NCBI GenBank assembly: GCA_951406725.2
Contig: OX597817.1
Coordinates: 72,788,001-72,852,000, forward strand
From: Octopus vulgaris
Taxonomy: Eukaryota
Direction of reading: 5' to 3'
Length of the DNA: 64,000 bases
The translations under genes and the position numbers were made by a program. The notes beneath the pieces are model-generated. The model ran no database searches. It saw nothing but the letters and a program-made list of their open reading frames with translations, and was not told the origin of the DNA. The first letter of the stretch is position 1, and each line of letters starts with the position of its first letter. This document shows positions 1 to 64,000 of this stretch, one piece after another.

Positions 1-1242
1 TGAGTCGCTGAAAGAATTTGGGAATGCATATCATATATGATGCATGAGCATCAAATATGATACACTGGATAGGCAAAGGGATGAATAAATCATCTCTTAG
101 AGGCCTGTTATTCTGGACTTTTCCTGATTTGTGGTGTGATGACATTATAAACGATATTTTTCTACATAGTAACAAAACAAAAAGGCTTTGGACTTTGTTG
201 ATAAACGTCATTTAAGAAGAAAATCTTTGCTCAATATTATTACGAATCTTTAAAACGAGTTTAGGAAAGGAATATGTCATAGCGGTAATTCGAACCGCCT
301 ACGACTTTTGCACAGACAACTCCAGGCACTCGGACACACAAGTAGCTTCCTACATTCACTGAGCAGTTTTTCTCTCCTCCCAATCAGTAATTATTAATAG
401 TGTTCATTGCATAAATAGCCAACGCCAAATATATCATGTCCAGCAATAAATATTACGGTTAAATATTCGTGAGTTTGCTTCAATTTTTATTCACTGCAAT
501 AATGCCGAGATAATGTTCATGCAACAAGATAAAGCCAATCCATTTCGACAATTTAGAGACTCAGTCGTTTGAAATACATCATCATTGACCATATCAGCTT
601 AAGCAACACACAAACTACACGACAATGTAAACTAAGATTTAATGAATGAAAACCTTATGAAACTTTTGCTTTCCTCTGCAAACGTAATCTAGTCTTTTAT
701 ATTGCAAATATTCTTTATGTCACCGATTTCGCCTTTCATATAATCAGTAAAACTCTCCCAGCATACCTTATATTTTAGAGTAGAACTGTGAAGGCCAGCA
801 ACGTGTTCCCTTTACGAATAATGAAGTAAAATATAGTTCAGAACAAGGATTTAAAAAATATATTATAAACCATCACGATCAATGGCAGTCTGGTTGTGTA
901 CATATTCAGACACACACACACACATATATCAAATACTGAGACATGAAAAGCAAATGGAAATATCTCATGCTGGAAAAGTTTAGTATTTTTATTGTCACAC
1001 ACTGAAGAAATCATTGATTCATATATATATATTCATTCAGGAATGCATAAATACCCACGCACAGACTTACATGCATTACATTACATATGACTTTACTGTC
1101 TTTCTAAATTATTCCTACTTATTGTTTACATAATTTTTTATGAAGTAGTTCAGTGGTAGAACTAACAAAGGTTACAAGTTCAATTCCTTTTGGGGGATAA
1201 AAATTTTCAAGGTGTTATAGGTGATTGATTTGAAATTTCTTA

Positions 1243-2672
1243 CTTTGGCACAAGGCCATCAATTTATTTAAGGTTGGGGACTAGTCGATTACATTAACCT
1301 CAATGCTCAACTGATATTTATTTTACCAACCCTGAAATGATGAAAGGCAAAATCAACCTCAGTAGCATTTGAACTCAAAACGTAAAGCTGGAAGAATTAA
1401 TGCTAAGCATTTTGTCTGGTGCAGTAACAATTCTACCAGTTTATTGCTTTAATAATAATAGAAAGCTTATGAATATCTAAGGTTACAGTTAGTAACCCAC
1501 TATCCACATAAATTCTAATTGGAATAAGAACAAACCTGAGTCAAATCAAAAACAGCAACAACAACAATAATAATAATAACAATGAACAGTAAAAAAAACT
1601 TATAGGATTTTTTTTTATTGGAGGAAACTAATGGAATGAAAATTTATTGGAGTGAAATAGGAGACATGTTTTCATTATACAGATTTTTTCATTAACTGAA
1701 AAATGTTCATCAATCATAATAACATGACTAGTTTGTACCATACAATTCTTTATACAAACAGCCTCAAATTAGTTGATTTAATTAAGTTTGATACTCTAAC
1801 TACATGTGGGCCAAGTGCACAAGTCTTTTAGATAATTTTCTAATTTGTGAATACTAAAAATTGTAACAACAGAAATAATGATGATGGTGATGATGATGAT
1901 GGATTTCAATTTTGGCACAGGGCAAACAATTCTGAAGATAGGGGAGTAAGTTGACATTATCAACCTCAGTATTTGACTAGTACTTCATTTTATTGACTTC
2001 CAGTAGGTTGGAAGATAAAGAGAATATTAAGAGCCAGATAATGATGATGATTTCAAATTTTGGCACAAGGCCAGCAATTCAGGGGCAGGAATAAGTTGAT
2101 TACATCAACCCTAGTGTTCAACTGATACTTATTTTATCGACCCTGAAAGGATGAAAGGCAAAGTTAACCTCAGCGGAATTTGAAATCAGAATGTAAGATG
2201 GATGAAATGCCACTGAGCATTTTCCCTGATGTGCTAAAAATTCTACCAGCTCTCTGCCTTGTAATAATAATAATAATCCTTTCTACTATAGGCACAAGGC
2301 CTGAAATTTGTGGGGAGAGAGTAAGTTGACCCTATCGACCCCAGTACTTGACTAGTGCTTAATTTATCGACCCCAAAAGGATGAAAGGCAAAATTGACCT
2401 CGGTGATGGGTGAAATACCATTAAGCATTCTGCCAGCTCTCCGCCTTATAATAATAACAATAACTTTGGCACAAAGCAAGCAATGTTGAGAGAAGGAGGG
2501 TAGCCAGTTACATAGATCTCAATAATTGAATGGAATTTTATTTTATGAACCCCTGGAAGGATGAAAGGAAAAGTTGACCTTGGTGATATTTGAACACAGA
2601 ATGTAAGGAGCCAGAACAAATATCACAAAGTAATTTTTCCAACCTTCCAACAATTCAGCCAGTCTACTGTCC
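1243..2672 (-). mobile_element. Cluster of about 5 same-orientation degenerate tRNA-derived SINE copies separated by (AAT)n/(GAT)n
   Basis: Recurrent ggcacaaggcc...tttatcgaccc.gaaaggatgaaaggcaaagttgacc...atttgaac...ttctgccagc units at about 1243, 1905, 2050, 2280 and 2463. Confidence 0.8.
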
Positions 2673-3011
2673 TAATAATGATGATGATGATGATGGTGAT
2701 GATGAGTAATATTATGTATTGCTTTATTGTTAACAACAATAATAAATAACTGTACTTTTTAAATATCTTTTCCATCTCTCTTCTCATTTTTTTTTCATCA
2801 TTGGAGGACCTTACTGTAGTAACTGAGATTAAAAGTTATCCAAAGAATCAATCAACTCCAATATACCAACTGGATTAATGGGGATATAGAGTTCTTTTTT
2901 CACAAAAATAGATATTTATATTTAATCTCTTTCACACAATCCCATTTACAATGGCTATGGTCCATAAAATAAGGTTAAGTAATCTTTCACCTCTTCATAT
3001 CACAGATAGAG

Positions 3012-3017
3012 TTTATT
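3012..3017 (-). promoter_or_regulatory. Possible polyadenylation signal AATAAA
   Basis: AATAAA 6 nt after the stop codon; the hexamer is common in this AT-rich DNA, so use is unproven. Confidence 0.2.
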
Positions 3018-3023
3018 GCTGCT

Positions 3024-3452
3024 TCAGGAGTCTTCATACACAGTGTCCACTTCCAGTGGTAATTTGTATGACATCATCCAAACACCAGAAAATATGCCAA
3101 ATGCACCCAAAGCCCATGCAGTGTAAGTGCTGCCAACTAGAAAGAGCAGAGAGTTAAGGGGCATAAGGAAGATGACCAGTTTCTCATTCAGTCGAATTTC
3201 GTCAACCCAGAGGATGCTCCACAAGACAATATAAACAGGTGTTGTGATGAAGATGATGATGAGTTCCATTGCACTTCGGATAGAGCTGCTAAGCTCAGCA
3301 GTAAACCAGATGTCACAATGAAGGAAGGTTTGAATCCAAAGTATGAATGCTACTGTGAAAATTGTGGGGACTGTCTGGTTCTTGTTGCTTAACCGCTGTA
3401 ATATGTGACGGTCTTTCTGCAGACAAATTAGAATGACGGAGACACCACAATA
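3024..3452 (-). CDS. NEF1-like terminal coding exon: YCGVSVILICLQKDRHIL...YKLPLEVDTVYEDS*
   Basis: Acceptor ttatatttgcag|TAT (phase 0); TGA at 3026-3024; within ORF 3024..3473. Confidence 0.9.
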   Translation of the reverse strand, partial: YCGVSVILICLQKDRHILQRLSNKNQTVPTIFTVAFILWIQTFLHCDIWFTAELSSSIRSAMELIIIFITTPVYIVLWSILWVDEIRLNEKLVIFLMPLNSLLFLVGSTYTAWALGAFGIFSGVWMMSYKLPLEVDTVYEDS

Positions 3453-6400
3453 CTGCAAATATAACAAGAACATTTCGTTGATAAAGAGAATATATCTATA
3501 AGAGCATTTGATTAAACATTTAGAATATGCCAGTCAAAAAGTTTGATTAATAGACAGACAGTATACATTTATAAGAACATTAACAAACAGTTAGATTACA
3601 TCTATAAGAATATCTGATTAACAAGCAGTCAGAATATGTCTAGCAGAACATTCAATTAATAAACAGTTAGAAAAGTTCTAGCTGAACATTTGATTAACAA
3701 ATGGTCAGAATATACGAAATTTGTCTCTAAAACCATTTGATTAATAAGCAGTCAAAATATTTCATTAACAAACACAGCATGAACATATCTATATCCCAAG
3801 GAGTTGTAATATCAGAAGCTATCGTTTTTTTTTTTTGTTTTGTTTCAGTCACTAGATTGCAGCCATGCTGGGGCACCACCTTGAATTTTTAGTTGAATGA
3901 ATCAACCCCAGTACTTATTTTTTTAAAACCTGGTGTTAGTAAGATGGTTAATAATTTTATGGGTGTCTGCCAAGTCAGCTGCCAGATGTTGGAATTTCAA
4001 TGTATCCATGCCCGGGGAAGTAAGGCGTTCAGAATATGGCAAATGCCTGATGGAATGTATTCTCTTGGTTGCATGTCGCTGAACGGTTTCCAGACAATTA
4101 ATATCCTGGGCAAGATAGAGGTTCCACCTCAGATAGATAGCCGGAGAGCGGCTCACAAAGGATTTGGTAAGTGATGCCAAGACACCCTCAGCCTTCTTGG
4201 CAATTTTAGCAATGTCATGGTGTAATAGTATCAAGGAATATAACTGGATGGATAGGCTGAATTTGTCAGCCATGGTTGGTAAACAGCTTAAGAGAGGAAT
4301 AATTCTGACACAAAACTTGGATATCAGGGGCCTGTAGCCCTGTCAGGTTATCCATCTAGAAAGACATTTGAGAATAAAACCTATAACCAGGAGACTCTGT
4401 TGTCACTATCTAGTTTGCTAAGACCATGACTGACAAACCCAGGGTATGAAAAGTGTGGCTAGTACTGCACACTACCTAAAAAAGTCTAGCATAACTAGAC
4501 GAGTGTGCATGTCACTGACTTTGTTTCCTCATAACTTTCTGAAAAATGGATATTGTTTTGGTGAAATTTTCCAGAAAAATGCTTCGGGCAGTGTAGATTC
4601 TGATTAAATTGGAATTTGTTGTGAAAATTTTCGTCAGAGTTTCAAATAATTCACACACCCAATTTTGCTTCCTCATAACTTTCATAAAAAAGGCTATTTT
4701 ATAGAGAACATTTTCTAGATATCTTTCAGGTAATGTAGATTATATCAGAATTTAATGTGGAAAATAAAGTTTGTGGGACACTTGGTGGCTGATAGATCAG
4801 TTGCTCATATTGTGGACACAACAACAATAATAATCTTACCCAAACATCTCTTAAGAAGCCAGTAGCAGGTGACAGCATGCAAAGAACAAGGTAAGAAACA
4901 ATGGCAGCTATATTTCCAAGAATGGGAAGTAATGGATAAGATTTATCATTTGTCTCATTGACCAATATTTCTTGCTGAAAAAGAGAAAATAGAACAAAAA
5001 TGAAAATAGTTTGTCAAAATATACTAAGTGTTATTTGAATGTGAAAGAGAGGCTACACTAGTGCAATAAACATTATTAACCACATATACTTAATGTATAT
5101 ACTTTGTGTGTTTGCCAGTTGACTTCTACTTGGTGTGGTGGAAAATACTATCTCAAAGTACTGGATGTTAAAACACCTGAAGTCATGGACAGGTGTGATA
5201 ACTCACCTCAAATCCCATCCAGGAGAAATGGACATTGATGTTTTGCCATTTTTGTGGTTTATCAACATCATTTACCCAAACTGAATTGGAGATGAATCAT
5301 ATTGCCAGTCCAAGCCTTATGTTCATATGGTGTAAAAACTATGTGCTGGTATGCCCCAACAATGCATACACAAGAATAAATTTAAATATGATATAGAAGC
5401 AGCATTAATGCAATAAACACTATTGACCACATATAATTAAAGTATATGTAGTGTGTATTTGCCAGTAGGCTGCGATTTGGCATGACAGAGAATATTCTTC
5501 AAAACATCTGAAAATCATGGACAGGTTGTTGCTATGGTGGTAGTGTTGTATAACTCCAGCTCTGTCCTGATTCAGCAGACTTATGAACAATGATGCTCCA
5601 GCCATGACTGGAGAGTAGCGTGTGTTTTAAGGGAGATTTTGTTGCTACTTCTAGCAGGTCTAGCACTCATCTAAAGGCACTGACATTCATCCAAAGTAGT
5701 GTGTGTGTGTGGCACTATAGCACAAATGTCTTGTTTTCAAAAGTTCTGAATTAAAATCTTCCACCAGATTGTAGTCACAATTCATGTTCCTAACACTAGC
5801 TTAATGATGACTAAGTTATTTTACTAAATTCTTTGTTGTATTTAAAATTAATTGAAAACAACAAGAGCATCTCAACAGAAATATGGTAACAAAAGGGTTA
5901 AGGGAACAAGCGTTTGTGGAATACTCAGCCATATACATGCTAATTAAACGAGCAGGTAATTCAGTTGGTTAAACAACTGAAACACTCTTTGTTGAAACTA
6001 ATGGAGATCGAGCAAATTAGAATTCACCTTCTCTGTTCTGGTTAGACAAAATGAAATTAGACTGCAGGTCCCTGAAAAGTGGCACACCTGACCCCATCAA
6101 AATATATCCAGTAAACAAATATTTAATTTTATTTATTTTCTTTTTGTAAAATAAAATTTATTTAGCTTATTTACCTTAACTTTGTTTCCAATGAGACGAA
6201 GTGAGATGCTGACAACACAACCAGAAAAACTTAGCACCTGCCAACATGCTCTGTAAGTCAAGTTCTCTGAAGTGATTGTAAAGTAATCAAATCCAATGAT
6301 TAAAGTACCAAAGACTGCCATACAACTACACCTGTAAGAAGAGTGATTAAGAAAATATATTAATTTCTGGAACAAATCATCATAGTAATAATTATAATTA

Positions 6401-9400
6401 CCAGCATTATAATGTCATACAAGGTCCAGTCCTTGCTGTAGTGTGGTAACTTGTATGACTCAATGAACCTGAGAGTTATGCCAACAAAATGCAAGTCAAA
6501 GGATAGAGGACAGATTAATATTGACCACCACTTCCTGGAGGTAAAAATAGGTTTACTTGGGATGATTACCTCTAGGGCCAACATTAAGAAAAAATGCAAA
6601 GTTACAGAAATATTGATAATGATTCAAAGCCAACAAGATCTGAGAGAGGAAGGCCTTCCTTCAAGGAAACAGTTAACATAGTGCAGCAAAAGCTGAAAAG
6701 AAGGTGCAAAGCCAACAATGCCTTCTGACCATTAGGATGTGGAAGAGAGGACACTCTAAAAATAGCTGAAGGTTGGAGACCAATAGTGAGCTGAAAAAGT
6801 AGAGATTGAACATAAAAGAAGCAAAAAAGACATCCCAGATTTGAGAACATAGATGTGAAAGGCTTAAGTAAGTATCATTATGGATGGAAACTGCAGGAGT
6901 GAAACAAAATGCCTGAAAGCTAGTACATGAACTGCTTTCAGTTTCTTTACAAAGCCATTCCTCTTCAGCTACACTGTTAATCCGCAAAACCATTTCTCCT
7001 CAGCAACATTGTTAATCCATGGAGAAAAAAGTGTGAACATCACACGGTTTTAAGCCCCTGTCACTAAAGTATTTGACACTAATAAATTATTTTCACTATC
7101 ATTTAAGTGTTCATGCTACAAAATTTCTTCATATAGGCATGGTTTCTATGATATTCTTATCATCAGAGAAACCCAATATTTAAAAATTGGATTCAAACAA
7201 ACTCATGTCCTCCTGCCTTTTCTTAGCTAGCCTCTAATAAATTATTACAGTGTGCTTTTTCCTAACATACATAATCCATTCTTATCACGTGTCTATTCAT
7301 TACTGGAATGCTTTTGTTTTACCATTCATTTCCACATGTCACAGGTACTTTAAAGCAATTTCTTAAATTCAGGAAAATATTCAACAGTTTCAATTCCTTG
7401 CAGGAAGATATTTAAATTCTGCAAAAGAGAGAGATTTGTCTCTGAACCCAGAAAATAATTCACCACAGGTTCAGATGCTGACCCCTCTACAATGCACACA
7501 ATCCTCCTGGATAGCCCTCAAAAGAAAGCCATTCAATTGATTGCTAAAGATTCTGTCAATCTACTTTAATCATTAGCTTGCAAATGAGCTTTCTCCTCTC
7601 TCTCCCTCCCTTCTCCTGCTTCTCTCTATCTCTTCCATAGCAGCCAATGAAAGAATCTATCATTAATTAAAAACTGTAAAGACGCAGAGGATGTCTAGAG
7701 TTATCTCCCTTACTTAGTTAAACCTGAAAACTATATTAAACTACAGCCTACATATTTCTAGCTAACTTTTCGATGCTCCCTGCATTAAATGTGTTAGCAC
7801 TAATTTAAATAAATGATAGTCTCATAAACACTATACCTGAAAACAAAAAGACGAGACGGTCAGGACTGGAATACATTTTATTATAATTCAACTGAATCAG
7901 GACTAGATAACAACTGAAGTAAAATAGCAATCAAGCTTGTGTAGCAGAGTTGGATCAAGAATTTTACAGTACTTGCACAACACACATGCTTCCATACACA
8001 GAGTGCTCTAAGCGATTCCTCAATCAGTAAAAAAGGAAATAGCAGCCAAATCTCACTCAAATTATACCTTCCATCTTAGAAAATGAAGCTGACATGTGGA
8101 ACCAGAATAATGTAGACCTAGACACATTATATCTTAAACAAAACCAAAATGATCACAGCCCGAACATATTTGATCATGGATTTACTCAATAAGGGATGAT
8201 CTTAGGTAAAACAGCAACAAATACAGAATACAATGATAAAAAATATAACAAAAAGTAGAGATGAAGTGATATTCACAATTTTCTTGAAGAACATTTAGTA
8301 TTTGCTAAACTTCTGTATTTAGTTATTTAAAGAGAAAAAAATACAACTTCCAAGCAAAGTACAGGTTGTAGAGAGAAGGAAAAAATTTCTGTGTAATACT
8401 TACAGAAAAGAAATATTCTTCTCAAAGGATTTTCCAGCAGTTCGCCATTTGACGACAGTTGTGATAAAAGAGAGGACACAACTACATATAAGGATATAGA
8501 GTAGATGTAAGCCTTCACTTAAGCTGGTTCTGATGTAAAACTGTTGATAAAACATACAGAGAAACAAGATATATTAACTTTTTAGGTTTTCAGACACTTT
8601 CATGCTTTAGAAGACAATATATTTTGCACTTTCTTCAGACTTAATTTCTCATTTTCCCAAAACAACATTTTCGCACAATATGAAATGTGTTCATTTATGT
8701 TTGTATTGTATGTATGTCTCTCTCTCATTCTGCCTTGTGCTCACACACTGCCTTGGGTCTTCCTCAGCTCTGCAGCTGATTAAGAAGCTTACTTTGCAAC
8801 CAATAGAGTCCCAAGTTCAATACCATTATGAAGCATCTTGGGCAAATGTTTTCTACCATAGCCTCAAGCTGACCAGATCCAAGATTTGTAAGTGAAGCTG
8901 GACAGATGGAAACTATTTGGAAGCCTATCTGATGGACTTTATCTGCAATTGAAAGGGTCAATTGTATCACACACTGTTACACTGATTCAACCTTAGGATT
9001 ATATTAAAGTCACAAGTGTCTGTGGAATACTCAACCACTAACTGTATAGCACAAATAAGTAGGCAGTTCAGTTTATTATATAACTGAATACTCATCAATG
9101 CAGCTCAAGTTCTAGTTTACTTTAATTGTATGTGTTTATCCGAGTATATGCGTGTATGTGTCTTATTCCCATTCCTGCTATGATCTTACCTTTTGCATGA
9201 TAACACTGTAAGTTGGACATACAGAGATGGCAGCTGATATTGACATAACGACAGCAAGTGGTAGTGGCTTGGTGTATAAAAAGAGAAGCACCATACACAG
9301 CACACTGACAATATTTCCCCACTGCAAGACAGACAGCCTGTTGTTGAAAAGTAAGAAAAAGATAAATGGCTAAGCATATATATTGGACAAAACAAAAAAA

Positions 9401-12400
9401 AAACTATTGTTGAAAAAAACAAGCAAAACAAAAAAAGTTATCAAGTACATTGATAATATATCAACAAATTTAGACTGAAAATCTCACCAAGAGAGCTTTT
9501 TTTTTAAAGAGAAGGAGTGATAAATTAAAGTATCAGTTAAGTACCAAGGTTGGTATGGTATAATCAGTTATATCTCACTCCCCACATGTGAGGTCTTATG
9601 TCTACATTAGAAATCGATATATTCAATAAATTTATGGAGGTGGCTCAGTAGGATTGAGAAATCACAAGACAAAATACATTGCAGGATTTAGTTTTACTCC
9701 ATTATGTTCTGAATTCAAATCCTGCAGAAGTAATCTTTGATTTTTTTCCTTCCAGAGGGTGATAAGATAAAATATCGATCAAGTACTTAGGTCAAGTTAT
9801 TCACCAACATCCTCTAAATTATATATACACTCCGTGGCCTTGTGCCTATGTAAGAAATTAACATACCTAACAAATTCAATTGTTTTGGCAGGGCCCAAAT
9901 TCCAATTGTTATAGTTGTAAAATGTGATGAATATAGTTGATTGAATTAAACCTAATATATTACTATTGGTATATGCTGTTGTTGCAATTGATTAATCCCA
10001 AGCCCTCTCTGACCAAAAAAACCCCACAATGCAAGTGATCAAAGAGATATGTCCATCCAAACTTTGTATGTATCAGGCACTATGCTGTCTCTGATATACA
10101 AGATCTCCAATGTACCTTCCCTTAAGTTTATAGGTGTGATTTTAGAAAGAAATTTGGCATTCAAATCTAGCAGATGAGCCACCACAGAGATTGTATCAAG
10201 GCTTACTCTTTGTCAGACTAATATCTCCAAACAGCTGTGCCATTCAAACAGAAGTCCCTTCACTGGGGTTGATAACCAATCTCTGATCCTGTTTATACTT
10301 CACACATCACTTCTGACAAACAAGCTGCACATTCTATTCCTCTTTGGGACAAATTTTTTACTCCTTATCTCCATTGTCCAACCATCAACAATTTTTTGGC
10401 CATATCTCTTCCTGTATCAAAGACATCTATCTCAACTCACTCTTCTATAAAATCATCAACCTTGGTGACTTCAATGCTCATAACCCTTCTTGACTCTCAT
10501 GTTCTTCCTATACTGATGCTGCCAGTGCAGAAATAAAATCTTCTGCAACCTTCAGATCTTTGCATCAATTAGTTTTGCAGCCTTTATGTGTTCAGACTGA
10601 CACATAACCACTCCAAATACCCTTGATCTCATTCTCATCTCCAAATCTATCACTTATCAGACTGTCTATGCAACCTGTTTCTCCAGTCTGAGTCAATAAA
10701 AATAGTTGAAATATAAATATACCTTATGACATGCCTAAATATTTGAAGCGAGTAACTATCTTTGGAGAAGTACAGATGTAAATTTGTAGATATAAGGTCT
10801 ATGTGTTTAAGAGAAAAAACCTCATCTTTGGAAAGCTGTTTTTAGATAAAATATTTTGTCAATTAGGAACAACAATGATAGATGAAAAAATATAAGAAAG
10901 GGAAAAAGGGAAGAAAAATAAAATGAAATAATGATATACATACCAACTGACTGACCAACTGGGTTGAATATAAACAATAAGGGCACCAACAAATACCAAC
11001 AAAGGGCCTGAATGGGTGACAGGGGATTTAATATCAGAGCACATAGAGAGTAGTATCATTACTGATAGACCAGTTATCATCAGTATTACACCTGTAAATA
11101 CAAGAACAATTAATTAGTTTACAGATGATATATAGTTAGAGGTTAAAATGACTTATGTTCCCTGCAATTTACCTTTTATCTGTGACTTCTCAGTCTGTTA
11201 ATAAGAGCAAAAACTTCACAAACTTCTCCAAGCTTCTTTTCACATTTGAACTATCATGCTACCAACATCCATACAAAGCAATAACAAAATATCTGCGTCT
11301 AAAACATGATGGGAGGATATGTGGACATGGAAAGGCAAGAAAATGGGACAAAATATTGAGTGGTATTCGGTTATGTTCCTTTCTGTTCTGAGTATAAATT
11401 TTGCCTTTCATCCTTCTGAGTGAATAACTATTTAGAAATAGCAGTCAAATCTCCCTCAAATTACACTTTCTTTCTTTCTGTGCCATCAAGTTGTGAATGG
11501 TGTGGTGACTTCAATGACATGAAAAGGTGGTTTCTATTGTCTTCCTCTAGGTATGTACACTTTATCCAGACCTTAATTTTTTATTCTACATATTGGTCAA
11601 AGGCATCAGATACACTGCTTTGCAAAACTTTGCTCTCAGAGTCCAGATTCTACCAACTCAATTTTGCTTTTCACCTTTTCAGGGTTGGTTGATAAATATA
11701 GTACTAGCCCATGGTGGCGAATTTGCAGAATTTGAGAGCATCAAACAGGATGCTTTATGTTATCTTTTCTAGTTCTGTGCATCCCATGTTCAGGTTCTGC
11801 CTTCTGTTATTGGAAAAACAATCATTGAGATCTGGCAAATAATGGTGGTAGATTTACAAAATCTTTTAGCAAATACTGATGAAGTATTTTGAGCTTATTG
11901 CTCTTAAAAACAATACACCAGCTGATTGAAAAAAATGTAAAAGAATTTTCAAATCCTACACAATCTCTTAATTCTCTCTCCTATCTATTGGTCATGTTGA
12001 CTTTCCTTCTAGTACACTTGCTTCTCATAAACATTCCAAATATACGAACTTCAACAGATTTAGGAAGTGATTATTTCAGTTAAACAAATCATCATCATCA
12101 TTTAATGTCTGCTTTCCATGCTGGCCTGTGTTAGATGGCTTGACTGGAACTGGTAAGCAGGAGAACTACACCAGATTCCAGTCTAAATTCAGCTTGGTTT
12201 CTCTGGTTAGATGCCCTTCCTAAGAGTGTAGTAGGTGCCTTTTATGTGTCACCAGCACAGGTGCTTTTACATGTCACTGGCACAGCTACAAATTTCTAAC
12301 ATTGGTGTTGATCTGTCACTTCTGCCAATCTATCCTCTACCATATACCTTTGATGTGGGTGGGAGCTGAAATCCATGACCATGAGAGCAAAATACAATAT

Positions 12401-15400
12401 TATACAAAGATGTGATGCTTGTAATGTTTGATAACAAGAATCATGATTTTTGAAACCCTAACCCTAACACTGAGACTTTATGACAAATCTGAAATTCCTT
12501 GCCCTATTATAAACAATAAATATAAGCAATGTATTCAAATTCTTCAAACACCAGCTCAACTAGCATTCTTATTATTTTAACCACATTTTATTTTTACAAA
12601 TTAGCCAAAGGAAAAAGAAACTGCCACTCAGAGGAATTTTTTCGCAAGAAATAGCACATCATAATATTCTATTATCTCCAGGTTAATATTTTGAGTGAGT
12701 TGACCCCACTAAAGGCACCTAAGGGATAAGTTATAGTGTTAAACCAAACAATGGATCACATCTACTACTTAAGAACAGGTAGAGTCCATCCAACAGGCCT
12801 GTCAACCCAATGTTACTCAAAAGTGTGACCCAAAGCTATAGAAGACAGTTATTTAGGGTGCAGTGTAACATGTGATTGTGAAATGAACTTCTTAATCAGA
12901 AGGCCAAATCTCTTTCTTCTAAGGGACATTTATTTTGGACTTTTACTATTATAAACTTCAAGAACCTTCTCTGTTTCCCCATAACCATTTTTTTGACACC
13001 ATGCTACCTTTACTTTCATCCTGCTTCTCCTTGTCTTTCTTCTTGCATGTATTTCACACTAAAGTTTATCAACTTCAGCTTGTCTCGTAAGACCAGTCTT
13101 CTGGGATACCCAATAATCTACTGAGAATTACAGTTACATTTTGCTTGTAGGAAACTGCTGGTGACATTTGTAGTATATACCTTATATGAATCAGTCATTC
13201 ATTTTAATGATACTTTTGTCCCAGTTATAAATCACACAAACTGTTTGGAGTAGTTCACTGGTCAAACATTTAGCTCATATCATGAGACTTTTGTTATAAA
13301 CTTTATCATATAAACGCAAGCGTGACTGTGTCGTAAGAAGTTTACTTCACAACCACACGGTTCCAGTACACTCCTATTGCATGTCACCTTGAACAAGTGT
13401 CTTTTACTAAAGCTTCGAGTCAACCAAAGCCTTGTGAGTAGATTTGATAGACAGAAACTGAAAGAAACCTGTCACGTGTGTGTGTATGTGTGCACACATG
13501 CATGCGTGTGTCTGTGTCCCCCACCACCACTGAACAACTGGTGTTGGTGTGTTTACATCGCCATAACATAGTGGTTTGGCAAAAAGGACTGATAGAATAG
13601 GTATCAAGATAAAAAAAAAAAAAAACTGGGGTCGATTCATTCATCTAAAATTCTTCAAGACAGTATCCCACCATGGCCTCAGTCTAATGACAGAAACAAG
13701 TAAAACGTAAAAGGTAGAATGGTATATTAATTTTGTTTGCTAATTGTTTGGATAATCTAAACCAATCAAAGTGTTTCCACTCACTAGAATACATACGTAA
13801 GATCCTACCATATTTGTATTTAGTATGCAGCATGCTCTCATAAAGTATTTCCCTCATACATTGATATTCATAATCTGCATCATTTCATATAAAAATAAAT
13901 CACTCTCAAATTTGCTAATGGAGTAGAAAAATGCTTTACTGAAGAGGTTTCAATGATACTGAAATATGTCTTACTTTCACCAGATCCACCCCCTTACCAT
14001 ATTGTTTGTTCAATTTTTTTTCTTTCTCAATTTGTTGGAGCTATCTCCTGTGGCTGTTTTTAAAGACCTAGAGGGAAAGGTTTTATCCATTAATTACTTA
14101 GATAATCTATGTTAATTGATACTTTCTGCTCCCTATATTACATATGTGAGAACCTAGCATATTTGTATCTACTGTTGAATTTTAAGAATAGTCTGAAATA
14201 GTTTGCAAATATTAGGCCTGGATTTTCTTTTAACCTTAAGAATTTTGTTCAGAAAACATGAAATTAAGTTAATGATACCCAGACAAAACTACTCCGGTAT
14301 TCTGTACTTTAGTCCTAGATTTCTTTGTATATACTAAATTACTTCCCCTTCCTATTAATCCAGCTGATTACTGACTTATACTCTGTTGGTGGTCCAATTT
14401 TAAATTAGATTTTTAATAAAATTATGTAATAAGAGTAGAAATGAATAAATAATTTTTTTTTTAAATGAAGAAAGAAACTAAAATAATTACTTATTCCAAG
14501 TAAAAGTGTATACATTTATTCACTGATGAAAACAATCCTTCATCAGAGAAAGTTTATACATAAAATATTTTTCAATATAGAACAATCCCCCACGGATAAT
14601 TATTAATGCTTTTAAATATTATGCTTTTATGAAATTAAATGAATTAAAATGCCAATTAATACTACAACCTTACAGCATTAACAACTGTTAAACAGTAAAT
14701 TAAAAATGCATGCTGGATGAAGAGAATTCCAAGGAAAACACAGATTATGATAAGATTTCAACTCAAGATCTGGATCCATATAAACCAGTAAAGTAACTGT
14801 TCAGTAACAGCCATTCAAATGATAATACATATTTAGTTTGTAAGATTCCTACATATGGTTTCGGCTTAGTTCTATACCTATTTCTTTACTACCCACAAGG
14901 GGCTAAACACAGAAAGGACAAACAAGGACAGACAAACGGATTAAGTCGATTATATCGACCCCAGTGCGTAACTGGTACTTAATTTATCGACCCCGAAAGG
15001 ATGATGGGCGAAGTTGAACTTGGCGGAATTTGAACCCAGAACGTAGCGGCAGACAAAATACCGCTAAGCATTTCGCCCGGCGTGCTAATGATTCTGCCAG
15101 CTCGCCGCCTTAGTTCTATACCATAAGATAAATAAATGGTAACCCCTTTAAAGATCATCATCATCATCATCATTAACATTTAATGTGTTTTCCATGCTAG
15201 CATGGGTTGAACAGCTTGACAAGAACTGGTAAGGTCAGGGGCCACACCCACCAGGTTTCATAGCCTGTTTTGGCTTGGTTTCTATGACTGGATGCCCTTC
15301 CTAATACCAATCACATTACAGAGTGTACTGGGTGCTTTTTATGTGACACCTTGGTTTAAGGATCTCAATTCTGTTGATTCTGTTGTAGTGAAGACAACTT

Positions 15401-18400
15401 TGATGTGATCATCCTGTCTACTAAATCTATGGACACTAAATAAATAACCAGAGATAAAACAAAAACTATATTAACTATAGTATTTACCATTGAGATTTAA
15501 TATGTTACAACCCTTTTGATATCAATCTGCTTAAGATTGCCTCTGGTTCTGTGATACAAATTATCTGTTCTAAAGTGATCCAAATCAGAACTTTATATAA
15601 AATTTCATGCTAACTGATGTTCCAGTCATCAAAATTAACTAAAACCAAAGCAGAGTATTTTAACAAAAAATATTGGAAGAAAAGAGTTAAATACAGTCAA
15701 GGAGTTATATTATAACCACTATCATGCATTTCCACAACCATACAAAAGTGTAGGGAGATCTCAGTCATGCTGACAGAGAAGCAGGACTTCAGGAGAAACA
15801 GATTCACAGGAATATATTTGTTTGTGAATAATATGCATACACGTACAATGTGCACAACTATCTTTGAGCAGTGAAATGTCAGACAAAAACATGCCTCAAG
15901 CATAAAACCACATTCACTCTGAAAGAAGGTGGGTGGGATGAGGGGAACTAAGAATTAAACTAGCACAATGAGCAATCTAAAAAGGATAACTTGCTTTTCT
16001 TGGATTATCAAAACAAATAAATATAACAAGCCATCACACATGAGCAAGTATGGCTTGGAGTCATGTAAATGTATTTTCACTAATTATTGGGTTGTCCGGA
16101 AAGTTCGTGCCGATTTATAGTAGCTTACCTTTCGACTTATTTTAGAACATGGTTGAGCCCATAAAATAGGATTTGACTACACCTCCATTTAGAGTACAGT
16201 TCAAGCTATCTTTTCATGGAAGAAGGTTTATGTTCCTATAAACTGTGTTAATTTTGCAACCCTTTAAAATGGAAGATAAGAAAGTTCATTTTCGGCACTT
16301 GATGCTTTGGGAACCAGACAAAAATTGCTGCAGCTTGGCTGGGATGTGTTACCTCACCTTCCATGTTCACCAGATATTGCTCCTTTGGATTTCCACTTAT
16401 TCAGGTCTCTGCAGAATAGTCTTGATGGTAAAAATTTCAATTCCTTGGATGACGTAAAAAGATACCTTGATGAATTCTTTGCCATGAAACCCCCTCAATT
16501 CTGGGAAGAGTGTATTTTCAAGTTAAAGGAAAAATGGAGACGCATTGTGCAACAAAATAGTTCATATATGGTTGATTAAAAATGTAATGGCAAGTATTTA
16601 TTGACCATTTTCTTTTCTTTAAAAATCGGTACGAACTTTCCAGACAACCCAAAATTTAGGTACTTATGTAGTAACAAGCGCATACATGTCTATCAGTCTC
16701 CACCCCACCTCCTTTATATTTAATATGAAATGTCTTACTTTCAATGTGCTAGCTAGCTTAATAAATAGTATGTTTTTAGTAACAGTGTTGAGCAAACTAA
16801 AACAGTAAATAACCTTATCCATAGAAATAACTAGTTTCAAATAATTTACTTGACTCTTCTTTCCTTTTTTTCTTCTTGTTTTTGAAAACTAGCCTTTAGA
16901 TATATTTGTTTGAGACAACCTCACTAATGCTGGTGCTCTGATAAAATGCACTCTGTACACATTGTAAAGTGGTTGGCAAATTAGTCTTTTCTTGCTGAGG
17001 ACTATTCAACTAATTTAGAGTTGGTGCCATGAGAAAATGTACTCGGTACACTCTATGAAGTGGTTGGTGATAGGAAGAGCATCAAGCCATAGAAACCAAG
17101 CCAAAGTACCAAGTAATAAGCACATATCTATAGGAGTGGTGGTCACCACTAAAAAAATTAAATATTTTTTAATAGACTGTTTCTATATTGATTTCAGATT
17201 TTGACACAAGGCCAGCAACTTCAGGGATGTGGGGAGTGTGGGGAAGTCAATTATATTGATCCCGATGTTCAACAGGTACTTATTTTTATCAATCCCGAAA
17301 AGGCAGAATTGATCCCCGCTGAATTTGAACCCAGAATGTAAAGACAGACAGAATACTGCTAAGCAGTTTGCCCAGTGTGGTAACAATTCTGCCAGCACAC
17401 CGCCTTAAATTGTCTGTATATTAAATGATTTTTAACATCTTCAGCAATGTCTACTGCATCTGTATTAAATAGACACTGATTGGATAGTCATGACTGGAAC
17501 GTCTTTGTGTTACTATCTATTGTATCAGGTTATTTAAACTCCAATAAATTTTTTTAAAGCATGTTTTGTAGCAGGATATATAAAAAAATAAACTAACTGA
17601 AATAAGTAGCAGTATATAATCAGCAACTAAGTATATTTTGTTGTTTTGGTGGTTTGGTTTCAGTCATATATTTTACTTCAGAATCAATTGATAGTGAACA
17701 AAGTTGAGTGAGGTGCACTTAAGGGTAGACTTATGAAATATAATGAATGTTTTAATGTATTATAACAATCATAAAGGCTTATTGAAACACAAAAATTTAA
17801 GAAGTGCATATCCTTGTAGCATTCTATATATACACACAAACTATTACACAAATACTAAGTACATTTCATTGTTTTGCTGCTTCAGTTTAACATTATATTT
17901 TTCATTCATTTCAATATTTTAAGGTGATGGAAAATTGGGTAATATATAGTTCTCAAACAATTTTTAAACTTAAAAATCTTGAACAAAAAAACAAAACAAA
18001 AAACAAAGTGCAAATTTTACAATAATTAATAGTAGGATAATCCATGAAATTTTGAACCACTAAGAGGTTCTTCAGTATAGTAGCTAGTTTCTCTTAGGTG
18101 TGTGTCTAAACGGTAATGGAGGTATATGTAAAAAGTATAAAAGCTAGAGCAAGAAAAAGTAAGTGTTTAGCTGTAGGTCAGTGTTGATCAAGCAGCAAGT
18201 TTTTCATACAAAATGTTTGGATTATGATCATCCTTTTCTTTCTTTTATTTTTCTACACCTTGTGCCTAAGACTACATTTTCCACAATGTACTTTTCTTAC
18301 AACAGTAGAGTATAATCTAAGTGTGATTTGGCTGCTACTTTTTTTTCTTTTATAGTTTTCTAGTAGATTGAATGACTGGCTTGACAGTAAAAACACTGCA

Positions 18401-19477
18401 GCTGGGTAGCCTTTCCTAAATGAAAGACATTGCTTCACAGTTAAATATTGACCTACAAGCTGAAAGATTAATGGTTAATATTTAGTCACCATTTCTGTAA
18501 CATTTCCATGGTCTAGATATTTAATTTACCTTTTGATGACTCAGTCAGTTTAATACTACACAGGTATGTAAATGAGATTTATATTATCACAGTAATTCTG
18601 ATTGAGCAGGTTTATGATAAAATGCAATCCAACTGTGACCTCCCATTTTTTGTTCAGACAGTGGGTCTAGGCCACATATTATCCTATAGCCTTCCCTTCT
18701 TTAAAATAACAGAGTACAACTGAAAAAAAGACTTGGTTGCTATTCATAACAGGTCAAACGACCATCTATATATAGGAGAGTCTAATAAAATAGCATATTT
18801 GGCATGGAACTATATTCCACATAGAATGCAATTTGTTCTACTAAACTTGGTTGAGGTACAATCCTCATGGTCAAGTTCCTCCAATAAATTTCAGATCTCA
18901 AGATAATTCAAATCAAAGCCATTCTGCCACTTCAACTCATTGCAACATTTATCTTCTGTTGAGACAACCACAACAACAACCAGTTACAAGTTCCTTCATT
19001 GGTGTTTCTTAAGTTAAGTGTATTCACTTTAAATCTTCCTCTAAGTATTATCATACTAGTTTAACTCATATGGAAACATACAGCTTCTCCTAAACAGTAA
19101 GTCAACTTAACTTCTAGGTGTGCTTTTCTTACAACAGATGCTATGAGCTGCCTTGTTGAGGGAGATCCGATAAAGAAGTGTTCAATACCTTACAACTGCT
19201 CCTGCATGGCATAACAAACAGATAACGCATTTTAACTAAAGGTTAAAGATGAGGTAGGTAACTCTGAAAGAAACCTCTAGAGGAGAAATGACTCCATAAC
19301 AGTGGCAATCCCCATTCATAGATTAAAATGATCCAACACTGCAGAAATAACAAACATGCTAAAAGAACAGAATTATCCATTCTGGAAAAGAGAAATGGAA
19401 GAAAGCCATTGCCTGATGTCCCATTGGGGATGGGCAGACTTAAATCTGTTCCACTAAAGAAAAAATAAATACAGGTT

Positions 19478-19523
<46 letters not shown>

Positions 19524-22500
19524 GTTGTATAATCTGGAGAGGGATAGACTATATTAGATTGTTTTACACATCATACACCATAGGAAGACATCTTAAGTGA
19601 TGCTCTAATAACTTGAATTGTGGGATTCATCAAAAATATTTTCAATGAATGAAGTGGAAATTAGTTTTTCAACAGAATGCAAACAAATCTTTCAAGGGTG
19701 AAAATTAGAAACAAGAAGTATAATTACAGAAAAAATTCAAAACTTGAAGTAAAAAGTTTCCACAAGAGTTTAACTTACCTGTAATGTCAGACAAAGATGG
19801 TTGACTGTCCATGAAGTAATAACACAACATTGATAGTAGAGGTTCTACATTTAAGGCACATGTCAAACTTACACCAACAATATGCAAAGTGACCTGGCAA
19901 TGGAAATCATAAATATCATTGATTAGACTAGGCAACTGAGGTAGTCTCAGAATCAGTAGATGTGTAGATAAAAATCTTTGTGTAAAAAGTTAAATTTTGT
20001 CTTTCATCCTTCTGAAGTCAATAAATTAAATATCAGTGCAGTGTGAAAGGAGGTTGAAATATTTGACAGTACCACCTGCAAATTTGTGGATATGTTTACC
20101 CTATCAGAAATGAATAAGTGACGGAAAGTTTTATAAATTCTGTAGACACTGGATAAGACGACTTGTGCAGAATGTTTTAAAAGGAAATGAGAAACAACTG
20201 TTTAATATGCTTGTCAGTTTTTAGATGTAATGCAGTTATCTAGAGGATAAGAACATTATTACCTTTAGTTTGAAAACAACGGATTTTAATTAATTAGGCT
20301 CCAATCTGAAATTATGTAAACCAATGAGAAAACATCTACATGGTTGTTGGAATTGTGATAAAAAAACAGCCAAATATCCTTCAAATTTCACCATTACTGC
20401 TTTAAAATTAATCAAAGAGTTGATGTCTAAATTTCAATGTGGGAACTATTTTCTTACTAAGAAAATAGCTCCTTCTTTGTTATTCATATACTGGTTTACA
20501 GCTAGTTGACTGTAGCCATGCTTGAGCAAATTTTATCAAGCAAAGTCCAAAGAGGTAACACGTAAGAAAAAACAAAGTAAAGAAAAAACAGAAACAACAG
20601 TATCAGGGCATCAGAGATGTAACTGAAAAGAATGTTACCTGTTTAGCAGACAGCTTTAGTTTGGAGTCCATCACAAACGTTTTCAGCATTTGTAATATCA
20701 TGAGGAACAAATAAAACACTTTTGCCATGTTGTTGATTTTGGTATAAGGAAGCATTGAAAGTAAGAGGCTGGTTACTTTGGTTAGATGGACTGATGTACA
20801 AATCAGGGATACATAGGGTTGTAATTTCTCTACTACTGTCAATCTAAATGGAAAAGACAGAAATAAATACAAATATGGGTGTATCATTGGCAGCAGTGGC
20901 AGTGTCTTAACTTCCACTTTCTTATACTTTCATGGGTTGGACGGAATTTGTCAAAGCAGATATTTTACAGCTGGATGTCCTTCCTGTCACCAACCCTCAC
21001 CTGTTTCCAAGTAAGGTAATATTTCTCCCATGACCATGTTTTCAAAGAAGACTGAAAACAAAAGATACTGCTTGCATGACAGTGACACTCACTCACAACT
21101 ATCATGCAATGTCATATGTAACACACACACACACATATACATACATATATATATATATATATGTACAGGATGGGCTTCTTTCAGTTTCCATCAATCAAAT
21201 CCACTCACAAAGCTTTGGTCAGCTCTAGGCTATACTAGTAGACACTTGTCCAAGGACCCACACAGTCGAGCTGAACCCAAAACCATGCATGCAGTTGGGA
21301 AGCAATGTCAAATTGGTGCAGTCATTAGAGTGTCAGATAGAATGCTTAATGGAATTTACTCTGAGTTTCTGCACTCAGACTTCAAACCCCACTGAGAGCA
21401 GCTTTTCTTTCCAACCTTTTAGGGTAAAAAAAAAAAAATTAAATTGCCAAGGATAGTGGACTGGCAGAACTCTTTCAGCATCAGATGGGATGCCTTGCAG
21501 TACCTGTTGCAGATTTATGTATTCTGAGTTCAAAACTTGCCTCATCACTAAAGTATTAATGACACTTCAGCCACAAAATGCAACTGACAAACAATCAGTA
21601 ATTTGAAAAACCAATGAAAATATAATTTCCTTGGTTTAATTGGAAGATTAACTGTGATTATAAATATGTGTGTATTTCTACATTTACATTTAAGACCACT
21701 GTCAGAGAGGGTTGACTGTATATATGCACAGAAGTTCCTCTCTGGAGTAGAGGACAGGTTTTGTTTTTTTTTGTTTTGTTTTTTATAGCACAGGAGAAGT
21801 TCCTCTCTGGAGTAGAGGACAAGTTTTATTTTGTTTTGCTTTTTATAGAAAACCAGCAATTACCCATGTACTAAGTCTCTTCTTTCCATACCATCAACAT
21901 TGTTATAAAGAATAACAAGAGTTGATACAGCTTGTCAGAAGTGTTGTCACTGGTGTACTCTGAATGTAAAGGACCTTAAACAAATGCAATGCATTTTTTT
22001 CTATCACTTCAACAATTTTGCTAATAGACTGGCGCTTTGTTTTCTTAAACTTGTTATGTGCAATCAAAGCGGAATCAAATTATAATAGCCATCTATGTAT
22101 CACATTTAATGTAAATACATCATCGAAAGGCAATATACTATGAGATAACATCTTTTATTGACTTGCTGTGTTTAAAAGCACCATATATATTACAAACAAA
22201 CAAAAATCCTTTCAGCATTTCAGCAGTAGTTTGTGAGAAAGCTAGATTCATTTCAGCCTAACTGGGCCCTATCCATGGCAAGTACAGTCAGCCACATGCT
22301 TAAATTAGATATGTTGCTTCCAAGCACAAAGTGGGACAAGGAGAGGGTTACAGAAAGAAGTAAAAGAAAAAAAAATTTACAGGGAATGAGAGAAGAGGTG
22401 ATAAATTTAAAGGACAACAAAAAAAAGACTTTAGTGTAAATGACCGGTGAAGTTTACCTGTATAATAAATATAGTGCAATCAATCCTGAAAACAGTACGA

Positions 22501-24652
22501 TGGACGAAGAATAAAACTTGGCATGGAACAACAGTATCTCAGATGATGTAAAAACTGAAAAGAAATAATTAATCAAATGGTCAGTCTGATAATCCGTGCA
22601 TGTGTGTGAGAGAGAGTTTGTGAACAAATGATAGAAAGTAGCCTTCAAAATATTTTAGTTGGAGTTGTATGCATTTAATAACAGATTGACTCAGATTCAC
22701 ATTACTTAAAGTGTCATGAGTGCAGAACATGTCCACATCTGATGATGTAGACATATTCTGTGCCCACAAAATACTAAGTAATGAATAAAGTCGATCTGAG
22801 TTGGCTAATCATTAAATATATATATACATACATACATATGTATATATATCATCATTTAACACCTGCTTTCCATGCTAGCATGGGTTATTTATTAATTGGC
22901 AGAAGTTCAAAAATTACGAAGTAACTTACGGGCTGAGATTATTGTGCATTGATACTTACCAATGTTTAATAATTGCCAATGCTCCAAAATCACACTGTAA
23001 CTTTATATATATATTAGACATAAACATCAATTTGTAGCAGAAAAGATTAACAGGTTTGAACCATGTATCTGTAGCTTTTCAGGTAATAGTAACATTACCA
23101 TAATTAAGCTACTGAGCCCTCTGTAATGTAAGTTAGTAAGATGATCATTTGGCAAGAGATAGAGTTGTGATTTGAGTCACATCAGTAGGTCTATACTCTT
23201 TTATGCCATAAACTAGTGCTTATAATATCTTAATAGTATTTAAATTAAAAATCTTAAGATTTTAACTCTTTCATAACTACTTATCATAACTGCTGTTTAT
23301 GTGTTTCAATAAATTTTAAGAATATGAGAGAATTTGAACAGACTGAGTAATATAAAATAATATATTAATAAAAATAATATATTATTTCCTTTAGGCAATG
23401 AATTGACGGAGTTGCTAGAGCATCAAATAGAATGCCTTGTAGTATTTGTTTTTGGTCTCTTTGGTATGATTTCAAATTCCTTTGACATCTACATGCTTAT
23501 CATCTCTTTTGGAATCAATCAATAAAGTACCAGCTCAAAGTAGTAGACTGGTAGAACTGGAAAAGTGTGGGATGAGATGGCTTATGGTAGGTATGCCAAC
23601 TCTTTGAATTTAAAGTTGAAATTCCACTTCCAGCAAACACTAGCTTATAATAATAATGATAACAATAATGGTTTCAAATTTTACCACAAGGGCAGCAATT
23701 TTGGAGGAGGGAATGAGTTGATTACATCGATTCCAGTATTCAACTGGTACTTATTTTATTGATCCCAAAAAGATGAAAGGCAAAGTCTTGGCCACAGTCC
23801 ATTGACTGAAACAAGTGAGAGATAACAGATGCAATGACCAGATTGTAAGCATCAAAGCCAAAACCCTTGTTATATGTTGTCTCACAATTTAAAGACATGG
23901 GATATGTAGTTAGTCAGTCCTGACTAAACTTCCATGAATAAAAGCTTCCACACTGTCTGTTATCGAACTATATATTACTAGGTAAAACTGAGAATCCAAG
24001 AAAACTAATGGAAATCTGTGTCATCAGCAACAATTAGTCAATATGAGTTTATAGATTTTGATAAATTCTGTGGTAAGAAGTGGAGAATCTGGTGCTTTGG
24101 GTTTTGTTCTTCATTTGAAAATGACAGTTCAAATGACAACACTACTTTCTATTTCTAGCCCTCCATTGTCTTACCAACAGCACCATCAACAAGAACACAA
24201 ATCCAAGAAAAAGTCACTACAGAGTTGCATGACCTGCTAGAAATTGCAGTTACTGTTGTAAAGAGGGAAGGACACACTGGATAAAATAGTAAAGTTGTAT
24301 GCTACTTGAACAAAAAGAAAAAAGATGAAAAGGTTATGGTTCAAAAGACTTTGATCATATGTCTGTTCACTTAGAGGCGACCCAAGGCTAATCATTAACA
24401 ACATCAAGAACAGAAAAGAAAGAGCAGTAATGGGAACAACAACACCTGCTTACCTGCAGTTTGTAAGACGATAAAAAAACTGAAAGAATTCTTTTCTCCA
24501 TGGGAAGCCAGGTAGGCACAGGTGAGACAGAGAAGGGCATTAATCCAGATTGTACCATAGAGCATACTAATAGGGATGTTGTCAGCAATAAATAATATAT
24601 CACTGGTAAAGGATGATAACATTTAATGAGACTGTCAACACCAATGGAAACA

Positions 24653-24698
<46 letters not shown>

Positions 24699-27600
24699 TG
24701 TACACATTTACACACACAATTTATTTAGTTCATTTTCCTGTCACCTGAACAAATACACAAAGTGAGAGAAATAAAGTGAAACATGAACTTCGCAGAAATA
24801 AATTCTACAACATACAACATACACTGAGCACTCTTTTTTCTCATTTATACATCCAAATGAGTGTGGACATGCACACACACACACACACATTATATATGAA
24901 GAAAAGCTTTCTTTTTTAAGATTAATCACATATGTATACATTTAAGCTGAGTGTGTAGTTTATATCTTGCAGCAAAGGAGCAGAGGTTTAACATTAACTT
25001 GGTCTTCCTAGTTACTACAATAAAATACATTTGCTTTTGTAATATGCAGAAAAAGTAACTATTTCCAAACTGTTTCAACAGCTTTATAGTGATAAGACCA
25101 AATTTTTTTTGTGGTTCTCAAGAACCCCACCCCACCCCACCCTCCAAAACAAAACCCTATTTTGTTGATGGTATGCACTCTTCCACCTGAGTCAATTGAT
25201 TCCAAAACTAAGCTTGAGATTGAATTCTCAAAATATTAATGCAAATGTTATTCAACAGAGTAAGTACCAGTTTGGGACAGAAAATAACAATTGTTGCTCT
25301 TTTATGTCAAATTGCTGCTTATAATTTCTAATATCATAAACACAAGCGGTAAGGCATCCCAATAACTTAGAGACTAGTACAGCAGAAATCTTGAAATCTT
25401 GCCAGTATCATGGTTATATTATGAATTTTAGTTGATATTCCCGGTGATTTCCATTAGGAAGGAAATCAAACAGCAAACATCTCTGTTCCAGGAATTTATC
25501 TTTCAGCAGAAAAACTATAGTTGATAGGCTGTGTATCTTGCAAAACTGTGATTCAATATATATATAAAAACCTGCTACATATAGTTTCAACCATTCCATA
25601 TTATCACTCCACTAACAAAATTCACACACACACACAAAGGGAGTTGGATTAGGTTAAAGGATACTTAATTGACCAGGGGACTCTGGATATCCAGAAACTG
25701 TGAAGCAGTGAAAGACCTGCAAAGCCAGCTAGGGAGAAATTCTATAAGAGAAAACAAAACAAAATATAATAATAAGAAAAACAGTGATCAATAAATAAAA
25801 TAATATTTTTAAATGTTTATGTATTTGTTTTGCAAGATTCCTGAATGTGAAATTGTGTGTTGTTACAGATATTGTTATATTTGGGAATGGTCATATTTTT
25901 TGCCAATTGCCAATTAACCACATGCACTATAGTGCACATGGTTAATTGGGAAAAAAAATATGACCATCTCCAAATATAACAATAATATTTTTACAATATT
26001 AATAATAAATATAACAGAAATGTTAATGCAAGTGTGAACAATGACAGCAACAATAATTACAATAGCAAAATCAGAAAAACTAAATGATTGAACAGACATT
26101 TAGCATTAAGTAAAATTCCATGGTCTCAGGACACATTGTGTTGTTGAGGTTCACCACTGAAGACTTTGTGTAGTCTATAAGAGAAGTCTATATATCACCA
26201 AAGAGTTTGAATGTAGCACTGTAAACTAATGAAATGTCAATGTAATTATTCTTTACTGTTCTTAATCTGATTGATCTTTTCTCCAAGAAAGGTTTTTCTC
26301 TCAACTCATCTGCTTTTCCTCTTTCAGTTCTATCGTCTCTGTCTCTCACTTAAAACTTAGACTATTATTATGGTTATCCTGAAGCCCAATGTTAGCTCCA
26401 ATGCAGCAGAGTTACAGTATACATCTAGATATATTTTCCCAATTACATCATGCCTATTCCAATGAGAGAACAATACAGTACTATCCCAATAATCACATAG
26501 CATGTCACCACAGTATCAGTGGTCAAAGCAGACCTCAATGGCCAGAACATTAACCCCATATCAGCTTTGATTTAGCAAAAGGTATTCCAGCCATTTCTAT
26601 CCCATCTGTCATTCAGGGTTAGTGCAATTAGGAACACATTCTCTTATGAAAGCAGGGTGTGATTTGAGAAAGATTTGGTTGCAAAACACATAGTGGTTAC
26701 CTTTTTGGCTCACACTTGTTTATTAACCCTTTGCCTATACAAAGCATTTTTATAAGCTTGTCCTAAATGCCCATGCTTGTTTTCAGACTTTTAGTTAACC
26801 TTTGTTTCATATGTTTTGAGTAATAGAAAACTTTCTTTTCACTCTAGTGGTTTAAAAAATTGGGAATATACTTCATATATGATGCATGGACACCAGCGAA
26901 ATATGTCCTGTGTAGCACATGTGATGCTAAAATGTAAGACGAGTTACCACTAGTGACAGAAACAAGGGTGTTCTAATCCTGTTAGGTAAGATAAGAGAGT
27001 TTCAGCTTTCTTACCATCCTGTTCCAATGTAGTTTTTATTTTCGATGACTTGGAATCAGTAAATAAAAAGGTTATGAATATTTATAAGAATTTCGCCAAG
27101 TAATGTTCAGTATGAAGAATTTACTAGCATTAAATCCTTATACAAGACTGCTGTGTTAGGCACCAAATCTTTTCATTGTAACCCCACTTTCTATCTATCT
27201 TAATGAACAATTGTATTGGCATTAACAATGAAGCCTCATTGAGGAAATAAGAATGTGTTCAGAATAATATGCATACATGAATATGAGTATATATAAAAAC
27301 ATATATCCACATGTGCACCATAAAAAACATATATATATACATACATAATCATGCATACATACATATATGTAAAATGATTATAAGTGAGTATGTGTGTGTG
27401 TGTGTATATACATGTATGCATACACACATGCATGAATGTAGGATAATTAACTGCATTCTCCTATAATGCACTGGTATAAGTAGACAGGTAGGTAGGGTGC
27501 TTACCTTGAATCGAATGCTACTGAGAAAAACTCCAAAAGCAACATGTGCTGCAATGCCAGCTGGCAGCCAAGGGAGGTAATGCGATGTAAGCCCATAGTA

Positions 27601-30600
27601 ATTCAGGATTTGATAACAAAGGAGTGTTGTAATCATGCCACTTAGCCATCTCAGCCGAACCACCTGCTGGTAGGAAATTCCTGTGAAAGTAGACATAGAG
27701 AAAGGAGTTAACATACAAAATGCCTTGAAGAGAGCTTTCCATTATATTTTACAGATGTAATTGTAAACATGTTTTTGGTAAAAAAAAAAAATAAATAAAT
27801 AAAAATTTGGCAAATTTATCTACACTTATTCTGATGAATCAGGGTTTTATTATTTTTTGTGTGTTCCTCTGTGTGTGTGTGTGTGTGTGCGTGTACCTTT
27901 ATATTTGTGTGCACAAGTGTGCATATTTGCATGAATCAAGCATCATGTTTTTGAAGATTTTTGAATTTTACATTGTGGATTTAAATATATAAATTTTATG
28001 CAGTGTTTTGATATTTTTCAAAGAATACTGATGAAGTTACTAACAAGTTGCCAAAAGTGTTGTTTCAACAAATATGATTTTATTTGTTCTCTTAGAATAT
28101 TTTTGCTTATAGTAATTGTAGGTGCTATGAAATGCTTTGTTCATGAAGAGTATCAAATGCCATTTTCAGGTCGTTCTATTTTGTCATAGAAACCAGCTGC
28201 TGTATCACCTAGACTTCATCAAAATAAATACAATTCATCATTTTTATGTGTCTACAATATCTTTCAAAACTGCATAATGAATTTGTCTAAAGCTGCTCCA
28301 GAATTATTGATGACATGACTGATTACAGTAACTTCTGATGTCTGAAATCTATTGTAATCCTTAATTTCAAGTAATTAACATCCTGTCATAGATTTGTAAT
28401 CATTTTATGTTCAACATTGAATAATTAATAAGCGAGAGCATTATCTTCATTAATAAGCATTTTTAACATACATAATGTACAATTTGTTATATTCATGTTA
28501 TGTGTACGAACTAAGAAATAATGAAATTGTCAAAACATGAAAGCTGAAACACTTCATTTAGTATGCAGTCTCTGGTGCAACAGGAATAATCCCAAAAGAA
28601 AGTTGGAGGATAAAAATTATCTTAAATGTTGGTCTAAAGACATGTAGCATCCAGCCACAATAAGTAAAATTCCTATCAAGAACTGATCTCCAGGGTTTTT
28701 ATAAGCCCACCGTAAGGTTCTAGAATGTTTCATGAGCCCTTTAACCATTTAGTGTTTAAACCGGCCATATCTGGCCCAAATATTCTACGTTTTATATTTG
28801 AACTAGCCATATCGAGCCTCTTACACCTAACCTACATTGACATTCTAAAAATAAATAATCACATCATTGAAACCTCAAAGCTATGAGATAATGCATGATT
28901 AATTCAAAACAATTTGAGTGAAAAGGCATTACATTTAACAGTGTAATCTGAACATTAAAGGGTTAAACATGAAAATAAAACATTTCTTTTTTGCCTATCA
29001 CCACCTATCAAAAACTAATGTCAAAACATTCCAGATTTGAATTCAAGGAAGGCTGTCTGCAGCATAGGCATTTCCTACTTCAGAAGTTGTCGACTAACAA
29101 ATTTATTCCATTAATTTTTGTTATACTTGGTAAACAGATTAGGGTTTGTGACAGGAAAAGCATCCAGTAATCAAATCCTGCCTCAAATACATCCCAATCC
29201 AATCCATACTATCATGGAAAAGTGGACTTTGAATGAATAAATGAATGAAGTGGCTAGGACATAGGAGCACAGGACTGTGTAATTTCACATAATTCTGTGA
29301 GTAATTAACATAGCAATATAAGACAATTATAGAATAGCTAAGATTATGTAAAATTATACATAACTCTATTTAGGGTATAAAGTGATCCAATGTACAATTG
29401 TTATCACATCACCATCACTACAACACAATGTGGTTGAGAAATGATTACCATGACTATCAACATCATCATCACCACCACCATCATCATCATGCTGTCCTAT
29501 CATTTCTCTTTTCATTGTCATCATAATTATCAACATCATCACTTCTACGTCAATTTTTTTGTCATACTGACACAATACCATAAATATATAATGAAATATA
29601 CACTTTCGTACACAATATAATATAACGCCAGAACAAAATCCCAGATTATAAAAGAGATCTATTTATATGTAAAATATCAAATAAATGCATCATGAAAGAT
29701 GTATATTACATGAAATAAATGTATTAGTAAATATATCTGTCTGAGCATGTGATACAACATAAATATATTATGAAATACATCCTTGTTTCTATGTTATGAG
29801 ATAAATGTGTTAAATACAATAGCTCAGTACAATATAAAATGTATTTATTATTTAATATAGCTGTCTATTGCTCCATGATAAGGTATGAATATGGCACAAA
29901 ATAACACTATATATATACACACACACACATATATATGTATGTAAGTGTGTATGTGTGCATGCATGTATGTATATACAGATCATGAAATATTGTGGAACAA
30001 AGAGAAAAATAGTGTATTAAATCTGTGTTCATGTGAAAGTCTGTACATGTGTGAATATATGTTTTTAAGTGAGAGTGAATGGATGTATGTGTGCATGTGA
30101 AAACATGACTGTGTCTGTGTAAGTGACAGAGTATGAGAGAAAGAGAAGAAGAAAGAATGAGAGAGACTGAATGTGAGTAAATGTGTGTGTGCATGTTTGC
30201 ATGCATGAATGGGTATGTGTGAGTGAACATACGTGGTTGAATGTACATGAATGAGTAAATATACATACATAAATGTAGAGATATATAAGTAACACATTTA
30301 CACAGAAAGGTACATACATAGATACATGTATATACACACACACATTATCACAAAACAATGTTTTTACAAGTTACTCAAACCCCAAATACTTTTAAATGAT
30401 ACCAAAATTCACTGGTTCAAATTTTGCTGAAAGCCCACCACCCACCCTCACACACACACACGTCTCTAAACCAAGAGAAAAATAGCATTTTATTTAACCA
30501 GGTTGCAATAAATTGCAATTTTTCAGACTATTAATTAACCTCATCTTTTGTGATAAAAAAAAATCGTTTTTCAATATTTACATCTAGATGCTAAAGGTGA

Positions 30601-33600
30601 GTGTAAACAAAACTAATTCTGCTTTGAAACAAAAATGGCTTCTAATAATCACATGCAATTAATTCTTGATAGACACAATCAATCTGTGTTGTACAGGTGT
30701 ATTTGCCAAGCCATTTGATATTCAAATTCCACCACTTCGACATATTGTAAACATGACGCAAGGAAAATTGAGGATATTGTTTAGCCCCAGGTCAACCCTG
30801 ATCAATCAGGGAATTTCTGTCTTCTTAAATGTATCTAAGACTACCTGATCGAATGTGACTTTACTTTCATGAAGACAACAGGAGTGTGACTTGAGGGAGA
30901 TTTAGCTGGTATTTCTTGGTGGCCATCAAATGACAGTATAAACGTTTCCTTGTTTGCACAGGAAAGTTTATTTTTGTTATTTCTTAGCTCTAAGGTTAGC
31001 TCTGATCAAGCAGACCTACAATAAAAAAAATTCCATTTGCAATCAATACTTTCTTTCCTCCAGACACAGAGCATATAGTAAAATAACATTATCCAATATG
31101 TCCTTCCTATTTTAAAACACCACAGTGTAATGTGTGAACATGTGCATGAGAGAGAGATTTGGTTGCTGTTTCTAGCGGGTCAAGTGAACACACAAAGGCT
31201 CCAACGAAAATTATGTTTTACAAGTGTTAGCAGCAAACACATCTGTCTGATTGAAAGCTTAAAGCTAATATTGTTGCTATATGATCTTGGAGAAGGTAAT
31301 AAGAAGCATATCATTCCAGTCATTTAATTCACATTATGACATTTTTCAACAGTAACTTCATTGATTTAAAGAGCTGACGGAAATACCAGACTCATGTAAA
31401 AACATTAGGATTCTACATGAAACACTTACATTCCATTAAATATTCTGGGATCATGGACTATGCAAATACATATTATGGCTTTATGGAAACACAATATTTC
31501 TACATAAACAAACATTGATGAATCTGCAGAATAACAAGAGGAGATGATGATGATGCCACCACCACCACCACCACCACTAGTGGTGGTGTTACTGCCTCCA
31601 CCATCACCACTATTATCATTTAATGTTCATCTTCCATGCTAGCATGGGTTGGCAAGTTTGACAGGATCCAATGAACCAGAGAACTGTATTGAACTCCAAT
31701 ATCTGTTTTGGCATGGTTTCTACAGCTGGATGCTCTTCCTAATGCCAACCATTTAACAGAGTGTACTAGGTGCTTTATTTCATGACACTAGCACTAACAA
31801 TGTTACCAAGTAACCCACAAGACAAAAACCCTGCCTTAACTGAGAAAAGTTGAAGGAGAAAGGGAGGAAGCTTTATGCCAGGCATTGAGAGACTAATGTA
31901 TGACAGAAGTGCAAGCACTGGTTTCTTGCTATGGAGAAGATACTCTAAGTTATATAAGGATGTGTAGGAACAGTTGAAAAGAAGACATTGATAGTAGTGG
32001 TGAGGTATCAAAGCATGCTCTTAAGAGACAAGAAAGTGAGTATAAGAGAGAATACAAAGAATCAAGAAGGGTGAAATCATTAGAGTGTGAAAGAAAAATG
32101 ACAGTTGGTTAGGGTTAGGGATAGAGGTGAATGTAGTGTATCTCATACATGCACACTGATGTTGCGTATTCAATGGAGCATATTAGCTTCATTTCTTTGT
32201 AGTCATTGCATGTCTTCAGCATTCAGGGCCTGTGTCTCACTACCTTATAACATTGCTAATTATATACAGGCATCATACATTCTGCTCTTCCCTCTGAGAG
32301 AAAGACATTTTGTTACAAATAGAGTTAATAGTTCTCTTAACCTTCTCTATACTGCTCGTATAGCAGCAGCTATATTTTCAGGATATCCACCTCCATTGCT
32401 AATTTGGTCACCTAATAACAGAATCTATCTACTACCTCTAAGGAACCTCCTGAGCATTCCAGAACATCTATTTCATGTATTTATTTTAGAGTTTATCTGC
32501 CAACATGAAGTCTACTTTCTCCACTAACCTTCTTGTGATTCCAATGCACCTCTGGCATGTCCATAGATTGCACTGAATACATCATTTCTACCAATGCATT
32601 TCCTACATATTGAGCAGAGAGTAGAATATTGTCTGTTTTCCTAATTAGGACATTGTTTTTGCTAAGTTAACTTTAAGGTCCTTTGATACCAGGTTTTGTT
32701 TTCAAAGATAGAACTTCTTTTCTAATTCTACTATAAGAACAAAACCATCAGCATACATTAGTTCCCAAGGTCTGGAGGACAATGATGAATAGGAAGGAAC
32801 TGAGAACCAAACCCAAGTGAACTTCTACCTGCACTCAAAATTCATTGCTGTACTCATTGTTAACTTTCACCTCACTGACAGCATCTCTGTACATTGCTTG
32901 TATGTTCTCATAACTCATTTGTCTACTCTTAGCTTCCTAAGAGACCACAGATCACAGAGTGAGGGACCCTGTTGAAGACCTTCAGGTTGATGAATACCAA
33001 GTACAATGGCCTACAGCTTACATTTTGCTAAATACATCTGCAATTGTATAACTAGAAAGAAAAAATCAGTAGTACTTTCCCTTGGCACAAAAACCAACCT
33101 AGTACGCTTCCTAATTAGGCTATAGCTCTTTCTGCAGTCTCTCATGACTTGATCCAGCAATTTGATACCTCTGTAATGCTTCTGTTTAACCCTTTAGTAT
33201 TTAAACCGGCCATATCCGGCCAAAATAGCTAATCTGTTTTATGTTCAAACTGACCAGATCCAGGCTCTCACACCTACCCTACAATGTTATTCTACATTAA
33301 GTAATTACACCATCAAGATCTTGAAGATATGAGATAATGCATGATTAATTCAAATCAATGGGAATCAATAAGCATTATGTTTGATAGAATAATCTGAACA
33401 CTAAAGGGTTAAGGTATTCTCCTTTACCCCTATAACAGTTGACTATAAAGCTGCCATGTCACTTGTTGACTATAACACTATCCTGTACAATTTGATTAAC
33501 TAAACAACTGACCAGACTGTACTCAAATCTGCCATATATTTTAAGCATTTCCTCAGTGATACCTGATGGATCAGGAGCTTTACTTGCCTTCATATCCTTA

Positions 33601-36600
33601 ATTGCTTTATACATATTACTGCTTTGACTAAGCTAGCTGATCACCCTGTTGGGAAGACCCTCTTTCTCCCACACATTCTCTACATTTAATAGCGTTTCAA
33701 TATAGCACTTCCATGCCTTTCTTTTCAGAATCTCTAAATGCTAGTGTACCATTATCCATACACTTCTCTTCTTCAACATATTGGTTCTTTCTGATACACA
33801 GTTTTACAAATTAGGATACCTCAAGCCTCTGATCCTCTCACTGTATAACATTAGCAAAACTCCTACTTTCTACTTTATGCCTTGCTATGCACACCTACCA
33901 CCACTTTTTTTTTTTAGCTACCTGATATAATTCTTTGCTGCCCCCATTTTTTCAGTCCTTCCAAACCTTCTCTTTGCTTTTATGACATGATTCTGTCTAC
34001 TACACTGTTCCACCACCAGATCACTCTTGGTCTGCTGGTACTTTGTACTAGCCACAGATTTGGGCCATCACTCTTCCAGTTCTCCTCTTCATTTTACAAC
34101 TCTATCTCCTCCTCCTCTAATGTCAAATGCTTCAATTAGTACTTCTCTAAATTTCTGCTGTGATTTCCTTTTCCTGACTGGTTCGTATCTCCGAGTTCTT
34201 TTAGGTCTAAGTCTGAAGTCTCTAGCCATTAACCTATATTGGATTGTACTTTCTTCACTTGGGAAGGACTTTGCATTTATGAGAGTCTGTCTATCCCATT
34301 TTCTAGTGAAAATGTAATCAATCCATCTTGTACACAAACCAGATTAAAAGGTGACCAAGTGACTGGCTGACTTCTCAAAGTCAGCAATTGTAGATCATCA
34401 GATTATATGAATCACAGAACTCCAAGAGACTTGTTCCCTCTTAATTTCTAGAACCAAAGCCTTAGCCACCCCCCGTACATCATAGAATCCATTGGGGTGC
34501 TGCCAACATGCCTGTTAAGGTCACTGTTATTTGTTACCAAGGTAATCTACAAAAAGGTTTGGTAAAATTGGTCCATTTGCTTATCTACGAGTCCTGATTG
34601 AAGAACATATACAGTGATAAATGTTGCTGTTAATTTTCCAAGACTAGTCTAAGTTTCATTATCCTATTGTACATTCTTGTTACCCCAATCACTTTATCTA
34701 CCCATTTCCTTGCCAAAAGAATGCCCAAGCCTTTCACCTTCATCACTATTACCAACCCAGATGAATATAAATCTTTGTTCCTTGCCATTGAGAAATCTGG
34801 CAGTGGCTTCTCTTCATCTTGCTTCTTGCACACATCTACATGCTTGGTTCCTAGCATTTCAACAATCTCTCCAGACCTACATTTCATTGTGCTGACATTT
34901 ATTGTGGCTGTTCTAAGGCTGGCAACTCAATAGGAAGAGCAAGTGGGTAGCATCTTAAAAGAAGATCTGAGCAAACATCTCCCTAAAGGCAGAGGGAGAA
35001 ATCTAGATTTCTATGGAAAAAAAACTACAGCTAAGTTCTGTAGAAACACTAGCGCACCCTGCATGAAACAGAGCAGTTTGAAGAGCTGATGATAGACTGA
35101 AAAGGGCATACTTACCTAAATGCTCTGTGAACTGCCTGATTGGAAGAAGGGTTGCTAGGAATATGCTGGCACTGACAACAAACACCATTTCAACCTGTTA
35201 AATAAACAAGTCTCAGGAATAATAATAATAAGAAGAAGAAGGAGGAGGAAGAGGAGGAGGAGGGTGCAGAGTAAAAGCAAAAGAGAAAATAATGCCATAC
35301 AAGGAATAGAGTGTCACAGCTTGATGAGGAAAAGCAATATCAATAAATATGCAGTCGCTCAAAGACAGGTTAAGTTTGAACTGCTTATTGTTGAATGGTT
35401 ATAGAAAAGATATAAGCAAGTAAAGTGTTCCAAGGAATAGTGTTTTGCTGCTTTTGCTGTTCTGGGAATAACTATTTAGATTAAGTTTTCAAGTGTTAGT
35501 GAAGATGCTTTGTGTGAGGAGCAAACCATAACAGGGTCAAGAAGAGGCATGGTAGTTCAATGAGGTAGGATTAGACAGGAGCAGAAAATAATTTTCAACA
35601 ATTCTAATACAGAAGTTACCATTGTAAGTAGTAGCAGTAGTAGTGATACCAGGGGACACAATGTATCAATGAGTTGTAGCTTATTTCTGAGTGAGGGTGC
35701 AACAATCAAACAAATGAGCAGTGTAATTTTGGAGTGCGACCTGCAATATTTGCATTTGTAACAGCAACTGCACCATATACCTCGGATATGTGAGTGACAC
35801 TTTAATGTGGAGAATACTCTTGTGCTTTTGAAGAGAAGAGAGGTTACATTAGAAAATTAGCGTTTACAAACATAAAAAAAGGTATGTATTATAATGTTAA
35901 CCCTTCAGCATTCATATTACTCTGTTAAATGTATTGATCATTTATTCATATTCCTTTTAGTTAATCATACATTATCTTGTAGCTTTGAGATTTCAATGAT
36001 GTGATTGCTTATTTTTAGAATGATAGTGTAGGGTAGGTGTGAGAGGCTGGATCTGGCCAGTTTGAACGTAAAATGGATAGAATATTTTGGCTGGTTTAAA
36101 TGCTAAAAGGTTAAACATACAACTGATAAATAAAAGAGGATTAAAAACACCTGAAAAGTAGAACAGTTGACAAACAGTTGTACACAAATACTGAGGAGGA
36201 GTCTATATTAGTCAAACCATACATGAAAAAAAAATATCCTTAGCTTTATCTGTCATCCAGAACATTCCTGTTGTCAAAGGCTAAGGTTATTGCCAATCAA
36301 ACCCCTACTGACCAAATAACCACTACCTCTGTCTTTTCCATCATACTCCTGCTCCTTGGCCACCCTGGTCCTTGTGATATTATTCCCCCTTCCCCTCTTC
36401 TCTACCTCAACCATCTGAGCAAATGTACATGCTGTAGGTTATTGAGTACTCTTTACATTTACTCTCTAGCCCTTCTCAGCTACTCACTTCTGGTTCTTCT
36501 ACTGTTATTGCTCTATCTTCTATTCCTTATTTCAGTTCACATACCTTAGGTTACTGAGTACTCAACATTTGCTGCATACAAGATACCCTTCCCCATACTG

Positions 36601-39600
36601 GTGCTGTGAAACAACACTCCCAAAAGCATTTAAACCCTTAAGAATGATTTGGTGAATGAGACAGCCTTACTTGTGCTGATGTCAGGAAAAATGCAGCCAG
36701 TAAAGTGGTTGGCAAATGAGCAGAGAAAGTGTGGGGTTGTGAGGGCTTTTTAGTCCTATCTCACTGAGGATGCTTTATCCAATATGTGCTTGCCCTTCCT
36801 CTTTTTTAAACATAGCAGGGCTGTGTTATACAACAGAAGCTTGGCAGCAATTTTTAGCAAGTAGATTGACAACATAAAGGCTATAGATCAAAAGTAGTCA
36901 ATTTAGACAGTTGAAACCTCTCAACTTCAATATCTTTTTTTTTTTTTCTTTTTTTTTCTTTTTTTTTTTTTTTCTCCCCCCCCCCCATCCCATGTTCTGC
37001 TGTTATTAAAATAACATTTTTAACTGAAGTTAAAAAGAAGTTCTAAAGAAAGATTTAGCAGATATTGCCAGGAATGCTTTTTAACAGCTGTAATTGCCAT
37101 GTGAATTCAAAAACCCAGTCTTCAGTGAAGCAATGATGATAATTATAATTTCTGATATAAGCACAAAGCTACACGTTTTGGGGAGAGTAGGTATTATAAC
37201 TGATTAAACCAATCCCACTATATGATATATTTTATTGACCCACAAAAGGATGAAAGGCAGAGTTTGAACTCAGAACATGAAAGTGTGCAACTTAGTACTG
37301 CAATGTGGTTGGCTTGTTGCTCTAGCAAGTCTGTAAATCCACTACCTGGCTTAGACTATTTTACAAAATGGTAGTGTCCTCTGAGGAAGGTGGGTTGCTA
37401 CTTCTAGCAGTAACAAATTCAGGTTGTGGTTCTGAAAGCTATGCAAATAGAGATTAAGTTTTATTTAAGAGTGTTTATCTCTGGGTATTCACTCTTTTGT
37501 TACCAAATTTTTGTCGAAATATGCCCACATTTCAAATAATTTTGAAAATAATGAAGAATATATTAAAATAACTTTGTCCTTATTAAGATAATGCATGGAA
37601 TATAAATTAACATGAAGTTTTAATGGGAAATTTTAAATTTAGATCACTTTAAAATAAAGAGTTTGCATCACAGAACCAGGGGAGGTATGATGGAATGAAA
37701 ACAGTTAACCATTGGGCATTCATTATAGGATGTTCACTACTGACTGTTCACCATCGGAATGTTAACCATTGTTCATCTCTGGGAGTTGTGAAAATCAGAT
37801 TGATGTATACCAAACACATACATAGACAAAGGCTAATTTAGTGTTAACATTAAATGTAGGGATCATTAAAAAGCTATCTAGAAATAATTATATTGAAAAG
37901 TGGGATGGAGAATTAGTCAAGTCAAGTATGGGAGACAACTTCAGACAGGTTTTAGTCTTATGACATCATTAGTTGAACACAGATTTACAAGCTGAAGTAT
38001 TAATGGAAGAATCATGAAACAAATAAACACAAAGTTGTATACTTCAAGGTCGATAAAATAAAAAAAAACAGTTGACATCATCAACTAACCTCTCCCTTCT
38101 AAAATCAGTGATTTGTCTCATCATTATTATTATTATAAGTACCAGTTGAACACTGGGGTCAATGTAATTGCCTCATCCCCTCCCCTCAAATTGTTTAGAG
38201 AATACCCCAGATGGTGGATGATATCTCCAAGAAGTTATTGTGCTCAAAACAACTTACATAGGCAGCTTTGATTAATTTCAGTTTACCCATTGTTACCATA
38301 TTTCTATTGAGATGCTCTGTGTTTCTTTCAATTAATTTTGAATATAACAAAGAATTTAGTAAAATAACTTGGTTATCATTAAGCTAGTGTTAGCAACATA
38401 AATTGTGACTAAGGTCTGGTGAAAGATTTTAATTCAAAACTTATGAAAATGAGACATTTGTACTACAGAGCCAGAGCCAGTTTCAGCCGGGTTGGTATTG
38501 AAAGGGTTAAACTTAAAAAAATATAAATTTCTTTCATAAGCACAAATACACAACCATTGTTAGTTTTTTTTCATTTTTTTTATCATTTATTTTTTTTCAA
38601 AGGAGCAGATATATAAACAATAGAATTCATTCCAATATATGACAAATACTTGTGTTATTAATTGCTGAAGGATGAGGCCAAGCTGTTCTTGTTAAGATTT
38701 AGTTCCTTTTATCTTTTACTTCTTTCAATTATTGGATTGCTTCACTCGCCAGAAATAGAAGCCAAATCTCTCTCTCATGTCATATCTTACTATTTTATAA
38801 AAAAAGACAAGCTATATTGGATAATATTGTCCTAGATACTTTAAAAGGGAAAAAAATTAAAAGTGGCTAACCGGCTTCTATGCCAGTGGCACATAAAAGG
38901 CACCAATCGAGTATGATCGTTACTAGCGTCACCTTACTGGCACTTGTGCACGTGCTAGCAGGGTGCCAAGAGCACCATCCGAGCGTGATCATTGCCAGAG
39001 CGGCTAACTGGCTTCCGTGCTGGTGGCACGTAAAAGGGCACCATTTCACCGTGATTGTTACCAGCGACGCCTTACTGGCACCTGTGCCGGTGACATGTGT
39101 AAAAAGATTCGAGCGAGGTCATTGCCAGTACCACCTGACTGGCCCTCATGCTGGTGGCATGTAAAAAGCACTCTTTACACTCTCGGAGTGGTTGGCATTA
39201 GGAAGGGCATCCAGCTATAGAAACTCTGCCAGATCAAGATTGGAGCCTGTTGCAGCAATCTGGTTCGCCAGCCCTCAGTCAAAATCGTCCAATCCATGCT
39301 AGCATGGAAAGCGGACATTAAACGATGATGATGATGATGATGAAGTTGGTCACAACTGGAATACTTTTGATTGTACATTTGCTTTACCAAGATTTACATC
39401 TCATTAGCTGCAAGAGAGCTTACACTTGTAAGAAGACTTGCAAAGTTTTTATGAAACCAATCCCTCCTCCTCTTCTTCTGATTAACTTATTCCCAGCTCC
39501 TTACACACAAAAAAAGAATCTAGAAAAAATGGAAAAGGAAAAAAGAAAATAACATACCAGGAAGTTTGTTGACAAGACTGAGACATCCTTTGACAAGATT

Positions 39601-42600
39601 GAAGCAGAGAAGAATAAGAATATTGGTGAAAATATATATAATAAGGTCATGAGCCCTGTCAGTGGGGGGTCAATTATATTGTCTTCTTGTCCTAAGTGCA
39701 TTCGGAAAGATGAAGCTGTAGGAACTAAAAATAACTGGAGAAGCCCAAATCTGAAAAGAAATAATAATAATAATATAATAATAATATTTTTATCGACCCT
39801 GAAAGGATGAAAGGAAAAGGGCTGTAGTAGAAGACACTTGCCCAAAATACCACACAGTGGGACTGAACTCAGAATCATGCATTTCAGAAGCAAACTTCTC
39901 ACCACCCCGCCACATGTATGTACACACACAATCATCATCATCATCATCATTAGATTGCATGCTTGAGATTGTGTTTGCTCCCTTTTGGGCTTCCTTGTAA
40001 ATTGCTCATCTGCAAGTTATTGCCATTTCCTCTGTCAACAAATCATTCGTTGACTTCACACCTTTGAAGATGTGTGAAACAATAAGAGATCATTTATTTA
40101 CAAAATAAGGCAAGGAAGGGTTATCTGGCTGTAAAACACTGCCTCAACAATATATTTGTCAAACCAATGTTAGTATGGAAAAAATGACACAAAAATAAAC
40201 AAAGGAATATACATATATATTTACACATACATCTATTTGTGTGTGTGTGTGTGTATAAAAATATGTGTATATATGCAATTTTTTGGCAAAAAACTCCATT
40301 GAGGGTTTTTCCCTTTTTCAATTTTTACATGTCTGTTCAACAATTTCACATGACTCTATTCATTAAAACATATTAAAACTTACAGTTCTATATTTAAGAG
40401 ATGAGGAATTATGTACATTATTTACATTTGACAGATATTTGTCCTCATCTTGATGAAGGCTGAAATGTGTTAACAACAAACAAGATGAGGACAAATATCA
40501 GTCAAATGTAAATAATGTATTGAAACTTGCCGGTTTGACTATTTCACATGACTTTATTCATTAGAATTTATTAAAACTTCAGAAGTTCTTACAACTTTCG
40601 TCATATTATTAATGCTTTGCATTTGTTTGTTTAATAAACATTCCTCCTCCTAATAATTTTGCTTTCATTTTGTGATAGACAGCTACCATGCAGAAAATGC
40701 CAGCTTCCAAATTCTGTTTTCTGATTAGGTAAAAATGATTAAACTTTAAACTTCAATAACATTTTTCTGCAATTTTTCTGGAACAAATAAATAGCAGAAT
40801 TGGATTTTATGTGGAAAATACCAAATTTGAAAATTTTGACATAATTTTAATCTCACAATATGTGACAGCAATAGGAAAGGCCCTACAAAAGCAGAGAGAC
40901 AGACAGTTATAGGATGTGATACACACACAGACACACACACATTTAGAAATATATACCCAGGCAATCATGAGTTTAAAATGGTGTATAGTAGACATATGTA
41001 CATATGCATGCATGTATGTATGTATGTATGTGTGAGTGTCTGTGTATGAGTGTTCCTTTGCGATGGACAGCAGAAAGGCCACCTACCCCACTCTCCTTAA
41101 AGCAACGTATTCCTCACACCCACCATTTTCCCCCTTCCTGGGCATTTTAAAAGTTACTTGTGTGTGTGTGTGTGTGTGTGTGTGTATGCATGCATCTATG
41201 TATTTATGAAAGTATGTATGCAGTGTCGCGTGTATGACAGCTGTATTAATGTTACCATTCCATTGCCACACCATCTGTCACTTAGACAATGTTGTTCTCC
41301 CCTTACCTGATATCAGTAACCGTCACTCTGTCACCATATTTCGTTCACACTACTACTCTTTGCACCCTACTCATTTTATCATATAATTTGCTCAACACCC
41401 CTAGGGGGCACATTATAGATTTTTATTGAAATTCAATTAGCGTATTATTGAACTTGATGTTAGTTTAACATGTATGCAATGTTTGGTGAAGATTGGTTTG
41501 ATGGTTTAAGCAGTAAGATGGTAACAGACAGAAATTGTCATTTATATACAAGAGATATATATTGTCGTCATTGTTCAACATCTGCTTTCCATGCTGTGCT
41601 CATCCATTCGCAACCAACACATGACCATACCAGTGCAGTCGTCTCTCTTGCACACCACATTTGATGCTTCTTAAGTTCAAGTTTTCTCTCAAGATGCTTA
41701 CACTCTGTTGTGTATGCACACTGACATTACACATCCAGCAGAGCATACTAGCTTCATTCCTTGCAAGCTTACACATGTCATCAGCAGTCACAGTCCATTT
41801 TTCACTGCCATGTAGCATGGCTGTTCACACACATGTATCATGCATTCTACCTTTTACTCTGTGTTTTTCCCCTGGAATGTGATGGAAGCTGTTTTCTGAA
41901 GATTTTCAGTGTTTACTGCCCCTAAGCATTTGCCACACACAAAAACTATTTTCCCAGTTAGCTTTCCTTTAATATTGCTTTCAAAGGCTTTCTCCATGTC
42001 AACAAAAGCCAGGTACAGAGGTTTATCTTTGGCTAGGTATTTCTAGCATCAGTGGTACTTTTCCCTGGCACAAATCCAAACTGCAAACTTCATCTTGTCT
42101 AGAGTGACCCTCTCCCTAATTAGTTGGGCTATGACCCTCTCCCTGACTTTCATTACCTGATACAACAATTTGATACCTCTGTAATTATTCGTATCTAATG
42201 CATCACCTTTATCTTTGTAGCAGTTGACTATGGTGCTGTACACCAGTCATTGGGTACAGCTCCCTCGTGTATCATCTGATTGACTATACAGGTGACTAGA
42301 CTATAGCTGACACCATCAAATATTTTAAGCATTTCTGTGGTGATTCCTGATGGGCTGGGAGCTCCCCCTGTCTTCATACCCTTAATTGCTTTATCCACCA
42401 AGGTACTGTCAATTCGGATAGCTGGTCCCTCTGTTGGGTCGACATTCGGCAGACTATCTTTCTCCCATTCATTCTCTTCATTTAGCAACCTTTCATAGTA
42501 GTGTCTCCAAGTCTCTCTCCTTGCAGCGTCATTAAATGCAAGTGAGCCATCATCCATGTGGACACATTTCTCTCCTATGGCATCAAGATTCTCTCTCATA

Positions 42601-43629
42601 CACTGTCTTGCAACACGAATCACTTCAAGTCTTTGGTCCTCGTGATGCAGAACATTGGCAAATTCTTTTTTATCTGCTTCCTCTCTGGCTAAGTAAACCT
42701 GTCCCCTAGCTTCCCTTCAGGCAATCTGATACAATTCATGCCTGTTTCTTTTCCCTAATGGCCCTGTCAACTACATATACATACATATATCTATACACAT
42801 ACACACACACACAAACATGCCATGGGATGGTAGAATCAGTGCATTAAACAAAAATGCCTTGTGGTGCTCTGTTCTGTCCTGATTACATCCCTTTATTACA
42901 CTGTTTGACTTAAATGGCAGCAGTCCACTTACTGAAGTTACTAAAAAGAACATTCATAAGGTGCACTTTAGAAATATTTGTGTAACTACCAGCCAACCAT
43001 AACCACTCTTGTGTTTGTACATGTCAGATTGTTCTGTATCTGTAATGCTGACTGGATGCATAATTTCTTCTTCCCTATTGTCTGTACCATGTCTCTTCAT
43101 CTCTCTCAAAACTATTGATCAGCACTGTTGTTAGTTTGACTCTGTAATACTAATTAACCTCTTTTGGTCTATACTGTTATTAGACAACTCCCAAATACTA
43201 ACAAAAATACCATAGGTCTGCACTACAGTTAGTCATGGCATAGTTGTAGCATACAGCATTGACTATGTTAGTTATTTTCCAACTAACCATTGCCTACACT
43301 GTGCTTTTATATTCAGTGTTCTGAAGTTCAAGCACATACACACATACACACACACACATTCTCTGTCCAGCTAGCTTCATAGAATAATTTAATCACCTGC
43401 CTTTGGATGGTTCTCTGGGCAGGAAAATATTAAAGAAGACAATAATAACAATAGTAGCAACAACAAGAATAATCAATGATATTTTTAGATTAAAATAATT
43501 TTAATGCAGTTTATAGTGCATGTAATTGGAATGTATTCAATTTTGCATTTTGTAGATTTGTATTTGAGGTGGTGAAGGGGGTGGGAGACAGAGTCAGAAA
43601 GAGAGATATCTAGAGAAATGCATACAGAG

Positions 43630-43676
<47 letters not shown>

Positions 43677-43742
43677 CAGTAATTGGGCAAGAGAAAGAAA
43701 AGGAGATTGAGCAAGAAAGAAGGACAGAGACAAGAGAAAAAA

Positions 43743-43788
<46 letters not shown>

Positions 43789-46700
43789 AGAGAAAGAGAG
43801 GCAGAGATAGAGGAAGATGAATAGAGAGAAGGGGACAGAAAGAAAAAGATAGAGTGGAAGAGAAAATAAGAAAATTGGTTTGAATAATTGTGAAATGTAA
43901 CTGTGATGCATACCTAAAAAATAAACAAACAAAAAAACTTTAAAAGACACACAAAAATCAGCAACAAGTGCAATTTATAAAAATGTCATATATTAAAGTA
44001 ACTGAACAGTTAAATTATTTCAGAAATTTATTCTCATCATTATTATCTTTTACTTCTATTTAACTATAAAGAATGAAATGTTTAGCAGTGTCTCTTGTTT
44101 TCTGTTTTTCATGTTCGGGCATGTGTATTCTGTTTTGGTTGTTAAATAAGAACAAAACAAACAAAACCAACAACAGCTAGTATATAATTAAAAAAGAAAA
44201 ACTCCATAATAACAAATTAAGAGAATGTTTTGGGGCAGTGGAAAAAAAAAATGAATGAAATAGAGTTATGTAAAAAAAAAAAAATCAATAAAACTATTAA
44301 AGAAACATGAAACAAAACTATTCCTACCACCACCATCACTAACGGCACCGACGTCTACAATAATAATGAGCCAATGGGGGAGCACATAGAGGTGGCCCAT
44401 GGCCGGTGGGAAATTCTAAATAGCACACCAAGCAAACAAATTACCTTTAGTTTTTCACTGGTATGGCCTACCAGATGAGCTATGTCACATGTAGCCCACT
44501 TCTTAAAAAATAATACTCATGCCTACCTGCTCTAGAAACAGTAGCTAGATTTCAAGTGACTTCCCCACCCCTGTCTTAGAAAAACACAGATTGAACAAAT
44601 GGATCCTTGGCTGCATGCATGCCGATGGGAGAAAAATGATGATATAATTATAGTTGGAACAGCACAGGTCTACTTGGTCAGTACTGACTTGGGGCTAAAT
44701 AACAATAATAATAATGCCAACAAACATTTATTTTAATGAAGTTGAAATGAAATTAAAAACTTCTCTTGCTTGAAACAAATTATACAAAGTACAGTAAAAG
44801 AAAATACTTAGTAAAAAAGTTTATGAAGTGACAAATAAAAGAGACATTAAATAGAAAAATAAAAGATAGAAACTAGTGGAAAGGAGGTGGGAGCTGGTTC
44901 TGAAATTTCAAACTTTATAATTATGATTTGTATGAGATATAGAGAAACAAGCAAAATTGATGAGATAAACTGGTGGATAGAGTCAGCAATAAATAATAAT
45001 TGAAAAAAAGAAAGTACCTCTAACAGAAAAAAAAAAAAAAGAAAGCAAAAGCAAAAATTGGAAGATTAGAGAGCTTGATAAAGTGGAAGAGAAATATCCT
45101 GACCATCCATCACAGACAATAGAAGTCTCGTTTTAGTCAAAGAATAGCAACCATACTGGAGCACCAACTTAAGTGGTACTTCAAACTGATCCCAGTACTT
45201 ATTTTAGGTCTGTTACTTATTCTGTGAGGGAACCAGTAACACAGTGATGATGATGTCATATCTGCTGTTGATAACTTTTTTGACAAACAAGCTAAAAGCT
45301 TCTTCATCAATAGGATCCAAATACTGCAACTAATGGAAGAAGTGTGTGGACTGCAAAGGGGACTATACTGAGAAATAAACTTCATTTTGTGACATTCTAT
45401 GATAGCATCTTGGTCAGCCTATGAACTTTTCAGCTGACCCTTGTATTTTCTTCTTTTTACTGAACTGCTTAGATATGAGGGAAATAAACAAACCATCAAT
45501 AATTATCAAGCAGTGAGAGACAAACTACACACATACAGAGTACATCATTATTGTTTTGATGTCCACTTTTCCATACTTCCCATCCTATTGCCAGCCTGAT
45601 ACTTGTTTCCAAGAAAGGTAATATTTCACCATGGCCAAAAATGTTTTTGCAGAGTACAGGAAATGGATGACATTCATTTACAATAATTACGCAATGTCAA
45701 TACAAGGAAACGCAAACAGACATATATGCATGTGAGTGTGCACACACACACACACATTAAAAGAAAGAAAGAGAGAGATAGAGGATGGTTTCTTTTATAT
45801 TTTAGCTTCCAAATTCACTCACAAGGCTTTGGTTGGCCCAAGGCCATAGAAAACACTCACTCAAAGTGCTTTGGATTTGGACTGAACCTAAAATCATGAA
45901 GGTTGGAAAGCAAACTTCTTACCACAAAGATGGGACTGTGCCTGTCACGTGTGTGTGTGTGTGACTGTATAATGCTGCACAGCTTCTGTTTACCAGATTC
46001 ACTCATAGCACACTACAGGCTACAGTAGAAGACACCTGCCCAAGGCATCGTGCAGTGGGACAGAGCCTGCCTGAAACAGTGCATCTGCAAAGTAAACCTC
46101 TTACCAACACAGTCATGTCTATATCAATGAATATGTACAGATAATAACACTGAAATGGTATGTGACTAGTTGGGAACCTTGAGCCTGTAACAGAGCAAAT
46201 AAATCAATGAGACAGACTTCTAATAATTCTACCAATTCATTAATGTAGATTGGTACTTCCTTTTTTTTTTTTTTATCAGCCTTGAAAGGAAGAAAGCTGA
46301 CTTCAGTAGGATTTGAACTCAGCAGGCAGAGAGTCAGAACAAATCTATCTAACATTCTAATGACAGTTACTCTTTAACTAGTTTCAGCCCAGAGCTGCAG
46401 GCATGTTTGGGCACCACTGTTAGAGTGAGATGCTTCTAGCACCTAGGTTTCCCAAAGTGGTCATCCATCTAAGTACTCACTAGGCTCAACGTTGCTTAAC
46501 TTTGTTATCAGACAAGAACTGGTGCATTCAACTTCACTATTGTTGTTGTTGTTGTTGTTGGCTTTGTGTTGCTTAACAACTGAAACAAAACACATGCTCT
46601 GAAGGTAGTCTAGCCAAGACCATGCCCTGTAGAGAGGCAATGGTCTTGGTTGGACAGCCTATGATCAGATAAAAGTCTGCTTGATCAGAGCTGACCTGGG

Positions 46701-48937
46701 GTTAAATAACAACAACAACAACAACAGCTGCCACCATCATTATCGTATCCACTGCCACCACAACAATGAATCACGAGATTAAGAACTTGTTAAAATATTA
46801 AAAAAAGTAGTAATAGAGACAGAAACAAGAAAGTTTGTAAACAGTGAATTAAGTTATCCCACTATGAACACAACTAAGAAAACAAAAAATGGTAAAAAAT
46901 ACAATCTTTATCAAATAATCACTGGAACTCTCACTTACTCCCTCCCTGTCTCTTCCTCAATCTCATGTGTAATTTATTAGCAGAGTTGCTTGAGGACAAT
47001 TTCTGTGTTTCACATTAGTTTGGTAATTGGTTTCACAGAATAAATTTTATTGTTTTCATACAATTTTTCTGTCCATTGAATAATAATGAATGCTTCTTCA
47101 GACAATGGAATTTCTTGGGCCAACTTTACATTTCACATAATTTTTGTTGTTGTTACCATTGTTATTAAGCCTTCCAGGTCGGCCCTGATTGTGCAAACCT
47201 GTGATGAAAGATGTTCCAGCTGTGACCATTCATTTTCATATTTGGTAATAGTGTATCTAAGACTACATTATCTAAAGTTTCTTTCTTGGTTGTTTTTTTT
47301 TCTTATGATGGCAGGATGTGGTTCAAGGGAGATTTAGGTCTGTTTCTATCAGGTCAAGCTACTACATAAAGGTGTCCTCACAACCTCATATCATGTTTTG
47401 TGGTGAGGTATTTAAATGATTACTAGTGCTACCACCACCATCATCACAGTCAAGTTTACTTAGCAAACTTTTAGAAGGGTTTTAACAGTAAAATGAAATG
47501 CTGGTGATCATGATCATCCCTATTATCATTTCATTGTAGAAGAAAAATGATACCAGGTGTTTCAAAATTAGGGCTTAACTCTTCTGGTACCAAAATGCTT
47601 GGGATTACTCCTGGTTCTTAGTTGCAAACTTTTTGCTTTCAAGATATTTAAGTTAACACTTTTCATTGAAATTTCACGTTAATTTATGTTTCAAATACCA
47701 GCTTAGGTTGGATTGGATTGCCTATGTTCAGTCCACTGCAGAACAAAGGCATCAGCATGTTTTCTCCACCAACCATGGACTGATGTGGAGATTGTGAATT
47801 TGAGCTTAAGATCATGCTGGTTTTATGAGCCTTCTCTGCCACACTGACTTGACATGGCTTGGCAGAGGGGTGCAGTTTTTTTATACTCTTTCCCAGGATT
47901 AGTTAAGTTAATTACATCGACCTTGGTGCTCAACTGATACTTATTTTATCAACCCTGAAAGGATGAAAGGCAAAGTTGACACAGCATAATTTGAATTCAG
48001 AACATATGGACAGACAAAATACCACTTAGAAGTTTGCCTGGCATGCTAACAATTCTGCCAGCTTAATAATAGCAAGATTATTTTACTAAATTCTCTTTTT
48101 TTTTATTAACTGAAATAATAGCAGTGTATTTCAGCAGGAATATGGTAATAAAAGAAGTTTAAAATATGTAGTTCCTAATTTTTATGACAATAAAGCATTT
48201 ATAGAAAGAGATTTAAAAGTGACACCGAAGCAGGAAGTTCTCAGCCTCTAGTGTCTGTTTGATAGAGCCCAAGCTAGGCTTTGATCAAGAAGATATATGA
48301 TCAAATCCATGACCATCCAGTATTCTTCTTTCAGAAGGAGTGTAACTAGCAATACATTAATAAATGTATTTGTGAGGTTTTTGCTTGCTAGTTTTTTCTT
48401 TCTTTTTTTTTTATAAAATTTTTTTTTCTCCTTAAAATAGCAAAGTCTAGCTGGAAGGATATTTGGCAAATTGAGCAACCATGTGAAGACTCCCTAAGCA
48501 GAAGCTGTGAAAAAATGTCCAAGTTTGCAGGAAGCAGACTGACAGTATTGCCTTATAAGTATTTGGACAATGGATTAACTGCTCAAATTACTTACAATAA
48601 GTGTGTGAGTGTGTGTGTGTGTGTATGGATACACACACACACACACACACACACACATGTGTATCTATCTGTCTATGACTATGTATTTATGTATCAAATA
48701 CATGCCACTGGTCACTCATGGGTTATTTCTTTTAGATTCATTTCATTTATATAAATTATCTATTCAATAAATGTGTTCTACTCTTTTTTTTATATATATA
48801 TGAATAAATAAATGGAGTTTAACGCAGTGTAAATCAAATATTTTTACTTTCGACACATGTTTCGAAAATTTTACTACCCTGGTAACTATTTATTTATTTT
48901 TTCTGTGTTAATTATTAACAAGGTAAAAATACACTCA

Positions 48938-48992
<55 letters not shown>

Positions 48993-51900
48993 ATACGTAT
49001 AAGTGTCCCGTCTGCTGGAGATAAGGCAGTACAATCACTTTGCTGATGATGTCTGTTGAGGCAGAACCACATGCTCACAACTGCTCTCATGTCTCTAAAA
49101 CCTTTTGATACCAACCCGGCTGAAACCACCTCTAGCTCTGTAGTACAAATGTCTTGTTTTCAAAAGTTCTGAATTGAAATCTTCCACCAAACCTTAGTCA
49201 CAATTTATGTTCCTAACAATAGCTTAATGATAACTAAGTTATTTTACTAAATTCTTTGTTATATTTAAAATTAATTGAAAGAAACACAGAGTATCTCAAC
49301 AGAAATATGGTAATGAAAGGATTAATGGCATGTCAATTTTATAGAAATCTTGATTCTTTAGGTTATCTCCCCTTCTCATTTAGAGTTTGGTGCCAATAGC
49401 CATGAAGTGACTGGCCTACTCTCTCTAGAAGCAGAGATCATTTTAATAAACCAAGAACTTATCTTGAATGTTATTTAGCATGTTAACTGTTATGCTCTTT
49501 TACTGGAACTTGTGTGATGTTTCTGATGAAGCACAAGCGATACATGTGGTGGTTAACATGTTAATATACTCTTACTTGTCTCTGTTGTTCAAACACATGT
49601 TACTTGCCAACTAAGGGGTCCTGGGTTCAGTCCCCCAGTGTAGCAACTTTAGCAAGTGCCTTCTATAACCCCAGGTCGATCAAAGTCTTATGAGTGGATT
49701 TACGCAGAAACTGAAAGAAGCCTGTCATGTATGTATGTGTGTTTGTGCTTGTCCCCACCATTGCTTCACAACTGATGTTTGTTTGTTTATGTCCTCAAAT
49801 TTTAATAGTTTGGCAAAAGAGAAGGATAGAATAAGCAATTTATTTGACTAAAACTGTTTAAGGTGGTGCCCCAGCATGGTCATGATCCAGTTACTGAAAC
49901 AAGTAAAAAAAATAAAAGATATGTTCCTATGTGGTAAGAAGCTTGCTTCCCAACCACATGGTTTTGGGTTCAGTTCCACTGCATGACACCTTGGGCAAGT
50001 GTTTTCTACTATAGCCTTGGGCTGACCAAAGCCTTGTGAGTGGACTAGGTAAAGGGAAACTGAAAGAAGCCTGTCATATGTGTATGTGTGTGTATTTATC
50101 TCCCATCACCACTTGACAACTGGTGTGTTTACATTTTTGCAACCGCTAGAATAAGTACCAGGCTTAAAAAAAATAAGTGCAGGGGTCGAATCATTTGATT
50201 AAAAATTCTTCAAGGCAGTGCCCGAGCATGGCCGTAGTCTAATGACTGGAACAAGTAAAAGATAAGATATGTGTATATACAAACATACACATATACTCAT
50301 GTGCTCTTTCTCTCACATGCACACACATATAGATACAAACACACACACACACACACAAACAGCTGTGGTATTTGTTACCAGATATTAAAGGCTGGGTAAA
50401 GTTCAAATCAAAATAGATGGATGTTTTACAATTGTACAATATATGAAGTATTTGTGTGGGAAGGAGGGATCACTTAGAAAAATGAGAGCTGGAAGTGACC
50501 TTGGAAGGCCTTAGCAAAGTGTTGTATTTTAAGCAAACAATTTGTTTTTAAACATATGTCAAGTTTACCATAAAGCTAATGTTACATTTTGTATTGATGT
50601 TTGAAACAGAAATAAAACTGTTTTATAACATAAAAACAAAACAAAATAAAAAAAAAACAAGCAATTTAAAGCTGAATAATACATTCTGTGACACCGTTTT
50701 GTTTATTACAGGTTGATTATCCTATGTTTAATAAGGACGTTTATGAAAGAAAGGATGGAGAGCTTTTAAGTAACATGAAGGAGATATGAATTATGGAAAT
50801 AAATTTTGTTTTAATAGATGCAGGTATGGTTATGTGGTTAAGAAGTTTGCTCCTCAACCATGCGGGTTCAGGTTCAATCATACTATGTGGTACCTTGGGC
50901 AAGCATATTCTATAGCACTGGATTGCCTAATGTTTAGCGAGTGAATTTGGCAGATAGAAACAGTGAAGAAGCCTGTTGTGTGTGTATGTGTGTCTGTGTG
51001 CATGCATGTATTTTTGTGTTGCATATATTTGTCACCACTTGATGATCAGGTTGGTTTCTATCCCTTTATCTTAGAAGTTCAGCAAAAAGAATACAACACA
51101 ATAAATACCATTCTTAAAACAAGTACTAGAGTCAATGTAATTGACTAAACCATCCTTCAAAGCCTATCCTATAATGGCCACAATTCCATGCTTCAAACAA
51201 GTAAAAGAATAAAGGAATACAAACTGAATAAAATTAGACCCTGATGTGGTCTCTCAATATGCCAGAAATAGAAGCTAAATTTCTCCCAAATCATGCCCTA
51301 TTGTCTAAAATCAGGAAGAACACATTAGGTAATGTGATTCTAGACAGACAAAATGGTCATGAATGAAATGTTTTTTTAATCATAATGCTCTACAGCAGTA
51401 GACAGAGCATCTATAAGAACAATGGCAAAGTCATCATCATCATTCATTCATTATCTTTTTTCCATGCTGGCATGGGTTGGACAGATCTGAAAAGATCTGA
51501 TAAGCCATAAGATTACATAATGCTCCAGGTCAGCCTTGGCACGGTTTCTACACCTGGATGCCCTTCCTAAAGCCAACCACTTTACAATGTATGCTGCTTT
51601 TTGTTCTTTTTTTTTCTTCTATTTTGTGCTGTTGGCACTAGTGAGGTTGCTAAATAACTTGTGAGATAAGAATAAGGAAAAAGGGGGGGGAAAGGGAAAA
51701 GCCCTCTTGACTAAGTAGGTGGAATGTATGAAAGAGTGAAGAGGTAGTTTTAAGCCAGGGACAAGCAGAAGATGCTATAAAGTAAGTGAAACCTGTAGAA
51801 AAGGGAAATCCAGGAAGACACTGGATGAAGTAGTGAAGGCTGATCTCTTAAAAGCTAGCATCTAAAATAACATTGTTATTCTTATATTCCTTGTCAGTTG

Positions 51901-52774
51901 ATATCAAGAGTGAATTAGTTGGTTTAATGTAAGGTTAAACAAATAAACAAAAAAAAAAAAAGAAACACAAAACAACTAGAAAAACAATAAATGAAAATAA
52001 TAATTAAACAATTACAAAAAAAACCCCAACAGATAAAGCTCAAAGAAAAGACAGAAAAATACGATAACTCTCCTAAAATATATTCAATATCTTATTTAAA
52101 GATGTACCCATGTTGTTTTCTGGTAATTGGTAATCTCTCTCATTTCCTTCCTCAACTAATTCTTGGCTTTCATAACAATGATTAGAAAAATTATATGGAA
52201 AAAAAAAAAAAGGAGAAAACAGTGGGGAAAACAGAGAAAGGAAAAGAGAAGCAAAATAATAAAGAGATAAAGAAAAGGATGGAGAAAAAGAGAGGTGACT
52301 GTGGGAGAAATAATAATTTGGCAGCTGCAAGATTCTGTTATGTTGCTGTGTGTGCGTGTGTGTGTGTTTCATTGAATGTTTTGTTGGAATATACATTTTT
52401 CTTTTTTTTTTTTCTTTTTTATTCACTTTGTCTAACTGTTGGTTTCTAAACTTTTATTCAGAGGAAATGGCAAACTGAACACCAGAAACAAATAACAATA
52501 AAACAGAAACAAAGCAAAAAAAGAAACAAAAAAACTGAAAATAAAAGAATTCCCCTATTAGTCACAATAAGTTAATTGCAATACACACAAACACACACAC
52601 ACCAAAAAATAAATATAAATATATAGATAAAAGGCTGCAATAATTAACAAAATACCGCATCTTAATTGAGAATCGTCCAACAATGGATGGATATAATACA
52701 TACACACAGACATATATGTATGTATGTATGTATGTATGTAGGTATGTATGTAGGTATGTATGTAGGTATGCATG

Positions 52775-52844
<70 letters not shown>

Positions 52845-53413
52845 TAGATAGAGGAATAGACAGAAGTGTATGCGTGTGTGTGTTGGAAACCAGTCCAACC
52901 CCTACGTTCGGTGGAACTTGTTGGACAGTCAAAACCTTGCTAGCAGTGAATATGAAAGGTAAATGATAATGATGATTATGATGAAATATTGTGTGTGTGT
53001 GTATGTATATATATTCATACACACACATAAGCCATACATAGATATATATCATATGTATACATGTGTGCATATCATTCTAATATCTACTTCTCTATGCTAG
53101 CATGGATCCAGATGAATGTTCAAGTACACACAAATATGGGTGAAATCTAATTTTATATTTGCGTTTGTCTATGCTTATATGTGTATGTATATATCATCAT
53201 CATCATCATCATCATCATTTAGCGTCCGTTTTCCATGCTAGCATGGGTTGGACGGTTCTACTGGGGTCTGAAGCCAGAAGGCTTCATCAGGCCCAGTCAA
53301 ATCTGGCAGTGTTTCTACGGCTGGATGCCCTTCCTAACGCCAACCACTCCGTGAGTGTAGTGGGTGCTTTTTACGTGCCACCCGCACTGGTGCCAGACAG
53401 AGCTGGCAAACGG

Positions 53414-53509
<96 letters not shown>

Positions 53510-56500
53510 TACATCAACTTATGATTTAATTTTAAGTTTACACACTATCCTTTATTGCATGTATATTTATGCATACACACATATATATATATATCTTATA
53601 AGGGATGGTATGGAAAGTTAAAATTAAATTTTAAGTTTACATATATACATATATATATACATGCACATATACACCCATAACCATATATGCACACATACAC
53701 ATTTACACTACAACTGTATATACACATGCACACAAACATACATATACATCTATATGTGTATGTATGTTTATGAATACATACACACACATACATGTGTAAT
53801 ATTTAAAATTAGATTAATTAAAAAACAAAAAAATTCAGATTAAGATTCACAGATTAGCAAACACTGAATTAAATTAACAATTAAATGATTTAGTTTGGTG
53901 GATCTCCTATGAAATCTTTAGTTTGGGAGTTTTAACAATCAACACATCAAATAGTGTAGCCTAGCAACCAGCTTGATGGATTTGCTATGAACCTCACTTT
54001 AAGTAGGCAAATTAACAACCAGTTCCATTTAGAGACAGTAACTTAGCAATTATGTTGTTGAAGATACTCGGCAAACATTTCTCATTTAAACAGCACAGAA
54101 ATGCCATCCTCTAGAAAATTAATAGTTAGTGTTAACATGTTTAAGGCAGGAAGAATTAAAAAGCTAACTAGAAATATGTGATGAGAAAAAAAAAAAAATC
54201 TAATAATAATAATATGATGATGATGATGATAATAATAAACAAAAATGTCAGTGATTGATATGTTTAATTTCTATGTATAGCAGACAACCTCCAATGTTTC
54301 TGCTTATTCTAACTCCAACAGTGAGACATAGCTTTTGCCATTCTTGGTGAAGTAGTATTGAATGAATCACTAGGTGACGATACAAGATTGTACATTTATT
54401 GTGAGGATGTAGCAGGGCCAGATGGTTAAGCTGTTTGCTCTGCAGTTACAAGATTCTGAGTTCAATGCCAATGTGTAACATCGGGGGTATGTGTCCCTTT
54501 ATTATAGTTTTGTGTTGACCCACGTTCTTAGAGTGCACCAGTAATTTAAAGGTCCAGCGGTGTCCAACTGCATTGCAGTTATTGTGCCTAAGAATTACAC
54601 AAGTCAGAGGAATACTCAGCCACTTAACATGCAGGCAATTCAGTTGAGCAAACAACTGAACATTCACTGTCAACCCCAGCAGAGATCCATTTGCTTTTTA
54701 CATTCATTATCTCTCTCTCTCTCTCTTTGCCATACCTACAGGCGTCAGTGGTCATGGACCTCCATACCCAAATCTAAAAGTTCATGATCTTTTTCTTAGG
54801 AAGCATATTGCTATGGCTTCCTGTTGCCTTCTATCGGTTTATTTACAGCTTACTCTGCTTGAATCCTGCTCTCCCAAGCTCATCTTTGAGGCACAGAGCA
54901 AGGGAACTGCTTCACATGATATCATAGCATGTACACACACTTGTAGGCTTATGTGATACAAGTCTATAGCACCAGCCCTCCACTGAATCTAGAGTGTCTT
55001 AGCCACAGGATCACCTTCTTCTATGTGACCATAGCTGGAGCCCTTGACAGGTACTACCACCCCATGTCAGAGCAGAATTGAGTGTAATAGTAACTAAGGA
55101 GTAACTCTATACTCTGCAAAATTCCTGAACTCCTGTTGCTCAAGACACCTTGTATATTTATTAGGTGATAAATTCACCAATATTTTACAAGTATAATGAA
55201 AGCTATGCTTCTTGGATAAAGTCAATATTATACCAAAACATGTTCACAATTGTCTCTTGTACTACCAGGTAAAATGAAAATAATATGTTGTTGAAAAATA
55301 TTGTTTTATTTATTTTTTCCTAACTGCATATTTATTTCTAGTTATTTTCACTATTGAAGAGAAATTTAACGACTTCATTGGAAAAATTAATTATTTACTA
55401 ATATATTCTGCAGCTGACAGAGCAGATTTGAAATGACCAGGTGGTAATGATTTGAGGCTTCCAAGTGAAAGACCTTAAGTTCAAATTCATTGCAAGCATT
55501 TTTCATTGTAGATTTGAGAAATGCACTTAATTCTACAGTTCATCTAGCTGTCTTAATCCTTTTCATATCAGCCCAACTGAGACAGCCATTCATTCTATGA
55601 TACAAATCCTATGTTTTTAAGTGAGCTAAATTAAAACCTTCCATTACAATTTTATGTTAATTTATTTTCCAAAAAAAAAAAAAATAATAATAATAAAAAT
55701 AAACAGATTAATAATGACAAAGTTATTTTACAAAATTCTTCATTATTTTCAAAATTTACTAAAACAAAGGCAGTGTACTTCAACAAAAATATGGTAACAA
55801 AAGGATTAAGTAGGTAAATGAGAATGTTTACAGATATCATTTCGATTACTGTACTATCCACAAGGAAATTCATCTCCGATTTGTCTCACATCATATCAAG
55901 AAACAGGAGTTAAGCATTAAACCATACACTCAAACTAAGAAGACATACTGCTTGACTATCTTTTGATCCTCAAATAATCTATAATCATTTAACCTCAGAT
56001 CAGTCTTGAGTGAGCAGACAAATGATCAAATACATTCCAGCTATGACCTCTACATCTTTTCCCCCTATACAAGGAATGCAAGACAACAGCATCCAGTGTC
56101 TTCTTCTTGGAGGCAGATTTGGCTGCTTTTCCTAGCAGGTCAAATGACCATAGAGAGGTTCCCCTGCTGTTTCATGCTGAATTAAATCTAATTTACAGGT
56201 TACAGAAACATCACATTTTACTAATTATATATCTCTCATGTCAGGATCTAAACAAATATATATATATATATCGGCGGGGGGGGGGATACAAAATAAATAC
56301 CTGAAAATGTGTCTCAATGCTCTACTTTGATATAGTTATACATAAACAAACAAAAAAAAAACAGGACAGTTATGGCCAAAATAGTTTTGATTGTAGATAT
56401 GCTAAATCAGAACTGACTTGGGGCAAAACAATAACAACATCAACAAATGCTCTATTTATGGACAATAGAAGATATAAGCCAATGAGATATCTCAATATGT

Positions 56501-59500
56501 TAGAGATAGCAGCCCAAATACACTTGAAACATACCCAACAAAAATATTCTTTTATTCTTTTACATGTTTCAGCCCTAATGCTGTGACCTTACCAGTGAGA
56601 AAAAGGCCAAAGACATATGTCCTTGTCTTCATATTGCATGATAGTTGTAAAGTATTGTGGTGATAAAAATGGTGCCATTCATTTCCAGTCATGTGGAAAT
56701 ATGTCCAGCCATGGAGAAATATTAGGGTAAAGATCCCCTTTGGTCATGAATGACCATGAGATTGCACTTAGAAAGTTCCCCCTCCAAAGCACAAGTCCAG
56801 GCAAGGTTGTTTATGGAAGACCAGCAGTTGCCCATGCATACCTGCCTCCCCTTTCCATGCCACTGATGTTATCCAAGGGAAAGACAAAGACCAATACAGC
56901 TTAGCACCAGTGATATCACTACTCATTTCTTCAGCTGAGTGAACTGGAGTAATGTGAAATAAAGTGTCTTGCTCAAGAACAAAACACATAGCCTGATCCA
57001 GGAATCAAACTCACTACTTTATGATTGTGAACCTGACACTCTAACCACTAAGCCATGCACCTTCAATTTTATTATCATATTTATGCTAAAGTATGCAGTC
57101 TTTGCTGAATTTTGAAAATAATGAAGTATTTAGTAAAGTATCTGGATCTTTGTGGTTATTGTCACTGTCTACAATTTTCTTCCAATTGTTTTAAAATTTG
57201 GAATTATGGATAAAGTTTTGTATACTAATTATGAAAATGAAATGAGCCATTAAAGTTTGCAAAATTTGGGCATTTAGCCAAATTAAAGTGAGTATTTTAC
57301 ACATCACCATGAAGTTCTGTTAGCATATTAAGCAAAGAAGCACCACGTGTTCCATAACTGATTGTGAAGAATTCTGTTTCCATAGTAACCAAAGATGCTG
57401 TGCATGTGCACAAAGAGTGTAACCACCAAATTGAGTGTAATCAACAAATTGAGAGCACCTGGGCATCTTTAAAGTGTGGAAACAAATGATGGTGTGGGAC
57501 ACACTGCTCCATGGTTGACTCTTATCTTTGTGAACTCACGTGGAGAAGGAGATATGAGAAAGATAATTTATTTTATAAAATCCTAGTGTATTGTAAACTT
57601 TCGTTCATGAGTTTGTTTTAATGTCTGTTTTAAGCAATGTTTTGATTGTTATTTCTAGTAACTTCTATTGGTTTACTCATTTATTTGTTTCAGTCATTTC
57701 ACTGAGGCCATGCTGGAGCACCGCCTTTAGTTGAACAAATAGACCACAGGACTTATTCTTTTGTAAGCCTACTACATATTCTATTGGTCTCTTTTGCCAA
57801 ACTGCTAAGTTACAGGGTCGTAAACATACCAGCATCAATTGTCATGCGATGGTGGTGGTAGTGGGGGGGACAAACACAGACACACAAACATATACATATA
57901 TATACAACAGGCTTCTTTCAGTTTCCATCTACCAAATCTTCTCACAAGGCTTTGGTTGGCCCAAGGCTATAGCAGTGGGACTGAACCCAGAACCATGTGG
58001 TTGGTAAGCAAGTTACTTACCACACGCTCTTAGCTTTTAAATATTTAATTTGCTTGCAAATCTTTTAATGTTTTTCACTGTTTACTGTAGCTAGTTTAAT
58101 GTTTTGTCATGTCTGTGCCCCCTCCCCTCTTTCTCACTACTGTGACAGATGATGGAAGAGGCAATGAATGTGCTGTTTTTTAATTGGCTTTGAACACCTT
58201 CGATATTTTGGCAAAATTTTTCTGTCAATAAATGAATAACAAATTCAGATTCAGCATCAAAAATTACATCTATATGACACATTAGAAACATTTTTTAAAA
58301 GATTCCGGCATGCAATGACGATAACCACAAAGATCCAAGTATCTTTGTCATTAAGCTGGCATTTATAACATGAAATTTTGATGGGAAGTTTTAATTCAAA
58401 TCACTTTAAAACAGGGGTAGTCTCAGAAGGGTTGTATCAAACGAGTTTAAAAGAAAAGAAAACTCACTGGACTGGATATACAGGAAAAAAAGAAAAAATA
58501 AGACAAGATGGTCACTATGGGAATAACTTTGATTAATAAGTCAACTCAGTCAGGGCTGACTCGGGGCTAAACAACAACAGCAAAAGTCCTAATATAATGG
58601 TCTGAACAACTGGATAATTAGCTAAACAAAAAAAAAAAAAAAAAAGAAAGAAAATTAACAGATGGTTTCTTTCAAGGGGAAGAATGACCTGGGAGGAGGA
58701 AGAAAGTTAAGCTTTTAATAACTATGTCTGCTGACAAACCACTGCTGCTCTCCTCTCATTCTATCCCCATTTTTGATGTTATTTTTACCTTCACCCTCAT
58801 ATTATCTTGCCTTAACACTTATCTCACCCTTTTACACTTCATACACTTTCTCTGATACCCCTCTCTTCTTCCTCTTTCTTCTCTTCTTTTCCATCCCTTC
58901 CAATTTCTATCTTTCATTGCTTATCTTTTCACTCTCTCTCCCTTTTTATGTATATACACCCTCTGTCTCTGTCTGTTTGTATGAGCGTGCTTGCATCATG
59001 TGTGTGTGTGTGTGTGTGTGTGTGTGATCCCACTTTTTTCATCCTTTGGCCACACCATGAATACTGCTGCCCACTGTGGTCTCCTCACACAAGACAAAAC
59101 ATTTCCAGAATTGAGTCACCCCAGAGGGCTCTTACTAAACAAATTGAAGGCATGGCTGCTCTCGACTATTGGGATCGCCTTAAAGCCTTGAAACTTTACT
59201 CCCTCCAGCGTCGCTGTGAGCGGTACATCATTTGTACGATGTGGAAAATATACCGCCAACTTTGCCCAAACGACCTAAACATTAGCTTCAAGGTTCATCC
59301 GAGACTTGGACCACGGGCTATACATCCCCTGCCAAATTCAAGATCACAACATACATGTACACTGCAACATAATTTCTTTTCCTCAACAGGCCCTGCCCTA
59401 TTTAACATTGTCCCGAGGGAGATCAAAGAGGAAAAGGATCCCATCAACTTCAAACAGAGTCTGGATAGATTCCTTCAAAGAATACCAGACAAGCCACCCA

Positions 59501-62500
59501 TAATTGGATACAACTCACCCAACAAGAACTCACTACTTGAACAAAACTGGATACAACTCACCCAACAAGAACTCACTACTTGAACAAAACTTGACTTAAA
59601 CAGGATTCGAATAATCCTATCAGGTGGTGCTATTAAGTTAGACATGGCCTGGACCAATCTCTGGTCGAAACATATCTAAGTTTTATCTAAGTTTTATATA
59701 TGTAAATCCATTCTTCCTGTCCTTTATCCCCTACCATCCTTTCTTTTCATATCCAATGCCCTTAACTTCTCCACTTTGAAGATGTAATGGCTGTGTGGAT
59801 TCAATGTCAGACAACTGATTTGTAGATAGATCCAAGTTCGAATACAATGCAAATATCATGCAAGACTCATACAATAAAATACTGCTCCTTCATCTATCAT
59901 ACACAAACATCTTAGCTTACAACCAAATGTTAGCCATTCTAAAGATGGGCAAAAAATCCACTAAAACCTTATCCTTCAGTTGCTTTTACTCTCTCTATCC
60001 CCTCCTTTCCTCGTTTGCCTATTTTACCCCTACCACAAAAGTCTCTGTTTCTCTCAACTAGCTCATAGCCAGCATCCTACCACCTTCAACCTATACTCTT
60101 TCTCCCTAGTGGACAAGCTCTATGGATTCTTCTCCTTCCTAGCCACCCCCCCATCAGACATCAACTTACAGATGGTAAATGGTGTCATTAGAGTGATGAA
60201 TGAAATGCCTTCTTTTCATTCTTCAAGAGTCAGTAAATAATGTACCAGTTTAGAGTGGTTGGCAAGTAGAACCATCAGAGCATTCAATGGAATGCCATGC
60301 AGTGTTTGTCCTGACTCTCAGCATTTTTTTATTCAAATCCCAGTGATGCCTATTTAGGTGGCAGATTTAATCTGTCTCAAAATTTAACAACACCTTGTGG
60401 TCCTTGGGTGCTTTGGTTGGAGGTAAGTCAGCTCTGTTAAAAGCATTCAGGCCAGATCTCTAGCTTGATTATACCATTGTCTCTATCTCTCCTACTACTA
60501 ACAGAGGCCCTGTAAAGGGTCATAAGCATCACTCTGCTTCCTGAATAATCAATAAAAAAAGAATAAAAACAATCTCACTGTGACAGTCATGGATGCCATT
60601 TTCTCTTCACAATTAAATCACAAATACAGTAACTTAGATAGATTTTGGCCAGTATAGGCCCAGGCCATGTCTAACTTAATAGCACCACCTGGTGAAGTCT
60701 TTTTACAGTTTTTCATAAAACGAATTTCAAGACATCCAAATGTTCATTAAAACTGATCAAAACGTTTTGAGTTAAAGTTTCATCAAGAGTAGACAAAATA
60801 TGATTTTAAATCTGAGTTTGCTGAAGACCTAGCAAGAACAAATTTTGCGATAATTTCTATGGATGCTTCAAATCAAAAAAGATGTTAAGTGATACTTTAT
60901 ATTATTTAGTATTACATTCCTGGTTAAGGAATAGAAGTTAAATTTTGGGACATGCAGACTTTTTCCAGTTGAGATAGTTGAGACCTTGACTAATGCCCTA
61001 GTCACAGTTATTGACAATCACAGTTTGACAGGAAAAATTGTTGGACTTCATGGAGACAAGGGCAACACAAATGTTGATGATGTACAACAAAAACACTGAT
61101 TAAAAACAAACTTGAAAGCGACTTAGTTAGCATTAGCTGTGCTGCACACATTGTGCACAACTGTTGATCTATTACCAATTGACACCAAAGCAACTATTTT
61201 GAAAATTTTCATATATAATTTCACATATACAGTTCATGTAACACAGCTAAAGAAAATTTTCTGTCTTTGCTGGAGTGCAATACAAAGAGCTAGTAGAACA
61301 TAGTAACACTAGTCTTGTCAATGTTACAGGCAGCAGAAAGAATTCTTAACATTTTTGCTGGGTTTGAAATCTTACTTTTGTCACCAAGAACACTGCCCAT
61401 GACAAATAAAACAATTCTTTGAAAATGATTTTTGAGAAAAGGTATTTATGGTTTGTACATGGACAGCTTGGCCTTTTCAATAAATTGATTCTGGCCATAG
61501 AAAAGGATAATTCCAACACAGCAGATAGCAAACTAGAAATACAAAATCTAATGACAAATAGAGAAGAAATAGAAAAACTGTGAATTTGTGCCTCAAAATG
61601 AAGAGAAAATTTGGAGAAAATGGTGAAAGCATTGAAAAAGTGAAGAAAAAACATAAAAGTTTTTTTTTATGAAACATGTCTCCCATACCAAGAACTGGTG
61701 GGAGACATTGCAAGGTTAAGTTCTGAAGACACATCTTGGCCCAGTATTGAACAGTCTGCAGTTAATCTCGACCAAAGAATTGGAAAACAAGTAATATAGA
61801 CGGATCAATTATTTGATGAAGTTATTGCAAAGAGCTCTGTGCAGTTCCAAAATAGAAATCTGGACAACACATAACGTTAAGTATGAAGAAAAGTAGCAAA
61901 TTTATTTTTGCTCATTACAAAGAAAAACATATATAGTAAAGAAAAATCTTAGTGTTGTAGAATACATTCTTTGTCTTCTTCATACTTGAACAAGTGTTTT
62001 CTGCAATAGATAATGTGTGGTCAGATAGGAGGGGCAGTATTGCAGAAGCTACAGTGAGGATCCTTCTGACACCTAAAATGAACTGTACTAAGTTGCTCAC
62101 AATAATTTGACAAAATTAGAAATATTAATTTCTTTGAAAAGTAGATTCAAGTGATAAATATGAAAGCACTGATGATTAAATAAAATATTACTTGACAATA
62201 TTTTACCTGCATTTACTGTCAAGTAAAGGATAGTTGTGATCAGCCATAGAGGATCTGTTCAGTTTCACTCACAGATTTTTAAATATTATTTTTTTTTAAC
62301 TAAATAGTTTGAAACTTCATATATCAGTATAATTTCTCATGCTCAGCAGTTTACTTTCAACATTTTTGACAAAATTTCGTATTTTAGAAGTTACTTCATG
62401 TTAAAGTTGTCATATTTGGCTAATTTTAACCAATCAATGAGGAACAACCTCCGAGTCATTTCTACTAAATGGTACCACTCTGTTCTATTTCATTTTTTGT

Positions 62501-63716
62501 TTACTGCCTATGTTGCATATTACACGTTGTTTTTTTTTTGGGGGGGGGTTCTTGTGTTGGAGTAACTAGTAAACATTGAAAAATCAACACCAACAAGGAA
62601 GAAATATTATATACATATATTTATTCGTTTATCCAATATGTAGTTAGAGATACAGCAGAAATTGTAGTAGTAGTGGTGACAAGTTCACTCACTGGTTGGT
62701 AGTTGATAGTGTAGAAGTGGCTATCTGCCAGTACAGAGGGAAAGAGTAAGGAATGCATGATGCTGACTTAGAAAAGAAGAAAGGATAAGGGTGGCATCAT
62801 CTTTCTTGTGGCTGAAAGCTTCTCTTTTGTGTCAGCTATGACCAAGGAGCAACACTTTCCCTTCGTCCTTTGCTCAACATACGAATAAAGCAGAGTAAGA
62901 TGACTCAGAAGTTGTTCCTCTTCAATTACTATTGCAAACAGCAGTAGCTTTCTTCAATTGAATACATGTTGTTGATTGGTTAAAATTATCCCAATATGAC
63001 AACTCTAAGATGAAATAACTTCTAAAATACAAAATTTTGTCAAAAATATTGAAAGTAAACTGTGTTGAGCATGAGAAATTACACCAGTACATGAAGTTTC
63101 AAACTGTTTAGTTAAAAAAAAAATTTTTTAATCTGTGAGTGAAACTGAACAGATCTGCCATAGATATCCTCTTCAGTCATCAGTTGTAAAACGATGCCTC
63201 AGTAGTATATACTCATCCAACTTATACTAACATTGAAAACAGACATTCATTCATTCATGTCTGTTTTCAATGCTTACTGTGTTTCATTAATCATACTTAT
63301 GTTTTAGCAATCAAACTTGTGTATAACGAAATTATGAATAACATGTTTTTCAAGATGTTCAAACATTAATATGGATTTTCCAAAGCCTTGTATTATATTG
63401 TAAAAATTGATGGCATTAGTAAACCTCTGGTCTATACAGTGAATATAAAATAAAAAGTAAATAAATAAAAAAAAACAATCTATTATAGCAAGAGAATGCT
63501 TGTTTTTGTTTTTTCTGCAGCTTTACAACCATTTTTGCATGTTAACACAAACATAAAAGATAGTAAATGATAAATGTATTTCAACAAGGGAATTGCTTAC
63601 CCAAAGGCTATTGTAAGATAAGGCAGCAGGCTTAGTTTTACAACAGACATTGTTGCCCATATCCATAATGCCACAGACAGAGCAGGGAATGCAGTAAATA
63701 GCAGCTTTTCAATAGT
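3024..63716 (-). CDS. Multi-exon gene (5'-partial, 15 exons in window, 786 aa) encoding a polytopic membrane protein, NEF1 (NO EXINE FORMATION 1)-like
   Basis: Exons 63601-63716, 39558-39750, 35116-35194, 27505-27680, 25665-25741, 24454-24602, 22458-22554, 20639-20843, 19779-19893, 10944-11091, 9190-9337, 8404-8540, 6175-6331, 4840-4974, 3024-3452 join with GT-AG boundaries and matching phases into one 2361-nt open frame ending in TGA. Motifs (IEKLLFTAFP..WAT, LFLVPTASSFR, LPILGNIAAIVSY, LICLQKD, ITTPVYIVLWSILW, MPLNSLL..ALGAFGI) resemble recalled Arabidopsis NEF1 in the same order. Confidence 0.85.
3470..3770. repeat. Degenerate ~38-bp tandem minisatellite (about 8 units)
   Basis: Recurring atatctataagaacatttgattaacaaacagt(t/c)aga-like unit. 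Confidence 0.7.
3945..4275 (-). mobile_element. CR1-group LINE RT C-terminal fragment
   Basis: ORF 3923..4273: KIAKKAEGVL..SF, WNLYLAQDINCLETVQRHATKRI..LPYSERL. Confidence 0.8.
4840..4974 (-). CDS. NEF1-like exon: QEILVNETNDKSYPLLPILGNIAAIVSYLVLCMLSPATGFLRDVW
   Basis: Acceptor tctctttttcag|CAA (phase 0); donor TGG|gtaaga (phase 0). Confidence 0.88.
6175..6331 (-). CDS. NEF1-like exon: CSCMAVFGTLIIGFDYF...SISLRLIGNKVK
   Basis: Acceptor cttcttacag|G (phase 2); donor AAG|gtaaat (phase 0). Confidence 0.85.
8404..8540 (-). CDS. NEF1-like exon: FYIRTSLSEGLHLLYILICSCVLSFITTVVKWRTAGKSFEKNISF(L)
   Basis: Acceptor ttttatcaacag|TTT (phase 0); donor CT|gtaagt (phase 2); translated by hand. Confidence 0.82.
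9190..9337 (-). CDS. NEF1-like exon: LSVLQWGNIVSVLCMVLLFLYTKPLPLAVVMSISAAISVCPTYSVIMQK
   Basis: Acceptor ttttcaacaacag|G (phase 2); donor AAG|gtaaga (phase 0); read in the third frame, which is absent from the ORF track. Confidence 0.84.
10250..10660 (+). mobile_element. Degenerate LINE APE-endonuclease fragment (CR1/Jockey group)
   Basis: LGDFNAHN at 10461 and TLDLIL near 10618, with frameshifts and stops. Confidence 0.6.
10944..11091 (-). CDS. NEF1-like exon: VILMITGLSVMILLSMCSD...IVYIQPSWSVS(W)
   Basis: Acceptor tatttacag|GT (phase 1); donor TG|gtatgt (phase 2). Confidence 0.86.
13317..13712 (+). mobile_element. tRNA-derived CORE-like SINE (related copies at about 49600-49910, 49925-50265, 50820-51210 on +; 57680-58030, 45790-46120, 21165-21290 on -)
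   Basis: gtggtaagaag..cttcccaaccac head, accttgggcaagtg CORE-like motif, internal (TG)n, and ccccagcatggcc...gaaacaagtaaaaga tail. Confidence 0.75.
14879..15108 (-). mobile_element. Near-intact tRNA-derived SINE with target-site duplication
   Basis: A-box-like TGGCAGAATCATTAG, B-box GGTTCAAATTCC, CpGs retained; flanked by CTTAGTTCTATACC at 14865-14878 and 15109-15122. Confidence 0.9.
16087..16652 (+). mobile_element. Internally deleted mariner transposon (mellifera-subfamily-like)
   Basis: ~30-bp TIRs TTGGGTTGTCCGGAAAGTTCGTGCCGATTT / AAATCGGTACGAACTTTCCAGACAACCCAA; left TA TSD; N-terminus MEDKKVHFRHLMLWE fused to C-terminus [26 protein letters not shown]. Confidence 0.92.
19779..19893 (-). 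CDS. NEF1-like exon: VTLHIVGVSLTCALNVEPLLSMLCYYFMDSQPSLSDIT(G)
   Basis: Acceptor ccattgccag|GTC (phase 0); donor G|gtaagt (phase 1). Confidence 0.86.
20639..20843 (-). CDS. NEF1-like exon: LTVVEKLQPYVSLICTSVHLTKVTSLL...KLSAKQ
   Basis: Acceptor ttccatttag|A (phase 2); donor CAG|gtaaca (phase 0); within ORF 20603..20917. Confidence 0.86.
22458..22554 (-). CDS. NEF1-like exon: FTSSEILLFHAKFYSSSIVLFSGLIALYLLY(R)
   Basis: Acceptor ttctttttcag|TT (phase 1); donor AG|gtaaac (phase 2). Confidence 0.86.
24454..24602 (-). CDS. NEF1-like exon: DILFIADNIPISMLYGTIWINALLCL...IVLQTA(V)
   Basis: Acceptor atcctttaccag|T (phase 2); donor G|gtaagc (phase 1); within ORF 24404..24622. Confidence 0.82.
24603..25664 (-). 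other. Candidate U12-type (minor spliceosome) GT-AG intron
   Basis: The 5' splice site GTATCCTTT (25664-25656) matches the U12 consensus RTATCCTTT exactly. The 3' end lacks a long polypyrimidine tract and carries branch-like TCATTAAA and TCCTTTAC motifs before the AG. Confidence 0.78.
25665..25741 (-). CDS. NEF1-like exon: NFSLAGFAGLSLLHSFWISRVPWSI(N), followed by a U12-type donor
   Basis: Acceptor ttttctcttatag|AAT (phase 0); donor AA|GTATCCTTT (phase 2); translated by hand, not in the ORF track. Confidence 0.82.
27505..27680 (-). CDS. NEF1-like exon: ISYQQVVRLRWLSGMITTLLCYQIL...LSSIRFK
   Basis: Acceptor ctttcacag|GA (phase 1); donor AAG|gtaagc (phase 0); within ORF 27349..27714. Confidence 0.88.
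28745..28962 (+). mobile_element. piggyBac-type MITE family A (TTAA TSD)
   Basis: TTAA-CCATTTAG...TAAAGGG-TTAA; same family as 33190-33408 and 35901-36110. Confidence 0.82.
31612..34935 (-). mobile_element. Decayed, near full-length RTE-clade LINE (EN + RT + 3' tail)
   Basis: EN motifs GEIVEML..VDVC, GLGILLARKWVDKV and IDYIFTRK; RT motif VNCYRGKG..HYRGIKLL; LYGSET-like motif near 32240; tail ccaacccatgctagcatggaagatgaacattaaatga. Confidence 0.85.
33190..33408 (+). mobile_element. piggyBac-type MITE family A nested in the RTE LINE
   Basis: TTAA at 33186-33189 and 33409-33412; TIR CCCTTTAGT/ACTAAAGGG. Confidence 0.9.
35116..35194 (-). CDS. NEF1-like exon: VEMVFVVSASIFLATLLPIRQFTEHL(G)
   Basis: Acceptor tttaacag|GTT (phase 0); donor G|gtaagt (phase 1); bridges the phase 0 to 1 gap between neighbouring exons. 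Confidence 0.82.
35901..36110 (-). mobile_element. piggyBac-type MITE family A (reverse orientation)
   Basis: TTAA flanks at 35897-35900 and 36111-36114; internal similarity to 33190-33408. Confidence 0.8.
38286..38506 (-). mobile_element. piggyBac-type MITE family B (other copies at about 5715-5897, 15510-15690, 37495-37690, 49100-49321, 55557-55806)
   Basis: Terminal AAAGGG-TTAA; near reverse complement of 49100-49321. Confidence 0.8.
38865..39342 (+). mobile_element. SINE-like element with internal tandem subrepeats and RTE-derived tail ending (GAT)n (related copies at about 12088-12290, 15154-15350, 51431-51660, 53194-53410 on -)
   Basis: Repeated ggcac(a/g)taaaag(g)cac units; tail tccaatccatgctagcatggaaagcggacattaaacgatgatg. 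Confidence 0.8.
39558..39750 (-). CDS. NEF1-like exon: FGLLQLFLVPTASSFRMHLGQEDNIIDPP...STNFL
   Basis: Acceptor cttttcag|A (phase 2); donor CTG|gtatgt (phase 0); within ORF 39501..39950. Confidence 0.88.
40414..40519. repeat. Near-perfect 39-bp inverted repeat (hairpin), probably a Penelope-like element remnant
   Basis: Arms 40414-40452 and 40481-40519 with one mismatch; arm/loop junction reads TGATGAAGGCTGAAAT. Confidence 0.75.
41562..42740 (-). mobile_element. RTE-clade LINE fragment (internally deleted RT region plus tail remnant)
   Basis: ORFs 42228..42623 (AIKGMKTGGAPSPSGITTEML), 42049..42243 (KGDALDTNNYRGIKLL) and 41600..41818 (LHGSEKW..RRLHWYGHV). Confidence 0.88.
45240..45445 (+). 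mobile_element. Mariner 3' fragment (transposase C-terminus plus right TIR), different subfamily from 16087
   Basis: DDDVISAVDNFFDKQAKSFF..WKKCVDCKGDYTEK* with a frameshift; TIR-like ggtcagcctatgaacttttcagctgacccttg-TA. Confidence 0.75.
46367..46532 (-). mobile_element. 5S rRNA-derived element (5S pseudogene head plus SINE/LINE-type 3' tail; SINE3-like)
   Basis: Minus strand 46532-46431 reads gttgaatgcaccagttcttgtctgataacaaagttaagcaacgttgagcctagtgagtacttagatggatgaccactttgggaaacctaggtgctagaagca, which resembles metazoan 5S rRNA; followed by ggtgcccaaacatgcctgcagc...gctgaaactagttaaagagtaa. Confidence 0.8.
52714..53510. repeat. Compound microsatellite block (TATG)n, (TA)n, (GA)n, (CAT)n, (GATA)n
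   Basis: Directly visible; similar (GA)n/(TA)n/(CA)n runs at about 19477, 24657, 41159, 43633, 43745, 48940 and 58999. Confidence 0.9.
56728..57062 (-). mobile_element. tRNA-derived SINE, third family
   Basis: Head aggtgcatggcttagtggttagagtgtcaggttcacaatc...gagtttgattcctgg (A/B boxes); ttgagcaagacac core. Confidence 0.75.
59040..59696 (+). mobile_element. 5'-truncated CR1/L2-group LINE 3' end
   Basis: EYCCPLWSP..IESPQRALTKQIEG..LDYWDRLKALKLYSLQRRCERYII in ORF 58948..59583; tail ending (ATCTAAGTTTT)2. Confidence 0.88.
60690..62110 (+). pseudogene. Highly decayed hAT-superfamily transposase
   Basis: ISMDASNQK (about 60853), CAAHIVHNC CxxH motif (about 61138), LEQVFSAIDNVWSDRR dimerization-domain-like motif (about 61985); many stops and frameshifts. 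Confidence 0.65.
62251..63156. mobile_element. Non-autonomous DNA transposon with ~190-210 bp TIRs and 8-bp TSD (Merlin-like)
   Basis: GGATCTGTTCAGTTTCACTCACAGATT... / ...AATCTGTGAGTGAAACTGAACAGATCT; GCCATAGA duplicated at 62243-62250 and 63157-63164. Confidence 0.88.
63601..63716 (-). CDS. NEF1-like gene, first exon in window: TIEKLLFTAFPALSVALWIWATMSVVKLSLLPYLTIAF(G)
   Basis: Acceptor ttttatttcag|ACT; donor GG|gtaagc (phase 2); within ORF 63597..63827. Confidence 0.85.
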
Positions 63717-64000
63717 CTGAAATAAAAGACATTGGGTTTCAATGAAAAAGAATATAACATCCAACAGCATTAAATCACTTAATAAATTACTAATTTCTCT
63801 GCTAATTTTACAAACATACACAGGCATCAGAGATCACATCCAAAAGTAGGCCAGCTGACAGGTTGGAAACTACTAACTCACTAACATGTTACAATCTCTG
63901 GCCCATAAATGTACCACCTCTTCTTCCTTTCTGCATGTTCTATTATCAACCACAAATATAACAGCCTCCACTCCTCTTAACTAGCTAATTTCATACCACC

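Follow-up and report, generated by a model that had tools for sequence, protein, structure and literature searches.

An intact octopus NEF1 (No exine formation 1) family gene, likely descended from early eukaryotes, and DEX1 as a candidate partner

Analysis of a 64,000-nucleotide stretch of the Octopus vulgaris genome (contig OX597817.1, positions 72,788,001 to 72,852,000; hereafter the window) revealed a gene that is, with very high confidence, an intact, spliced and single-copy member of the NEF1 family. The initial annotation had proposed this kinship from segments of the plant pollen-wall protein, and the claim is borne out by a significant, colinear and full-length profile match together with negative shuffled controls. 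A HMMER search with a four-sequence cephalopod profile against 1.84 billion representatives returned 156 matches at E ≤ 0.001, among them the Vanilla (P0080, E 7.5e-11) and Chara (P0087, E 1.1e-9) proteins, both named "No exine formation 1" in UniRef. These two automatically named proteins constitute the NEF1 reference of this study, and Arabidopsis NEF1 (At5g13390) lies outside the comparison. An animal-type HMM of 23 sequences (16 animal-named and 7 that group with them) matched Vanilla NEF1 at E 2.6e-59 over positions 29–313 and 333–926 of 937, and all 19 non-animal-type test proteins at E ≤ 2e-19. Reciprocally, an HMM of 19 non-animal-type sequences matched P0001, the Octopus sinensis RefSeq protein LOC115211136 (932 aa, annotated as uncharacterized), at E 1.4e-48. 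HHalign comparison of the animal-type profile with Vanilla NEF1 gave a probability of 100 and E 7e-60 at 17% identity; its 890 columns are colinear, running from the N-terminal F-x-Y-N motif through the final helix. All 5 reversed and 100 block-shuffled controls scored below -13 bits, against 160–218 bits for the real sequences. Used as a single query, the in-window part matched Vanilla NEF1 at no better than E 3.2 on the scale of the library, so the motif match becomes significant only through profiles. In the ESM Atlas, the best row for P0001, at 0.87, was a cluster named "No exine formation 1" (a plant query gave 0.80), which we take as a lead only since it lies below 0.9. Word-index protein searches, with their limited sensitivity, recovered cephalopods only (5, 4 and 4 proteins); the search with the last exon returned P0001 (100% over the query), O. 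bimaculoides, Argonauta and two further proteins.

The NEF1 segments cited by the initial annotation fall in register in the HHalign alignment, where Vanilla reads ERLLFACIP, LPRPSSF, WELN, YPSYMIM..GLTMVRRL, PAVGNV and ILLLLNQD; one detail fails, in that the octopus segment quoted as WSIN should be WSIK. Motifs common to the animal members and NEF1 are W-x-x-L-Q-F, E-x-x-L-F, S-S-F, the residues E415/K464, P-x-x-G-N and L-x-x-D. Both animal members and plant NEF1 are all-helical polytopic proteins outside any Pfam family: ten single exons and the full proteins gave nothing above cut-off, and 23 animal-type and 18 other members gave no family-relevant match over the curated cut-off, one fused RWP-RK match aside. 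The RWP-RK-type N-terminal piece occurs in P0100 and P0118, where a fused gene model is likely. A PDB sequence search returned no match at E ≤ 10, so that neither Pfam nor the PDB sequences offer an animal membrane-protein family that fits better than NEF1. The animal forms differ from the plant and protist members in length (about 910–990 versus about 1050–1250 aa), in lacking a hydrophobic insert near residue 305–335, and in lacking the conserved G-x-K/R-Y/F-I-type tail in the last five residues, which, as a guess, might be a sorting signal. The N-terminal extension is acidic in molluscs and Ser-rich in plants.

The exons were placed by mapping P0001 onto the window, followed by splice-site choice (Table 1). 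The in-window gene comprises 15 exons on the minus strand, running from 63716 to 3024 with GT donors and, one intron excepted (see below), AG acceptors, and it ends in a stop codon at 3024–3026. Its 784-aa product, 54% of which is hydrophobic residues, corresponds to P0001 residues 149–932 and differs only by N480S and V608I. Residues 1–148 are encoded by 4 extra coding exons 13–92 kb past the window end, giving a whole gene of 19 coding exons and 18 introns in a locus of about 153 kb. All 19 of 19 genome matches lie in this one locus, in a strict first-look search that weak paralogs could escape. Contigs from four runs (four study codes; presumably RNA, none of the listed runs being recorded as such) were aligned to 19500–27300, which contains 4 of the 14 in-window junctions; such contigs report splicing and carry neither expression level nor strand. 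Three canonical junctions in this region were seen in 4, 4 and 3 of the 4 runs and stand as first proposed, and the fourth moves by 6 nt. The remaining 10 junctions rest on canonical sites and the match to the RefSeq model P0001. With the nearest AG as acceptor, the 15 exons give exactly the stop-free 786-aa frame of the initial annotation; its exons are retained, with one junction corrected and 784 in place of 786 residues.

Table 1. Coding exons of the octopus NEF1 gene and the candidate minor-class intron within the window
Feature	Position in window	Strand	Content
Coding exon 5 (first of 15 in window)	63601..63716	-	residues 149-187; invariant E151, P159
Coding exon 6	39558..39750	-	residues 187-251; conserved P-x-x-S-S-F motif
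Coding exon 7	35116..35194	-	residues 252-278
Coding exon 8	27505..27680	-	residues 278-336; conserved R288
Coding exon 9	25665..25741	-	residues 337-362; junction in run contigs
U12-type intron (likely)	24597..25664	-	1068 nt, GT...AT; joint in 4 of 4 runs
Coding exon 10	24454..24596	-	residues 362-410; start 24596, not 24602
Coding exon 11	22458..22554	-	residues 410-442; invariant E415, Y424; run contigs
Coding exon 12	20639..20843	-	residues 442-510; invariant K464; run contigs
Coding exon 13	19779..19893	-	residues 511-549; run contigs
Coding exon 14	10944..11091	-	residues 549-598
Coding exon 15	9190..9337	-	residues 598-647
Coding exon 16	8404..8540	-	residues 648-693
Coding exon 17	6175..6331	-	residues 693-745
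Coding exon 18	4840..4974	-	residues 746-790; conserved N766
Coding exon 19 (last)	3024..3452	-	residues 791-932 and TGA stop; conserved D804, P862, P888

The corrected junction involves an unusual intron. U12-type introns are characterized by an RTATCCTT donor and a TCCTTRAY-like branch point located 10–20 nt from the 3' end. The contigs of all four runs join 25665 to 24596 without ambiguity, which places the start of coding exon 10 (the sixth in the window) 6 nt later, shortens the product to 784 aa and makes the junction read WSIK|LF. The intron so defined carries the donor GTATCCTTTAAC, a branch-like TCCTTTAC 10 nt before its 3' end and a terminal AT, so that donor, branch point and spacing all agree with the U12 pattern; GTATCCTTTAAC is also the sole GTATCCTT among the RTATCCTT matches on both strands. 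Judged by these signals, it is likely a U12-type intron, which the minor spliceosome would remove. Table 2 of PMC1557818 lists 66 non-canonical U12 introns, 7 of them with GT-AT ends, a rare known class. Gene models are misled by an in-frame AG situated 6 nt upstream of the true acceptor; in the Argonauta model P0003, this junction carries two additional residues.

Several further observations concern the window and its gene models. At 20730 and 20678 all four runs differ from the window letters; on the coding strand the change at 20730 is A>G, which accords with N480S and with the residue found in P0001 and P0002. Both differences are likely alleles or a strain difference, editing being a further possibility. 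In P0002 (O. bimaculoides RefSeq), residues 188–232 replace exon 6 with intron-derived sequence that recurs in window frames 62925–63098 and 35684–35848, and this stretch is likely a mis-prediction. The window consists of AT-rich animal DNA with simple repeats. Broken intronic frames at 41603–42716 (-), 32500–34926 (-), 58816–59580 (+) and 3926–4342 (-) look LINE/RTE-like by eye, and the two that were scanned gave no Pfam match; a 99-aa frame at 16280–16576 (+), which we take to resemble the end of a mariner transposase, gave no Pfam match at E 0.01. Intronic repeats at 20970–21220, 22880–22890, 23640–23790 and 25750–25845 show very deep contig cover with loose ends and are likely high-copy SINE-like elements.

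The AlphaFold model of P0001 (pLDDT 90.7, pTM 0.77) contains 31 long helices, several short ones of 16–18 residues among its helices. If helix 526–538 is interfacial, K/R-rich and K/R-poor loops alternate and 30 crossings result, with the exception of the predicted lumenal loop after helix 24, which is as basic as the cytosolic loops. The model predicts cytosolic termini, short loops, a conserved N-terminal helical bundle (about 33–305) and a C-terminal helical-repeat-like array (597–920), with no soluble or catalytic domain. Model and positive-inside pattern together describe a large polytopic protein without a soluble domain, as in the rest of the NEF1 family. No N-glycosylation sequon is conserved (at most 5 of 46 sequences), and neither HHalign self-comparison nor segment comparisons detected internal repeats. 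Foldseek returned no match at E ≤ 0.001 for the whole model or the N-terminal domain, and VIA-align of the whole model found no significant fold match; a transporter or flippase fold, as raised in the initial annotation, appeared in none of these searches, and the outcome is about 30 helices with no significant PDB match. The weak fold-search lists are filled by TPR/HEAT alpha-solenoids and designed helical repeats, mostly over residues 597–920. These proteins are soluble, unlike the octopus protein, which moreover has no detectable sequence repeat, and the likeness is one of common arrangement only.

Relatives of the octopus protein are widespread. We examined 30 of the 150 listed matches by organism, many of the other 120 being fragments, and 23 of the 30 carried an organism name: 17 invertebrates from six phyla (6 molluscs, 3 annelids, Lingula, a nemertean, 4 echinoderms and 2 cnidarians), 2 streptophytes and 4 protists (Luapelamoeba, Spironema, Artemidia and Willaertia). 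The protists, which we place in Amoebozoa, Hemimastigophora and Discoba, are without plastids. NEF1 members therefore occur in Metazoa, protists and plants, the three groups over which the initial annotation had called for a phyletic map; the gene is no cephalopod oddity, being ordinary across many invertebrate phyla. Among the 23 named relatives there was no vertebrate, arthropod, nematode, fungus or SAR species; since these names come from 30 of the 150 listed matches, a lack of the gene in vertebrates, arthropods, fungi and SAR is suggested rather than established. A Chlorella NEF1 homolog has already been noted (PMC4928020).

Trees were built with FastTree (43 rows) and IQ-TREE in quick mode (21 rows, the other near-full-length rows omitted); both are unrooted and have long branches. 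In both, the animal-type rows lie on one side of a support-100 branch, outside the green group, and the order runs from cnidarians through echinoderms to annelids/brachiopod plus molluscs. The gene tree thus tracks animal phylogeny, which argues against transfer from plants, and the single copy together with the species-congruent (unrooted) trees points to one-to-one orthology. On a long branch, P0054 (1068 aa) takes the basal position of the animal group. Most simply, the gene has likely been passed down vertically since early eukaryotes and lost repeatedly, and we hold with good confidence that octopus NEF1 was inherited vertically and is older than animals.

DEX1, another primexine membrane protein, was also examined. 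DEX1 (At3g09090) is not homologous to NEF1 but is a single-pass type I protein with a lumenal propeller and sandwich. The same octopus genome (G000) contains an intronless DEX1 ORF of 673 aa (L006:2637-4658, minus strand) on a separate contig, C3, unlinked to the NEF1 gene. This ORF matches PF23722 (E 2e-25, 89.7 bits against a cut-off of 27) and FG-GAP_3 (E 2e-16), contains FG-GAP repeats and, by eye, has a signal peptide and a C-terminal hydrophobic TM helix, the features by which the DEX1 family is recognized. Oyster DEX1 is already so named in its annotation, and none of 46 candidates from metagenome contigs was confirmed as a DEX1 relative. About 1.1 kb upstream of octopus DEX1 lies a reverse-transcriptase zinc-finger ORF (L006:5779-6888; zf-RVT, E 6e-9).

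For the 31-species table cited next, the species names are our expansions of its species codes. In the relevant row, the DEX1 orthogroup is scored as present in LECA and in 18 of 31 species (PMC13261697, supplement 2 row 632): 3 of 11 Amorphea (Dictyostelium, Nematostella and sea urchin), 2 of 2 excavates (Euglena and Trypanosoma), 0 of 5 SAR and 13 of 13 green plants, with vertebrates, fly, worm, rotifer and yeast lacking it. This published lineage pattern is similar to that of the NEF1 matches, in a comparison that sets 23 named matches against the 31 species of the table, two differing species sets. Unrelated LECA genes often show the same patchy losses, which weakens the argument from co-distribution. 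In the examined part of the LECA co-fractionation data, DEX1 is the sole row of its cluster and no row is named NEF1 (PMC13261697). DEX1, as NEF1, has also been termed a "novel plant protein".

In plants, both dex1 and nef1 mutants are described as having abnormal microspore membrane undulation and mis-deposited sporopollenin (PMC7063588, PMC5889017), similar defects being given in a review (PMC3220415), and sterol esters are lowered in nef1 (PMC12346373). The phenotype is not specific, since tde1, abcg26 and sec31b mutants are reported to resemble dex1 and nef1. Reviews describe NEF1 as a plastid membrane protein. The octopus, unlike the plants that carry NEF1, has neither plastid nor sporopollenin, and several of the named relatives likewise have no plastid; these members call the plastid location into question rather than family membership. 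They favor the general, non-plastid and non-sporopollenin role that the initial annotation had suggested. The rice FG-GAP anther protein PL1, which we infer to be the DEX1 ortholog, localizes to the ER and plasma membrane (PMC7139555).

What we propose beyond homology, distribution and predicted topology is inferred. We give about even weight to the reading that octopus NEF1 is a membrane scaffold outside plastids whose core binds or moves lipid and which likely works with DEX1 on a coat-bearing membrane. NEF1 would be a lipid-handling scaffold of the ER/secretory or plasma membranes, and its hairpin array could clamp single-pass partners, such as DEX1 with its lumenal FG-GAP propeller, while the conserved intramembrane charges E151, R288, E415 and K464 would line a putative lipid-binding or lipid-moving site. 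Together, NEF1 and DEX1 would prepare a patch of membrane for the deposition of an extracellular coat; the failing primexine of plants would then be one particular consequence. That the two act in one pathway seems to us an evenly balanced proposition, and that NEF1 binds DEX1 directly a rather doubtful one. Equally tentative is the suggestion that they are subunits of one undescribed LECA membrane complex, combining a fold of about 30 helices absent from the PDB with a lumenal propeller, which plants, amoebae, discobans and many marine invertebrates would have retained, whereas vertebrates, insects, nematodes and yeast would have lost both parts together.

Among the alternatives, the best placed, although unlikely, is that NEF1 works on its own, as a transporter, flippase or scramblase of new fold whose function is unrelated to DEX1. 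The roughly 30 TM helices without a soluble domain, the invariant intramembrane charges E151, E415 and K464, the lipid phenotype in plants and the short helices, which could thin the bilayer, are consistent with such a protein; the lack of an internal sequence repeat, which secondary transporters usually have, argues against it, as do the top-ranking folds over the C-terminal third, which are helical-repeat scaffolds and not compact transporter bundles. EMC and GPI transamidase combine a multipass core with a lumenal propeller subunit, an architecture that the pair of multipass NEF1 and lumenal-propeller DEX1 shares. Given this and the ER share of PL1, the two proteins could form an ER biogenesis or quality-control complex for a class of surface proteins, the lipid defects being secondary; we regard this as improbable, as no chain of EMC, OST or transamidase appeared as a structural match among the fold rows shown. 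Slightly less probable still is a sensing or receptor role at the membrane for the conserved N-terminal bundle, comparable to that of the adenylyl cyclase transmembrane domain, with the rest as scaffold. The likeness to PDB 8sl3_A amounts to 9% identity, within the chance range of helical bundles, this entry is absent from the Foldseek list, and octopus NEF1 has no cyclase domain. Horizontal transfer from a plant or alga, or mere shared hydrophobicity, could appeal to the low pairwise identity, the weak single-query score and the patchy spread in animals but is highly improbable, plant-to-octopus transfer and chance likeness being largely refuted by the composition-preserving controls, the 18 introns, the orthologs in six invertebrate phyla and a tree that follows the species tree outside the green group; a transfer before the cnidarian-bilaterian split may be compatible with the unrooted long-branch tree.

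In the literature searched, judged by titles, no paper links NEF1 to animals, and NEF1 titles concern plants and algae. The animal proteins are already public as uncharacterized, and the family is known and mechanistically blank; PANTHER-like databases, we presume, may already group them. For twenty years NEF1 has been cited as a plant-specific plastid membrane protein behind male sterility, its mechanism blank. Plastid-free orthologs undercut the plastid-envelope reading and turn a pollen gene into a cell-biology problem of likely LECA age, approachable in amoebae, algae, sea anemone and sea urchin rather than in sterile anthers. The confident model of about 30 TM helices, without significant match in the PDB, is a structural target, with DEX1 as a concrete candidate partner. 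NEF1 and DEX1 likely belong to an ancient system for building cell surfaces rather than being a plant invention.
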